The notes: generated by a model from the sequence alone, not told the origin. A stretch of DNA of 64,000 nt from an uncultured Gemmatimonadales bacterium (GCA_963821525.1 CAWGED010000012.1:32001-96000), one strand, 5' to 3'; shown: positions 1-64,000, counted from the stretch's first letter. Numbers and translations: made by a program.

Positions 1-468
1 GCGGCCCACGCCACCAAACGTTGGCCGCAGGATCACTGGCGCAAGCTGGTAGAGTCGGTAACAGGCTCCGGAGCTCGGGTCGCAGTGATCGGCGGCCCGG
101 ACGATCATGCTCTCTGCGCCGGCGTGGCCGCGGCTGGCAACGGGTCCGCGGCTTCGGGCGCCGGCGAACTGGGACTCCAGGAATCGGGCGCGGTGCTGGC
201 GCGCGCGGCGGCTGCGGTTACGGGAGACACCGGGGTGATGCACATGGCCACCGCGATCGGCACGCCGGTCGTTGCCCTGTTCGGCCCCACCGTCGAAGCC
301 TTCGGGTTCTTTCCCTACCGGGCGCGGGCGACGGTGTTGCAACGCGACCTGGGATGCCGGCCCTGCAGCGCCAAGGGCACTCTTCGGTGTCCCCTGGTGC
401 ACCATCGCTGCCTGAAGGAGATCACGCCGGCTGAAGTCGAACTTGCTCTCACCGAGCTGAGCGCGTGA
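1..468 (+). CDS. Glycosyltransferase family 9 (LPS heptosyltransferase-like), 5'-partial
   Basis: Frame open from base 1: TKRWP...DTGVMHMATAIGTPVVALFGPT...CRPC...C...C, typical GT9 C-terminal motifs. Confidence 0.9.
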   Translation, partial: AAHATKRWPQDHWRKLVESVTGSGARVAVIGGPDDHALCAGVAAAGNGSAASGAGELGLQESGAVLARAAAAVTGDTGVMHMATAIGTPVVALFGPTVEAFGFFPYRARATVLQRDLGCRPCSAKGTLRCPLVHHRCLKEITPAEVELALTELSA

Positions 469-870
469 ACGGCTGGGATCCGGCCGCATTCGAGCTGATT
501 TCCCTCCTGGCCCGGAGTGCCCGGGGACCCCGGCGCGAGGGACTCTTCGCATTGTGGCTGACGCTTCGGGTGGCCCAGGACCTTCAACTCGAGCCACCGC
601 TCACCGAGCGCCATGTGCGGCGCCGGATAACGGCCCTCGAGTCGCGCATGTCCAGCCTCACCGTCCCCGCCCCGCTCCGGCGGGCCCTCACAGGCGGCCC
701 TGCACCAGTTGCGCGACGCCACGCGGGAATCGGTGCCCGGCATCCTCAATGGGTTGGTTGCCCCGACCCGGGAAGCTGCCGGCCAGGAGGCGGCCGAAGC
801 CGTCCGCAAGGCCGAGAAGGACTGCTCGTCAGGCGTTGCTTCCCCTCGGTCGCTGACCGATGTCGTATAA
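465..870 (+). CDS. Hypothetical helical protein, apparent frameshift near 692
   Basis: GTGA overlap with GT9 stop; coding-like N-terminal part continues in another frame (AALHQLRDATRE...) to TAA at 868-870. Confidence 0.55.
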
Positions 871-877
871 TTGAGGC

Positions 878-1756
878 ATGCAACGCCCTCGCCCTTCTCT
901 TAACAAGGAACCTTCCACCACTGTCGAGGCGCTGGTCCAGCGAATGGACGCGCGCAGCGACGGCACGGTGGCAACCGATAGCGTTCCGACCGGCTTCCCC
1001 TCGCTTGATCGGATGCTCGCAGGCGGGTTCCGGCGTCAGGACCTGATCGTTCTGGCGGGCGATGTGGGAAGCGGGAAGTCGTCACTGGGACTCGCGATGG
1101 CCATCCGGGGGGCCCAGTCGGGAGTGCCCACGGTCTTCCTGTCGGGGGAGATGACGGAAGACCGCCTCATGGAGCGAGCCCTGGCACTCGAGGCCCGGGT
1201 GCCGGTGGACGCTCTCCGAGGCGGAGCGCTCGACGATGTGAGCCGTGCCTCGGTCGGCGCGGCGGCGCTCCGGCTGCGCGACCTTCCGCTGCAGGTCCGG
1301 TCGCTCAGCGGACAGCGATTCACCGAGGTGTCGGAGGCACTGGATACGGTGCCCCGCCGGGCGCTCCTTGTGATTGATTCGCTGCAGATGACCGCACCGC
1401 CGGCCACGGCCAATGGGCCCGACGAAGCAGTGGCAGGTGCGGCTCGAGCGCTCAAGGCGCTGGCGCTGGATCACGATGTCGCGGTACTGGTCCTGGCCCA
1501 GTTACCAGGCCTCAAGCCGAGTCGACGCGATCCCCGCCCCTCGCTCGAAGACCTGGGTGGCCTGGGAGTGGTGAAGCAAGTGGCTGATGTGGTCCTGGCG
1601 ATCTACCGCGAAGAGATGTACCGGCCGGCGGGTGGGGTCGAAGGAGCGACAGAGCTCATCGTGGCCAAGAATCGCAACGGCACGACTGGTTTTGTCGACC
1701 TCTACTTCTACCACGAATGGCTGCGGTTCGAGGATATGGTCGAACCGGGGAGATAA
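878..1756 (+). CDS. DnaB-like helicase, C-terminal ATPase domain only
   Basis: VPTGFPSLD, Walker A GDVGSGKS, SGEM, VIDSLQ, LAQL, AKNRNG; 292 aa, no N-terminal domain. Confidence 0.85.
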   Translation: MQRPRPSLNKEPSTTVEALVQRMDARSDGTVATDSVPTGFPSLDRMLAGGFRRQDLIVLAGDVGSGKSSLGLAMAIRGAQSGVPTVFLSGEMTEDRLMERALALEARVPVDALRGGALDDVSRASVGAAALRLRDLPLQVRSLSGQRFTEVSEALDTVPRRALLVIDSLQMTAPPATANGPDEAVAGAARALKALALDHDVAVLVLAQLPGLKPSRRDPRPSLEDLGGLGVVKQVADVVLAIYREEMYRPAGGVEGATELIVAKNRNGTTGFVDLYFYHEWLRFEDMVEPGR

Positions 1757-1762
1757 TCCTTC

Positions 1763-2149
1763 CTATTGAGCTGACGACGGAGCCTTGGCCCCGGCGATAT
1801 CGATCAGGCTTCCATCCTCCCCGCTGGCCTTGGTGATCGTGACCCAGAGAGGCCGCTTCACTCCTTCCGCGTACATCACGATGACGCCTTCACGGGTCTT
1901 GATGTCGCTCACCAGTCGCCAGTTGTTCTTGCTGAAGTAATTGCGATAGTAGGTCGCGACCTCCTCCGGGCCCTCGGAGCTCTTGAAGCGGATCTGAGTC
2001 GCATCCTCGCCACCGGCGCGGGAGATCGCCTCTCCTTCGGGTGGGACCGGTAGCTCCGGAATGGTCTCGGCCAGCGGAGGCATCTTGGGCCGGTCTTCCT
2101 TACAGGCCAGAGCAAGAACCAGCGCGACAGCCAGAAGTTGTGAACGCAT
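1763..2149 (-). CDS. Hypothetical lipoprotein
   Basis: MRSQLLAVALVLALAC lipobox-like signal peptide. Confidence 0.7.
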   Translation of the reverse strand: MRSQLLAVALVLALACKEDRPKMPPLAETIPELPVPPEGEAISRAGGEDATQIRFKSSEGPEEVATYYRNYFSKNNWRLVSDIKTREGVIVMYAEGVKRPLWVTITKASGEDGSLIDIAGAKAPSSAQ

Positions 2150-2296
2150 AGGCGGGGGAGAGTAGTGGTGGGCCCCTAGGGGGTCAATGGCCGGATGCCA
2201 GCCAGCATCCATCGCCTTCGGTCCCTGTGCCGGTAGAGGGCTGACGACAACGGGTTACGGCAGTATTTTCCACTCAGAATCCGTCGAGGCAGAGGA

Positions 2297-3052
2297 ATGG
2301 CCGGCCATAGCAAGTGGAAACAAATCAAACGCAAGAAGGCGATCGCCGACCAGAAACGCGGCGCCTCCTGGACCAAGGCCATCCGCGAAATAACCGTCGC
2401 GGCCAAGGCCGGTGGTGGCGATCCGGGCGGTAATCCCCGTCTTCGCACGGCGATTGACGCCGCGAAGGCCGTCAACATGCCGGCCGACAACATCGATCGG
2501 GCCATCAAGAAGGGAACCGGAGAGCTCGAGGGCGCGGTCTACGAGGAAGTCATGTACGAGGGCTACGGTCCGGGTGGCGCCGCGATCCTGATCGAGGCGA
2601 CCACCGACAACGCCAACCGCACCGTGGCCGAGATCCGCCACGCGTTCAGCCGCAACGGCGGCAACCTCGGCGCCACCAATTCGGTGTCCTGGATGTTCGA
2701 GCGCAAAGGCCAGATTTATCTCGACGCAACCAAGTTCGACGAAGACACGGCACTCGAGGCCGCACTCGATGCCGGGGCCGAAGACTTCGTCCGCGATGGC
2801 GAGCAATACGTGGTATCCACCATCCCGCACAGCTTCCACGCGGTGCAGGACGCCTTGAAGGCCAAGCGTTACGCCATCGAATCCGCCGAGCTTGCGATGG
2901 TTCCCAAGAACACGGTGCGAGTCGAAGGCAAGCAGGCGGAGCAGATGTTGCGGCTCATGGAAACGCTGGAAGAGCTGGACGACGTTTCGAAGGTCTTTTC
3001 CAACTTCGACATCGACGCGGCCGCGATGGCGGAGGCGGAGACATCGGCCTGA
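2297..3052 (+). CDS. yebC: YebC/PmpR family protein
   Basis: MAGHSKWKQIKRKK, YEGYGPGG, upstream of ruvC. Confidence 0.97.
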   Translation: MAGHSKWKQIKRKKAIADQKRGASWTKAIREITVAAKAGGGDPGGNPRLRTAIDAAKAVNMPADNIDRAIKKGTGELEGAVYEEVMYEGYGPGGAAILIEATTDNANRTVAEIRHAFSRNGGNLGATNSVSWMFERKGQIYLDATKFDEDTALEAALDAGAEDFVRDGEQYVVSTIPHSFHAVQDALKAKRYAIESAELAMVPKNTVRVEGKQAEQMLRLMETLEELDDVSKVFSNFDIDAAAMAEAETSA

Positions 3053-3065
3053 GCCGGCGCCTCCC

Positions 3066-3576
3066 GTGAGGGTGCTCGGCATCGATCCGGGCACCGCGAT
3101 TACGGGCTACGGTTTGGTCGAAGCCCTGACTGGCCGGGCCCCGCAATTGGTCGAGTGCGGGGTCATCAAGACCCTGCCCCGGGATCCCCTGCCGGAACGG
3201 CTGCGACTGATCCACGACGAATTGCTCGGCCTTATCGACCGTCTGGCCCCGGAAAGTGTCGTGGTCGAAGGGGTCTTTGCGGCCCGCAATGTGAGATCGC
3301 GCGCTGGTGCTGGGTCACGCGCGGGGAGCAATCCTGCTGGCGGCAGCACTGCGGGGAGTGCCGGTCACCGAATACTCGCCCGCCATCATCAAACAGACAG
3401 TCGTAGGCCGCGGAGCGGCGCTCAAACCTCAAGTGGGCTTCATGGTGGCGCAGCTGCTCCGGTTGAAGAGCGCTCCCCGTCCCGCCGACGCGGCCGATGG
3501 AGTCGCCATCGCGCTCACGCACCTGCTGCGCACCGCCCCAAAAAGCATCGCCCCCTTCCTGGGACGCCGCGGATGA
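3066..3576 (+). CDS. ruvC: Holliday junction resolvase RuvC (frameshift near 3300)
   Basis: VLGIDPG..TGYG; second frame LGHARG...DAADGVAIA. Confidence 0.93.
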
Positions 3577-4163
3577 TCGCGCTGGTTTCCGGAATCCTTC
3601 GCACGCGGGATGGCGACACCGTCCTGATCGAGACCTCGGGCGGAGTCGGCTACAGCATCACTCTCCCGCTCGGCGTCGTGGAGAGATTGCCGGCACTCGG
3701 CTCCAAGGTGCAGCTCCACACCGAGCTGGTGGTGAAGGAGGATGGCTGGGCGCTGTTCGGGTTCGATCGCCCGGCGGAACGCATCGTCTTTCAGCGACTG
3801 CTTTCAGCGAGTGGCTTCGGCCCCAGGCTGGCGCTGGCGCTGCTGTCGACCTTGGGGGCCGATCGCACCGTGCGAAGTATCCGGCAGAAGGACATCGCGG
3901 CTCTCAGCACGGTGAGCGGCATCGGAAAGAAGAAGGCGGAGCGACTGGTGCTGGAGCTGCACGACCGGTTCGAGGAGGTCGGGGGCGAGCTGCCGCCCGC
4001 TTCGATGGGGCCAAGCGAGGAGGCGCTGGCCGCCCTCACGCGGCTCGGTTATCCTCCCGCGCAGGCCGAGAGCGCAGTGCGCGACGCGCTGGCCGCCGAC
4101 GGCTCCTCGGACACGGCACAGCTGATCAAGCAGGCGCTGCAGCGGCTGGCGGGGAAGAGATGA
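3573..4163 (+). CDS. ruvA: Holliday junction branch migration protein RuvA
   Basis: MIALVSG, GVGY, HhH motifs GFGPRLA and GIGKKKAERL, C-terminal LGY. Confidence 0.96.
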   Translation: MIALVSGILRTRDGDTVLIETSGGVGYSITLPLGVVERLPALGSKVQLHTELVVKEDGWALFGFDRPAERIVFQRLLSASGFGPRLALALLSTLGADRTVRSIRQKDIAALSTVSGIGKKKAERLVLELHDRFEEVGGELPPASMGPSEEALAALTRLGYPPAQAESAVRDALAADGSSDTAQLIKQALQRLAGKR

Positions 4164-4178
4164 AGGTGAGCGGTGAGA

Positions 4179-4284
4179 GAGTAAGAAGTAAGGAGTAGGG
4201 AGTAGGCGAGTAGGGAGTGGTGGAGTGGAGACGGACTCGGTGCGCAGTACTCGGACTACCACTCGGTACTCGGTACTAGGTACT
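4179..4284. repeat. Heptamer tracts: left (GAGTAGG)n, right (GTACTCG/GTACTAG)n
   Basis: Read directly: gagtaag aagtaag gagtagg gagtagg ... actcggtactcggtactaggtact. Confidence 0.85.
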
Positions 4285-4301
4285 TCAACTCTAGAAATCC
4301 A

Positions 4302-4478
4302 ATGACAGTCGCAGCTACGACCGCCGAATGGCTCTGCACCCGATGCGGGAGCACCAATCGCCTGCTGGTTGCCTCCGGGACCCGGGAAGCGGAAGATCGT
4401 TGCACTCACTGCCACGTGAAGCACCTGGTCCAGCCTGGTGACCGGCCGGTACGGTGGGAAGCCAGATCGATCGATTGA
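4302..4478 (+). CDS. Small Zn-ribbon-like protein, 58 aa (not in ORF track)
   Basis: Manual translation [63 protein letters not shown] overlap with ruvB start. Confidence 0.8.
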
Positions 4479-5500
4479 TGAGCCGCCTGGAGATCACCAC
4501 CCCCGACGTCCTCCCCGAGGAGACCGGCGCCGAAGCGGCGCTCCGGCCCTCTCGGCTCGACGAGTTTGTGGGGCAGGTGCAGGTGAAGGCCTCGCTCCAG
4601 ATCGCGATCGATGCCGCGAAGGCCCGGGGTGAGCCGCTCGATCACACCCTGTTCTTCGGTCCGCCTGGACTCGGCAAGACGACGCTGGCAACACTGCTCG
4701 CCCGGGAGATGGGGGTTCAACTCAGGACCACGTCGGGGCCGGTTCTCGAAAAGCCCGGCGATCTGGTGAGCCTGCTGACGACCCTGCAGCCGGGCGACGT
4801 GCTCTTCATCGACGAGATCCATCGCCTCCGTCCGGTTCTCGAGGAGTTCCTCTACCCCGCGATGGAGGACTATCGGGTCGAGGTGCGCATCGCCGACGGA
4901 CCCCACGCCCAAACCATCCCGATGGCGATCGAGCGGTTTACCCTCATCGGCGCCACAACCCGGTTCGGTCTGCTGACTCCACCGATGCGAGCCCGCTTCG
5001 GAATGGTGGAGCGGCTGAATTTCTATCCCGCCGATGAGCTCAAGACCATCGTCGTGAGATCGGCGCAGATCCTGAATGTTCCGATCGAGTCGGAGGGAGC
5101 CGACGAGCTGGCGAAGCGAAGCCGCGGCACACCGCGCGTGGCCAACCGCCTGTTGCGCCGGGTGCGGGACTATGCCCAGGTGCGGGCTAACGGAATCATC
5201 ACCGCACAGGTTGCCCGCGATGCACTGAGCCGGCTCAACGTGGATGAGTTCGGTCTCGACGACATGGACGCGCGCATTCTCAAGACCATCATCGAGAAGT
5301 TCAGCGGCGGGCCGGTAGGACTCAACACCGTTGCCGTGGCGGTGGGCGAAGACAGCGGGACGCTCGAGGAAGTGTACGAGCCGTACCTGATCCAACAGGG
5401 GTTCCTCGAACGCACCGCGCGGGGCCGAGTCGCGACGGCGCATGCCTACCGGCGGTTCGGGATGAAGATGCCTGCTTCCCAGCCATCGATGTTTGAGTAG
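4478..5500 (+). CDS. ruvB: Holliday junction branch migration helicase RuvB
   Basis: [45 protein letters not shown]. Confidence 0.98.
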
Positions 5501-5592
5501 GGCCAGGGAGTAGGGAATAGGGTGTAGGGAGTAGGGTAACGACCTATCTTCCTTCCCCACCCCCTACACCCTACTCCCTACTCCCCACTCCC
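5496..5592. repeat. Inverted heptamer tracts (GGGAGTA)n ... (TACTCCC)n
   Basis: agggagtagggaatagggtgtagggagtaggg versus ccctacaccctactccctactccccactccc. Confidence 0.9.
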
Positions 5593-5607
5593 GATTCGCT
5601 GTCCGCC

Positions 5608-6627
5608 GTGCCCTACCACACCACCGACTTCGACTACTCCCTCCCACCCGAGCTCATCGCGCAGTATCCCATCGCCGAGCGCGGAACCAGCCGACTGCTC
5701 GTAGTCAGGCGGCATGATGCCGAACTGGAAGACCGAAGCTTCGGCGATCTGACCCAGCTCATCCCACCCGGAGACCTGCTGGTCCTGAATAGCACTCGGG
5801 TCCGGCACGCGCGGTTCCTGGGGACTCGGCCGAGCGGTGCGCCCGCGGAGGTGTTGTTACTGCATCCCGGTACCGAGGGTGCCTGGATCGCGATCGGCCG
5901 GCCCGGTTCGGCGATGAAGCCCGGCAAGCGGATCCGTCTCGCGCCGGACATCGAGGTGGAAACCGTCGCGGAGTTGGAGGAAGGCCAGCGCGAGGTCCGG
6001 TTCATCGGGGCTACCGCGGAAGAAGCAATTCGACGCCTGGGCCGGCTGCCGCTCCCTCCTTACATCGAGCGGGACCCCGATTCGAATGACGAGATCAGAT
6101 ATCAGACGGTCTACGCGGAGCAGGAAGGGAGCGTGGCCGCGCCGACCGCGGGCCTGCACTTCACCGCCGAGATCCTCAAGGCAGCTCGAGCAGCGGGACG
6201 TGCGCATCGCGCGACTGGATCTCGAAGTCGGCCCCGGGACCTTCAAGCCGGTTGAAGTCGAGGATCTCACTCGGCACCACATGCATCCGGAGCGGTTTGA
6301 CATCCCCGAAGCAACCGCGACAGCGATCGCGGAGGTTCGCAAACGGAAGGGCAGCGTCTGGGCGGTCGGTACCACGGTGGTGAGAGCGCTCGAAAGTGCT
6401 GCTGCGGAAGGGGGCCTGGTGCGATCGGGCAGCGCGGAAACCCGGCTCATGATCACACCGGGTTTTCAATTCAGGGTAGTCGATCACCTGCTGACCAACT
6501 TCCACCTCCCCCGTTCAACTCTGTTGATGCTGGTCTCCGCCTTCGCGGGCTATGACCTCACCATGGCCGCGTATCGGCACGGCGTTGCGGAGAGATACCG
6601 GTTCTACTCGTACGGGGATGCGATGCT

Positions 6628-6637
<10 letters not shown>
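5608..6637 (+). CDS. queA: SAM:tRNA ribosyltransferase-isomerase QueA (frameshift near 6183)
   Basis: DFDYSLPPELIAQYP, AAPTAGLHF, TNFHLP, YRFYSYGDAM. Confidence 0.96.
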
Positions 6638-8265
<1,628 letters not shown>

Positions 8266-8269
<4 letters not shown>

Positions 8270-8801
8270 GCCTGCTGCCGCTCCACCTGCTTGGCTCTCC
8301 CGTGTTGCGGGAGCGAAGTGCCGAGGTCTCGGCGATCGACGACGAGGTGCGCCAGTTCGTGGACGACCTCTTCGAGACCATGCACGCCGCCAAGGGCGTG
8401 GGCCTCGCGGCCAACCAGGTCGGAGTGGCGCGCCGCGTCGCGGTGGTGGAAACCGAGGACGAGAAGCTGGTCCTGATCAACCCGGTGATCCTCGAGGCCG
8501 AGGGGCGAGACACCGAGCCGAAGAGGGCTGCCTCTCGATTCCCAAGGTTTACGCTGACGTGACCCGGCCCGAGAAAATCGTGCTGGAAGCCACGGATCGC
8601 GAAGGAAACCGCTACACCAAGACGCTCGACGGTCTCGCCGCACGGGCGGTCCAGCACGAGATCGACCACCTCGATGGCATTCTCTTCGTGGATCACCTCG
8701 GCCTCCTGAAGCGGAAGCGAATCCTGTCGAAGTGGAAGAAGGAACACGAAGGCGACAGCTTCGTCTCGGAGGTGGGGCCCGCGTCCGCGGGGACGATCTG
8801 A
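8266..8801 (+). CDS. def: Peptide deformylase (frameshift near 8517)
   Basis: GVGLAANQVG; second frame EGCLSIP and QHEIDHLDG. Confidence 0.95.
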
Positions 8802-9724
8802 TGCGCCTCGTGTTCTTCGGTACGCCGGACTTCGCCGTTCCATCATTGCGGGCGCTGGTCGAGGAAGGCTTCGACGTGGCGCTGGTGGTCACCCAGCCCG
8901 ACCGCGCGGTGGGACGCTCCCGCAGCACGCTCACTCCCCCGCCCGTGAAGGTTGCCGCGCTGGAAGAGGACCTGCCCATCCTGCAACCCGAGCGCCCCTT
9001 CGGAGAAGAGTTCGAGTCGGCCCTTCGCAGTTACGATCCTGAGCTCGGCGTCGTCGTCGCCTACGGGCACATCCTCAAGCCGGCGATCCTGGCCATTCCG
9101 CGGCGCGGCATGCTGAACGTGCATGCTTCCCTGCTGCCCAAGCACCGCGGCCCCGCGCCGGTTCAGTGGTCCATTCTGAACGGTGACGAAACGACCGGCG
9201 TCAGCATCATGCAGCTCGAGCCGGGGCTGGATACCGGACCGGTCCTGCACTGCATCGAAACCGAGGTGGCAAGGGACGAGACCGGTGGTGAGTTGCTGGA
9301 GCGCCTCGCGGAGCTGGGCGCCGCGGCACTGGTGGAGGCCCTCACCATGGTCGCGGGGGACGCCGCCAAGCCCGAGCCGCAGGACCATAGCCGCGCCACG
9401 TACGCTCCCAAGATCGATCGCGGCACAACCCGGCTCGACTGGGGGCGGGATGCGGCGTCTGTCGCTCGAACCATCCGGGCCTTCGATCCCGACCCGGGTG
9501 CCTGGACGTCGTTGGACAACATGGAGCTGAAGCTGTTCGGCGGCCGTGCGGTGAACGGGAGTGGTGAGCCCGGTACGGTCTTGGAAGCGGGCAAGACACT
9601 TCAGGTGGCGGCCGGCGTGGGTGCCGTGGAGGTGGCAGAGGTCCAGCCCGCGGGGAAGACTCGCATGGCGGTCGGCGCCTGGACTCGAGGCCACCGCGTG
9701 GAGCCCGGTCACCGGCTGGTATGA
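8801..9724 (+). CDS. fmt: Methionyl-tRNA formyltransferase
   Basis: FFGTPDFA, NVHASLLP..RG, LDTG. Confidence 0.97.
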   Translation: MRLVFFGTPDFAVPSLRALVEEGFDVALVVTQPDRAVGRSRSTLTPPPVKVAALEEDLPILQPERPFGEEFESALRSYDPELGVVVAYGHILKPAILAIPRRGMLNVHASLLPKHRGPAPVQWSILNGDETTGVSIMQLEPGLDTGPVLHCIETEVARDETGGELLERLAELGAAALVEALTMVAGDAAKPEPQDHSRATYAPKIDRGTTRLDWGRDAASVARTIRAFDPDPGAWTSLDNMELKLFGGRAVNGSGEPGTVLEAGKTLQVAAGVGAVEVAEVQPAGKTRMAVGAWTRGHRVEPGHRLV

Positions 9725-10352
9725 GGCCGTTGCCTCGGTTGCACGCGATAACCGATCGGGCCGTGCTGGAACTGGAAGATCTGGGGGTGCGGGCTGCCGC
9801 GCTGGCCTCGACCGGATCGGTCGTCGCGCTGCACGCGCGAGACCGCACCGCGACCGGCGAGAAGCTGACGGCGACGGTGCGCCGCTTCCTGTCGCTGGCC
9901 CGGCCACCGGAGGCTGCGGTGTTCGTGAACGGACGGCCCGATATCGCCGCGGCGCTGGGCGCCCAGGGAGTGCAGCTTGGCGCGGGCGATCTGCTCCCGA
10001 GCGATGCGCGCCTGGTGGCCGGCAGTTGGTCGGGTTGGATTGGAAGCTCGGTGCACTCGAGCGAGGAAGCGCGGGCGGCACTCGAAGCGGGAGCGGATTT
10101 CCTGATCGTGGGCCCGATTTACACGCACCACCAGCCATCCCGGACCGACCTGCGGCCGGACCGGGATTGGTGACTGAAGTGGCAAGACTCGGGCGGCCAG
10201 TCATCGCGATCGGCGGAGTGACTCCCGAGCGGAGTCAGCAACTGCGAGAGGCGGGCGCGTATGGGATCGCCGCCATCACCGCTGCATGGCACGTAAGGGA
10301 TCCGGCCGCGGCAGCGCTGGCGCTGCTGGCGCCCTGGCTCGAGGCAGCATGA
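9721..10352 (+). CDS. Thiamine phosphate synthase/TenI family protein (frameshift near 10130)
   Basis: FVNGRPDIA, GSSVHS, GPIY, PVIAIGGV; upstream of thiS/thiG; ThiE versus TenI not resolved. Confidence 0.85.
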
Positions 10353-10555
10353 CGAGACTCACGCTAACGGTGAACGGCGAACCCCGATTGATTGAAGGCC
10401 CGGCAACGCTCGCCGATCTGCTGCGCCAGCTGGATCTGGACGCGCGCATGGTCGTGGTGGAGCTCAATCGGGAGATCGTTCGCCGCCCGCGCCTTGCAGA
10501 TACCGGACTCCAGAACGGCGATTCGGTCGAGCTGGTGCACTTCGTAGGTGGAGGA
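10349..10555 (+). CDS. thiS: Sulfur carrier ThiS domain (no stop codon; reads through into thiG as given)
   Basis: TVNGE...VVELNREIV...ELVHFVGGG. Confidence 0.9.
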
Positions 10556-10569
10556 TGGAGCGCGGACCT

Positions 10570-11368
10570 ATGGCAACGACAATACAGGAACAAACTTGAC
10601 CGACCCTCCCTTACGGTTGGGGGACGATCTTTTCGTTCTCGTCTGCTGGTTGGCACCGGGAAGTACCGCAACAATGCGGAAATGGTTCGTGCCATCGAGG
10701 CGTCCGGCGCCGAGGTGGTAACGGTCGCCGTGCGTCGGGTGGACCTCGATCGCACCCGGGAAGAGGGACTGCTCTATCACCTCGATCCCACCCGATATTT
10801 TCTGCTCGCCAACACCGCGGGCTGTTATACCGCGGACGAAGCGATCCGCTACGCCCGTCTCGGTCGCGAAGCGGGATTCAACGATTTCATCAAACTGGAA
10901 GTGATCGGGGACCGGGACACGCTGCTTCCCGACACCGCCGGCCTCATCTCCGCCACGAAGACGCTGGCGGCCGAGGGATTCCAGGTGATGGCCTATACCA
11001 ACGATGATCTGATCACGGCCTTGCGACTGGAGGACGCCGGCGCCGCCGCCGTCATGCCGCTCGCATCTCCGATCGGCAGCGGACTCGGCCTGCTCAATCC
11101 CTACAGCATTCGCACCATCAAGAAGCGGCTCAAGGTGCCGGTGCTGGTGGATGCCGGAGTCGGCACGGCCTCCGATGCATGCATCACGATGGAGCAAGGC
11201 GTTGACGGCATTCTCATGAATACCGCCATCGCCGAAGCCGAAGATGCGGTGAGCATGGCCCTCGCGATGCGCTACGCCGTCGAAGCAGGCCGCCTCGCGT
11301 TCCTGGCGGGTCGGATGCCGCGGCGGGAGGTGGCGGTGCCATCGAGTCCGACGCGAGGGATGTTGTGA
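10570..11368 (+). CDS. thiG: Thiazole synthase ThiG (start uncertain)
   Basis: SRLLVGTGKY, NTAGC, IKLEV, MPLASPIGSGLG, DAGVGTASD. Confidence 0.95.
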
Positions 11369-12715
11369 CCGACGCATCCACTGATCTTTCACCACCCGGC
11401 CTGGCGCCGAGACGCGCTGCGCTCCGAATCCTGGAGCGGGCAGGACGTGGTCTGCCGCTGGATGCGGCGCTGGAGTTGAGCATGAAGGGGCTGGAAGGGG
11501 CCGATCGCCGGCTGGCCCACGAGCTCGCGGCTGGAGTCCTGCGGCGTCAGACCGAGCTCGATTCCCGGCTGGAACGGCACGTCCCCCGGGGACTCGGATC
11601 GGTTCCGCCCTTGATTCGCGGCGTTCTCCGCCTCGGCGTGTACCAGCTGGATCAGCTGGACCGGGTGCCACCTCACGCCGCCGTCAGCACATCAGTGGAC
11701 CTGGCGCGCGAAGTGGCTGGAGCGAAGGCCGCGGGGTTCGTGAATGCGGTGCTGCGGAGAGCGGGAGAGGCGGGAAACCCTGGGCCTACCGGGAAAACCC
11801 GTCGCCCGTCCGACCCGTCCGCCTCGTCCGTCCTGAACGACCTGTCCACCCGTTTCTCTCATCCAGAATGGCTAGTCGGCCGATGGATCGAGCGATTCGG
11901 CGCGGAAGACACCGAGGCGCTCCTCGCATGGAACAACCAGCGCCCCGTTCTTGTCGTGCAGCCCGGCCGAGAGAGCGAAGCTCAGATCGGTAACCGGTTC
12001 GAGGAGAATCGAATCGAATTCAAGTCTGCGCCCTTCGGTGCCGGGTTGATTGTGGCGGGACGTTCTCCCGCCAATCTGCCGGGATACGCCGAAGGCGCCT
12101 TCATCGTTCAGGATCCGGCCCAGGCTCTGGTAGTACGGTTCGCGGACTTCCCCGCCGACGCCACGGTGTACGACGCCTGTGCCGCCCCGGGCGGCAAGAC
12201 GATCGCCTTGGGCCGTAGCGTCCGTTCGGTGATCGCGGGCGAAGCCCGGCCATCGCGGCTGCCCGCGACTGGCCGAGAATCTCGCTCGTGCCGGATCAGG
12301 GCCTGCATTCATCGTGGCGGCGGACGCGAGTCGCCCTCCGCTCAAGCGATGCGCCGCGGTTCTGCTGGACGCTCCCTGCCTGGGCACCGGTACTTTCGCG
12401 CGGCATCCGGACGCGCGGTGGAAGGTGAATCCTGAAGCACTCGATCGCCTGAGGCGCCGCCAGGCAGATCTGCTTACCGCGTGTGCCGCGCTGATACCGC
12501 CGGGCGGTTTGCTGGTCTACTCTACCTGCTCCCTCGAGCCGGAGGAGAACGCCGAGCAGATCGATCGCTTCCTGGCGCGCTCGCCGGAATTCCGTCGTGA
12601 GCCGCCGGCCGGCATGACTTCCGATCTGCTCTCCGACAAGGGAGACCTCGAGTTGTTCCCTCAGCGGCACGGCATGGACGGGGCCTTTGCAGCCCGCCTC
12701 AGGAGAATCGCCTAA
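11365..12715 (+). CDS. rsmB: 16S rRNA m5C methyltransferase RsmB/Sun (frameshift near 12260)
   Basis: NusB-like N-terminus (FVNAVLR), SHPEW, QD, DACAAPGGKT, DAPC.GTG, YSTCS. Confidence 0.93.
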
Positions 12716-13491
12716 TGCGCTTCCGGCGCCATGAGGGCCAGCCGTTACTCCAGCCGCTGTTTGAGACGATCGCCGGACGCAGACTGGTCCTCCAGGTTGC
12801 CGTCGTCCTTGGCGCGTTCCTTTTCGGTTACCTTCTCACCGTGATCTGGTTGTTCCCGTCCAAGCTGTTCTCGACCGATCACGCGGTGCCGCGGCTCCTC
12901 GACTTGGGCGTCACCGAGGCGAAGTCCCGGCTCACCAAGGCAGGGTTCCGGATGAAGCTGGACCCGGAGATGGCCCATCCCAAGGCGCCCAAGGGAACGG
13001 TGGTCTGGCAGGACCCGCCGCCCGGTGTCGTGTTGCCGCCCAACTCGCCGATCACCCTGGCGTTGAGCAATGGTCCCGCGCCGGTGGCGGTGCCCGATGT
13101 GGTCGGATTCGACGCGAACCTGGCCGTCAGGGTTCTCCAGGCCTCCGGGCTCACGATCGGCGTCACCGACTCGCTGCCCTCGGCGGCAGATCCCGGCGTC
13201 GTGGTCGCGACCCGTCCGGGTGCGGGAGTCGGTCGCGATCCGGGAACCTCGGTTGACGTCGTGGTGAGCCGCGGTCCCGCCGAAATCAGCGTGCCGGGCG
13301 TGATCGGAATGACGACGCAGCAGGCGCGGGAGCGGCTGGAGCTGGCGGGCCTGGCGGTCGGCTCAACATCGTCACGCACTGTCCTGGGAAAGCCGGACGG
13401 CATCGTGGTGGAACAGCAGCCCGCACCGGGTACCTTGAGCTCGCGAGGTGGTAAGGTGGATCTGATCCTCTCACGGAAGGCGTCTCCATGA
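12715..13491 (+). CDS. Membrane-anchored PASTA-repeat protein (about 3 repeats, no kinase domain)
   Basis: One TM then VP.L/V.G...A...L...G repeats with Q.P.PG. Confidence 0.88.
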   Translation: MRFRRHEGQPLLQPLFETIAGRRLVLQVAVVLGAFLFGYLLTVIWLFPSKLFSTDHAVPRLLDLGVTEAKSRLTKAGFRMKLDPEMAHPKAPKGTVVWQDPPPGVVLPPNSPITLALSNGPAPVAVPDVVGFDANLAVRVLQASGLTIGVTDSLPSAADPGVVVATRPGAGVGRDPGTSVDVVVSRGPAEISVPGVIGMTTQQARERLELAGLAVGSTSSRTVLGKPDGIVVEQQPAPGTLSSRGGKVDLILSRKASP

Positions 13492-14153
13492 CGGTGCGGA
13501 TCGCCCCCAGCCTGCTCAGCGCCGACCTCGGCCGGTTGAAGGAAGAGGTCGAGGCCGCATTGGCCGGCGGAGCCGAGTGGCTCCACATCGACGTGATGGA
13601 CGGCCGGTTTGTGCCCAACCTGACCTTCGGCGCACCGATGCTTCGCGCCTTGCGGCAATTCACCGACGCGCCGCTCGACGTGCACCTCATGGTCCAGGAA
13701 CCTGAGCGCTACATCATGGAGTACGCCGATCTGGGCGCCACGGTCTTCACCTTCCATCCCGAGGCGACCGTGCACGTCCAGCGACATCTTGCCCATGTCC
13801 GGGAACGCGGCATGATGGCCGGTCTGGCATTGGTGCCTTCGACACCGCTCGAGGTCGCCGCCGAGGTAGTTGACGATCTCGACCTGCTGCTCATCATGAG
13901 TGTAAATCCCGGATTCGGAGGGCAGTCCTACATCCCGGCGGCGACCGGAAAGATCGAGCGGGCCCGCGCCCTGCTCGACAGCGAAGGTTCCCGTGCCGCG
14001 CTGGAAGTGGATGGTGGGATCACGGTCGAGACCATCGAGACCGTATGGCGCGCCGGAGCCGATACTTTTGTGGCGGGAACCGCGATCTTCGGAACGGGAG
14101 ATCCGGGAGGGGCGGTCCGGGCGTTAAAGAGACGTTGTCTCCAGCAGGTTTAG
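13488..14153 (+). CDS. rpe: Ribulose-phosphate 3-epimerase
   Basis: HIDVMDGRFVPN, DVHLM, MSVNPGFGGQ, VDGG. Confidence 0.97.
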   Translation: MTVRIAPSLLSADLGRLKEEVEAALAGGAEWLHIDVMDGRFVPNLTFGAPMLRALRQFTDAPLDVHLMVQEPERYIMEYADLGATVFTFHPEATVHVQRHLAHVRERGMMAGLALVPSTPLEVAAEVVDDLDLLLIMSVNPGFGGQSYIPAATGKIERARALLDSEGSRAALEVDGGITVETIETVWRAGADTFVAGTAIFGTGDPGGAVRALKRRCLQQV

Positions 14154-14158
14154 GAATC

Positions 14159-14701
14159 GTGAATAGACAATGGTTTTGGGTGGGATCGATCGTTGCAGGG
14201 CTGGGCCTGGCGGTCGGGGCCGTGCTCTGGTTTGGTCCCGATGTCAAAGCGGTCCAGATCGGTGCGGCAGCGCCCGACTTCAAGGTGTACGACCTCCGAA
14301 CCCAGGATAGCGTCAGCTTCCGCCGGCACTACAAGGGGACCGTGACCCTGGTGAACGTCTGGGCCACCTACTGCATCCCCTGCAAGGTCGAGATGCCGGC
14401 GATGCAGGCCCTGTACGACTCGCTGAGCGGGAAGGGCTTCAAGATCGCGGCGGTGAGCGTGGACGTGGTCGGCCCGCAGGAAGTCCGCCAGTTCGCCGAC
14501 GATCTGCACCTCACCTTCGACATCCTGCAGGATCGGGACGGCCAGATCCAGCAGGATTACCAGACCACCGGTGTTCCCGAGAGCTTCCTGGTGAACAAGA
14601 AAGGCGTGATCGTGAAACGCCTCATCGGGGCACAGGACTGGAACTCCCCGGTGAATCGAGCGCTGGTCGCCAGGCTCCTCGCGGAATCTCCGGACTCGTG
14701 A
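14159..14701 (+). CDS. TlpA/ResA family thiol-disulfide oxidoreductase
   Basis: N-terminal TM, NVWATYCIPC, GVPESF. Confidence 0.9.
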   Translation: MNRQWFWVGSIVAGLGLAVGAVLWFGPDVKAVQIGAAAPDFKVYDLRTQDSVSFRRHYKGTVTLVNVWATYCIPCKVEMPAMQALYDSLSGKGFKIAAVSVDVVGPQEVRQFADDLHLTFDILQDRDGQIQQDYQTTGVPESFLVNKKGVIVKRLIGAQDWNSPVNRALVARLLAESPDS

Positions 14702-15373
14702 AGCTCGGCACGCTGGCGAGGAATTGGCCGCTCAAGATCACCTCTCTCCTGCTGGCGGTCATGCTCTGGGTGGTCGCCACCGCGGAGCAGCCGGCCAGCA
14801 GGGTTCTTCCGGTAACGCTGGTTCCCCAGGGACCCGCAGGCCGTTCGTTCACCGGAGATCCCCCGGCAATAACCGCCCTCGTGGTGGGTCCCCGGCGTGA
14901 GCTGCTCAAGCTCACCGGCGCCCACCTCACTCTGACCCGCATCCTTCCCGACACGATCACCGGGCGCGCAGTCACCCTGGATCTGCTGCCTTCGGATGTC
15001 GAGGTGCCGCGAGGCGGTGAAGTCAAAGTGCAGGATATCCAGCCCCGCCAGGTCACCCTTCAGCTCGATCCCGTGGTGTTTCGCTCCGTCCCGGTTCATC
15101 CTGACCTGAGGTTGGAGCTGGACTCGGGAACCAGGCTGATGCGAGCGGTCCAGGTATTTCCGGGAGTGGTACGCCTCACCGGCCCTGCCGACCTGGTGGC
15201 CAGAATGGACTCCGTGAAGACCCTCCCGCTTCGCGTCGAAAAAGTCGAGGGAGTCTTCGAACGCTCGGTGGCGGTTGATACGGAAGGATTCGGCACCGTG
15301 AAGGTTTTCCCGCGCCGAGGTCATGATCAGCTTCGAAGTCCTGCCCGATACCGGCAGGCGAGAGGGTCAGTGA
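14698..15373 (+). CDS. YbbR/CdaR-like protein (apparent frameshift near 15315)
   Basis: NWPLKITSLLLAVMLW; alternative frame ends at TGA 15371-15373, overlapping the tsaD ATG. Confidence 0.75.
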
Positions 15374-16437
15374 TGGCCCAGAACATTCTCGCCTTCGAGA
15401 CGTCCTGTGACGAAACCTCGGCGGCGGTGCTTTCGGTCGAGGGAGACAAGCGGCGCCTCGCCAGCCTCGTCATCCTCTCGCAGGACATCCACCGGATATT
15501 CGGCGGAGTAGTCCCGGAGCTGGCCAGCCGGGCTCACCTCCAGACCATCGGTGACGTCGCCGAGCGGGCGCTGGCTGAAGCCGGGATCACTCAGAATGGC
15601 GTAAACGCCGTTGCGGTGACCGCGGGCCCGGGATTGGTGGGAGCGTTGCTGGTGGGCGTCATGTTCGGAAAGACGATGGCCCTGTCTCTCGACGTCCCGC
15701 TGATCGGCGTTCACCATCTCGAGGGCCATCTCTTCGCGCCGACGCTGGAACAACCCGAATTCGCGCCGCCATTCGTGGCGCTGCTGGTGAGCGGGGGCCA
15801 CACTCTGCTGCTGGAGGTACCGGCGTGGGGAGACTACCGGCTGCTGGGGGGCACGCGAGACGATGCGGCCGGTGAAGCGTTCGACAAGGTGGCCACACTC
15901 CTCGGCCTTGGTTACCCGGGAGGGGCCGCGATCGAGCGGCTCGCGCAATCGGGCAAGGCAGGCCGCTATAACTTTCCGCGGCCTCTCCTGAAGGAACTGG
16001 ACCGCGAGGGGCCGGATCGCTACGCGTTCTCGTTCAGCGGGCTCAAGACCGCCGTGCTTCGCGCGGTGCGGGCCAGCAGGGATCTCGAGGCCGAGCGCGC
16101 GGACATGGCGCGAGGATTTCAGGACGCGATGGTCGAAGTGCTGGCCGCGAAGACGGCCGATGCCGCGGTCAACCTGGGTTACTCTCGGGTGATGCTGGGT
16201 GGCGGTGTCGCCTGCAACCAGGTTCTGGTCGAGCGGGTCCGCTCCATGCTTTCGGGAGACGCCACGGTGGCTGTCGCCTCGAACCGGCTCAACACCGACA
16301 ACGCCGCCATGATCGCCGCGGCGGGCGCCTGGCACCTGAGCCGCGGAGAATCGAGCGGCTGGGACCTCGAGCCCAGAGCCGATCTGCCATTCCCCGGTCT
16401 CACCATTCCCGCTGGCCTCACAGGCGCACCCCGATGA
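15373..16437 (+). CDS. tsaD: tRNA N6-adenosine threonylcarbamoyltransferase
   Basis: ETSCDET, GGVVPELASRAH, HHLEGH, SGGH, GEAFDK, TDNAAMIA. Confidence 0.97.
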   Translation: MAQNILAFETSCDETSAAVLSVEGDKRRLASLVILSQDIHRIFGGVVPELASRAHLQTIGDVAERALAEAGITQNGVNAVAVTAGPGLVGALLVGVMFGKTMALSLDVPLIGVHHLEGHLFAPTLEQPEFAPPFVALLVSGGHTLLLEVPAWGDYRLLGGTRDDAAGEAFDKVATLLGLGYPGGAAIERLAQSGKAGRYNFPRPLLKELDREGPDRYAFSFSGLKTAVLRAVRASRDLEAERADMARGFQDAMVEVLAAKTADAAVNLGYSRVMLGGGVACNQVLVERVRSMLSGDATVAVASNRLNTDNAAMIAAAGAWHLSRGESSGWDLEPRADLPFPGLTIPAGLTGAPR

Positions 16438-17279
16438 ACGTTTATCCCCTCGTCTGGCGCTTCCCGGTGCCGCTCCTCGGCCACATCGAGATCACCGGCT
16501 ACGGGATCATGATGATGGTCGGCTTCCTCATGGGCGGCTGGCTGATCGCGTTGGAGCTGCGGCGCCGCGGGCTCCACGAGGAGTACGCGGCGGACATCAC
16601 CGTCGCGGCGGTGATCGGCGGCATCATCGGCGCCAAGCTCTGGTACTGGGCGATGAACGGCGGAAGCCTCTTCTCGCGCGGTGGCCTGGTGTGGTACGGA
16701 GGGTTTCTGGGCGGAGCGGCGGCGGTGATTCTCAACGGGTGGCGCAAGCGAGTTCCGCTCCGGTGGACCTTCCAGATCGCCGCCCCGTCTCTCGCCGCGG
16801 CCTATGCGCTGGGACGGATCGGCTGCTTCATCGTGAACGACGACTACGGCCGCCCGACCAATCTCCCGTGGGGAGTCAAGTTCCCCCAGGGACTGCCGCC
16901 GTCAACGGCGGAGAACATGACCTCGCTCTTCGGCATCCCGATGCCGCCGGGCACCGATCCCCAGACCGTGCTCGCGGTGCATCCGACGCAGTTGTACGAG
17001 GTCGTCATCATGCTGGCCGTCTTCGCCCTCTTGTGGCGGTGGCGGCTCAAGGACAAACCGGTGGGCTGGCTGTTCGGGGTCTATCTGCTGTTTGCGGGAA
17101 TCGAACGCTTCCTGATAGAAATCCTGCGGGCCAAGGACGATCGCCTCGGTCCGCTGACCGTGGCGCAGGTGGTGAGCATGGTGCTGATCGTGATCGCGGC
17201 CTCGCTCATCGCGAAGTACAGCCACAGTCCCTCGCCTGACCCGGGCCCTTACCTCTCCCAGACCAGGGCACGCGACTGA
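16434..17279 (+). CDS. lgt: Prolipoprotein diacylglyceryl transferase
   Basis: GLVWYGG, GRIGCF, HPTQLYE, RFLIE.LR. Confidence 0.95.
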   Translation: MNVYPLVWRFPVPLLGHIEITGYGIMMMVGFLMGGWLIALELRRRGLHEEYAADITVAAVIGGIIGAKLWYWAMNGGSLFSRGGLVWYGGFLGGAAAVILNGWRKRVPLRWTFQIAAPSLAAAYALGRIGCFIVNDDYGRPTNLPWGVKFPQGLPPSTAENMTSLFGIPMPPGTDPQTVLAVHPTQLYEVVIMLAVFALLWRWRLKDKPVGWLFGVYLLFAGIERFLIEILRAKDDRLGPLTVAQVVSMVLIVIAASLIAKYSHSPSPDPGPYLSQTRARD

Positions 17280-17965
17280 AGTCGCGGCTCGGCAAGGCGT
17301 CGCTTCGCGACGACACGTAATTTTAGTCGCGGCCTTCGCGACGCACGCAACCGGGGACTCGTTGCATTTCTCTGGTCAGGGTCGCGGGAATCTGATCAGC
17401 GAATAGCGCAACTTGGCGTTATTCTCGCCCGTGTTTCCCCAACTCTACGTCCACATAGTCTGGACCACCCGCGACCGCGCCCCGCTCATCGACGCCGCCT
17501 TGGCCCGGTTCCTCAGTCGGATCCTACGCCCCCTGGCCCGCAAGGAGCGGTGCTACATCCTCGAAATTGGGATGGTCCAGACCCACGTGCACCTGCTAAT
17601 CCGGGTGCATCCCACAACGAGTATTGCCCAGCTGCTCAAGCGGCTGAAAGGAGCCAGCTCGGCGCTGGCCACGCAGGAAGGTTATGGGGCGGCGGGTCGT
17701 CTCTACTGGGCAAAGGGGTACAGCGTTCACAGCGTGAGCACCCGTATTCTGGAACGAGTGCGACACTACCTGAGAGGGCAGCCGCAGCACCATCCGGCGG
17801 AGGCAATTGCCGGCTGGGGTGGCGACGAGGCGGCGGAGTACGACGTGGCAAGCGAGGCCGCACGGGCGAGGGAGGCTAACATCGACCCGCCGCCGCATCT
17901 TTGAAGGAGATTCACATCGCACCCGTGGCAGAGCCACGGTCTGCCGAGCCGCGACTTCAGTCGCG
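17271..17965. mobile_element. IS200/IS605-type (or REP-associated) element bounded by 24-bp inverted repeats, each containing a hairpin
   Basis: 17271-17294 cgcgactgaagtcgcggctcggca is the reverse complement of 17942-17965; internal stem cgcgac/gtcgcg. Confidence 0.75.
17431..17904 (+). CDS. tnpA: IS200/IS605 family Y1 HUH transposase
   Basis: YVHIVWTTRDR, HVH (HUH), LKGASS, WAKGY..SVS, catalytic YLRGQ. Confidence 0.92.
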   Translation: MFPQLYVHIVWTTRDRAPLIDAALARFLSRILRPLARKERCYILEIGMVQTHVHLLIRVHPTTSIAQLLKRLKGASSALATQEGYGAAGRLYWAKGYSVHSVSTRILERVRHYLRGQPQHHPAEAIAGWGGDEAAEYDVASEAARAREANIDPPPHL

Positions 17966-17983
17966 ACGACGTAGCCGCGACGC

Positions 17984-20094
17984 CTACCGCCGTGAACTCC
18001 GGCTAGCCAGCAGCTGCTTCAGCCGCTCGACCTCTGCCCGCAACGCGGCCAGATCCGCACCCATGCGCTCGAGCGAGCGCTGCATGTCGAGATCCACTCG
18101 AGATGGCTCGACCGGCACCGGCGACCCCGACGGAGCGCGGTGCCTCCGGCACCATGACGTTCGTGGCCTTCAACCGGCGCGGCTCGATCATGAAGGTCCA
18201 GACCAGTCCGCCGGCGAGCAGCAGGAGCAGCACGCCCTGAAGCGCCAGTGATTCAACCGTGGGATAGATGCCCAAAGCCGGCACTCGCGGTGCCCACTGG
18301 ACGATCGTGGTCCCCACCAGCCCGCCCTCCTGCAGCTCCGCGATGCCCTTCCCTGCAAAGACGAACGCCATGTAGTAGAGGAACGCGCTGGTAAAGGCGA
18401 AGAACGGCTTGAGCGGAATCTTCACGCCATACTTGTTGATCCCGACATAAACCGCCACCAGGATCGACCGAGGCGACCAGGATGCCAAGCACGATGGGAA
18501 TAGGAGAGCTGCCGCCGGTCAGGAAGAGCGCCTTGTAGAACAACACCGTCTCGAAGCCTTCGCGATAGACGGCGAGGAACGCCACCGACGCGAGGGCGAG
18601 GGCGGATCCACTGGTCACCGCGTCCTGCACCCGGCCCCGCACGAAACGATTCCACTTGGCCACTTCCATCTTCGACAAGAGCCAGTAGCTCACGTAGAAC
18701 AGCATCGCCGTCGCGACCATCATGGTCAGGCCTTCCAGCGCCTCGCGGCGAGCGGGGGAGATCTGGAAGATCGTCTCCAACGCCACGGCGGTGAGCAGGC
18801 TGGCCAGGACCGCGGCGCCAATGCCGACGTGAATGTCGCGCTTGCGCTGGACGTTGCCGGTCTTGATCAGGAAGGCCATCACCGCGCCGATCACCAGGAT
18901 CGCCTCGAGTCCTTCTCGGACCAGGATCACCAGCGACTGGAGGAACAGGTTGAAGGGAGACAGCTCGTCTCCGATGACCCGCTCGGCGTTCTCCAGGTCC
19001 GCCATCAGGTGGGCCTGAATACCCTTCAGCTCCTGCGCCGTGGCTCCGCCCGCGGCACGAGTGCGATACGCGGCGAAACCCGCCTCGAGCTGATCGGCCA
19101 GTGCGGCGTTCTTGACCCGCACAGAGTTCTCCACCTGCTCAAACGTCATGTAGGCGTCGAAGGCGGTGCCGCTTGCCGCAGCGACTTGTCCCTGCCCCGC
19201 CAGCATGTGCGCGGAATCGAGCTGGCTGCGAACCCGGGCGAACACCATTGCTGTGGCATCCGCCGAAGCGATGTTGCCCTGGAAGCCGCGTACCGCTGCG
19301 ATCCGGGAGCGTGTAGCAGGTGAAAGTGGATCGGCATTTGGATCCAGTGCAGCGGCGATCTCGCTATCGGTCATCCGGCCGGTCGAGGCGAACTCGCGTA
19401 AGGCGATTGGCACTTCGCCTCGCGGAGCAGGCAACCGGAGCAGGGTCGCGTACACCGCCGTCGCCCAGCGGTCCTCGGGGGTAAGCCGGGTCTCGAAGGC
19501 AGGCATCGCGGTTCCCGCGACCCCGATGGTCACTCGACGATAGAAATCGAGGGGCGAACGGTCGTTGAGCGTGTGGCTGTCGGTGAGGTCGGGCGCGGGC
19601 GGATCGAGTGACACGCCGGCCGGTCCATCTCCGCGTCCAGTCACCCCGTGGCAGCTGGCGCAATTGGTCTGATAGAGCTCGGCGCCGCGGGCGAGAGTCG
19701 GAACCTGGGCGGGAATTTCGTCGAGCGAAACGCCGAGTCTCTGGCTGAGCGTCGCCGTGAGTTCGCGTACCCGGATGTCGATCGAATCAGGGCTCGCGCT
19801 CTGCCGGACCATGCCGAGGATCCGATCCAGTTCGTCACCGGTGGACTTGCTCACTTCGAGCGGCAACCCGGCCGCGGTGCGCCGGGCCTCGGTGAGGAAG
19901 AGCTCGGCCTCCTCGACCTCGGCTCGCGCGATGACCTTTCCGTCCTTCACGCCTTCGCGGTATTCCTGGGCAGCCAGTGCGGCAGTGGCGGCGATGCGGC
20001 GAACGACCGGAGTACGGTCCTCACCCTGAATCGGATCAGGTGCGGGCGAGACGAGAAGCGAGATCGCGAGCGATCCCGCGGCAATGAGAAGCAT
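17984..20094 (-). CDS. Cytochrome c / FTR1 family iron permease (frameshifts near 18465 and 18115)
   Basis: CASCH heme motif; two FTR1 motifs REGLE and REGFE; multiple TM helices. Confidence 0.9.
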
Positions 20095-20099
20095 TCTCA
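20085..20099. promoter_or_regulatory. Candidate Fur box (7-1-7)
   Basis: TGAGAAG-C-ATTCTCA versus consensus TGATAAT-N-ATTATCA, over the start of an iron permease. Confidence 0.6.
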
Positions 20100-20180
20100 A
20101 CCAGTTCTTAGTGTCGCGAGGAAATTAGAGCGAACTAGTCGGGATTGGAAGGGAGGGGAGACGGGGGACGGCAATGCGAA

Positions 20181-21057
20181 TCAAGGCGCCCCGCAAGCTT
20201 CTGCCGCCCTGTTGAAGTTTGGCGTCTCCTCGTATACGCGCGGATGGGCCCTGAACTCGGCGATGTACTTGGGTGCGACGCAGTCTGCATAGGCCTTCAC
20301 CTTGGCCTCCGTGGTGCGGCCGGCTGCCAGAGCGGGCTGCTGATTGTGGGCGATCTTCTCGTGGACGTACCGGCTGAGCCGAGCATCCTCAAGACAGTCG
20401 GTGCAGACAAAATCCGGCGCCATCAGGACGTTGCTGTATCCACCCCAGCCAGTCCCTTCCTCGCGGTTGCTTTCCTTGTACTCTCCGGCGTGCGCGACTC
20501 GGAACTGAAACACCAGACGCGCGAAGCACTCACAGTCGAAAATCTGGTGAAGCAGGATATTGGTCTCGCAATACCCTTTCGAGCTCGGTAGTTCATCCTT
20601 TGCCTTTTGCAGCCAGGGATCCTTGAGATTGCCGGGATTGAGGCTGGCGGTGACCGCCGGCGCGGCCGCTTGTGCCGGAGCAGGCTCCGCCGGGGCCGGC
20701 GGCGTGTACGCGAAGGTCACCGGCGTAATCTCGCCGTTCTGTGCCTGCTTGATCACCGCAGCCCGCTTGCCGTCCCTCGTTGCGGCCGTAAGGTCTACGG
20801 CAGCATTGGCCGTCATGGGCGGAATATCCGTACTGCTTCTTGACGAAGGCGTTGAACTCGGCCTCGACCTTCGCGGTACTCGGCTCGCTGGTCTCGAACG
20901 GCGCGCTGATATAGACGAGCTGCTTGGTCGGTGGTGTCCAGCAGAAGGCGTATCGTGGCTGGGCTGGCCCCGATTGCTGGGCCAAGGCAGGGTGTCCGAC
21001 CAGGGTACTGACCGTAATCACGCCGACGACGGAGACGAGGGGAACGCCATGTGACAC
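20181..21057 (-). CDS. Secreted Cys-rich hypothetical protein (frameshift near 20800)
   Basis: Strong SD aaggaggag, signal peptide ending ALA-Q, Pro/Ala linker, CEC, CTDC and other Cys. Confidence 0.65.
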
Positions 21058-21200
21058 AAGCTCCTCCTTAGTGCGGAGGTCAATGGGACGGATCTAAAAG
21101 GTATTTCTGGCGAGGAGCGGGTCAACGGCGCCCGCGCGTGGAGCGGCCCGCGTCGGATCGATCGGAGTTTGTTGGGCGTCCACACGTCACGTAGGCAGCG

Positions 21201-21304
21201 GCCTAACGCCCGCGCTTCACCTGCGGGCGAGGAGTATACGAGTCCACAAGGGCACAGCTTCATTTAAGGATTTGGCGCCCGTCAGGTGCAAGCGCTGGTT
21301 AGGC
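21201..21304 (-). mobile_element. Integron attC site (104 bp)
   Basis: Minus strand GCCTAAC (R'') CAG CGCTTgCACCTGaCGGGCG...CGCCCGCAGGTGAAGCG CGGGC GTTAGGC (R'); two extrahelical bases on the proximal arm. Confidence 0.88.
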
Positions 21305-21607
21305 GGTGCCAGCGTCGGGGACCGCAATGTTTTCGAACTGGAGTAGGGTACCTGGTGGAAGCGCCAAATGAAGTTCACTAAGTGAGGGGCGCTCCCGAAA
21401 GACGAGTCCCAACGCGCTGGCCCCCCCATCCGGCGCATGCATCGGTACGACCGCCGCGAGGGTGAGGACACGCGGTCGCCCGGCGTCCAGCACCAGCGGT
21501 GTCGTCTGTTGTCCGATGCGGACGGTGCCCTGACGCAGGTACCCGATGGCAACTGCCCCTTGGCCCTTCACATTGACCACATTGCGTACCTCGACCCCTG
21601 CTTTCAT
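21299..21607 (-). CDS. Integron cassette ORF, hypothetical 102-aa beta-rich protein
   Basis: SD gagggagg; stop TAA lies inside the attC R'' box; GTTAGAC core site at 21684-21678 upstream. Confidence 0.7.
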   Translation of the reverse strand: MKAGVEVRNVVNVKGQGAVAIGYLRQGTVRIGQQTTPLVLDAGRPRVLTLAAVVPMHAPDGGASALGLVFRERPSLSELHLALPPGTLLQFENIAVPDAGTA

Positions 21608-21723
21608 TGCCCTCCCTCGACTGAACGCAGGGTCCTGCGATCGGGAGCTATGGGGCTGCTCGAAGGTCGTGGCATCCGTCTAACGGATTCTTGGCCTGTA
21701 TCATCTGAGTCGATCACCCGCCC

Positions 21724-22119
21724 TCACGTCTCACGTCCCCGCACCAGCACCGCCACCGCCCCCGCCGTTCTATCCGAGTGACTCAGGGAAAGCTGGATGT
21801 CGAAGGGGCCGTGTTTGGCCGCCAGCTCAGCAGCCAGACCCAACAACTTGAGGGACGGACGCCCGTCATGAGCCCGTTCGACCTCCAGGTCCTGCCACGA
21901 AACCGCGCGCGCATCGGGGAGCGACTGCAGAGCTTTGTAGGCGGCTTCCTTCGCCGCCATTCGCGCCGCGATGTGGAGGGCTGGACGGAATCTTCCAATG
22001 ACGTACTCACGCTCGCCTTCGGTGAGGAACCGGGTGAGTACCCGTTCTCCATGCCGCTCCAGCATCCGCTCGACCCGCGCGATATCCACGAGGTCGATCC
22101 CGACTCCGATCAGCTCCAT
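21724..22119 (-). CDS. acpS: Holo-ACP synthase
   Basis: GVGIDLVD, AAKEAAYKAL, GRP, LSLSH. Confidence 0.95.
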   Translation of the reverse strand: MELIGVGIDLVDIARVERMLERHGERVLTRFLTEGEREYVIGRFRPALHIAARMAAKEAAYKALQSLPDARAVSWQDLEVERAHDGRPSLKLLGLAAELAAKHGPFDIQLSLSHSDRTAGAVAVLVRGRET

Positions 22120-22880
22120 CGCTCCCACACCCATTCGACCGGTCCCTCGAGCGGTCCGGGAACCGGGAGATAGCCACCGAGCAGAAGACCGACGTATGCC
22201 GCCGTGGCGAGGATCAACAACGAAATAAGGACCAGCGGCCACATCGGCCGCCGCCACGCCCGCACTTCCTCCACGTCACGCGCCCAGCGGATCCATTCCT
22301 TCTCGGCCGCGTCCTCGAGGCCGAGCCATGCGGATTCGAGCCGGCGGGCGACGGTAGTGAGGAGGTTGGACCAGTTCTCCGCCGCGGGGCCCTTACCCTG
22401 TGCGGCGCGGGCGGCGTGGGCCGCCGTCTCGAGGCGGTCAACCGCTTCGCGGAAGGGGCCGCTCCCGGCGTCGAGTCGCGAGTGGAGCGCAAAGGCCTCG
22501 TCGGGACCGAGAGGCAGCCGACGGCGCAACCGGCGAGGCATTCGAGATTCAGCCGCCGCGGCCTCCAGACGCGCGTTGATTGCCTGCGAGGCGCGCTGGC
22601 TCACCGCGGTGAGGGCATGCTCCCAGAGTCCGAGCCAGACCGAACGCCCCAGTGTCGCGATGGTGAGATCGGGATCGTCCGCGGCGCACCACTCCCGCGC
22701 CTCGCCGGAACGCACGAATACCTCGGTCACGAGTTCGTAGCGGATGTCTTCCAGCGGAATCCAGTGACGCTGTCCGGTCTCAATGACCGGCGGCGCCACC
22801 AGCCGGCCCAGGTACGGGCCGAGTTCCGGGATCTCGAGTCTCACGTGGTGCTCGCTGGCGAGGCTCACAGGCCGTGCCAC
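22110..22880 (-). CDS. Hypothetical protein with C-terminal TM helix
   Basis: Overlaps both neighbours in an operon; helical with hydrophobic C-terminus. Confidence 0.75.
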   Translation of the reverse strand: MARPVSLASEHHVRLEIPELGPYLGRLVAPPVIETGQRHWIPLEDIRYELVTEVFVRSGEAREWCAADDPDLTIATLGRSVWLGLWEHALTAVSQRASQAINARLEAAAAESRMPRRLRRRLPLGPDEAFALHSRLDAGSGPFREAVDRLETAAHAARAAQGKGPAAENWSNLLTTVARRLESAWLGLEDAAEKEWIRWARDVEEVRAWRRPMWPLVLISLLILATAAYVGLLLGGYLPVPGPLEGPVEWVWERWS

Positions 22881-23461
22881 GATGGGGTGGCGTTACCCAG
22901 GTCCTGCTCGGCAACGACCGCAGGGTGAGACTCCCGCGCCTCGTAACGCTCGACGAAATCGGCGAGCGGGTCGGCCAGGAAGGCAGAACGAGGAAGCCCG
23001 CTCTGGCCCACGGCCGATTCGATGGCGGCAGGAGTGCCTTCAATCTCCATGAGCACATCCATCCGGGGATACCACTCCAGGCGCGCGGTGGCGCCGGCAA
23101 TGGAGAACACTTCAACGTAGCGATCGATGCTGCGTAGTACGCTGTAGCCTAGCGCTTCGAGCAACCGTGCGGCCGTGACGCCATCCGGAGTCGGATACTC
23201 GATTTCCTGGCGCAGTTTGTAGCCATCCGGCGAACGAAGGGTAGGTCCCTTCCATCCGATCATGGCGTGGGCCGGCTCGCCTCGGGGTTCGTAGCTCCTG
23301 ATCCGCAGCACTTCACCCTTCGCGGTGAGCCGGCCAGCGGAATCGAACAGCCGGTCGCGCATCATCCCGCGGTACACCTCGCGGGCTCCCGCCGCCTTCA
23401 GTCGCTCGCGAGTCCTGGATGGATCCGGTACCACCGCCTTGAGCTCGAGCTCTTCAGCCAA
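22865..23461 (-). CDS. CYTH domain protein (class IV adenylate cyclase-like)
   Basis: N-terminal ELELK, LRIR, KGP, R.EIE, MEIEG. Confidence 0.87.
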   Translation of the reverse strand: MAEELELKAVVPDPSRTRERLKAAGAREVYRGMMRDRLFDSAGRLTAKGEVLRIRSYEPRGEPAHAMIGWKGPTLRSPDGYKLRQEIEYPTPDGVTAARLLEALGYSVLRSIDRYVEVFSIAGATARLEWYPRMDVLMEIEGTPAAIESAVGQSGLPRSAFLADPLADFVERYEARESHPAVVAEQDLGNATPSWHGL

Positions 23462-24152
23462 GAATCGCCTCGACCACTCGCTCGGTGTCGCTCAAGTCCG
23501 GAAACGCCGCGTAGGCTCCTGCTGCCGTCAGGTCCTCACACTGGTACGAGCCGGTGGCGACGCCGATCGCTCGTGCCTCGATACCCAGCCCGCAGGTCAT
23601 GTCGGCCGGGGTGTCTCCGATGATCACGACGTCGGTGCCGCGCGGCTCCCTCCCAAAATGGGGGTGAGCCCTCTTTGAAGCGATCGCCGGCAGATCCGGG
23701 CGGTGCCCCGAGTCGGAGCCATACGCGCCGACCCGGAAGCGGGACGGATCGATGCCGCAGGCTTTGAGCTTGAGGGCCGCCCCTTCCGCCATGTTACCGG
23801 TGAGCAGTCCCAGGACGATTTCCGATTCGGATTCGAGCCGGTCGAGAATGGCGGGAACGCCCGGCATCAGGCGGATCCTGGTCCGGGGCTGCTGCAACTC
23901 GACCTCGAGGAGCGTCACGTAGCTCCGGCACAACCCGGCTATCAGGACGCCATCGCCGCACTGGGGATGTCCGCCGGCCTCGAGCAGCTCGCGCATGATC
24001 TGGGGGTCGGTTTTTCCATCGAAGCGGATGCGTTCGAACGCGGCAGGGTCGCTCACATGGTCGCGCAGTGCGGTGGCGATGGCGCGCCGCCCGGCGCCGG
24101 CGGTCATGAGCAGAGTGCCGTCGATGTCGAACAGCACCAGCCGTTGCGCCAC
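23454..24152 (-). CDS. HAD family hydrolase
   Basis: LFDIDGTL, LTGN, IGDTPAD. Confidence 0.9.
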   Translation of the reverse strand: MAQRLVLFDIDGTLLMTAGAGRRAIATALRDHVSDPAAFERIRFDGKTDPQIMRELLEAGGHPQCGDGVLIAGLCRSYVTLLEVELQQPRTRIRLMPGVPAILDRLESESEIVLGLLTGNMAEGAALKLKACGIDPSRFRVGAYGSDSGHRPDLPAIASKRAHPHFGREPRGTDVVIIGDTPADMTCGLGIEARAIGVATGSYQCEDLTAAGAYAAFPDLSDTERVVEAILG

Positions 24153-24154
24153 GG

Positions 24155-24929
24155 CTATTTCACCCGCCGAACGCCAACCAGCCGCTCCCGCATGTATTCC
24201 GCCCGGGTGCCCGGTCCCCACGGCTCTTGGACGAATCCCCCGCAGGAGAGGGTCGCATGCACCAGCGAGTCCTCTGCTCCGCAAATCGCGACGTGAGTCA
24301 CCCGACCGTCTTCGGCGAAGAAGAGCAGGTCGCCGAGCCGACTTTCGCCGGCGTCCACGGAACGCCAGAGGTGATCTGCTGAGAGGCATCTCGAGGAAGT
24401 GCGACGCCGCGGGCGAGGAATGTGGTCTGCACCAGCCCGAGCAGTCAACACCCCAGGGCGTGACCCCGCCCCATTGGTAAGCGGTTCCGGCAAAGGCCCG
24501 AGCAGCCCAGCGATCAAGAGGAGTGCGGGTCGCTCGCCGACGGGCTTTGGAGAACGGCACCACCGATCCCGCTATCAGCCGGCCGCGCCGTCCATCGGGC
24601 AGGCCCAGCTCGGCGCCTTTCAGCCGGACCCGGGAACGGAGCGGCAGCCGAACGATCTCGGAGCCTGCCCCCACTACCGCACCCTCACTCCAGCCATCAG
24701 CCGCTTCCCGCCATTCCACCGCGGTCTCCGAATCAATCTCCAGCACGTAGCCGCGGTGAACCCAGCCCTGATAGCTGTCGCCGTCGAGCTGAATGCGGCG
24801 CCAGTCGCCTGTCTCCTCCAGGATCTGCGCGGTTTCACCGAGGACGAGCTGGGTGACTTGTTCGGCACGGGTGGAGGGCTCGAGGCACACCGGTGCCACC
24901 CCCGACCGCCCGATGAGCGCTCCAATCAC
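24155..24929 (-). CDS. SH3b + NlpC/P60 peptidase (frameshifts near 24435 and 24335)
   Basis: TQLVLGE...YQGWV; YQWGG..PWGVDCSG; GDLLFF...THVAI...VHA. Confidence 0.88.
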
Positions 24930-25099
24930 TGACCGGCAGACTCCTTTTCCTGGCAGGCCTTGCAGAGCGTGACCCCGCGGAAGGTGCACATCAGGCAGAT
25001 GAAGGTGCCGCACCCTTCGCAGGGATATCCCTCCGAGGCGCGCTCCTCCCGCTCGCAGGCGCGGCAGATCATGGCGTCATGCTCTTTTAGTTCCGCCAT
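24926..25099 (-). CDS. Small 57-aa protein with four CxxC motifs (not in ORF track)
   Basis: MAELKEHDAMICRACEREERASEGYPCEGCGTFICLMCTFRGVTLCKACQEKESAGQ; SD aaggag; GTGA overlap with NlpC start. Confidence 0.85.
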   Translation of the reverse strand: MAELKEHDAMICRACEREERASEGYPCEGCGTFICLMCTFRGVTLCKACQEKESAGQ

Positions 25100-25118
25100 T
25101 GTGGCTCCTTCGCGACAT

Positions 25119-25212
25119 AGCCATAAGCCATAAGCCTTAAGCCGTTAAGCTAACAGCCTGGCAGCCTTGGCTCATGGGCCGGGCGTTTGGCTTACGGCTT
25201 ACGGCTTAAGGC
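25119..25212. repeat. Inverted heptamer tracts (AGCCATA/AGCCTTA)n ... (GGCTTAC)n
   Basis: agccataagccataagccttaagccgttaagc ... ggcttacggcttacggcttaaggc. Confidence 0.88.
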
Positions 25213-25225
25213 ACTCTCCTCGTCC

Positions 25226-26572
25226 TTAAACCTGAATCGAATACCTCTTAATCTTGTTGATCAGCGTCGCCCGGGAGATGCCGAGCTCAAGGGCCGCCCG
25301 GGTTCGATTGCCGGCATGGTGCCGCAAGGTGCGCTCGATGTGCACCCGTTCGAGATCGTCCAGGGTCTGCGGAGTGTGGCGACGGTCGCCCGGGCCGGGA
25401 CGGGCGCGGAATTCCCCGGGCAGATGCTCAACGCCGATCTGGGACTGGCCCCGGGCGAGGATCACCGCGCGCTCCAGGACGTTACGCATCTCGCGGACGT
25501 TCCCCGGCCAGGAGTGGCCCAGCATCCGCTCGATGGCCTCGTTGGAGAGTGCCGCGGGAACCCCCGAAACCTTCCCCTGCAGTTCGTTGAGGAGCGCCGA
25601 CATCAAGGTGAGCCGGTCTTCCCGTGCCCGGTCGCGCAGCGGCGGCAGCACCACCGGCATCACGCTGAGGCGGTAGTAGAGATCTTCCCGGAATTTCCCC
25701 GCCTCGACTTCCGCGGCGAGGTCGCGGCTGCTCGCCGCGAGAATCCGCACATCAGTCGCCACGTCGCGGGTTCCGCCCACCCGGCGGAAGGTCCGGGTCT
25801 CCAGAACCCGCTGCAATTTGGGCTGCAACTCGGCGGGGAGGTCTCCGATTTCTTCGAAGAGAATCGTTCCACCCGAGGAGATTTCCATGAGACCCTGACG
25901 GCGTTCCCGCACGTCCGCCGGCGTCGCCCGTTCGACCCCGAAGAGCTCGGCGTCGAGTCCGGCGGAACTGCGTCCCCAGCAGGAGACTTCGGTGAAGGGC
26001 CCCGAGGCGCGGGGACTCAGCTGGTGCAGCATCCGCCCGACCCAGGCCTTCCCCACCCCGCTCTCTCCTTTGAGCAGTACAGCCGTGCGATCGCTCAGCG
26101 CGACGAGACCGATCTGCCGAGTCAGCTCCTTCATCTCGGGTGAGTCGCCCAGCGATTCGAGCCCTTCTCCCGGCGAGGTGCGGAGGAGCAGCATCTCGTT
26201 GAGCCGGCGGAGCCGTACCTTGTCCGAAACCCTGGTGGCCGCGGCCGTGAGGTGGTCCATGTCCACCGGCTTGGTGAGGAAGTTCTCCGCGCCAAGCTGC
26301 ATGGCCTTCACCGCGGTGGGGACGTCGCCCTGGCCGGTGAGGAGGATGACCGCGGCATTTCTCTCTCGAAGCCGCGACAGCACCTCCATTCCGTCGAGGC
26401 CGGGGAGATGCAGGTCGAGGATCACGACCTCCGGCCGCAGCCGGTCGTAGGCGGCGAGACCGGCTTCGCCGTCCAGTTCGCGCGCCACTTCCCAGCCTAC
26501 GCGCTCGAAGTAAGTGCCGACCGTGCGCAGCACGTCGGCGTCGTCATCAATCAGCAGGACGGAATCAGCCAT
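25226..26572 (-). CDS. NtrC-family response regulator (REC-AAA-Fis HTH), atypical
   Basis: IDDD/LDL receiver, GESGVGK, FREDLYYRL, WPGNVRE, LGISRATL; GAFTGA absent. Confidence 0.93.
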   Translation of the reverse strand: MADSVLLIDDDADVLRTVGTYFERVGWEVARELDGEAGLAAYDRLRPEVVILDLHLPGLDGMEVLSRLRERNAAVILLTGQGDVPTAVKAMQLGAENFLTKPVDMDHLTAAATRVSDKVRLRRLNEMLLLRTSPGEGLESLGDSPEMKELTRQIGLVALSDRTAVLLKGESGVGKAWVGRMLHQLSPRASGPFTEVSCWGRSSAGLDAELFGVERATPADVRERRQGLMEISSGGTILFEEIGDLPAELQPKLQRVLETRTFRRVGGTRDVATDVRILAASSRDLAAEVEAGKFREDLYYRLSVMPVVLPPLRDRAREDRLTLMSALLNELQGKVSGVPAALSNEAIERMLGHSWPGNVREMRNVLERAVILARGQSQIGVEHLPGEFRARPGPGDRRHTPQTLDDLERVHIERTLRHHAGNRTRAALELGISRATLINKIKRYSIQV

Positions 26573-26687
26573 CAGCGACTCCCGTCAGACGGGTGACCTT
26601 GTGGTCCATGGCCCTGGTAGGAGGATGGCTCGAAGATGCGCTTGCGCGTCACGGACGCAATCCCCGGCCCCGACCCGGCACGAACGC

Positions 26688-27590
26688 TCACAAAAGTGGT
26701 GGAACGAGAACCCGAACAGCTCCAGGTACCACGGTTGCCACGAAAGGCGTTTCTCCTCCGGGCTCGCCGTCCAGCTGGACCGGTTCGGCCGGGGTGGTTT
26801 CGACCCGGATCTCACGGCCCTGGGCGTACCCGATGCGCCCTTCGCTGCCTTCAGGCACACCTTCGTGCAGCAACTCCCAGATCGCGCGAACGCCCTCGAC
26901 GAAGCTGTCGGCCCGAACGACCACGACATCGAGCAGGCCGTCGTAAGGAGAGATGCCGGTGCGGAGCCTCACGAAAGGCGGGATGACCTCCCCGCAGTTG
27001 GCGATCAGGACCATCGTGGCCTGCGCCTCGTATTCCACGCCATCCACGGTGATCAGGTGCTGGATGCTGCGCATCTCGGGCACCAGCCTCAGGGTCGTGA
27101 CGACGTACGCGGCGAAACGCCAGCGGTGCTTGTCCAACGTGCTGGTGCCGGCCATGACTCTCGCATCGTAACCGGCGCCACAGGCGACCGCGAAGTAATG
27201 CGTCCCGTCGCTCCGCTCCATGCGCCCCAGGTCGAGCGGACGCGCCGTGCCGGCTACCAACGCCTTCGCCGCCCGAACCGGGTGGGTCGGGATTCGCAGG
27301 TTGCCCGCGAGCAGGTTGCCGGTGCCGCCGGGAACGACGCCGAGTGCGACGTCGGTACCGACCAGTGCGGCGGCGGCCTGCATCGTGGTGCCGTCACCGC
27401 CAAACACAGTCACCACGTCCAACCGGTCCGCCACCGCCTGCTCGGCCAGACGCCGGGCATCGCCGGGGCCGACGGTGGCAGCCAGCTCCACCTTCCAGCC
27501 ACCTCGCTCGAGCGTCTCGACCACGGCCCGGACGGCGACATCTTCGGTCCGCGCCGCCGCGGGGTTGGTAATGAGCAGCACCCGGGTCAC
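26688..27590 (-). CDS. Diacylglycerol kinase family lipid kinase
   Basis: NPAA, GGDGT, PGGTGN, QLDGE. Confidence 0.92.
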   Translation of the reverse strand: MTRVLLITNPAAARTEDVAVRAVVETLERGGWKVELAATVGPGDARRLAEQAVADRLDVVTVFGGDGTTMQAAAALVGTDVALGVVPGGTGNLLAGNLRIPTHPVRAAKALVAGTARPLDLGRMERSDGTHYFAVACGAGYDARVMAGTSTLDKHRWRFAAYVVTTLRLVPEMRSIQHLITVDGVEYEAQATMVLIANCGEVIPPFVRLRTGISPYDGLLDVVVVRADSFVEGVRAIWELLHEGVPEGSEGRIGYAQGREIRVETTPAEPVQLDGEPGGETPFVATVVPGAVRVLVPPLL

Positions 27591-30500
27591 GTCAATAGTC
27601 CAGGGACCACAGCGTGTCCAGACCGACCTGATAGCGCTTTCGATTCTGGGATGGATCGAAAGTGTTGATGGTACAGGGCGTGGTCGGTTCGACCGCCAGC
27701 TTGAAGCGAAGCGGCCGGTTGAGCCGGTACTCCGCACTGGGGTAGAAATTCGTCCCGCTGGTGCAGACATCGGTCAGCAGAGCGAGATACCACTTCCGAC
27801 CCACCTGCCAGCCGGCGGTGACCTGTGCCACCTGCGAAGCGCCGCTGCTTGGTCGCGGACACCGTCCCGCTGGAGACGGTGCCCGGCCGGATATCGAGGT
27901 AGTCGATCGGGACACCCAGGTCGCTGATCAGCGTCCGCTGGATTTCGCTGGAAAGGGCGCTCGAGAAGTAGGAGATGCCGGTGGCGAGCGCCGCCGATTG
28001 GTTCTGGCTTGCGGCGCCGCCCGAATTCACCGCGAAGCTGGAACGCCCGAACATGAGGTAACTGACCAGTTCCGTCTCGGAGAGCGGCGGGTGCTGATCG
28101 CTCTCCAGCGCCAGCTTCGGCTGGAGCAGCGTGCCCGTGATCTTGGCGATGATCTCAATCTCCTGCCTGGTATCAATGTCTTCCGCGATGTACTTGGCCG
28201 TGATGTTCAACTCGGCATTAAGGTCCGGCGTCCCGAAGTAGCGGACCGTCCCCTCTTCTACCGTGAAGTCCCGGACCACGAACCCGATCTTGACGCTGTA
28301 GGTTCCGCGCAGCGCGCTGAGCGTCCCGTCCATGCGGTAGACGTCGCGCACCTTGTTGACCGTGAGATCCCCGTCCAACTGGATGTTGGCCTCGCTGGAG
28401 CGGAGCCAGAACGATTCGCCCATCACCAGCCGGAGGTTCTCGATGGTGAGCGAGTCGAGGAACCGGTTCTGGAACGCGGCACTCAGCTCCCCACGGAGTT
28501 CCGAGATATCGATGAGCTCGGAGTCAGCCGGATTCTCCAGATTCACGATTCGCTTGGTGATCAGGTCGGAGAAGCGGAAATTGCCCTCGTCCGCCACGAT
28601 ACGCCCGGTGAGACGGGCCTGCATCACCGGCCCGGTCAGCTCCAGGTTGCCGGTAGCGTCCAGGGTGAGGAACCGCCGGTCGGCAATGGCGCGGAACCGA
28701 TTGGCCCGGAGCTTCAGGCCGAGAATCGGGCGGGTCAGCTCCTCGAGCCGGAGCACGCCGCCGACCTCCATGCTCCCCTTGCCCCCGTTCACCCGAAGGG
28801 TGTCAATCTGGATCGAGTCGCCGTTCAGTCGGGCGCGACCATTGATCGCGCTGAACGACGTTCCTAGCGAGGGCACGCTGCCTTCGGCGTTCCGCACATC
28901 GATGAAGCCGGCCAGGGCCGGCTTGTCCCAACTCCCGGTGACCTGCGCATCCATGCGAAGGGTGCCATGGACTCCCCGAACCGTATTGGTGAAGGCCTCG
29001 AGCACGCTCATTTCGGTGCTGTCGGCCACCGCCCGCACGACCAGGTCTCCCGGCAGCTGTCGCTTCGGCACGCTCTTCAGGGCGAGATCGATCGGAAGCG
29101 TCGCCTCGATCCGCATGACAGGGTTGCCGGTCTTCCACAACAGGACATTGGCATCGAGCCGGCGGTCGGCATAGTTGACGATTCCCTGCACGTAGGGCGA
29201 GGCGAGATCGCCGAGTGCCAGATCCGCGAGCGAGGCCGTGCCTTGGAAGGTCGGGGCCGCGGCGGTGCCACCCACTTCGATATCGGCCTGCACTGTCCCT
29301 CCCACTCTGGTGGTGTCACGCTGCAAGGCGAGATAGACGTCCCGCAGATCGAGTCCGATGGCACTGATTGTCAGCTTTCCTTCCTGCTCGCGAGGAAGAC
29401 TTCCTTCGATGCGGACCACGCCGGATCCGTCCGAGGCTTCGAGGAAAAGCGGACTGAAGTCGAACCGCTCCCGTCCCAGCGCCAGCGAGACCGGCTCATG
29501 CAGCCGCCAGGTATGGTCGGGCAGCGTCAGACGGGCGCTGTCCACCGCCACGACCTGCGACGGGGGTTTTTTCCAATATTGTCCGCTGGCCGCGAGGGAG
29601 ACGCTGTCCGCCAGCTTCGCCGAACCACTCCAGAGCAGTGAATCGGTGTAGCCCCGCAATTCGGCGGTGAGCGAGGTCATGGTCCAGCTTTTGGCTTCGC
29701 ACCGAATCCAGGGTAACCACCAGTCCCAGCTGAGAACGCTCCGCACGGCTCCAGTCGAGCGTGGCCGACGCGGTGGGGACCTCGAAGCCCTTCCACTCCA
29801 GCGCGCGTCCGTCCGCATCGATCCGAACGGTGGGAGCGTCCACTGCACCGGCCAGCGAAACCGTCCCGGCTACCCGGCCCTGGAGAGGATGCGGCGGCTC
29901 GCTGTCGCTTGGCGGCGTGGCCGTGTCGCGCAGGAAGGGATCCAGCGTGACGAGACTGTCGGCGGTAAAGGTGACCTGGATTTCCCCGTCCGAAGGAGAG
30001 CGCCAACCCAGTGTTCCTTCTCCGTTGGCTGCGACACCAGGAAGCCGCGCCAGAAGGGTGTCGAAGGTGAGGATCCCGTTTTCGGCGTTGAGAGTAGCGA
30101 TGACCGTGTCGAGCGGGAACATCGGCCGCGGTGCTGTGCGCCAGCGAGATCGCGAAGGTGCCCTGCGGACCGGTCACCGAATCCATGGTGCCGTTCACGA
30201 ACAGGGTTCCGGTGAGCTTGGTCTTCGGCGGTGTCTGGCGGAGTTGAGCGAGATCCACTCCTTCGAAGTCCACCAGCAGGCTGTCCCCTCCCATCTTGCC
30301 GGGGGTCAGCCGGACGCCACCGGTCGCCCGAAAGTGGCCGATCTCGCCACGCAGGTCTCCATCCACCCGCATGCTGTCCATCGTCCCGGAAAGCTTGAGC
30401 GGTCCCTGCAGCCGCCCGGGGAGCTTGAGCGCGGGGAAGCTGGTACGGAGACCATCGAAATCGAGAGGATCCAGCCGGACGTCGGTGGCGAATCGCGTCG

Positions 30501-32010
30501 TGGTCGAATCGCGGGTATCGAGCCGGGAAACTCCCTCCGCCATCGTTTCGGGATGGCCATCATCGTGATGCCGTGCCGTGCCGGAGAAAGTCACATTCTT
30601 CCACGGCCCTGAGAGCGTCCCGACCAGTGACAGCCTTCCCTGCAAAGGCAGCGAAGGCGAAACCTTCCTGATCGTGGCGAGGTCGAAGTCGGTCTCCCGC
30701 AACTCCATGGTGTCGAACACCGCACCGAGGGGCCCGCCCAGGTGTACCAGCCCGGCCAGGCTGAGGCGATTCTCGGCGCCACCCTCGACCGCGGAGTCGC
30801 TGAAGATGCCGTCGTAGTCGATCGTCAGCGCATCGAGATACCCGCGGCCCGACATCTTGCCGGTGAGAGTCCCGAAGAATGGCAGAGTGTCGAGGAAGGG
30901 ACGGAGCACGTCCATGTCGACCGCCGCGAGATCCAGCTTCATGTTGTCCGCGCCCAGGCCGCGCTGGCTGTCCACCAGCAAGGTGACCTGGCCGGTGATT
31001 CGACCGTCGTCACCCTGAAGCTGGAGACCGTGTAGCGCATACGACGTGAAGGTCTCGTCCCGGGACTTCGCCACGACCCGCGCCTTCCCCGTCATCTGCG
31101 GGAGTTTGGGCGTGATCCACCAGAAGTCCCGCAGGTCAGCCTGAGTCGCGACCATGGCGAAATCGTACAGCACCGGACCCTTGGGCCAGGTCAGGGTCCC
31201 GCTGCCCGAGGCGCGAGTGTTCGGCAGGCTCAACTGCTCGGCCGTGAATTGGAGCGTGTCGGCGCGGGTCCACCCGTTCGCGTCCAGCTGATTGATGGTG
31301 ATCGCGGGATCGCTGATCCGGGTAGACAGCGAGTCGACCTCGAAGGTCAGCGGCTCGTGGGTGGGCGAGCTGATCAGCAGGCGGCTGAGTCTCGCATTCA
31401 GAGCATCGAGGGTGACGAGCTTCCGGTATCCGTGCCGGGTCTCCAGGATGACTCTACCTGGCTTGGCCCGTTCGGCGGCGAGTACTGAAGCTTTGGAGGC
31501 GTCGGTCTTCGCAGTGTCCGGCGGGTTCCAGGGCAACAGCGCTTCGAGAGTCGTCGCGTGCAGTCTCGCGTTGCGGAGCTCGATCAGCGGCGAGGTCCCG
31601 CCACCTTTCCCTTCTCCCAGTTTGAAGATGTCCTGGAAGTTGAGCCGGCCGTTCTTCTGCTTCACGATCCGGATGGTCCCCCGGTCTATGTCGAGATCCT
31701 CGAGGATGATCCGGCCCGCCATGAGGTTGGGGAACTTGTAGCGGACCTCGAGATGAGGGATATCGGCCAGGAGGTCGCCGGTCGTATCACGGATCACGAC
31801 GTTATCGAATTCGAGCGTCCTCCAGAAATTGCCGGAGACTCGCGCCACCTCGAAGCGCCCGCGCATGACCCGCCCCAGCTCTCCGGCAACCAGCCGGCCA
31901 GTGAGCAAACGGCCGGTCTCGGTGAAGAGGAGCGCCGCGGCCCCGCCGAGCAACGCGGGGACGGTGCCGAGGAGAATGGCGACGAACAGCCGGATGACGT
32001 GGCGCCGCAT
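27587..32010 (-). CDS. tamB: Translocation/assembly module TamB (frameshifts near 30125, 29665, 27845)
   Basis: N-terminal TM, long beta-rich repeats, TamB-like C-terminus (GTLLQPKLALES..PPLSETELVSYLMFG); follows tamA. Confidence 0.85.
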
Positions 32011-34110
32011 CAGAACGGCTGCCCGAAGGTGAAGTGGAACGTGAAATGGCTGGGCCGCTCCTGCTTGAAATCGTCCTGCACCAGCACCAGCGTGCCGTCG
32101 GTCCGCTCGAGATAAAGCGGCCCGGTCTGCCGGTCGTAGTGGTTGTACCCCACATCGAGACGGGCGGGCCCCAGCGGTGTCGCGATACGAATGCCGAAGC
32201 CCGGCGTGATCCGCAGGGTAAAGGGTGCCAGGTTCCCCTTCCCCCGCTCCCACAAACTTCCGGCGTCCACGAAGGCGGCGAGCCGGACCCGGGACGACCA
32301 GATCGGGGAGGGCACCCGCACCTCGAATTGCCCGATGGTCACCGTGTTTCCACCGGTGGCGGAGAATCTGGGCTGGACCAGACCACGGGCCAGCGAGTCC
32401 TGCAACCCCAGGGTCAGGCTATCGGCCGGGTACACGTACACCACCGGTCCCAGCTCATTCACGTTGTAGCCCCGGACGTCATTCGGCCCGCCGGCGTAAT
32501 AGCGCTCTTCCGGCGGAATGAAATTGCCCGAGGCACTATCAAGCGCCACCGACGGGGCAAACATGATTCCGCCCCGGAGGTGCCAGCTGAACACCACTTG
32601 ACCGACCTGTTTGTACCAGGAGGCGTCTCCGGTGAACCGGAGGAATTCCTCGAAGTCATCCGACCCGGTGAGGGGCGAGCTCACCGCACTCTCGATCGAG
32701 TACACGTGACCCCGGGTCGGATCCAGCGGATTGTTGGAACGGGGCCAGGCGATGCCAGCGCCAAAGATTCCGAGCACCCGGCGCTCCGCGAGGCGCTGCG
32801 CATCCTGCGGGGTGCAGGCGTTGAAGAACGCGCAGAAACTGGCCGCGCTCGCGGTGGTGCGTCCGTAGGAGAGCTTGTACCCCACGGTGATCGGGACCCG
32901 GTGATAGTCTTCCCGCAACAGTGTCGCGCTGAGGCCGATCTCCTCCCGCCGGTAGACCTCGAACTCTGACCGGCGCTCGGCGAAGAGGGCGAAGGTTCCG
33001 GCGATGATCGGCGAAACGAAGCGCGGCTGCCGGACCGAGGCGGTGACGTTGTAGTTGAGCTTGGAGGAGCCGATCGTGTCGTCCACCAGGCCGGAACAGA
33101 TCGAATTCTCCAGTCCCCAGTCGGTGGGAGTTCCGACTCCCACCTTGGAGACTCTGCCGCTGATATCGAAGAGACGTCCGGTTCGAAGCAGATTGCGGTC
33201 GGTCCAGCCCACTCCACCGCGAAAGCAGTCTTCCGTGGCATAGCCGATACTGCTGCGGATCCGGTGCCGCAGTCCGTCACGCAGGTCCACCGTCAGGGGA
33301 ACCACGGTGTCGCCGGGCTGCCACTGGCTGGAATCCACCTTCACGGTGGCGAGCCGGAACAATTCGGTCTGGTAGAGCTTCCGCTGACTTTCGAAGAGTC
33401 GCTGCTGGGAGTACCGGGACCCGGGTCGCAGAGTCAGCAGCTGGCGAACGAAGACCGAGTCCACTCGTTCGCTTCCTTGCACCGCGATCGGGCCGATTCG
33501 GGCACGGGGGCCGGTCACTACGCCGACCGAGGCGGTCGCCTTTCGCTCGACGCGGTCCACCGTGTAGTTGCGGAATACTTCCGCCGAAGGGTAGCCCTTG
33601 TTTCGAAGGCGCTGGAGCAGCGTGTCGGAGCTGGCCTGAAACAGGAAGCGGTTGAACGGCTTCCCCTCCTGCAGTGGAAGCTCGTCGGTGATGTCCTTCC
33701 GATTCTCCAACGGAATCGAGACCGGTGATCGTGAACGAGGTCACGACGATCGGAGGGCCTTCCTTGATCAGGAATTTCACCTTCACGTTGGTGGGAGTCC
33801 GTTTGACCACCGTGTCTACCTTAACTTCCATGAAGCCGCTCTGCCGGTAGAACAGGATGATCCGCAGCACGTCACGCCGGAACTCGATCTCGTCGAACTC
33901 ACGCTTCTCGCCCAGCCCGATCCATTTGAAGGGTGGGGTGCGGGCAAACCAGTTCGAATTGGTTGTCCCGATTGCGGCGCTCAAGGAGTAATCGTCGATG
34001 GTCTTGTTCCCCTCGAAGTCCAACCCGCGCACTACCCTGACCGAATCCTGAGCCTGCAAGACAGCGGTACACATCACCAAGCACCCGACGATGCCGAAGA
34101 GGCGCGTCAC
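32010..34110 (-). CDS. BamA/TamA family Omp85 protein (frameshift near 33715)
   Basis: POTRA-like repeats, YAGGPNDVRGY, GFGIRIATPLGPARLDVG, terminal F. Confidence 0.9.
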
Positions 34111-34155
34111 AAAATCAGACAGATGAGCCTGCCCCGGGACGGGTCCGTACCGTGA

Positions 34156-34184
34156 TTGACGGCATCGTTTAAGTGCTGTAGTTT
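34156..34184 (+). promoter_or_regulatory. Candidate sigma-70 promoter
   Basis: TTGACG-N17-TAGTTT. Confidence 0.5.
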
Positions 34185-34224
34185 GGCGGAGTTAGACCAA
34201 AGAGTCAACGAGGTTTAGTGCACC

Positions 34225-34470
34225 GGGCGGACTGGCGGTGAAGTCGCGTCATGCGCCCCGGTCTGCATTACACATTCCACCTGCGGTCCAACGCGAAGTT
34301 CCAGGACGGGCGGCCTGTCACGGCGGGCCAAGTGCGCGCGAGCTTCCTCCGGGCACTGGATTCCACCCTCACGAGCGGACGGGCCTGGCCGATCTTTCCA
34401 ATACGGGGGGCACGGGCGTACTCCGCGGGGGACACCACTGCGCGCGGGAGTCGAGGCCCCGAACGATTCG
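34225..34470 (+). pseudogene. Fragment of family-5 ABC substrate-binding protein (OppA/DppA-like)
   Basis: GLHYTFHLRSNAKFQDGRPVTAGQVRASF matches the SBP-5 signature; no signal peptide or C-terminal part. Confidence 0.7.
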
Positions 34471-34557
34471 ACTCTCCTCATCTCTTTCTTTGTCTCGTTT
34501 CGTGCTGGTCAATCTTCTTACCGATTCCTCTATGCGAAAGCTGATCCGTTTGAGTAG

Positions 34558-34676
34558 GGCGGGAAGGCGGGATGGCGGTATGGCGGTCAGTGCGTTGGCG
34601 GACGCAGGAGTACGATCAGGATTCTGCTCGCGTTCGTCCTCTTTTCCGCCTGACCGCCTTACCGCCTTCCCACCCT
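34558..34676. repeat. Inverted octamer tracts (GGCGGKMW)n ... (TKACCGCC)n
   Basis: ggcgggaa ggcgggat ggcggtat ggcggtca ... ttccgcc tgaccgcc ttaccgcc ttcccacc. Confidence 0.75.
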
Positions 34677-36118
34677 GGCAGATCTCCAAGTCGGAAACCA
34701 AACGCATCGATGCCCTCCTCGACACGCCACCATTCAACCGGCACTTCTGGGGCGTTGCCTTGGTGGATGACAAGGGCAAGCTGCTCTACGGGAGGAACGC
34801 CGACCGACTCTTTGTCCCGGCCAGCAATACCAAGCTGGTGGTGAGTGCGGTGGGCTCGGCCCGGCTGGCTCCCGATTGGACGGTCACGACCAGCGTGTAC
34901 GGGAGCGGGTCGATGACCAGCGGCACCCTGGACGGCGACCTCATTCTGTACGGGCGTGGATCGCCGTTCTCGGGGATTCGCTGCTACGCGACTGACAGCA
35001 CCCTCGCCGGGGTCTGCGATAACGATCCGTTCGCTCCGTACCGCGCGTTGGCGGAGTCGCTCAGCGCACGCGGGCTCAAGGTGGTGAGCGGAGATCTGAT
35101 CGGCGACGGAAGCTGGTTCGATGGCGAGCTGATCCACCCGGGCTGGGAGAGCTACGACCTGAGCTGGTGGTACGCGGCGCCGGTCTCGGGGCTGGGCTTC
35201 AACGACAACAGTGTGGACCTCGCCTGGGAACCGGGACGGGCGCAATACGCCCCCGCTTCAATCAGCATGACGCCGGATGTCGGAGACGTCACCCTGGAGA
35301 ACCGGACTCAGACCGGCGCCTCCGGCAGCGAAGACAGCATCGATTTCTTCCGGATCCCCGGCTCGATGACGCTCTGGGCCCAGGGCAACGTCGCGGCCGA
35401 CAGCAAAGGCGGAACGGAATACTTCGCGATGCCCGATCCGAATCTGTTCACCGCGCGGGCCTTTCGCCGCATGCTGAATGAGGCGGGTATCAGCATCCTG
35501 GGGACCACCCGTTCGACGACCGACTCGGTCAAGTATGCGAGTGCGCGAACCGCGCCTCCGCTCGCGGAGCTCAAGTCACGCCCGCTGCGGGACTGGGTCT
35601 TCCCCATCCTGAACACCAGCCAGAACTGGTACGCCGAAATGCTGCTCAAGCAGCTCGGCAAGCAGTTCGGGAAGGCGGGCTCGTGGTCGGAAGGGATCGA
35701 GGTCGAACGCCGCTTTCTCATTGATTCAGTCGGAGCGGACTCGACCCAGTTCAGCCTGAGCGATGGCTCCGGCCTCTCCAGCGTGAACTTCGTCTCTCCA
35801 CTCACGTTTACGAAGCTGCTGCTCTTCATGCGCAGCCACCCGAACTTCCAGACATTCGTCGCCGGCCTGCCGCAGTCCGGCAATACCGGATCGCTCAAGC
35901 GCCGCTTCGTCGCAACGCCGCTCGAAGGGAAGGTCTGGGCCAAGACCGGCAGCATCAGCGGAGTCAACACGCTCTCGGGCTATTTCGAGCTGAACAACGG
36001 CAAGACCTACACCTTCTCCGTGCAGGCGAATCACCACGTGCTGGGCGGGCGGACTATGTTGCCCGAGATTGACAGTGTGGTCGTTGCACTTGCGAAGGCG
36101 GTTTCGAAGAAGAAGTAA
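34590..36118 (+). CDS. dacB: D-alanyl-D-alanine carboxypeptidase/endopeptidase PBP4 (S13); start uncertain
   Basis: PASNTK, SQN, DGSGLS, AKTGS. Confidence 0.92.
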
Positions 36119-36127
36119 GTTTCCGAT

Positions 36128-36240
36128 GCCGTAAGCCATAAGCCATCAGCCGTAAGCCGTCAGCCGTCAGCCGTCAGCCGTTAGCCGTAAGCCGTTAGCC
36201 GTTAGCCGACAAGGATCGTACCGTTTTATGGCTTATGGCT
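36128..36240. repeat. 12 x (GCCRTHA) heptamers plus short inverted arm (TTATGGC)2
   Basis: Units counted 36128-36211; inverted arm 36226-36240. Confidence 0.95.
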
Positions 36241-36257
36241 CGAACCAGGTGAGCAGC

Positions 36258-36749
36258 ATGCTGCTACTCCTAATACGCCACGGGGACGCGGGCTCGCGCG
36301 ATGCGACGAAGTGGCCCGATGACACCGAGCGGCCTCTGACCAAACAGGGCAGCCGGCAAACGGCGAAGATGGCGAAACGGCTGCGCCGCCGCGGCTACAT
36401 CCCGACTGTCCTGCTCAGCAGTCCGTGGGTTCGAGCGTGGCAGACGGCGGAGGTCGTAGCCCAGGAGTTCGAGGACGAAGGACTCATGCCGGAGGCTTGC
36501 GAGCCGCTGGCAACCATGCCGCGGATCGAGCGGTTCGTCGAGGTCATCGGTACCCCGGGAGATGAGGCCATGATCGCCCTGGTCGGCCACGAGCCGTGGC
36601 TGGGAGAGCTCGCCTCCCGTCTCCTTACCTCCAGTACTTCCCGGCTGCAGATCGATTTTCCAAAAAGCGGAGTCATCGGGATCGAACTCGAGACAGTCGA
36701 GAGCGGGGCGGGAAGGCTGATGTTGTTCTGGAGGCCTAAAGGGGAATAG
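36258..36749 (+). CDS. sixA: Phosphohistidine phosphatase SixA
   Basis: IRHGDA, RPLT, SSP..RA.QTA, VGHEP. Confidence 0.9.
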   Translation: MLLLLIRHGDAGSRDATKWPDDTERPLTKQGSRQTAKMAKRLRRRGYIPTVLLSSPWVRAWQTAEVVAQEFEDEGLMPEACEPLATMPRIERFVEVIGTPGDEAMIALVGHEPWLGELASRLLTSSTSRLQIDFPKSGVIGIELETVESGAGRLMLFWRPKGE

Positions 36750-36866
36750 TTCCGAGTTCCCTGAGTACCTAGGAAGATTACCGACTCAACCCAGTTCCGA
36801 GTTCCGACTGCGGCTAACAGCTAACAGCTTATGGCTGATGGCTGACGGCTAACGGCTGACGGCTAT
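36748..36866. repeat. Heptamer tracts: left (AGTTCCG)n, right about 8 x (TDAYRGC)
   Basis: agttccgagttccc...agttccgagttccga then ggctaacagctaacagcttatggctgatggctgacggctaacggctgacggcta. Confidence 0.9.
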
Positions 36867-36880
36867 TAACTTCCCCCGCC

Positions 36881-38251
36881 ATGAATTCCCCCAATCCATT
36901 GCGGGTGGCGATCGTCGGCACCGGGCCGTCGGGATTCTACGCCGCGGAACACCTGCTGAAGAAGCACCCAGGAGTCGAAATCGATCTCTTCGATCGGCTT
37001 CCCACTCCCTTCGGACTGGTGCGCGGCGGAGTGGCACCGGATCATCAGAAGATCAAATCGGTCACCCGGGTCTACGAGAAGATCGCATCGCAACCCGGCG
37101 TTCGGTTCCTGGGCAACGTCCTCATCGGGCGGGATCTCACCCGCGAGGAAGTGCTCGATCACTACGATGCCGTCATCTACGCGTTCGGGGCCCACAGCGA
37201 CCGCACCCTTGGCATCCCGGGGGAACATCTGGCCGGGAGCCACGCCGCCACCGAGTTTGTCGGCTGGTACAACGGCCATCCCGACTACCAGGACCACAGC
37301 TTCGACCTTTCGCAGGAAAACGTCGTGGTCATCGGGGTCGGGAACGTCGCCGTGGACGTGACCCGGGTCCTGTCGCGCACCCCCGAGGAGCTAGCCAAGA
37401 CAGACATCGCTCCTTACGCCCTTGAGGTGCTCCAGAACAGCGGGGTGAAGAATGTCTACATGGTCGGCCGCCGCGGACCGGTCCAGGCGGCCTTCACCAA
37501 TCCCGAGCTCAAAGAGCTGGGCGAGATGCCCGGCGCCGACATCGTCGTGCTCCCGAACGAGCTGGTGCTTGATGAAGGGAGCCGGGCTACCCTGGCCCGG
37601 GCCGAAGAGCGCACTGCGGAGAAGAACCTGCATACTCTGGAGGCCTTCGCCTCGAAACCGCAGGAAGGGAAGCCGATGCGGATCCACTTGCGGTTCCTGC
37701 TGTCGCCGCTGGAATTGCACGGCGACGGCAGTGTGGAAGCGGTGAAACTGGCCCGGAATCGCCTGGTCGCGACCGCCAATGGAGACCTTCGCGCGGAACC
37801 CACCGGCGAAACCGAGGTCATCCCCGCCGGACTCGTCTTCCGCTCCGTTGGCTATCTCGGCACCGGCATTCCCGGTGTCGTCTTCGATGCGAAGCGCGGC
37901 ATCATGCCGAACGAAGGAGGCAGAGTCGTGACCGCTCCCGGCACCGCCAGCCAAGGCGAGTACGTCGTGGGATGGATCAAGCGGGGCCCTACCGGGGTGA
38001 TCGGAACCAACAAGCCCGACGCAACAGAGACCACGGATCATCTGCTGGAGGACTTCACCTCAGGCAAGCTGGAGCGGACTCTTTCCCCCCGAGACGAAAT
38101 AGACCGCATGCTCGAGCAGCGCGGCGTGCGGGTGGTGACCTGGGAAGATTGGCGAAAACTGGATCAGATCGAGCGCGAGCGCGGGGCCGCCCTCGGCCGG
38201 CCCCGACTCAAGTTCACTACCGTCGCCGACATGCTGGGGGCCCTCGGATGA
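36881..38251 (+). CDS. Ferredoxin-NADP+ reductase, adrenodoxin-reductase/FprA type
   Basis: GTGPSGFY, FGLVRGGVAPDH, FVGWYNGHP, GNVAVD, GWIKRGPTGVIG. Confidence 0.93.
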   Translation: MNSPNPLRVAIVGTGPSGFYAAEHLLKKHPGVEIDLFDRLPTPFGLVRGGVAPDHQKIKSVTRVYEKIASQPGVRFLGNVLIGRDLTREEVLDHYDAVIYAFGAHSDRTLGIPGEHLAGSHAATEFVGWYNGHPDYQDHSFDLSQENVVVIGVGNVAVDVTRVLSRTPEELAKTDIAPYALEVLQNSGVKNVYMVGRRGPVQAAFTNPELKELGEMPGADIVVLPNELVLDEGSRATLARAEERTAEKNLHTLEAFASKPQEGKPMRIHLRFLLSPLELHGDGSVEAVKLARNRLVATANGDLRAEPTGETEVIPAGLVFRSVGYLGTGIPGVVFDAKRGIMPNEGGRVVTAPGTASQGEYVVGWIKRGPTGVIGTNKPDATETTDHLLEDFTSGKLERTLSPRDEIDRMLEQRGVRVVTWEDWRKLDQIERERGAALGRPRLKFTTVADMLGALG

Positions 38252-39340
38252 AGCCAATCAGACTCGCTCTGCTCGGCGGTGTCCTGCTTCAGGGGTGTAG
38301 CAACTTGGGAAAGTTCGTAGAAGAGGTATTCAAGGAAAGACCACCGGTTCCACTTCAGGCGGCGGAAATCTCCAGCGATGCCCGGCTGGATTCGACCGGC
38401 GCCATCGTGGGAAGCTTCGTAGGCGAGGGCACCAGCCGCCGAGTACATCTTCTCTCCAGCGACACGGGGCTGGTCGCCGCACTGGTCAGGCGCTATCGCC
38501 CGGTCAATCAGCGGGGCTCGACGGTGTGGGAGTGGCTGGACCGAGCAGGGCACCTACGCCATCAACGTGGATCGGCGTCGCGACCCGATCCTCGCCAACC
38601 AGCCGATGGTGACCGGCTCACCCGACGGCCACACCGCGGTAGAGCTGGAGACCATCCTGCTGCACGGCAGCCGGTGCGGCTGGCGTGGGACTCAGGTGGA
38701 GTTCATTGTCGATCCGGTAGGCTCTAATCCATCGCTCCGCGGTCCGGTAGTCGGATCCTTCCGGGATTCGCGAGCGAACTGGCAGGGAGATCAGGGGTAT
38801 CGCAGCCCACCGACCGAGCCGGACGACCGCCTGGTGGACACGCTTCTCGCGGCGACAGCGGCCGCAATGGATTCCGTGCTCCAATCGCGGCTCTCCTCGC
38901 GGGACCTGCCGCTCGTGTCGGTCGCAGGAGCCCGGCTTGAGGTGAATACCCTGGAAGACATCGATGCGGCCGATGTCCTGGCGTTCCAGCTGGAAGACGG
39001 CCGGGTACGCTACGCTGTCTCACTGCGCGAACAACGCCGGACCGGCTCGGGGACCCCGCTCGTGGCGGCGACGGTCATGGTGTGGGACGCCTCCATGGTC
39101 TGGCGCCAATTCGTTTTTGCTCCCACTCTGCTGGAGTTCCGCTACGGCAGGCTTCGGCCCTGGAAGTCCTGGCCTCCTTTCTACTGGCGGCGGCTCGATG
39201 CGATGAGCGGATTCGCCTTTCAGCGCGACTATCTCTGGATGGAGCAGGTGGACGTCGCCGATGACGCGGTACTCTGGACGGTGCTGGAGCCACGGAGCAA
39301 TACGGTCGTCGCGGCAGCGGAGGTCGATGGTCCGTGTTGA
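38248..39340 (+). CDS. Hypothetical lipoprotein (frameshift near 38550)
   Basis: MKPIRLALLGGVLLQGC lipobox; ATGA overlap; continues in ORF 38567-39340. Confidence 0.7.
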
Positions 39341-39858
39341 TTGCAACCGATCGCCTCGAGCTGATTCCCTTCACTGCCGAAGCCATCGATCTGCTGCTGG
39401 CGCGGGACCAGAGCCAATTGCGGGAAACCACCGGGCTCGAGTTCCCCGAACCGCTCCGGCCGCCGCCGTTGATGGAAGAGCTGCTCCCCCAGGTGCGAGA
39501 CCGGCTTCGCGCCGAGCCGGCGAGCCTTGGTTGGTGGACCTGGCTCGCGGTGGAGCGGGACTCGCGGCGGGTGACGGGAGCGCTTGGCTTCGGCGGCCCG
39601 CCCGATCCCGAAGGCGCCGTGATGATCGGCTACTCCACGTATCCCGGAGCGGATCGGAAAGGCTACGCCTCGGAGGCCACCCGGGCGCTGGTGGAGTGGG
39701 CGCTGGCTCAGCCCGGTGTCACCACGGTGTGCGCCAGCATCCCGCCCGACAACTGGCCGGCGCGCCGGGTGGCCGAGAAAGTTGGGATGGAGGTATTCGG
39801 AACGGTGTGGGAAGAGGACATCGACGAAGTCCTGCTCTACCGTATCGAGCGCCAATGA
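39334..39858 (+). CDS. GNAT N-acetyltransferase (RimJ/RimL-like)
   Basis: TDRLEL, IGY, RKGYASEA, N...RRVAEKVG. Confidence 0.9.
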   Translation: MLIATDRLELIPFTAEAIDLLLARDQSQLRETTGLEFPEPLRPPPLMEELLPQVRDRLRAEPASLGWWTWLAVERDSRRVTGALGFGGPPDPEGAVMIGYSTYPGADRKGYASEATRALVEWALAQPGVTTVCASIPPDNWPARRVAEKVGMEVFGTVWEEDIDEVLLYRIERQ

Positions 39859-39874
39859 CGAGCCGGGAATCGTG

Positions 39875-40420
39875 ATGAAGATCTACACCAAGACGGGCGA
39901 CGAAGGCGACACCGGTCTCTTTGGCGGAGGACGAGTGCCGAAGGACCATCCCCGGGTCGAGGCGTACGGAGAAGTGGATGAGCTCAACTCCGCGATCGGC
40001 GTCGCGCGGGCTGCGGCTCCGGTTGCCCTGTTCGATGAATTGCTCGAAAGCATCCAGCGAGACCTCTTCGCGATCGGGGGCCAGCTGGCAAGTCCCGATC
40101 CGGAGAAGGTGCGTAAGGCGCTCGAGAAGGCAGGTCTGTCGGAGGAGCGGGTCGCCGTGATGGAGCGAGCCATCGATGAGGCCGATCGCGAGCTGGCTCC
40201 GCTCACGGCGTTCGTCCTTCCTGCCGGCAGTGCCAAGGCGGCGGCGTTGCATCTCGCGCGAACCGTGTGCCGGCGGGCGGAGCGTTCCGTCGTGGGGCTT
40301 TCCCGTGACACCGCGGTGCCCCCAGTCTTCGTAGTCTATCTCAATCGGCTGTCCGACTTGCTTTTCACGCTGGCCCGCCTGGCCAATCACCGCGAAGGGG
40401 TGCAAGAAACGAAGTGGTGA
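39875..40420 (+). CDS. ATP:cob(I)alamin adenosyltransferase, PduO type
   Basis: KIYTKTGDEG.T, YGEVDELNS, RTVCRRAER, YLNRLSD. Confidence 0.95.
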   Translation: MKIYTKTGDEGDTGLFGGGRVPKDHPRVEAYGEVDELNSAIGVARAAAPVALFDELLESIQRDLFAIGGQLASPDPEKVRKALEKAGLSEERVAVMERAIDEADRELAPLTAFVLPAGSAKAAALHLARTVCRRAERSVVGLSRDTAVPPVFVVYLNRLSDLLFTLARLANHREGVQETKW

Positions 40421-41508
40421 GGCCTCCTATCCCGGTCGCTCACGCGCTGGGGAATTATCCGGTTCATGTCGATGTCGGAGCGCTGGCGGGTTTACCCGAG
40501 ATGCTGGCCGGTCTCTGGGGGGAACGTCGTTTGGCGATCATCACCGACACCCACGTCGCGGCGTTGTATGACAAGTGGGCTCAGGGGAACACTGTGCGCG
40601 CCGAGGCCACGCTCATCTTCCCTGCCGGTGAAGAATCCAAGACCCGCGAGACCTGGATCCGACTCTCCGACGAGCTGCTCGCCCGGGGCTTCGGCCGCGA
40701 TTCGGCGATCGTAGCGATTGGTGGAGGCGTGGTGGGAGACATGGCGGGATTCGTGGCCGCCACCTACTGCCGCGGCGTTCCGTATGCGCAGGTCCCCACA
40801 ACGCTGCTTGCGATGCTCGATGCCTCGGTCGGCGGAAAGGTTGGGGTCGATACACCGCAGGGGAAAAACCTGATTGGAGCCTTTCACCCACCGGCAATCG
40901 TCGTCTCCGATCCGGCTGCTCTGATGGACCTGCCGGCAGCCGAGTATCGCGCCGGATTTGCCGAGGCGATCAAGCACGGCGTGATCGCGGACGCGGGCTA
41001 TTTCGATTGGATCGAGACCCATGCCTCGGAACTCGCCGCGCGGTCCGAGGAGACCCTGGTGGATCTGATTCGGCGAAGCGTGGAGATCAAGGCGGAGGTG
41101 GTCAGCGCGGACGAACGAGAGTCGGGGCGGCGCGCGATTCTCAACGCGGGTCATACCGTGGCGCATGCGCTGGAGACCGAATCCGGTTTTCAACTGGCTC
41201 ACGGTGAAGCCGTCGCCCTGGGGCTGATCGCGGAGACCCAGATTGCCGAGCGACTGGGAATCGCTCGAACCGGACTCTCACAACAAATCGCCAGCCTCGC
41301 GGGAGCGCTGGGCCTGCCGATCGAGTCGCAGACTCCGCGCGATCTCCAGCGTCTGATGCAAGCGCTGACGCGCGACAAGAAAAATCGCGCCGGAACAATT
41401 CATCTCGCATTGGCCGAAGACGTGGGAAGAATGCACGTCGCGAACGGACAGTGGACCGTGCCGGTGGATAGCACGATGATCATGGAGGTTTTGGTCCAGC
41501 GCAGCTGA
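40414..41508 (+). CDS. aroB: 3-dehydroquinate synthase
   Basis: GEESK, GGGVVGD, PTTLLAMLDASVGGK, LNAGHT, HGEAV, DKK. Confidence 0.96.
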   Translation: MVRPPIPVAHALGNYPVHVDVGALAGLPEMLAGLWGERRLAIITDTHVAALYDKWAQGNTVRAEATLIFPAGEESKTRETWIRLSDELLARGFGRDSAIVAIGGGVVGDMAGFVAATYCRGVPYAQVPTTLLAMLDASVGGKVGVDTPQGKNLIGAFHPPAIVVSDPAALMDLPAAEYRAGFAEAIKHGVIADAGYFDWIETHASELAARSEETLVDLIRRSVEIKAEVVSADERESGRRAILNAGHTVAHALETESGFQLAHGEAVALGLIAETQIAERLGIARTGLSQQIASLAGALGLPIESQTPRDLQRLMQALTRDKKNRAGTIHLALAEDVGRMHVANGQWTVPVDSTMIMEVLVQRS

Positions 41509-41680
41509 TTCACACAACGCACCACACGCCTTCCACAGCTCTCCACCTTTCCCCTTCTTGTAACCGACTGTACGACAATCAGTTACCTGCTTGTATTGAA
41601 TCGCGGCAATTGTGGAAAGCTGTGGAAAGGTGGACAAAACTTGGAATCGGCTGGTGCTGAACGATTTGTGATGTGGAAAT
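41506..41680. promoter_or_regulatory. Cluster of DnaA-box-like 9-mers in a lower-GC spacer
   Basis: TGATTCACA 41506, CCTTCCACA 41529, TGTGGAAAG 41611 and 41621, GGTGGACAA 41629, TGTGGAAAT 41672. Confidence 0.5.
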
Positions 41681-41690
41681 CTAAAAATGC

Positions 41691-41719
41691 TTGACCGCCT
41701 CTCCGGGGCGTCCTATATT
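41691..41719 (+). promoter_or_regulatory. Sigma-70 promoter of the sigma factor gene
   Basis: TTGACC-N17-TATATT. Confidence 0.7.
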
Positions 41720-41796
41720 CGCACACCTTTTTTGACGGCCACCGCGGGCCGCCTCCCTTCGAACAAAATTCAGCAGCACTTCCGCTCGGGGAGTCT

Positions 41797-42690
41797 ATGG
41801 CATCACTCAACGAGAGCCGGGGCAAAGTTTTCTTTCGTCCAGTTGCAACCGGCGCGTTCGATCAGTACCTGCAGGACATTCAAAAGTTGCCGATGATCAC
41901 CGATCCCGCCGAGGAGAAACGGCTGGCCCGGCTGGTCCAGAAGGGAGATGAGAAGTCGGCGGAACGCCTGGTAACGGCCAACCTGAGATTCGTCATCTCC
42001 TACGTGAAGAAGTATCAGGGCCACGGTCTGGATCTCGCCGAGCTGGTGGCGATCGGCAACGAAGGGCTCCTCAAAGCAGTTCGCAAATTCGATCCCGATC
42101 ACGGCGTGAAGTTCATTTCCTACGCAGTCTGGTGGGTGCGGCAAGCGGTTCTCAAGGCGCTTGCCGAACAGACTCGCAGCGTACGCATCCCGCTCAACCA
42201 GAATTCGGCGCTGATCAAGATGTCCCGCGCCGAGACCTTCCTGTCGCAGGAGCTGGGACGCGAGCCGACCGATGAAGAGATCGCAATGGCACTGAACGAC
42301 TCGGTCGACAACATCCGCTCCGCTCGACGCATGACGTCGGCGGAGCTTTCGCTTGATGCTCCCCTGGAGCGGGGCGACAAGAATGCGGGAACGCTCGGGG
42401 AGCGCTTTGCCGGGCCCGAAGGATTCGACATCGAGGAGAAGACCGACGCTCGGCTCACCCGCGAGTTCATCGATCGCATCTTCGAGCGGTACCTGACTCC
42501 ACGCGAGCGCAAGATCCTCTACCTCTACTACGGGCTCGAGGAAGGCTCCGAGGCTCTCACGCTGGAGAAGATCGGCGAGCTGCTGGGAGTCACCCGGGAA
42601 CGCATTCGCCAGATCCGGGAACGCGCCTTCGAGAAGCTGCGCCAGTCGCCGGACGTGAAGGGGCTGAAGGGGCACTGGATAGCGGCGTAG
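41797..42690 (+). CDS. RpoD/RpoS-family sigma-70 factor lacking region 1.1
   Basis: YLQDI, ANLRFVIS, GNEGL, KFISYAVWW, TLEKIG...TRERIRQI. Confidence 0.95.
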   Translation: MASLNESRGKVFFRPVATGAFDQYLQDIQKLPMITDPAEEKRLARLVQKGDEKSAERLVTANLRFVISYVKKYQGHGLDLAELVAIGNEGLLKAVRKFDPDHGVKFISYAVWWVRQAVLKALAEQTRSVRIPLNQNSALIKMSRAETFLSQELGREPTDEEIAMALNDSVDNIRSARRMTSAELSLDAPLERGDKNAGTLGERFAGPEGFDIEEKTDARLTREFIDRIFERYLTPRERKILYLYYGLEEGSEALTLEKIGELLGVTRERIRQIRERAFEKLRQSPDVKGLKGHWIAA

Positions 42691-42691
42691 T

Positions 42692-42852
42692 GAGTAGGGA
42701 GTAGGGGGTAGGGAGTAGACGAACTGGCTGGTCATCGTCGCCCTCCGGGGAACTTCTCCGGAGGGCTTTGCGTTGCCCCTCCGGGCCGCGACCTCTCACG
42801 CCCCCTACTCCCTACCCCCTACTCCCTACTCCCTACCCCAGACTCCCCTACT
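42692..42852. repeat. Inverted heptamer tracts (GGGAGTA)n ... (TACTCCC)n; 27-bp perfect inverted repeat
   Basis: 42692-42718 is the exact reverse complement of 42805-42831. Confidence 0.93.
42740..42769 (+). terminator. Hairpin, candidate intrinsic terminator after the sigma gene
   Basis: gccctccggggaa-c-ttctccggagggc-ttt. Confidence 0.6.
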
Positions 42853-42860
42853 TTCCAACC

Positions 42861-43508
42861 ATGCTCCCGCTCTTTCCCCTCACAACCGTGCTGTTTCCCG
42901 GCGCCCCGATGCCGCTCCACATCTTCGAGCCCCGCTACCGGCAGATGCTGGCGGACTGTCTCGAGGGCGACCGCCGCTTCGGGCTGGTGCCCGGAGAGCA
43001 GGCGGAACCGGGGGCAGTAGGCTGTATCGCCCACATCCGGGTGGCGCAGCCACTAGCCGACGGCAGGTCCAACATCGTCGTCATGGGGGAGAAGCGATTC
43101 AGGCTGCTCGCTGTCGAAGCCGCGGAGCATCCATACTTGATGGGTCGAACCGAGGACTATGAGGATCGGCCCGAGAGCGCGCCCACGTCCCAGGACCAGA
43201 GCGTCCTTATCGACCTCGCGGGGCGGTACCGCGAGTTGCTCCGAGTGCTGATGGACGGGGCCGGTGAGTCAGCCGAGTGGTCCAGCGAGCCAGTCCCGCT
43301 CTCATTTCAGGTCGCTGCCCTGCTGGAAGCTCCACTCGAGATTCGGGTGCGGCTGCTCGCGACTCGTTCCACCACCGCGCGGGTCAAGGTGCTCATCGAA
43401 GTGCTCCCTCCGTTGCTGCGCGAGGCGAGTACCCGGGTCGAGGTCCATCTCCGCGCGCCCAGCAACGGGGTGGGCGGCCCTCATCACGAGATCGTCGCAG
43501 AGGGATGA
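42861..43508 (+). CDS. LON peptidase substrate-binding domain protein
   Basis: LPLFPL..VLFPG..MPLHIFEPRYRQM, DGRSNI. Confidence 0.93.
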   Translation: MLPLFPLTTVLFPGAPMPLHIFEPRYRQMLADCLEGDRRFGLVPGEQAEPGAVGCIAHIRVAQPLADGRSNIVVMGEKRFRLLAVEAAEHPYLMGRTEDYEDRPESAPTSQDQSVLIDLAGRYRELLRVLMDGAGESAEWSSEPVPLSFQVAALLEAPLEIRVRLLATRSTTARVKVLIEVLPPLLREASTRVEVHLRAPSNGVGGPHHEIVAEG

Positions 43509-44920
43509 AGCCGGATCTTGGCGAGCGGCTGAGTCGTATCGTCGGACCTCGCTGGGTCCGAACCCGGGCCGCCGAGCTCGCCACGTACCGGGCCGACGGC
43601 CTCCCAACTCACGAATCCACTCCTGGCCTCGTGGTGCTGCCGGGATCCCGTGCCGAGGTGATCGAGCTGCTGCGGGAGCTCAGGGACCGCGGCGTGCCCT
43701 TCGTGGCCCGGGGCGCCGGCACCGGACTCTCGGGCGGAGCTCTGGCCAATCCGGATACCGTTCTCATCACCCTCACGCGCTTGAACCGGATTCTGGCGAT
43801 TCAACCGGAACGGCGCCGTGCCGTGGTCGAACCCGGCGTCGTGAACCTTCGGCTCTCCGAGGCGGCCCAGAAATTCGGGCTGCACTACGTCCCCGACCCC
43901 TCGAGTCAGAGCGCCTGCACCATCGGAGGGAACGTGGCGGAAAATGCCGGCGGGCCGCACTGCCTCAAGTACGGCGTCACCACGAACCACGTCACCGAAG
44001 TGGAGGTCGTGCTGCCCAGCGGTGACACGGTTCATCTGGGTTCCCCGCATGGAGAGCCCTGGGGACCAGACCTGGTCGGCTTGTTTGTCGGGAGCGAGGG
44101 GATGTTCGGCGTGGCCGTCTCCATCACCGTTCGGCTCGAACCGATCCCCGCCGCGGTGCGCACGGTGTTCGCCGAGTTTCTGGCGCTGCGCGACGCGAGC
44201 GAGGCGGTGACCGCGATCGTCTCCTCGGGAATCGTTCCCGCGGCACTGGAGATGATGGACCAGTCCTGCATCGCGGCGGTGGAAGCTTCCATCTACGCCA
44301 CCGGTGCCCGGACCGATGCGGCGGCGGTGCTGCTCGTGGAGCTGGATGGCTCCGAGCGCACCGTCGAGGCTGAGTCGGCGATCATCGAGCGGCTGCTGCG
44401 TGAAAACGGAGCGCGAGACGTGCGGAGCGCATCGACCGCCTCCGACCGGGCCCGGCTGTGGCAAGGCAGGAAGAAGGCGTTCGGAGCATTGGGACGGCTG
44501 GCACCGGACCTCGCGGTTCAGGATGCGGTGGTGCCCCGCTCCGCCTTGCCCGATGTCCTGGACCGAATCGCGGGCATTCGGGATCGGCTGGGCATTCGGA
44601 TAAGTAACGTATTCCACGCGGGCGACGGTAATTTGCATCCTTGCATCAGCTTCGACCGGCGCCAGCCGGGACTCACGGCGAAGGTCGAGGAAGCCAGCCG
44701 GGAGATCATGCGGGTCTGTCTCGACGCCGGCGGAAGTATCACCGGCGAGCACGGAGTAGGATCGGACAAGATGGATTACATGCCGTGGGCCTTCAGCGCG
44801 GCGTCTCTCGAAGCGATGTGCGCGGTACGGCGGGTCTTCGATCCCGATAACCGGGCAAATCCCGGCAAGGTCTTCCCCCTGCACACCTGCCGGGAGTGGC
44901 GGCAGGCAGGAGTCGCATGA
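43505..44920 (+). CDS. glcD: Glycolate oxidase FAD subunit GlcD-like
   Basis: RGAGTGLSGG, PDPSS, NAGG..CLKYG, HAGDGNLH, GEHGVG. Confidence 0.9.
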   Translation: MKPDLGERLSRIVGPRWVRTRAAELATYRADGLPTHESTPGLVVLPGSRAEVIELLRELRDRGVPFVARGAGTGLSGGALANPDTVLITLTRLNRILAIQPERRRAVVEPGVVNLRLSEAAQKFGLHYVPDPSSQSACTIGGNVAENAGGPHCLKYGVTTNHVTEVEVVLPSGDTVHLGSPHGEPWGPDLVGLFVGSEGMFGVAVSITVRLEPIPAAVRTVFAEFLALRDASEAVTAIVSSGIVPAALEMMDQSCIAAVEASIYATGARTDAAAVLLVELDGSERTVEAESAIIERLLRENGARDVRSASTASDRARLWQGRKKAFGALGRLAPDLAVQDAVVPRSALPDVLDRIAGIRDRLGIRISNVFHAGDGNLHPCISFDRRQPGLTAKVEEASREIMRVCLDAGGSITGEHGVGSDKMDYMPWAFSAASLEAMCAVRRVFDPDNRANPGKVFPLHTCREWRQAGVA

Positions 44921-46131
44921 GCGAGGCGCTGTATACTCGGCTTCAGGCGCTGCTCGGACCGGGCGGTGTCGAGCGTGACGCCAAGGGGCTCCCCCGTGCG
45001 GTGCCCGAGAGCGATGACGCCCTCGCGATGGTCTGTGCTCTCGCGAGCGAGGAGGGGTGGAAGGTCCGGCTCGAGGGAGCCGGCACCTGGCTCCCCGCGG
45101 ACGCCCCGGCCGATCTGAGCCTCAGCACGAGAAGCCTCAATCGGTTGATCGCCTTGAATCCGGCCGACCTGGTCGCGACGGTGCAGCCCGGGATGCCGAT
45201 CGAAGCGCTGCAGAGCGAGCTGTTCGCCAAGGGCATGTGGCTCGCCATGGATCCTCCGGGGAGACCCGAGCGCACCATCGGATCCATCGTCGCGACCGGA
45301 ACCGCCGGACCGCTGCGGCATGGATTCGGTCCGGTGCGAGATCATGTGCTGGGTTGTACCGCGGCTACCGGAGACGGACGCCTGGTCAGCGCGGGAGGAC
45401 GGGTCGTAAAGAACGTCGCCGGTTACGATCTGACCAAGCTTCACGTCGGCGGCTTCGGTGGATTCGGCGCCATCGCGGAGCTGCACCTTCGACTGCGCGC
45501 CCTGCCCGAGGTTGATAGCACACTGCTCGCGCGGGGGACGAGGGATGCGATGGTCCGGGCCGGGCGTGATGCACGGGAAGCCCAGTCGGCAGCCGTGGCA
45601 TTGGAGCTCTTCTCGCCCGCCCTGGCGGCGGACGCGGAGTGGGTGCTCGCCGCGCGGCTGATCGGAGCCACTGCGGCGGTCGAGGCGGAGCGTGAACGGC
45701 TCGCCAAGGCGACCGGGCTCACCTGGGATCCCGTAGCCTCTCAGAGAGAGAGTGCCTTCTGGGGATTGGCAGCCCGAGGGGCCCTCGCGGGTCCGCTCAC
45801 CCTCAGGTTGGGCGTCCTGTTCGATGGCATGGACGACGCGCTCGATCTGGTCCGGGAGCACTTCGATGAAGGCCTGGTTTCGGCAGGCTTGGGAAGCGGC
45901 AGCATTCGCTGGACCGGCGACGTGCCTACCGATCGCCTCGTCACCCTGCGGCGCATCGCGGCGACCCGCGAAATCCCGGTAACGCTGGAGCGGGCGCCAT
46001 GGGGAGTCCGCCAATCAGTCGGTCATTTCGGTGCGTATCGAGAAGGCGTGGGACAACTGGTAGGACGCTTGCGCGAAACGTTTGATCCGCGTGGATGCCT
46101 CTCGGTCGCACTCGAGGGCAGCGTTTCGTGA
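44917..46131 (+). CDS. glcE: Glycolate oxidase subunit GlcE-like
   Basis: GGRVVKNVAGYDL; between glcD and glcF. Confidence 0.87.
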   Translation: MSEALYTRLQALLGPGGVERDAKGLPRAVPESDDALAMVCALASEEGWKVRLEGAGTWLPADAPADLSLSTRSLNRLIALNPADLVATVQPGMPIEALQSELFAKGMWLAMDPPGRPERTIGSIVATGTAGPLRHGFGPVRDHVLGCTAATGDGRLVSAGGRVVKNVAGYDLTKLHVGGFGGFGAIAELHLRLRALPEVDSTLLARGTRDAMVRAGRDAREAQSAAVALELFSPALAADAEWVLAARLIGATAAVEAERERLAKATGLTWDPVASQRESAFWGLAARGALAGPLTLRLGVLFDGMDDALDLVREHFDEGLVSAGLGSGSIRWTGDVPTDRLVTLRRIAATREIPVTLERAPWGVRQSVGHFGAYREGVGQLVGRLRETFDPRGCLSVALEGSVS

Positions 46132-47366
46132 CCCTGGATCTGACATCGCTCGATCCCTGCGTGCACTGCGGATTCTGCCTGCCGGCATGCCCAACCTACG
46201 CCGTCACCGGAGACGAAGCGGACAGTCCGCGCGGCCGGATCGTGCTCATGCGCTCGCTGGAACGAAACGAGATTCCAGCGGATGATCCCGCTGCCCGTCA
46301 ACACCTCGATACCTGCCTCGGCTGCCGGGGCTGCGAGCCGGTCTGTCCTTCTGGCGTGGGATACGGACGTGGCCTCGAGGCAACCCGGGAGCTCCTCGCG
46401 CAGCAGAACGGCATCCCGCCAGTCGCGCGCCTACTGCTCGGAACATTCGGGAATTCGCTCTGGGGAAAGCCCTTCTTCTTCCTGCTGAAGACGCTGCGGA
46501 ACCTCGGTCTGGCCGATTCGCTGAGTGGGAGCGGACGGATCGGTTTCGGTCTGGGGATGATCGCGGCCACCAAACCGGTCCACCGGGAAAGCCCCACGGC
46601 ACCCCGAGTTCCGGGCGGTTCACGAGGCACGGTCCGGATCTTCACCGGCTGCATCATGAACGGATTGTTCTCCCACGTTCACGCGGCGACTCGCCGAACC
46701 CTCGAGGCGAATGGTTATCAGGTAGTCGAGACAGAAGGACAGCTCTGCTGCGGCGCCCTGCACGCCCATGCCGGCGACCATCCCGGTGCGGTTCGTCTTG
46801 CCCGCGCCAATCTCGCGGCGTTCGGGCCCGGCAGCGAACCAGTGGTAGTAAACAGCGCGGGGTGCGGTGCTCTGCTCAAGGACTACGGGCATCTGCTAGG
46901 CACGGCGGAGGGGAAAGCCTTCGGCAACCGGGTGCGTGACGTTTCGGAGCTCCTTGCCGATGCAGGGCCAGTCCCCGGCGGAGAGCTTTCACTCGAGGTC
47001 GCGTACGACGCCCCTTGCCACCTGCAGCACGCTCAGCGAGTCCAGGCTGCGCCGCTGGCTGTCCTGAACGCCGTTCCGGGACTCAGGCTCCGGGTGCTGC
47101 CTGACTCGGACCGCTGTTGTGGCAGCGCCGGCATCTTCTCCGCCCTGCAGCCCGCCATGTCGCGAGCGGTTCTGGAGACCAAGATCTCGTCATTTGCCGA
47201 AGCCACACCTCGGCTCGATTTCGTGGCTACTGGGAATCCAGGCTGTCACATGCAAATCGGAGCCGGGCTGCGCGCCGCTCGTCTCCCGATCCAGGTGGCC
47301 CACCCGGTCGAGCTGCTGGATTGGTCGTACGAGGTGGGGGGAGTGTATGGGAGAGGGCTGAGATAA
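46128..47366 (+). CDS. glcF: Glycolate oxidase Fe-S subunit GlcF-like
   Basis: CVHCGFCLPACP, CLGCRGCEPVCPSGV, two CCG domains. Confidence 0.92.
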   Translation: MTLDLTSLDPCVHCGFCLPACPTYAVTGDEADSPRGRIVLMRSLERNEIPADDPAARQHLDTCLGCRGCEPVCPSGVGYGRGLEATRELLAQQNGIPPVARLLLGTFGNSLWGKPFFFLLKTLRNLGLADSLSGSGRIGFGLGMIAATKPVHRESPTAPRVPGGSRGTVRIFTGCIMNGLFSHVHAATRRTLEANGYQVVETEGQLCCGALHAHAGDHPGAVRLARANLAAFGPGSEPVVVNSAGCGALLKDYGHLLGTAEGKAFGNRVRDVSELLADAGPVPGGELSLEVAYDAPCHLQHAQRVQAAPLAVLNAVPGLRLRVLPDSDRCCGSAGIFSALQPAMSRAVLETKISSFAEATPRLDFVATGNPGCHMQIGAGLRAARLPIQVAHPVELLDWSYEVGGVYGRGLR

Positions 47367-47367
47367 A

Positions 47368-47421
47368 AGGACTGAGGACTGAGGAGGGGATCGCACTCCC
47401 TACCCCTCAGTCCTCAGTCCT
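47368..47421. repeat. Inverted heptamer tracts (AGGACTG)n ... (CAGTCCT)n; 17-bp inverted repeat
   Basis: 47368-47384 is the reverse complement of 47405-47421. Confidence 0.88.
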
Positions 47422-47451
47422 TTCTCCTCACTACTGCTGCTACTTTTCAGG

Positions 47452-48111
47452 ATGGACCGCGCCATCCTCTTCGATTTCAATGGGGTCATCGTCGATGACG
47501 AACCCCAGCATTGCGACGCGCTGATCGCGACGCTCGCTGAGTACGGTCTCCCGCTCAGCCGCGACGACTACTATCGCGATTACCTCGGCTTCGACGACAG
47601 GGAGTGTTTCCGGTTCGCCTTCGAGGGGAACCGGCTTCGGGCCGACGACGGTGTGCTCGATCACGCGATCGAGCGCAAAGCAACCCTGTATGAGAAGGCC
47701 ATTCGCCAATCCATGACGCTCGTGCCAGGCTCAACCGACTTCATTCGGGACGCGTCCCGCAGGGGCTATCGTCTCGCCGTTGTCTCCGGCGCGTTGCGCC
47801 GGGAGATAGAGCTGGTGCTGTCGCTCGCCGGATTGCGAGACTTGTTCGGGGTGGTGATTGCCTCGGAAGACGTGAATGCCTGCAAGCCCGATCCCCAAGG
47901 CTACGAGCGGGCGCGCGTGACGCTGGCACTGCCCTCCGAACGATGCGTGATCATCGAGGACTCCCTTCCCGGCTTGGGCGCCGCCCGCCGAGCAGGCATT
48001 CGCTGTGCAATGGTCGCGACTTCCCATTCGGCGACTGATCTGCGGGCTGCCGACCTGGTATGGCAGGACCTCCGGGGCCACACCGCCGACGAACTGCCCT
48101 GGTCCGCATGA
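47452..48111 (+). CDS. HAD family phosphatase
   Basis: FDFNGVI, VSG, KPDP, IEDS. Confidence 0.9.
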   Translation: MDRAILFDFNGVIVDDEPQHCDALIATLAEYGLPLSRDDYYRDYLGFDDRECFRFAFEGNRLRADDGVLDHAIERKATLYEKAIRQSMTLVPGSTDFIRDASRRGYRLAVVSGALRREIELVLSLAGLRDLFGVVIASEDVNACKPDPQGYERARVTLALPSERCVIIEDSLPGLGAARRAGIRCAMVATSHSATDLRAADLVWQDLRGHTADELPWSA

Positions 48112-49097
48112 GCGCTCCCCGGGTTTCCCTCGATCGCGCGCGGCTCGACCGCCTCCGCCAGGGGGCGGTTGTGGTTCGGACCGAGCCTGCGGCGTTCAAT
48201 GTGACCGGCATGGGGGCACTCCAGTGTCTCCAGGGATTGCTCACCAACGACCTCGTCAAACCGGGTGATCACAGCCTCGTGTATGGGGCGCTGCTTACTC
48301 CGAAGGGGATGATCGTGGTGGATTTCTGGGTGCTGCGGCGGCCCCAGGGGTTCCTGCTGCTGGCGGAGCGCGATGGCCGCGAGGCCGCCCTCGATCTCTT
48401 CCAGCGCCAGTTACCGCCCCGACTGGCCCGGATGGAAGATCTCACCGGGCAAGTGAGCGCGCTCTGGTTGTTCGGCGAGAATGTGCTGGGTACCCTGCGC
48501 TTCTCCCGAATCGGACCCGTGCCCGAAGCCGAAGGCCGACTCGCCGAAGGTGCCCCCGACTCCGAACTCTTGATTGCGAGGCCCCACGCCAAGGCACCGT
48601 TTCAAGCGCTGGTGACGGGAGCCAATGACGAAATCGAGAAGGCAATCGCGACGCTCACCAGGGCCGGGGCAACCGTGGGAGACGAGCGGGAGACGGCGGC
48701 GGCCCGGATCCTCGCGGGCTGGCCCGCACTGGGTGCCGAGATAGGAGAAAAGACGCTGCCCCAGGAAGTCCGCTATGACGAACTGGATGGGGTCTCGTAT
48801 ACCAAGGGTTGCTATACCGGGCAGGAGACAGTGGCCCGGTTGCACTTCCGCGGCCACACTAATCGTGGGCTGCGCGGGCTTATCTGGCAGGAGGGAGACC
48901 TGCCTCCGGGGAGTTCGGTTACCACCGATGATGGCAAGGAAGTCGGCACCGTGCGCTCCACCCTCTTCCTTCCCGACCGATCGGTGGCGCTCGCGCTGCT
49001 TCGTCGCGAGGTGGAACCAGGGTCCTTTGTGACCGCGTCGGGCCGGCCGGCAATCGTCGTCGCCCTGCCCTTCGACGTAGACCTGCTGCTCGCGTGA
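48108..49097 (+). CDS. ygfZ: YgfZ/GcvT-like folate-binding protein
   Basis: LQGLLTND, KGCYTGQE. Confidence 0.92.
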   Translation: MSAPRVSLDRARLDRLRQGAVVVRTEPAAFNVTGMGALQCLQGLLTNDLVKPGDHSLVYGALLTPKGMIVVDFWVLRRPQGFLLLAERDGREAALDLFQRQLPPRLARMEDLTGQVSALWLFGENVLGTLRFSRIGPVPEAEGRLAEGAPDSELLIARPHAKAPFQALVTGANDEIEKAIATLTRAGATVGDERETAAARILAGWPALGAEIGEKTLPQEVRYDELDGVSYTKGCYTGQETVARLHFRGHTNRGLRGLIWQEGDLPPGSSVTTDDGKEVGTVRSTLFLPDRSVALALLRREVEPGSFVTASGRPAIVVALPFDVDLLLA

Positions 49098-49124
49098 TCC
49101 AGATCACTATTCCATGAAACACAA

Positions 49125-49144
49125 GGGCCGCCTTGTGGCGGCCC
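49125..49144. terminator. Hairpin between convergent genes
   Basis: gggccgcc-ttgt-ggcggccc; T-rich tail on minus strand. Confidence 0.6.
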
Positions 49145-49177
49145 CCGAGCGGCGATTCAGCAATTGCGACCAGGCGA

Positions 49178-49342
49178 TTACATCGAGTGCGCGGTGTCGC
49201 GGGGCATGCTGTCCGGCTTCATGGCGCCTGAGTCGGCCGGTGCCGGCGCACCCATAGTCGAGTCGGCCGGCGGAGTCTGGGCCTTCTTCGGACCGCACGC
49301 CGTCAGAGCAAGCAGGGCGGCCAGCGTGAGAACCTTCTTCAT
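49178..49342 (-). CDS. Small 54-aa lipoprotein (not in ORF track)
   Basis: MKKVLTLAALLALTAC GPKKAQTPPADSTMGAPAPADSGAMKPDSMPRDTAHSM; SD aggag; followed by hairpin. Confidence 0.82.
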   Translation of the reverse strand: MKKVLTLAALLALTACGPKKAQTPPADSTMGAPAPADSGAMKPDSMPRDTAHSM

Positions 49343-49512
49343 TGGGACTCCTCTAAGGTTACGAGTGATGCACAGCTAGGCTCGAGCCCCGTCATGGGGC
49401 GACAAACCGCGCGCAAGTTTATTAGCGAGTGCTCCATTGTCAAGCACCGGGGACCGGCTTGGTCATGCGTTACATTTTCCTCGGGTCGCCAGTCCCTACT
49501 AATCTTATACTC

Positions 49513-50982
49513 ATGTCCACCCTTCCCCAGACCCTCGGCGAACTCAAACGTAGCCGCTGGGCCGAGCCACCGCTGCGCGGCCGGTCGGTGCGCGACGAAA
49601 TCCGCGCCAACGTCCTGCGCATGATACAATCCGGCGAAGACCTCTTCCCCGGCATCGTGGGCTACGAAGACACCATCGAGCCCCAGCTGATCAACGCCCT
49701 GCTCGCCCGACATCCCATCATTCTCCTCGGCCTCCGAGGCCAGGCCAAGAGCAGGATTCTGCGACAACTCACCCGCTTTCTGGACGAGGTGATTCCCATC
49801 CTCGAGGGGAGCGAGGTGAACGATGACCCCTTCGCGCCGATCTCCAAGTTTGCCCGGGAGCGAATCGCGCAGTGCGGCGACGCTACGCCGATTGACTGGC
49901 TGCACCGGGACAACCGCTACGTCGAGAAGCTGGCCACCCCGGACGTGACCATCGCGGACATCATCGGGGACGTGGATCCGATCAAGGCCGCCCGCGGCGG
50001 GCACCTCCTGGCCGACGAGCTCAGCATGCACTTCGGTCTGCTGCCCCGTGCGAATCGTGGCATCTTCGCCATCAACGAGCTGCCGGATTTGAGCGGCAAG
50101 ATCCAGGTGGGCCTGTTCAACATCATGCAGGAAGGCGACGTCCAGATCAAAGGCTATCCGGTCCGCCTGCCGCTGGACGTAATGCTCGCCTTTACGGCGA
50201 ACCCCGAGGACTACACCGCCCGCGGCAAGATCATCACACCGCTCAAGGACCGGATCGGATCCGAGATCACGACCCACTATCCCCGCTCGGTGGAACTGGG
50301 GATGGCGATCACCGCGCAGGAAGCATGGTCCGAGCGCGGAGGCTTGCCGCTGGATCTTCCCGACTTCGTGCTCGAGCTGATCGAACGTGTAGCGTTCGAA
50401 GGCCGCGAGGACAAGCGGGTGGACAAGCGCTCCGGAGTGAGCCAGCGGCTGCCTATCAGCCTACTGGAGCACGTGATCTCCAATGCGGAGCGCCGCTCAC
50501 TCACTCACAGCGAGCCGAGGGTGACCCCAAGGGTGAGCGACGTGTACGCCTCGGTGCCGTCCATTACCGGCAAGCTGGAGCTGGAATACGAGGGAGAGCT
50601 GCAGGGCGGCGAGTCCATCGCGAAGGAACTCATCCGTCGCGCCGCCGGTCACACGCTGGAGGAACGGTTGGGAGGGCGCAACCTTGATCGCGTGGTGGCC
50701 TGGTTCGACCAGGGTGGCGCGCTCAAGGTGAGCGGGGACGAGCGGAGCGAGGTGTATCTCAAGGGACTGCGGGTGGTGCCGGATCTGTGCGACGCCGCGA
50801 CCGATGCTGGGCTGGCCGAGGGCCGCGACTCAGCGCGACTCGTTGCCGCGTGCGAACTGATCCTGGAAGGACTCGCGGCGGAGAAGCGGATCAGCCGCAA
50901 TGAGGAGGTGGGATATACCCGCGCGAAGCCGGAGAGACGGGAGCCGGGTGGGGGATATCAGAAGGGGCTGGGGTTGGGGTAA
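49513..50982 (+). CDS. Mg-chelatase-I/MoxR-like AAA+ ATPase
   Basis: GLRGQAKS, ANRGIFAINELPDL, ANPEDYT.RG, LKDR. Confidence 0.88.
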   Translation: MSTLPQTLGELKRSRWAEPPLRGRSVRDEIRANVLRMIQSGEDLFPGIVGYEDTIEPQLINALLARHPIILLGLRGQAKSRILRQLTRFLDEVIPILEGSEVNDDPFAPISKFARERIAQCGDATPIDWLHRDNRYVEKLATPDVTIADIIGDVDPIKAARGGHLLADELSMHFGLLPRANRGIFAINELPDLSGKIQVGLFNIMQEGDVQIKGYPVRLPLDVMLAFTANPEDYTARGKIITPLKDRIGSEITTHYPRSVELGMAITAQEAWSERGGLPLDLPDFVLELIERVAFEGREDKRVDKRSGVSQRLPISLLEHVISNAERRSLTHSEPRVTPRVSDVYASVPSITGKLELEYEGELQGGESIAKELIRRAAGHTLEERLGGRNLDRVVAWFDQGGALKVSGDERSEVYLKGLRVVPDLCDAATDAGLAEGRDSARLVAACELILEGLAAEKRISRNEEVGYTRAKPERREPGGGYQKGLGLG

Positions 50983-50985
50983 ATG

Positions 50986-51072
50986 GCAGATTGAAGATTT
51001 CAGATTGACCGATTGCCGATTGAACGGCGGCTCGCAAAAATCGGCAGTCAGCAATCTTCAATCTGCAATCTT
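50986..51072. repeat. Inverted heptamer tracts (AGATTGM)n ... (KCAATCT)n
   Basis: gcagattgaagatttcagattg ... gcaatcttcaatctgcaatct. Confidence 0.85.
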
Positions 51073-51086
51073 CCAACTCTGAATTC

Positions 51087-51710
51087 CTACCAACCTCTCG
51101 CCCTCGCCAGTCCCACCACTACCTCCGCGGCGCCCTCGAATCCCAGCAGCCCCGTGTTGAGAATCGCGTGATAGTGAGCAGGATCGTCCCAGTCCCGTCC
51201 GTAGTACTCCTTGTGATATCGGGACCGGCGAGCGTCAATCTCGTCCATGTATTTCTCGGCCGCACGAGGATCGAGCTTCTCGGCCTGGGCGGCGTACTTC
51301 GCGCGGAATTCGCGCGGCGCCACCAGCTTCACGTGCAGAGCGTCGGTCAGCTGGCCGATTACTGCCGGCGCTGCACGGCCCACCAGGACAGCCCGACCCT
51401 CCGCCGCCACTTCCTTCACCACCGCCTCGGTGATCCGAACCAGGCTGGGCTCGTCTCTCGGCAGCGCGGCAGCTCCCAGCTCGGGGACCGCCAGCTCCTG
51501 CGATGAGACCGCAAGCGTGCGAGCCAGCCGTTCGATGAAGCTGGGGGCCCGCTCCTCCTGACGCGCCACCTCCACCGGTGAGAGCTTGGCGCGCTCCGCC
51601 ACCCGGTCGATGATCTCGTTGTCCACCACGGACCAGCCGAGCCGCGCGGCGACCAATCGCGCCACCTCGGAACCGCCTGCCCCGTACTGTCGGGAGATCG
51701 TGATGACCAT
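51087..51710 (-). CDS. Cytidylate kinase-like family protein
   Basis: ITISRQYGAGG, VLVGR, R..Y..YYG.DW. Confidence 0.9.
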   Translation of the reverse strand: MVITISRQYGAGGSEVARLVAARLGWSVVDNEIIDRVAERAKLSPVEVARQEERAPSFIERLARTLAVSSQELAVPELGAAALPRDEPSLVRITEAVVKEVAAEGRAVLVGRAAPAVIGQLTDALHVKLVAPREFRAKYAAQAEKLDPRAAEKYMDEIDARRSRYHKEYYGRDWDDPAHYHAILNTGLLGFEGAAEVVVGLARARGW

Positions 51711-51745
51711 GGGTGAGAAGCTACGGTTAGTGGTGGATGTGGACA

Positions 51746-51830
51746 ACGTGAGATGTGAGAGGTGAGAAGTGAGAGGGAACTGCACTGAGGATGCCTTCAC
51801 CTCTCACGTCTCACCTCTCACCTCTCACGT
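51746..51830. repeat. Inverted heptamer tracts (ANGTGAG)n ... (CTCACST)n
   Basis: acgtgag atgtgag aggtgag aagtgag ... ttcacct ctcacgt ctcacct ctcacct ctcacgt. Confidence 0.92.
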
Positions 51831-53021
51831 TTTTTCCCTAAGCCCCAGCCCCACAGTCGCGATCGCACACATCGTCCCGCCCAAGGCGAGCGAAGTACGC
51901 ACGCCGAGGTGCTCGGATATCCAGCCCGCCTGAAGCGAGCCGAATGGCGCCATCCCCAGGACCATCAGCGAGTAGAAGCCCATGACTCGGCCGCGGAGAT
52001 CGTCGGGCGCCTGGGTCTGGAGCAGCGAGTTGGTCATCACGTTGTTGAGAATCATGCTGCATCCGGCCACGCCGAGCAGGAAGGCGGCGATCCAATACTG
52101 GGATACCAGCGCGACCAGGGCGAGCGCAGTGCTGAACATGAGGCCGCCGAATCGAATCAGAGTCGAGCCCTTGGCCCGCGAGCCCAGTGCTGCCATCGCG
52201 AGCGCTCCGATGCTGGCCCCCAGGCCCACCGCGGACATCAGTCCGCCGTAGCCCGTGGCGCCGACGCCGAGGACATTCTGGGCGTAGACCGGGAGCATCG
52301 GCAGAAAGGAAAAACCGAAGACGCTGAAAGCGGCGGTAAGGAGCAACAACGAACGGGGGACTTTCTCCCCCATCGCGTAGCGTACTCCCTCCTGAAAGGT
52401 CCCCTGCCCCTCGACCTGCCGTCCCTCTCCCCTGATCACCCCACGCATCGAGAGAAAAGCGATGATCACCGCGAGAAAGCTCGTGGCATTGGCAAAGAAG
52501 CAGGCGGCAAGACCCACCGCGGCAATCAGAGCCGCCGCGATCACCGGCCCGATGATCCGGGAGAGGTTGAAGACCGATGAGTTGAGCGCGATCGCGTTGA
52601 GCAGGTCCTCCCTCCCCACCATCTCGATCACGAACGACTGGCGGAAGGGCACTTCGAAGGCGGAAAGCGTGCCCAGAAAGACGGCTAGCGCCATGACCCA
52701 GGCGACGGTCACCCGTCCGGTCGCAGTCAGAATCCCGAGCGTGAGCGCCTCGCACATCATGAGGCTCTGAAACAGGATGATTCCCCGGTGCTTGTTGACC
52801 CGGTCCGCCAGCACTCCGCCGTAGAGCGTGAAGGCCAGGATTGGCAACGAGCCGAGGGTGCTGACCAGCCCGACTTTGAACGGGGAATTGGTCAGCTGCA
52901 GCACCAGCCATCCCTGGGCCACGGTCTGCATCCAGGTCCCGCAGAGAGAAATGAACTGGCCAGCGAAGAAGAGACGAAAATTCCGGTGACGGAGTGCGGT
53001 GAAGGGGTTGGGGGTGGGCAC
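51825..53021 (-). CDS. MFS transporter (MFS_3-like)
   Basis: ALRHRNFRLFF.GQ, GTWMQ, NAIALNS, RGRVMG; about 12 TM. Confidence 0.93.
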   Translation of the reverse strand: MPTPNPFTALRHRNFRLFFAGQFISLCGTWMQTVAQGWLVLQLTNSPFKVGLVSTLGSLPILAFTLYGGVLADRVNKHRGIILFQSLMMCEALTLGILTATGRVTVAWVMALAVFLGTLSAFEVPFRQSFVIEMVGREDLLNAIALNSSVFNLSRIIGPVIAAALIAAVGLAACFFANATSFLAVIIAFLSMRGVIRGEGRQVEGQGTFQEGVRYAMGEKVPRSLLLLTAAFSVFGFSFLPMLPVYAQNVLGVGATGYGGLMSAVGLGASIGALAMAALGSRAKGSTLIRFGGLMFSTALALVALVSQYWIAAFLLGVAGCSMILNNVMTNSLLQTQAPDDLRGRVMGFYSLMVLGMAPFGSLQAGWISEHLGVRTSLALGGTMCAIATVGLGLREKT

Positions 53022-53040
53022 GGAGGAAGGGTAATAAGAC

Positions 53041-53160
53041 CGGGAACGGGAACAGGGAGACAGGGGAACGGCGGAACGGGGGAACGGGTTGAACGGGAGG
53101 CCCGAAGGTGGGTATGCATTCAGTAACGGCCTGTTCCCGGTTCCCTGTTCCCCGTTCCCG
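53041..53160. repeat. Inverted (GGGAACR)-type tracts between divergent genes
   Basis: cgggaacgggaacagggagacaggggaacg... versus ctgttcccggttccctgttccccgttcccg. Confidence 0.85.
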
Positions 53161-53169
53161 CTTCTGGCA

Positions 53170-54462
53170 ATGCGCTTCACCACCTACTCCAAGTTCGTTC
53201 CCGGCCTCGCCGAGGCGGTGAATCTCCAGTCGTTGCTGGATGAGCTGGGAGATTTCCTGCTACAGTCGGGCTTTACGGGCGGGGGCGGGGAGTTCTGGGG
53301 AGACGAAGGGGAAGACCGGTCGCTCGAGTCGCTCCGGCAGGCCATTCTGCAGGCGCTGATCGACTCGGGACAGCTCACGCCCGAGATGCTGCAAGGACCT
53401 GCGGGGAGAGCCGGCGAAGAATCCGGCCGGCCAGCGGCAGATCGAGCAGGACCTGGCTCAGTTGCTGGACGAGATCGTCCAGCGGCTCATGGAGGAGGGG
53501 TACCTCAACCTCGAGCAGGCGCCTCAGATGCCGGCCGGGCTATAGCTCACTCTATGGGCCGGGAGGGCAGGCGGCATCGGCGGCGCGGCAGATCCAGTTC
53601 AATCTCACCGAGAAGGGCATCGACTTCCTCGGCTACAAGACCCTCAAGGGCCTCCTCGGCAGCATCGGCAAGTCGAGCTTCGGCGCCCACGAAACTCCGC
53701 ACCTGGCCACCGGCATCGAGGCGGAGGCGGTGAGCAAGCCGTACGAATTCGGCGACACGATGAACCTGGACGTACCCGCGACGCTCGTCACGCGCCATCG
53801 GCCGCGAAGGACTCGAGGTTCCGCATCACCGCTGGAGTACGACGACCTCATGGTGCACCAGGCCGAGTATCGCTCGTCGGCCGCGACGGTGCTCATGCTC
53901 GACTGCTCGCACTCGATGATCCTCTACGGCGAGGACCGCTTCACCCCCGCCAAGAAGGTGGCGCTGGCGCTGACCCACCTGATCCGGACCCAGTATCCCG
54001 GGCGACTCGATTCGGTGTCGTCCTGTTCCACGACACCGCGGAGGAGATTCCGCTCGCGGCACTCGCCACGACGCAGGTCGGGCCCTATCACACCAACACC
54101 GCGGAAGGGCTGCAAGCTGGCGCGCCGGATCCTCACTGGCCAGAAGAAGGACATGAAGCAGATCATCATGATCACCGACGGCAAGCCGTCGGCACTCACG
54201 ATGCCGGACGGGCGGGTCTACATGAATTCGATGGGGCTCGACCCGATGATCCTGCAGGCGACCTATCGCGAGGTGGCGCAACTGCCGGCGGGCGGGCATC
54301 ATGATCAACACCTTCATGCTGGCGCGGGACCGGCACCTGGTCGAGTTCGTGAAGAAGATGTCGCAGATCTGCCGCGGCAAGGCGTACTTCACGACTACCA
54401 TGACGCTGGGCCAGTTCATCCTGATGGACTTCATGAAGCGGAAGACCCGGAGAGTGTCGTGA
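53170..54462 (+). CDS. VWA domain protein (multiple frameshifts)
   Basis: MIDAS DCSHSM, ITDGKP, YEFGD..NLD; probable partner of the AAA ATPase at 49513. Confidence 0.85.
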
Positions 54463-54531
54463 ACGGGAGACGGGAGACGTAAGACGTGAGAACGTCTAAC
54501 GTCTCACCCTCTCACGTCTCACGTCTCACCC
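54463..54531. repeat. Inverted heptamer tracts (AGACGKG)n ... (CTCACGT)n
   Basis: acgggagacgggagacgtaagacgtgag ... gtctcaccctctcacgtctcacgtctcacc. Confidence 0.9.
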
Positions 54532-54538
54532 TCCCCTC

Positions 54539-55987
54539 TTAATTCCCCGGCTGCACTCCTCCCACCACTCGCTTGATCTTCTGCCCAGCCTCGAGCTTGG
54601 TATCGGTCTGAATTCCGTTGATGATCGCCACCTGCTCGATCGGGATGCTGGAGGGATGCTGTTGGTAATACTCCGCCAGCGTCATGGCTTGTCCACCTTC
54701 TCCACACTCACCCGGGCCGGCTCGACGTGGAGAACCTTGGGGTCGCTGACCCCACGGAAACTGTTCATGCTCTTCAGGAACGCTTGCTCATGCTCGCCGT
54801 AGTTATTCGCGTTCGCGTACCCAAGGAAGCGGTACGTCACTGCCAGAGTATGAGATGAAGGTCACCAGACCCCGCAGCTGGCCCTGATCGGTCTGGGCAG
54901 AAAACTGCGTCTGGGTTGCCGGACTGCCGTTAATCGTAATGTTGCGCGGCGTACCAGTCTGCACTTTCTCGTTGGCCATGAACTTTTTCAGCGCATCCGC
55001 AGGGCTGTCGTTGCCGGCCCCCGCCAGCTCCAGGATGGCGTTCTTCTCGGGGCTGATCGCGGCAACCGCCTGATCGGTGTTCTTGGTTGGCCAGTCGGGC
55101 GGGAAATCCAGCGCAAAGGCGAGTGCGGGGTGGATGAACGTGGTCCCGGTGAAATAGCCCTTCCGGGGATCGTCGCCGAACACCATGCCGTCGATGATCG
55201 CGAGGAACGCATCCTGATTGACCCGGGCGCTGTCCAGCGGCTTCGTCACCGTCTTGAGTCTGGCTTCGGTCGCCTCGATCCGGTTGCCGGGATCCGGGTG
55301 AGTGGACTGCCACTCCGGAATCGTGCTCCCCCCGCTCACCCGCTGCAGGATCTGAAACATGTCGACCATTTTCCTCACGTCGTAGCCGTCATTCAGGGCG
55401 TACTTGAACCCCAGCTCGTCGGCCTGACTTTCGGCATCCCGGTCGTACTTGAGGAAGAGCAGACCAAGTCCAGATCTCAGCTCGTCGAGGTGTTTGGCCA
55501 CCTGTGTCGAAGCGATGGCACCGGCCACGAGCGCCACCTGCCCCATCTGCTCGCGGGTTATCTGCTGCACCGAGTGCTTGGCGTTGACGTGGCCGATCTC
55601 GTGACCTATGACCGTGGCCATCTCCGCTTCGGAGTTCATGTGCGTCAGGATGCCACGGGTGATGAAGATGTAGCCGCCCGGAAGCGCAAAGGCGTTCACC
55701 GCCGGATCGTCCATGACGGTGAACTCCCAGGGAAGCTGAGGTCGCTCGCCCTCCGAAGCCAGTCGCTTCCCGATCGTGCTCACATACTCCTGAACCTTGG
55801 GATCGTCATAGACGCCCATCTGTGCCTTGACGGCCGCGGCATTTTCCTTCCCGATCTCGATCTCCTGGCTCTCGGAAACCGTGGAGAATTCTTTCTTGCC
55901 GGTCGCCGGATTGGTGGCGCAGGTCGCAAGGCCGAGACCACTGAACAGCAGTAGCGCTGGTATCCCAAGGTACCTCGTGCTAGCCAT
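54539..55987 (-). CDS. M48 family metalloprotease lipoprotein (frameshifts in 3' part)
   Basis: Lipobox LATC, NAFALPGG, HEIGH, E..AD, STHP. Confidence 0.9.
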
Positions 55988-56073
55988 CGCAATGCTCCTT
56001 TCACGCGTTCCAGACCGCATCCCTCCGGGGGCGATCCGTGCTGCCTGACGCAGCAAGGAATCCCATCACTGCC

Positions 56074-58179
56074 CTACTGCTGCAATTCGTCCGCGAGGCC
56101 CTTCGCCCCATACACCTTCCGCAGCGACTCGACGATCGCGCGGGAGTCCACCCACACCGAGCGGGCTATCCGCTCGGTGAACAGGAACCGGTTGGGCAGC
56201 ATCTCGATGTTGCCGTCGAAGATGAGACCCACCACTTCGGCATCCCGGTTGATGACCGGACTGCCCGAGTTGCCGCCGATGATGTCCGCGGTGGACACCC
56301 CGTTGAACTGCAACGAGAGATCGATGGAATCCTTCGCCGCCTTCCACCGCGGCGGGAGGTCGAATGGCGGCACGCCGCCGAAGGACGCCTCCCGGTCATA
56401 CAGTCCGTAGAAGGTGGTAAAGGGCGGCGCGAGCGTCCCGTTCATCGGATAACGCTTCACCTCGCCGTCGGAGATCCGCAGGCTGAAGGTGGCGTCCGGC
56501 GACATGCTCCCACCGTAGACGGCGAGGAAAGCCCGAGCGATGCGCTCGTTGTCCGCGGCCTCCCGGTCGTTGAGGGCGTTGACTTCCTTCGTCATGGCGC
56601 GCTCCAGCGGATCGATCACCCGCGCCAGCGCGATGAACGGATCGGCGGACGCCGCGGCCGCCGACGCACCGCCGTCTCCCAAAGCCTTGCGCTGGTCTCC
56701 CGTCACGATAGCGCTGGCACTCACCATTTCCTTGGCGGCCGCGTCCGGGGTGCGGCCAGCAAGCGCCTGCTTGAGAACCGGATCGGTCGCGGGCAGCTCC
56801 TTCTGCATCGCGGTGAGATAGGCGGTGAGCAACGCGGTTTCGGTTTCGGGATCGATCGGCGTCGTGCTGAAGAGGGCCTTCTCCAGGACGGCCTTGTTGG
56901 CATCCTGGTAAGCGGGCAACCGTGCGGAATCAGGCTTCGCGGTTTCCACCGGGTAGCGGATGGTCCCCATGGCAAGGTTGAGCAGCTTCGATCCGTAGGC
57001 GTTGGCCGCGTAGTAACGGCGGCGCATGTCGATCTGGCGGAACCGCGCCCGGATCTGGGCAATGTCGCTCCAGGCGCTGGCATACTGGCTCCGCAGCTTC
57101 GGATCGGCTTTCACCTTGGCGAGGAATTCGGTCTCCCACTTCCGCTTCTGATCCATGAGCTTGGGATCGAGCAGGCCCGACTGGTAGCCGGTGATCGCCT
57201 TCTGGGTGTTCTCCAGGCCGAAAATCGTGTTGCGGAGCGTCATCCCGCGCGCCGAATCGGCGTCGGCCAGCGCATGGTAGGTCGTGATCTGACGGTGCAG
57301 CTGATCGAGCTGCGCCGGATACTGGACGTCCCGCAGGTATTCCAGCTGGGCCATCGTGTTGAGGCGGCCGGTCGAACCGGGATTGCCGACCACGAAGACC
57401 AGGTCACCTTCCTTTGAGCCGGCCTTGCTCCAGGAGAAGTGATGCTGCGCGGTGTTGGCGGGCTGGCCATTATCATACGCCCGCACGAAGCTCATGTCGA
57501 GATTGAAGCGCGGGTAGGTGAAGTTGTCCGGGTCCCCGCCGAAGAAGGCGATCTGCTCCTCGGGGGCGAAGACCAGCCGGATATCCTTGTACCGCTTGAA
57601 CCGGTAGAGCTTGTACTGGCCGCCCCGGTACATGCTCACCACCTGGCAGGAAGCGTCTTCCGCGGTCTTCCCGCATTCCTCCTCGATCGCATGGGTCACC
57701 TTGGCTCGTTCCGCGGCCGCGGTCTTGGGATCCATCTTCGGCGTGGCCGCCGCCGACACCCGGTCGGTCACATCGGTGATCTCCTGAAGCTCGTCGAGGA
57801 AGAGGCCGGGGCAGGCGCGCTCATCCTCCCGCTTCGCGGCGTAGAAGCCATTGGACAGGAAGTCCTCCCCCGTCTTGGCGCTGCCTTCGATGCAGGCCCG
57901 GGCACAGTGGTGATTACTCATCACCAGTCCGTTCCCCGAGACAAACGATGCGGTGCAGCCGTTGCCGTAGCGCAGCGCCGACAGCTGGACATGGTTCATC
58001 CAGTCGTCGCTGGGGGTGAACTGGTATCGCTTCGCCCAATACTCCTTCGGGGGATTGTCGAAGGTCCACATCTTCCCGGTTTCGAGACCGGGGTATTCCC
58101 CCTCGGGGGTGGCCTGGCCAGGGAGGCGTGCAGGCAGCAGGACCAGGAGGAGTAGAACCAGGCGTGTCAGGGTGCGCAT
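56074..58179 (-). CDS. S46 family peptidase (dipeptidyl peptidase)
   Basis: GCTASFVS, NHHC, DIIGGNSGSP, FDGN. Confidence 0.95.
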   Translation of the reverse strand: MRTLTRLVLLLLVLLPARLPGQATPEGEYPGLETGKMWTFDNPPKEYWAKRYQFTPSDDWMNHVQLSALRYGNGCTASFVSGNGLVMSNHHCARACIEGSAKTGEDFLSNGFYAAKREDERACPGLFLDELQEITDVTDRVSAAATPKMDPKTAAAERAKVTHAIEEECGKTAEDASCQVVSMYRGGQYKLYRFKRYKDIRLVFAPEEQIAFFGGDPDNFTYPRFNLDMSFVRAYDNGQPANTAQHHFSWSKAGSKEGDLVFVVGNPGSTGRLNTMAQLEYLRDVQYPAQLDQLHRQITTYHALADADSARGMTLRNTIFGLENTQKAITGYQSGLLDPKLMDQKRKWETEFLAKVKADPKLRSQYASAWSDIAQIRARFRQIDMRRRYYAANAYGSKLLNLAMGTIRYPVETAKPDSARLPAYQDANKAVLEKALFSTTPIDPETETALLTAYLTAMQKELPATDPVLKQALAGRTPDAAAKEMVSASAIVTGDQRKALGDGGASAAAASADPFIALARVIDPLERAMTKEVNALNDREAADNERIARAFLAVYGGSMSPDATFSLRISDGEVKRYPMNGTLAPPFTTFYGLYDREASFGGVPPFDLPPRWKAAKDSIDLSLQFNGVSTADIIGGNSGSPVINRDAEVVGLIFDGNIEMLPNRFLFTERIARSVWVDSRAIVESLRKVYGAKGLADELQQ

Positions 58180-58213
58180 GAGTGAGATGGGTTGGAGTGA
58201 GAGAATCGTCGCA

Positions 58214-59635
58214 TCAATGATCGAGGGATCTGCCTTCGAGACTGATGTTCTCGTCTCCCGGCTCGTACCGCACATACACCAGGATGAACTGGAACATCTC
58301 GTCGGTCGTCTTCATGCTCCCCATGTGATCCTGTACCGTCTGGGGCGGCTTGAACGGATTCAACGGGTTGTTGCTGGTGTTGTCGTAGACGCCTTCGGCC
58401 CGGATCACGCTCCCCCGCGGAATGTGCAGCAGGGTCTTCGGCTTGTAGGCGTACTGCCAGCGGAAGTCCCATTTCCGCAGCCGGATCAGCGGAATGGTGT
58501 CTCGCTGCGGGGTGACCGCGTAGGCCACGAAGGACTGCCCCAGCAGGTGCATGTGCGGCGTCATCGTGACGATCGAGATGTCGGCCGGAATGGTGCCTTC
58601 GGTATAGACAGTCTTCACCGTGTTGGGCGGGATGACCAGGTCGGGCATCACCTTGGTCGCGCCCACCGTTCCCATCACCAGGTCATACAAATGCCGCCGG
58701 GGCGGCGTCTTGCCGTAGAAGATGTTGAAGTATGACCGGTCGCTGTCGGGAACAAACGATGGACCGTAGTGGATCTGATTCAGGACCAGAGCACCCTGCT
58801 TCGGCAGCGGAAAGCTGCCAACATCCTCCGGCAATACCCTGGGCTGCGCACCGGGTAGGTAATTCACCAGCGACAGCAGCAGCGGTGGAAACGATCCGTC
58901 GTCATTGAGGAGATCCAGCTTCTTCAGGTCGTCCATGTTGTGGTAGGCATCGTCCACATAGGCCATCTGGCCCCTGAAGATGTCCTTCTTGCCGCCGGGC
59001 GGATACACGAGCAGGTGCCCGTTCATGTGGTGCACCAGGCGGGGATTCCCCGGAACGAACTCGATGGCCCGGACGAAGGTGTCGCGGGGAATCTCGAACG
59101 GGATCTTGAGCGTGACGAAATGATCGGCACCGTCTCCCGGGATCTTGTAAGTCCTCGGCATCCGCAGAACCAGGTCGGGCTTGCCGAGTTTGGAGCCGGT
59201 CGGGAACGAGGGTGGTGGAGCGAGATGAGTCGTGTCCCCGGCGGCGGCACCGCTCTCCGCCCAGCGCGCGATGATCGCGATCTCCCGATCCGTCAGCACC
59301 CGCTCATCCGCGAAATGGCTGTAGGTCGGGTCCGCCGGCCAGGGCGGCATGGTGCGGGCCTTGACCCGTTCGGCGATCACCGCCGCGTGACTCGCCGCGT
59401 CGGCGTAGGTCAGCAGGGGAAACGGCGCCGGCTGGCCCGGCCGATGGCACTCGGTGCAGTTGCGATACAGGATCGGGGCGACGTGATCCGTGTAAGTGAC
59501 TGAATTCGGGACAGGCTCTGGCGGGGGAGCAGAGGCCGCCGGGACGGCGCGGCCCCGAGTGAAGACGAGCAGGATTATTACGCCCAGCGCGAGGACCAGC
59601 CCCGCGCTGGTAATCACCAGTTTAGACCTTGGCAT
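58214..59635 (-). CDS. Heme-c plus copper type II (PHM/DBH-like) monooxygenase domain protein
   Basis: CTECH, MPPW, VHHM, QIHY, PHMH, WDFRWQ, DEM. Confidence 0.82.
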   Translation of the reverse strand: MPRSKLVITSAGLVLALGVIILLVFTRGRAVPAASAPPPEPVPNSVTYTDHVAPILYRNCTECHRPGQPAPFPLLTYADAASHAAVIAERVKARTMPPWPADPTYSHFADERVLTDREIAIIARWAESGAAAGDTTHLAPPPSFPTGSKLGKPDLVLRMPRTYKIPGDGADHFVTLKIPFEIPRDTFVRAIEFVPGNPRLVHHMNGHLLVYPPGGKKDIFRGQMAYVDDAYHNMDDLKKLDLLNDDGSFPPLLLSLVNYLPGAQPRVLPEDVGSFPLPKQGALVLNQIHYGPSFVPDSDRSYFNIFYGKTPPRRHLYDLVMGTVGATKVMPDLVIPPNTVKTVYTEGTIPADISIVTMTPHMHLLGQSFVAYAVTPQRDTIPLIRLRKWDFRWQYAYKPKTLLHIPRGSVIRAEGVYDNTSNNPLNPFKPPQTVQDHMGSMKTTDEMFQFILVYVRYEPGDENISLEGRSLDH

Positions 59636-59696
59636 TCATCCGGCAGTTCAGGGACGTCTGGGAGCAGTCCTCAAAGATAGCCGGATGGCACCGGTC

Positions 59697-60266
59697 TCAG
59701 GCAGCCAGCTTGGGCCAGAGCCACCCGAAGGAGCCGGCCGTCATTCCGGCGTAGATCAGCCCGTCCACCATGTCCTTGATCGTGATGCTCCAGGGCCGCC
59801 CCATCCAGATGGAACCGGAGGGGGTAGCGCCGGCGTACCCCAGCCAGGCCGCCAGTCCTACCACCTTGAAGACCGTCAGGTACTCGGTTCCCGGTGGAAA
59901 GACGCGGGCAGCCAGGCACGCCACAACCAGCGAGATGAAGAGATTGTAGAGGAACCATTTCCCCAGCATCGGGCCCATACTGGGGAGACCGGGCTTGATG
60001 ATCGTCAGCACGGCGTTGGGCCCCTCGGCGTACTTCTTCTGCATCTCCGGCTCGCCCATCTTCTTCATGTCGCTGCAGAAGGGGAGGATGTACATCGCAG
60101 GCGGCGGGTTCCCCTTGCGGATCGCCGCACGCACCTCGTCCTCGTTCTGCAGGGCCTTGTAGTCACCCTTGTGCCACTGGATGAGCATGTGGATGATCGA
60201 GCTGGCCACGAACACCAGAATTGCCGAGAGAAGAATCGGAACCCAGAGTTGAGCGAGCGAAACCAT
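59697..60266 (-). CDS. Hypothetical membrane protein
   Basis: About 4 TM; SSIIHM...WH. Confidence 0.8.
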   Translation of the reverse strand: MVSLAQLWVPILLSAILVFVASSIIHMLIQWHKGDYKALQNEDEVRAAIRKGNPPPAMYILPFCSDMKKMGEPEMQKKYAEGPNAVLTIIKPGLPSMGPMLGKWFLYNLFISLVVACLAARVFPPGTEYLTVFKVVGLAAWLGYAGATPSGSIWMGRPWSITIKDMVDGLIYAGMTAGSFGWLWPKLAA

Positions 60267-60296
60267 ATTTCCTCGGTGTGGAGGGTGAGATGGTAC

Positions 60297-60385
60297 AGTA
60301 CCTAGTACCTAGTACCGAGTACCTAGAACCGAGTACTGACCGAGCACTAGGTACTAGGTACTCGGTACTCGTTACTCGGTACTGA
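60297..60385. repeat. Inverted heptamer tracts (AGTACCK)n ... (GGTACTM)n
   Basis: agtacctagtacctagtaccgagtacctagaaccgagtact ... taggtactaggtactcggtactcgttactcggtactga. Confidence 0.93.
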
Positions 60386-60405
60386 GTGGAAATTACCCGC
60401 TAGTT

Positions 60406-60972
60406 CTACCGCCAGTTCCCCAATTCGTCAAGCGGCTGCACTGCTCGGCGCATGATCATGCAAAGCCAGAGTCCGTAGCCCAGTGAGACGAGCAGGCAGA
60501 TCAGGGCGAGCAGCCGAAGGCCGTTCGCGATCCGGGTGTCATACTGCAATGCACCGAACCGGCCCAGCAGGTAGGCCCAATCGTGCTGGGGGTCGCCGCC
60601 GAAGCCCACCAGGTCCAGGTCGAATGACCGCGCGTCTCCGACGTAGCGCGCGAGGTCGAGCAGGCTCGAGCTCAACCAGGCACCCGCGGCGCTGAGGCCG
60701 AAGTAGTCGTTGTAGTAGTAGAGAAGTGCGCCGGCGCCGATCGGGATCAGGAGCTGGTTGAGGCTTCCACCTGCCACACCCATGAACTCGCCGAAGAAGG
60801 AGAAGACGAGGTGGCCCAGCTCGTGGACCCCGAACGTGATGCCGGCGAAGAGCCCACCCGCGTCAGGATCCCGAAGATGCCGCAGCCCGTCCCAGCCCAG
60901 CAGGGCGAGCACAGCCAATCGCCAGTAGGGAGATCGGCCGTGTGCCCAGGCTTTAGCGTTAGCAAGGAGCAT
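60406..60972 (-). CDS. Membrane protein with HExxH (M50-like)
   Basis: VHELGH in TM context, Y..DAR, HDW..LL. Confidence 0.75.
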   Translation of the reverse strand: MLLANAKAWAHGRSPYWRLAVLALLGWDGLRHLRDPDAGGLFAGITFGVHELGHLVFSFFGEFMGVAGGSLNQLLIPIGAGALLYYYNDYFGLSAAGAWLSSSLLDLARYVGDARSFDLDLVGFGGDPQHDWAYLLGRFGALQYDTRIANGLRLLALICLLVSLGYGLWLCMIMRRAVQPLDELGNWR

Positions 60973-60977
60973 GGAGA

Positions 60978-61038
60978 TCAGTACCTAGTACCGAGTACCG
61001 AGCTGCCGCAATCGCTGACGGCTGACGGCTGATGGCTA
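60978..61038. repeat. Mixed heptamer junction (AGTACCK)3 ... (GCTGAYG)3
   Basis: tcagtacctagtaccgagtaccgag ... gctgacggctgacggctgatggcta. Confidence 0.9.
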
Positions 61039-63691
61039 CCTCCACTACGGTGCTCATCCAGATATCCCCGCGGGATTCGATGGTGACGAGGGACAATGCG
61101 GCGCAAATCGTGCGAGACAGCGCCGACCTGAAGGCTGGATCCTGACGCGGGATCTTCCCCAGGCGTTCCACCCGCCCCGGGCCGCAAGCACATGATAAAC
61201 CGTCAATGGAGTGCTGGATTTCCAAAGTTGGACACCAAGCGATGGACCCATCCGGGAACCAGGTAGTGAGGGCACCCTCGCTAGAACCAGGTCGCCCACG
61301 GAGTGACCTTCCCGTCCGGAAAGAGAAAGCACGCTCAGCCGGACCGAATCGAAGGTGGTGGTGTTCCAGCCGGCGAACGCCAGCTCGGTTGCCCTTCCGG
61401 GCGCTGCGGATAGAGAACATTGGCCATGAGATACCAGTCGGGCACCGTGGAAGATTCGAGGCGCGCTATCGCCCTTAGCTGGACGTTGATGCTGCGGCCG
61501 TCAACCGGTAACCAGGCCCAGCCGTTCGTCGGAGAGAGGTGTCCCGCCCAAAATAGCCGAATCCGCCAGGGTGAACCGGTTCCGTCGCGCGCCGTCTGCG
61601 CAGGTCCATCAGGCGGAGCTGCACCACGCCCGACACCTTCTCACCAAACGACATCGTGACCGAATCCAGCCATCCCCAACCAAGGAGCGTGCCCGACACT
61701 TTGAGGGGCGTCTCGGGTCCACCACCGAACGGCATGACCGACAGAATGCCGCCTCCTGAAGTCTCGGAATCATCCCGTTTGATCACGACACGATTCCCGT
61801 CGGGGGAAAGTCCGAGGACAATTGGAACGGTGGACTGCAAGTAAGCGCCGGCTCTCAGGGAAAGACTCCCCGAAGCGCATCGCGGAGATCGAGGGTCCAT
61901 CCGGTGTACTCGGATGTTCCTTCGTCCAGGACGAGGGCGCCGCCATCCTCGGTGACTTCGAACTGAGTGAACCGGCCAGCGTAGACGGTATCCCAGCGTT
62001 GGGCGAAGCGGCCCGTTTTCGGGGTAAACGGGATGCGCACAATCAACTGACGCATATTGATCCCCGGTGGAGACTGCACCTGCCAAAGCGCATCGGCGCT
62101 GACCCGCGTTTCTTCACCAACGTCGTGTACTACCACGCGGTCACTGATTTGTCCTTGCCGGTCGATGCTGCGGAACTCGCTCCAATTGCCGTTCCATAAG
62201 GATACCAGCACCCAAGGCGAACCGGTCGCTCACTCCAGACACAAAGACGGCCTGCGACGCTCCGGCAACCTTGATGCTGTCATGCCACGTCCCATCCAGG
62301 CCCGCAACACCGATCCAGTGGACGCTGTCGGACTTGGGCACCGGAGTGAGCAGGACTGAATCGCCCCTCCCCAAGAAGGCTGCGTCCCCGGAGGTCACCA
62401 GGCGCGGGATACCGCCCAGGGCGGAGACCAGGTACCAGCCGTACCCTGCTGCCATTGTGCCCTGGAACAGAAGGTTTCGGCGGTCGGGACTCCAGATAAT
62501 TCCGTACAGTGCCGTGGCGCCCTCAACGATTCGCCGGGTCGCTGATCCCCCGACGTCCTTGAGTTCGATCGCATAATGACAACTGCTATCACACTGGCTG
62601 ATGGCGTAGGCGAGCTGCTTCCCGTCGGGAGAGATGGCGGGATAGCTCACCCGTCCCGTCGAAGTAAGCTGTACCCGGTCGCGGAGCGTGACCGAGGTCT
62701 GCGGCGTACGACGAGTCAAGAGGAGGAGTGCCACTACGACGAGGGTCGCAACCAGTCCCCCCACGAGCATGATCCGGGAAAGCGCCTTCGGTCTCGTTTC
62801 CTGGGTAACCTCGACCGGCCGGGTCTGGGTCGGCGTCATGCCACCGCTCGGTGTCGCCAGCGGCTCCAGTTGGGACAACAACTCTTCGGCAGTCTGCCAG
62901 CGGTCCGCGGGCCGCTTCTCGAGGCAGCGCATGATGATGGCACCCAGGATCGGCGGACATGCCGCCCGATGTGCGGTCACTGGTTCAGGTACCCGGGTCA
63001 CATGCGCGCCGAGAACCTCGGCTGGGCTTCCCCCGCTGAAAGGGGGATTCCCGGTGAGCAGCTCGTAGCCCATCGCCCCCACCGCGTAGATGTCCACCCG
63101 CTGATCGAGATGGGGATCGGCCGCGGCCTGCTCTGGTGCCATGTAAGCCGGAGTGCCCAGCGCGACGCCTGCCGTGGTGAGTTGGTTGCGACCTGTCGCC
63201 TCACTCACGGCCTTCGCCACCCCGAAGTCCGTCACCAGGGCGTGGCGCCCGCTCAGCATCACGTTGTCCGGCTTGATATCGCGATGCACCACGCCCATCG
63301 CGTGGGCGGCGGCCAGAGCGTCCACCACCTCACAGAGGATCTTCACCGCATCATGGATCGGCAGCTCCCCGACCTTGGCAAGCCGCTCCCGGAGCGACTC
63401 GCCGGCCACGTAGGGCATGACGTAGTAGTAGAAACCCTGGGTCTCGCCCGAGTCGAGTAGCGGGAGGATGTGAGGATGCTGGAGCTGGGCGGCGACTTCG
63501 ATTTCCCGGAAGAACCGGTCGCTGCCGAGGGTGGCCGCGATCTCCGGGCGCAAGACCTTCACCGCCACTTTGCGGTGGTGCTTGAGATCCTCGGCGAGAT
63601 AGACGGTAGCCATCCCCCCCTGACCGATTTCCCGGTCGATGCGGTAACGGTCGGCGAGTGCCGCCTTCAGGAGGTCGGCTGTACTGGGCAT
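61036..63691 (-). CDS. Hanks-type Ser/Thr kinase with TM and TolB/PD40-like propeller (several frameshifts in 3' half; end approximate)
   Basis: GQGGMATV, VAVK, HRDIKPDN, DFG, GTPAYMAPE; ISPDGK and WSPD repeats. Confidence 0.92.
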
Positions 63692-63740
63692 GGCTCCCGT
63701 CCGGTCAGATGGTCGGGCAGCCTCAATGCTATCACTGTTT

Positions 63741-63910
63741 GCCGTCAGCCGTCAGCCGTCAGCTCGCGTTAGCGGTTAGCGGTTAGCGGTTAGCGGTTAG
63801 CCAACTGCCATAAGCCATAAGCTGTAGGCCGAAAGCCATTAGCATGAGGAGGATGACGCAAGGTCCCTACCTGCTCCCCACCACCCACTACCCACTACCC
63901 ACTAGCCACT
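63741..63910. repeat. Compound heptamer tract (GCCGTCA)3,(AGCGGTT)4,(GCCATAA)-like x5 ... (CCACTAC)n
   Basis: Read directly at 63741-63843 and 63878-63910. Confidence 0.92.
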
Positions 63911-63949
63911 TACCTTCCCGCTGTCACTCCTCAACGAGCGAATTGCTGC

Positions 63950-64000
63950 ATGCGACACCGACTGTGCCGAACACTCCTGTGCCTGGCTGCTCTGGCCGGC
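63950..64000 (+). CDS. 5' end of a probable secreted protein (partial)
   Basis: MRHRLCRTLLCLAALAG, signal-peptide-like. Confidence 0.4.
   Translation, partial: MRHRLCRTLLCLAALAG

Follow-up and report, generated by a model that had tools for sequence, protein, structure and literature searches.

Introduction

In Xanthomonas, the heptamer GGGAATC is repeated in intergenic regions, usually with four copies of the unit. The arrays form convergent pairs (70 and 75 cases) and occupy conserved sites, where their length varies (Rehm et al. 2015, PMC4692102). Repeat 15 in the supplement of that paper lies six bases past bccP and overlaps the annotated start of XCC0516, which is the four-helix-bundle protein solved as 2GSC. 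Rehm et al. described one unit and read it as a G-quadruplex, and the paper does not contain the term "four helix". In contrast, the repeats reported here comprise about 40 related units, most of them unable to form a G-quadruplex, and are tied to a protein family. Assignment to the G-quadruplex class of Rehm et al. was rejected, as the commonest units (AAGATTG, AGCCGTC, ACCGAGT, ATGGTCG, and AAGTGAG) lack a G3 run.

Beggiatoaceae contain oriented intergenic arrays of the heptamer TAACTGA with 2–6 copies, which are patchily distributed across phyla (MacGregor 2015, PMC4679880). A repeat-binding protein was proposed there, as a speculation, to be the mobile element, with S1, Csp, and CsrA as candidates; the accessible part of that paper differs from the present case in naming no four-helix, S23, or intervening-sequence protein and in containing almost no inverted pairs. 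Cyanobacterial STRR and the heptamer excess are unexplained period-7 tandem arrays (Mazel 1990; Mrazek 2007, as cited in PMC4692102), and that account of them gives neither a partner protein nor a polarity rule. The tracts described here, dispersed intergenic tandem 7-mers, belong descriptively to the STRR-like class of heptameric short tandem repeats.

REP/REPIN-RAYT systems consist of many short extragenic inverted pairs and a small number of cognate genes that have these repeats on either side, each with a sequence class of its own. The arms reported here are likewise many, extragenic, inverted, and foldable. They differ in that they are tandem 7–8-mers around unique centres, that their units switch in place, and that the cognate gene does not encode an HUH transposase.

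The PF05635/TIGR02436 family has been found in 23S rRNA insertions that are excised by RNase III (10.1101/2024.02.27.582315). The PF05635 genes studied here are instead located between protein-coding genes, have neither a reverse transcriptase (RT) nor a template or variable repeat, and score far below the Avd cut-off. We analysed a 64,000-nucleotide stretch of an uncultured Gemmatimonadales bacterium (the window) together with its genome (G000) and related genomes.

Heptamer arms in the window

The first-pass annotation, made from the sequence alone, listed tracts at 17 gene boundaries. All 17 were present, although the one at 21722 is a single weak inward arm with two copies of ACGTGAG at the ACPS gene stop (21723–21737, −). 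The description of the spacers as head-to-head, with a unit facing its reverse complement, held at 12 of the 17 sites; 4179, 36748, 60978, and 63741 are polar with mismatched arms, and 21722 has one arm.

Among the matched sites, GAGTAGG arms start within the ruvB stop codon (5496–5536, +) and lie ahead of queA (5554–5592, −); the same unit is used at the stop of a sigma-70 gene (42687–42718, +; 42803–42852, −) around a hairpin centre conserved among relatives. AGTACC(T/G) arms start at the queA stop (6628–6701, +) and precede tgt (6725–6758, −), where the units differ in G004, G001, and G011, and form a further pair at 60297–60336 (+) and 60346–60383 (−). AGCC(A/T/G)TA, 20 nt outside a minus-strand start codon (25119–25150, +), is matched by GTAAGCC past the stop of a sigma-54 regulator gene (25189–25212, −). 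Arms of 8-mers of the GGCGG(G/T)AT type (34554–34587, +) are matched at the 5' end of an S13 peptidase gene (34646–34668, −). The longest arm in the window, GCCGT(A/C/T)A in 11.6 copies (36128–36208, +), faces a short arm with two copies of GCCATAA (36226–36240, −). The remaining pairs use GACTGAG (47368–47385, +; 47405–47421, −), GATT(G/T)(A/C)N between convergent genes (50986–51022, +; GATT family, 51052–51073, −), GTGAGA(A/G/T) (51746–51776, +; GTGAGA family, 51797–51828, −), GGGAAC(A/G) with some interspersed 8-base units (53041–53097, +; GGGAAC family, 53130–53164, −), and GGGAGAC grading into GTGAGA/GTAAGAC (54463–54491, +), which meets GTGAGAC (54492–54533, −) with nearly no centre. The centre of the 53041 site is partly conserved in relatives despite different units.

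The mismatched sites, with minus-strand arms given in minus-strand reading, combine outward GAGTAGG 3' of ruvA (4179–4226, +) with inward-facing AGTACCG of another family (4261–4284, −), a broken outward arm of AGTTCCG/AGTACCT units (36748–36807, +) with TCAGCCG/TTAGCTG (36811–36864, −), AGTACCG (60978–61002, +) with GTCAGCC (61014–61037, −), and a layered outward arm running from GCCGTCA through GTTAGCG to GCCATAA (63741–63822, +) with TAGTGGG (63877–63910, −). A head-to-head pair of 8–9-mers, absent from the first-pass list, lies between two domains of a NusB/RsmB-type ORF (11756–11853) and is retained in G003 and G004.

Contigs from two public runs span the 63741 site with near-identical flanks, between which they have another allele, of 126 bases, and tracts were found in the orthologous spacers of independently assembled relatives. 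The tracts are therefore not an assembly artefact.

No candidate enzyme had been noticed in the window; an IS200/IS605-type Y1 transposase gene is present (17413–17904), but it is flanked by palindromes of its own and lacks heptamer arms. All four Y1 matches have palindromes of their own, and none lies between heptamer arms, although one is near a gene-less arm pair (shell); membership of the REPIN-RAYT class was rejected.

Period, location, and vocabulary of the tracts

Genome-wide, TRF (score of at least 40) detected 682 arrays with period 7, compared with 11, 150, and 114 with periods 6, 8, and 9, respectively. Exact runs with at least 14 matches numbered 4, 195, 63, and 10 for periods 6, 7, 8, and 9. 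Period 7 exceeds periods 6 and 8, and the earlier argument that plain slippage predicts neither the polarity nor the period is upheld. According to a crude purpose-made gene caller, 156 of 1031 period-7/8 tracts lie mostly within called genes, which cover 80% of the genome. The median tract length was 4.4 copies, and the peak at 4–5 copies is partly a product of the detection threshold.

About ten unrelated units and one 8-mer had been reported in the window. Across the genome there are about 40 outward units, with 8-mers as a real second class (198 tracts), and the units are related: 28 single-substitution links connect the 33 outward 7-mers, and none connects them to reverse complements. Variation within each unit is restricted to set positions.

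Polarity and pairing of the arms

In clusters with several tracts, the first and the last one, read outward from the adjacent gene, had one orientation in 445 cases and the other in 21 (families with at least four members). The fixed orientation in the first-pass annotation was confirmed, with rare exceptions where none had been claimed. Outward-then-inward order, scored with a unit vocabulary learnt from the same genome, was found in 193 of 195 two-arm spacers: 74/75 between ++ genes, 48/49 between −− genes, 56/56 between convergent genes, and 15/15 between divergent genes. Single tracts, which were left out when the vocabulary was learnt, kept the rule in 206 of 273 cases.

Genome-wide, 163 of 247 close pairs matched within one substitution (shuffle mean, 17.7), and about one third were mismatched. 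Unit variants occur in shared proportions in the arms of one locus (0.645 vs 0.530, p 0.001, n = 114).

These arms could act in transcripts as hairpins (terminators, stabilisers, or RNase III sites); the four-helix oligomer described below would then be a TRAP/Hfq-like ring bound to the arm of the unit (U) immediately past stop codons, and the tracts would have grown by ordinary slippage and been retained by selection. Consistent with this, the arms abut stop codons (median distance 2–3 nt) and stand off start codons (20–37 nt), tracts occupy 36% of the spacers between convergent genes, 19% of those between tandem genes, and 11% of those between divergent genes, and all ten matched shells tested fold (z −3.9 to −11.8). 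The Avd pentamer uses all five of its protomers to bind an RNA stem-loop (10.1101/2023.10.23.563531). However, folding was absent from mismatched pairs (z −2.4 and +1.0), which still keep the polarity, units are replaced at the same gene end among genomes with 85–97% flank identity and even between near-identical strains, and a regulator would not need matched arms around its own gene in every phylum. We consider action at the RNA level rather improbable.

Four-helix-bundle genes enclosed by heptamer arms

The search for Avd-like four-helix-bundle genes suggested in the first-pass annotation returned 13 PF05635 matches in the genome, at 12 distinct sites, and all 13 are, by eye, enclosed by polar arms. 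The Pfam cut-off was passed by 11 of the 13, and the TIGR02436 cut-off by all five cassette proteins tested. The cassettes are about 600 nt long, have housekeeping genes as neighbours, and are ordered as (U)n, a leader of about 90 nt, the gene, and (reverse complement of U)n. The nearest complete cassette is located about 2 kb past the window end (G000:C12:97966-98539).

The cassette protein was predicted to form four helices (pLDDT 96.7), and its fold matched 2GSC (Z 20.9, rmsd 0.9 over 113 residues), 2RLD (Z 16.3), and Avd (Z 14.8 and 14.3). Structure comparison revealed no recognisable catalytic fold, and a weak search for longer forms returned one, without an extra domain. Q38, R41, E52, and E75 are invariant, and S45, N49, and S72 nearly so. 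Xcc0516, a solved relative, is a pentamer, and by analogy the cassette protein is probably a nucleic-acid-binding pentamer.

The telomerase-like addition suggested in the first-pass annotation would require an RNA template for U repeats at DNA 3' ends, such as a cassette transcript with (reverse complement of U)n at its end, copied by a reverse-transcribing polymerase while the Avd-like protein holds the RNA, as happens in diversity-generating retroelements. The arm geometry fits 3'-end extension on both strands, and the protein fold is Avd-like; a TANNNT box lies 4–7 nt ahead of the start in 13 of 45 cassettes (controls, 113 of 2681), and a median of 10 nt separates the stop codon from the 3' arm. 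Against this, RT (PF00078) was not found in this genome (81% complete), and a search of 31 genomes found it in 5 and not in the other 26, among them the most complete cassette-rich relatives, G001 and G011 (98% and 100% complete; 12–13 cassettes). The NF033474 Avd cut-off of 80 was reached in none of the 31 genomes (best, 36.5 bits), variant order in shells was not enriched for 3'-arm order (0/8 families), the inner and outer halves of tracts were equally pure (843 vs 843 mismatches), and no RNA family in Rfam matched the window. Telomerase-like templating received no direct support and is very improbable. A diversity-generating retroelement was also rejected, since no RT lies next to the cassette gene and the Avd cut-off was missed.

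Cassettes and units in other genomes

In named phyla, a tract adjoins the four-helix gene at 61 of 77 loci, and tracts beside such genes have period 7 in 89 of 97 cases. Arms are inverted at 48 of the 77 loci and direct at 6; for inverted arms, the comparison counts were 27 of 1522 for cross-locus pairs and 1 of 77 for far flanks. Of 36 distinct loci on viral contigs, 23 carry inverted arms and 8 direct ones. A few cassettes in relatives have no clear arms of period 7–9. One protein clade (SH-aLRT 97, quick tree) has 8–9-mer arms at 13 of 14 sites vs 3 of 33 elsewhere, a clade chosen after the labels were seen and whose kin are not independent. For 7-mers, protein distance correlates with unit distance at 30 separate sites (rho 0.21, p 0.0045), kin again not being independent. 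The link between clade and unit could arise from co-inheritance of the gene and its arms alone.

Of 978 genome tracts, 571 are identical to a cassette unit of the same genus and 869 are within one substitution, compared with 68 and 392 when units of other genera are used; the reverse-complement control gave 65. Cassettes of this genome, which is 81% complete, account for 217 exact and 361 near matches. As a test of prediction, cassette-flanking units were counted in two further genomes: the unit beside the one cassette found in G034 has 54 occurrences there and none in four other genomes, and the corresponding counts for the unit of G033 are 12 and 0. G034 tracts are mostly unpaired, with a partner within 800 nt for 4 of 16, one of which is the cassette, and the genome also has other heptamer families.

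The tracts may instead be host-made, by slippage of a polymerase with a 7-base footprint and hairpin-templated repair, with the four-helix genes, as the GIY-YIG-type palindromes, using existing shells as safe landing sites. The footprint idea is cited in PMC4692102. Cassette number is a poor predictor of tract density (rho 0.33, p 0.16, 20 genomes): 8 of 15 cassette-bearing genomes have no period-7 array in 40 kb, and genomes without a cassette have five arrays in 412 kb. A second palindrome family (GIY-YIG-type) also occupies shell centres, with 14 of 19 copies near an arm, and is present in 5 of 10 emptied sites. Host slippage, however, leaves the fixed polarity, the limited and related vocabulary, and the clade-tracking period without account. 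Cassettes keep their arms where shells are scarce, even where 40-kb samples contain none, and none of the GIY-YIG, Y1, or GxxExxY genes lies between matched heptamer arms. A purely host-made origin is accordingly quite improbable.

Replacement of units and probable movement of cassettes

Orthologous spacers in relatives also contain tracts, in some cases with a switched unit. Among 35 two-arm orthologous comparisons, both arms had switched in 15, and 9 of these 15 had a new matched pair; at some sites a homologous centre is retained between two changed arms. Ten sites without the gene in G000 are filled in relatives, and at least one arm is kept at nine of them. One site contains different paralogues in two co-binned contigs.

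Shell centres are unique in 119 of 133 cases, the sole family, of 14, being a separate palindrome. They do not derive from cassette interiors, with which they share only 12–14-mers or leftover units. Copying as MITEs with terminal inverted repeats was rejected because the centres have no common internal sequence.

Cassettes and non-autonomous shells might alternatively insert whole, preferring old gene-end shells, as REPINs do with RAYT, and the four-helix protein would then be an unusual transposase or a helper of host enzymes. The filled and empty orthologous sites are in line with such insertion, as are two G003 sites that hold near-identical cassettes, with a shell of the same unit at one of them in G004, and layered arms with the older unit outside and the newer unit inside; the seven conserved residues could make an active site. 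No target-site duplication was evident at the single clean empty site, where flank identity is about 71%. Whole insertion is contradicted by the lack of centre families and by homologous centres that persist through a change of both arms. In addition, the exact sequences of identical-consensus arms are not nearer to their own partner (13 wins, 4 ties, and 23 losses). We regard this transposon-like behaviour as unlikely.

Discussion

The polarised tracts noted in the first-pass annotation are real, and its interpretation is partly supported, the option of oriented protein-binding or recombination sites being a good fit. Cassette anatomy, arm polarity, the co-variation of units and their period along the protein tree, the vocabulary common to shells and cassettes, the occurrence of filled and empty orthologous sites, and concerted switching of units were directly observed. 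In the best reading, these belong to an undescribed repeat-plus-protein element, and each of its paralogues likely sets its own unit. More specifically, we assign a probability of roughly 45% to the proposal that the tracts are gene-less versions of the arms around PF05635/TIGR02436 genes, each paralogue likely recognising and rebuilding its own motif in place. Counting against it are the weak link between cassette number and tract density, the limited share of tracts covered by the cassettes of this genome, the mostly unpaired tracts of G034, the mismatched third of close pairs, the few cassettes with unclear arms, and the lack of a recognisable catalytic fold. The shells, at hundreds of gene ends, share form and sequences with the arms of the four-helix genes in this genome and across many phyla; therefore, the protein likely builds and rewrites them. 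Telomerase-like templating and MITE copying are disfavoured because an RT is not needed, the centres are unique, and the variant order is untemplated. Addition at 3' ends without an RNA template is compatible with the arm geometry.

In the proposed mechanism, each paralogue likely recognises a degenerate motif of 7 or 8 bases that is specific to it, and likely causes replication or repair enzymes of the host to make and remake tandem arrays of this motif in place. An oligomer, putatively a pentamer, would bind about 4–5 units of the single-stranded U strand. Slipped synthesis at a nick or break within the extruded hairpin would lengthen the U strand in the 5'-to-3' direction, towards the centre, and this one rule, applied on both strands, would yield head-to-head arms of one unit around any local centre sequence. 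A different paralogue may later overwrite the arms or layer a new unit, and old units would erode outward until stopped by a stop codon or ribosome-binding site. The gene itself may move between sites by recombination or gene conversion via compatible arms. If this is true, the origin of a long-unexplained class of bacterial heptamer repeats would be accounted for.

Heptamer tracts in the window and the host genome

We scanned the host genome (4.33 Mb, 64% GC, 81% complete) for short-period tandem repeats and compared the result with the window (G000:C12:32001–96000, where G000 is assembly GCA_963821525.1 and C12 is contig CAWGED010000012.1). All 17 tracts listed in the first-pass annotation were present in the window sequence. 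The heptamer period described there was also found genome-wide, as 682 arrays with a TRF score of at least 40 had period 7, compared with 11 of period 6 and 150 of period 8; 114 had period 9. In clusters of at least two tracts, the rule that units keep one orientation when read outward from the adjacent gene held by 445 to 21. The order of the tracts, hereafter arms, was kept in 193 of 195 two-arm spacers, across all four gene arrangements, and 206 of 273 single tracts followed the same polarity.

Two earlier claims about the units required revision. Head-to-head arms of a unit and its reverse complement were matched at 12 of the 17 window sites, and the remaining sites were unmatched; in the whole genome, 163 of 247 close pairs matched within one substitution (shuffle mean, 17.7). 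The units had been called unrelated, but 28 single-substitution links connect the 33 outward 7-mers with one another and none connects them with reverse complements; these 7-mers are therefore related. Each unit family varied at fixed positions only, and no age gradient was found along the tracts.

Arms started a median of 2–3 nt from stop codons and 20–37 nt from start codons, and were present in 111 of 305 spacers between convergent genes, 284 of 1488 between tandem genes and 41 of 378 between divergent ones. According to a crude gene caller, 156 of 1031 period-7/8 tracts lay mostly within called genes. Stop codons were rejected as an explanation of the polarity: a stop was present in the outward reading of 22 of 40 units and in the inward reading of 9, and units lacking stops were still polar. 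The repeat feature is real, and stronger than a sequence-only reading could show.

Several individual sites were recorded. A head-to-head 8–9-mer pair (window 11756–11853) lies in the inter-domain linker of a NusB/RsmB-type ORF and is kept in two relatives. Inward 9-mer arms, in frame at gene starts, can encode hydrophobic, signal-peptide-like runs (window 34554–34668; C19:371075; C5:854350; locus L042 of the related genome G003), but a simple test was passed by no more than 3 of 45 arrays, and the property is not general. A CCCTCCG...CGGAGGG hairpin, kept across relatives, occupies the centre of several gene-less arm pairs, or shells (window 42740–42780; C19:413270; C19:425520), and may be a terminator or belong to a third family of small repeats.

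Among flanks of 80 named loci from elsewhere, the best match was to a Gemmatimonadales locus (74% over 300 nt), which hints weakly at the taxon. Near-duplicate contigs are present in the bin, probably from a second strain; a few sites are therefore counted twice in the genome totals. Contig C13 corresponds to window 34212–53279 at about 96% identity (range, 92–97%), and similar pairs are C9/C4, C11/C5, C1/C12 and C17/C5. The C13 tracts differed from those of the window at 34558, 36128, 36748 and 50986 and were identical at 47368 and 51746. The queA gene (window 5608–6637) is split across two frames and ruvC/ruvA (window 2892–4163) form one ORF; together with further frameshifts in the bin, these suggest that the assembly carries indel errors.

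Four-helix-bundle genes between matched arms

A search for Avd-like four-helix-bundle genes, proposed in the first-pass annotation, yielded 13 PF05635 matches at 12 distinct sites in the host genome, the closest 2 kb beyond the window end. When read by eye, all 13 genes were bracketed by an outward arm and an inward arm made of one unit, with the same polarity as the gene-less spacers. We refer to this anatomy as a cassette. Elsewhere, matched arms enclosed a few ordinary genes, as well as a distinct palindrome of the type found around a GIY-YIG gene.

The cassette proteins exceeded the TIGR02436 cut-off and scored far below that of Avd. Four residues (Q38, R41, E52 and E75) were invariant in 44 sequences, and the fold matched Xcc0516 (Z 20.9), BT0352 (16.3) and Avd (14.8). 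A search for PF05635 fusion partners found one longer match, which had no extra domain. A GCGTTT leader motif, found in 8 of 49 cassettes and 46 of 1499 controls, was too weak to be retained. In one RNA run, a 219-nt contig (L221:8240–8458) showed complete identity to the leader and the 5′ half of the cassette gene on C12, with the adjacent genes uncovered; the RNA runs contained 5–12% of words. This contig hints weakly at expression, or at a copy that is shared, and does not show transcription. Avd itself binds an RNA stem-loop with five protomers (10.1101/2023.10.23.563531), and the PF05635/TIGR02436 family is listed within rRNA insertions (10.1101/2024.02.27.582315). We consider it unlikely that the arms and protein form an RNA-level regulator.

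Other candidate enzymes

No reverse transcriptase (RT) was found in the host genome, and 5 of 31 genomes overall carried one. RT was therefore rejected as the repeat writer and is not required for tract making. Telomerase-like addition to DNA ends, one of the options in the first-pass annotation, was disfavoured: no RT was found in the genome, and the variant order in tracts is not that of cassette 3′ arms. Used as ordered templates, 3′ cassette arms gave no excess in 8 of 8 families and 5′ arms a slight excess in 2 of 8. RNA-templated addition of repeats is very unlikely. One PF01896 primase-polymerase match and two Y-family polymerases were found, with no tie to the tracts.

Y1 transposases, short GIY-YIG genes and GxxExxY genes were rejected as cognate enzymes, since they are flanked by their own palindromes and not enclosed by heptamer arms. 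The window encodes an IS200/IS605-family Y1 transposase (17413–17904) above the NF033573 cut-off, with its own flanking palindromes. A second palindromic family (CATCCCGAG...CTCGGGATG) flanks a short GIY-YIG gene (C12:227017–227229); its palindromes nest in shell centres (for example C5:786539, C8:288949 and C18:14832), and 14 of 19 copies lie near an arm. The GxxExxY (PF13366) genes at C5:948723, C4:251119 and C8:120644 are accompanied by 8–9-base repeated or palindromic motifs of the CGCAGAGG and CGCGGA types, and similar pairs, CACAGAGG and TCATCACC, are present in two comparison genomes (G019 and G020). These genes and motifs are possibly a parallel repeat-plus-protein system.

Conservation of the association in other bacteria and viruses

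The PF05635 family was present in 26 of 31 related genomes, with arms at most of the 29 relatives' loci inspected. We sampled 80 loci from other phyla, 77 of them with full flanks. A tract was found on at least one side at 61 of the 77 and on both sides at 36, and 89 of 97 tracts beside these genes had period 7. Matches were inverted at 48 of the 77 loci and direct at 6; the comparison values were 27 of 1522 for cross-locus pairs and 1 of 77 for far flanks. Among 36 distinct loci on viral contigs, 23 had inverted arms, and a crude test detected no RT motif nearby. An Acidobacteriaceae cassette (L118), with long direct period-7 tracts on both sides, is an exception to the inverted rule. In a small cassette clade (L017, L014 and L240; genomes G025 and G029), longer inverted flanks lack clear period-7–9 arrays.

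Protein and repeat co-varied. In a quick-search protein tree (98 rows, 102 columns), 36 of 38 arms of one clade (26 rows, more than one family) had period 8–9, compared with 11 of 119 outside it. Counted by site, the figures were 13 of 14 and 3 of 33 (Fisher 5e-8, a value that overstates the case because the clade was picked after the labels were seen and kin are not independent). Protein distance correlated with unit distance at 30 distinct 7-mer sites (rho 0.21, p 0.0045). Of 978 oriented host-genome tracts, 571 equalled and 869 were within one substitution of 45 units flanking same-genus cassettes; the corresponding numbers were 68 and 392 for 50 units from other genera, and 217 and 361 for the genome's own 15 cassette units. 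The reverse-complement control gave 65.

Where a single cassette was found, in a genome with a Fibrobacter-labelled locus (G034), its unit occurred 54 times there and 0 times in four other genomes; that of a Sphingobacterium-labelled cassette (G033) occurred 12 times in its own genome and 0 times in the others. A script placed partner arms downstream at 6 of the 12 G033 loci (reading by eye, at 5) and upstream at 0. Pairing is not universal, because only 4 of 16 G034 tracts had a partner within 800 nt.

Five genomes without a PF05635 match held 5 period-7 arrays in 412 kb, and 15 with matches held 61 in 640 kb, although 8 of the 15 had none in 40 kb and the two array-richest samples were orthologues of the window itself. 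Array density correlated weakly with cassette number (rho 0.33, p 0.16; 20 genomes), which speaks against a simple dose effect. That the host makes the tracts and four-helix genes merely target them seems quite unlikely to us; in every other reading considered, arms and protein form one system, as is very probably the case. Spread of shells on a large scale is characteristic of this genus.

Turnover of cassettes and units at orthologous sites

We compared orthologous spacers in relatives, as the first-pass annotation had suggested, and found that unit identity and cassette presence both vary among genomes. Both flanks placed 43 of 84 cassette matches from relatives in the host genome: 30 at a gene-bearing site (one frameshifted) and 13, at 10 sites, at a gene-less one. 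Nine of these 10 sites retained at least one arm, two of them as clean shells of an unrelated unit and five around the GIY-YIG-type palindrome; the other site was a bare stop/start overlap. In the relative G003, a near-identical cassette occupied two sites 7 kb apart, one of which held a shell of the same unit in another relative, G004. Two co-binned contigs carried different paralogues at one site. Gene order broke exactly at a shell between L282:1260–1530 (G004) and L055 (G003), with the downstream gene common and the upstream gene different, which suggests that arms act as rearrangement points.

In 52 orthologous shell comparisons, the detector called two arms in 35 and a single arm in 15 and made no call in 2, with arms visible by eye in most of those lacking a call. 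Among the 35, both units were kept in 12, one was switched in 8 and both in 15; 9 of these 15 concerted switches yielded a new matched pair, and polarity was kept in 34 of 35. Some orthologous sites had three units in three genomes and some switched period, while elsewhere the centre stayed homologous and a new unit arose inside the old one. At 63741, contigs of two runs carried 126 other bases in place of 213, with flank differences of 2/273 and 10/466. Cassette-skipping joints in run contigs had sides shorter than 30 bases and were left uncounted.

Shell centres were unique in 119 of 133 cases. Internal deletion of cassettes was rejected as their origin: 24 of 166 centres matched cassette interiors (7–13 when shuffled), through 12–14-mers or leftover units. 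Unit-wise transposition of the element is, in our judgement, rather unlikely to explain these sites. Arms of one locus shared variant composition beyond the family level (0.645 vs. 0.530). That one arm is an exact mirror copy of the other was rejected, as identical-consensus pairs showed no excess, with a small family-level excess (14.5 vs. 13.2, p 0.005).

Discussion

The reading we favour, with a probability of about 0.45, is that a paralogue-specific oligomer promotes slipped synthesis of the units. The data show the cassette anatomy, the polarity, the co-variation, the presence or absence of cassettes and the concerted switching; the steps that follow are inferred. The oligomer would bind its own degenerate motif on the single-stranded U strand (U, unit), and slipped synthesis would run on both strands in the direction of the centre. 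Later paralogues would overwrite earlier units, erosion would halt at stop codons, and genes would move via recombination between compatible arms.

This union of repeat and protein differs from DGR, REP-RAYT, MITE and telomerase-like systems, whose defining tests it fails; REP-RAYT is the nearest in layout. Repeats and protein are each known apart; the mechanism joining them here is a proposed one. In PMC4692102, GGGAATC pairs in convergent orientation are put forward as possible G-quadruplexes, with polymerase slippage cited to account for the excess of heptamers; the supplement of that paper places Xcc0516 beside a GGGAATC tract. On the oriented TAACTGA arrays of PMC4679880, the author guesses at a mobile repeat-binding protein, the PF05635 family being unnamed in that discussion; PMC10053308 relates PF05635 to Avd. 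Searches of open full text, which takes in few subscription journals, found no paper that joins heptamer repeats to a PF05635/TIGR02436 protein.

More tentatively, PF05635/TIGR02436 proteins may be the engine of a pan-bacterial selfish element without transposase or RT, in which each paralogue would write a 7- or 8-base repeat of its own with fixed polarity, set the period and employ the repeats as landing sites for the gene that encodes it. Such an element may account for the excess of heptamers described in Xanthomonas, cyanobacteria, Beggiatoaceae and Bacteroidota, and Avd of DGRs may be a domesticated relative.

Even with the wrong chemistry, the link between repeat and protein is a strong one. 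It is directly testable: each four-helix protein has a predicted ligand written next to its own gene, protein clades provide a natural 7-versus-8 specificity switch, the 2GSC structure is solved, and culturable one-cassette hosts exist. It joins two long-open questions: the dominance of heptamers among long tandem repeats of bacteria, and the role of the very widespread four-helix-bundle (23S IVS/S23-like) proteins. Should unit and period be set by the protein with no nucleic-acid template, this would be a new way of writing genome repeats. If true, it would also generate rearrangement hot spots at gene ends and offer a clue to where Avd came from.
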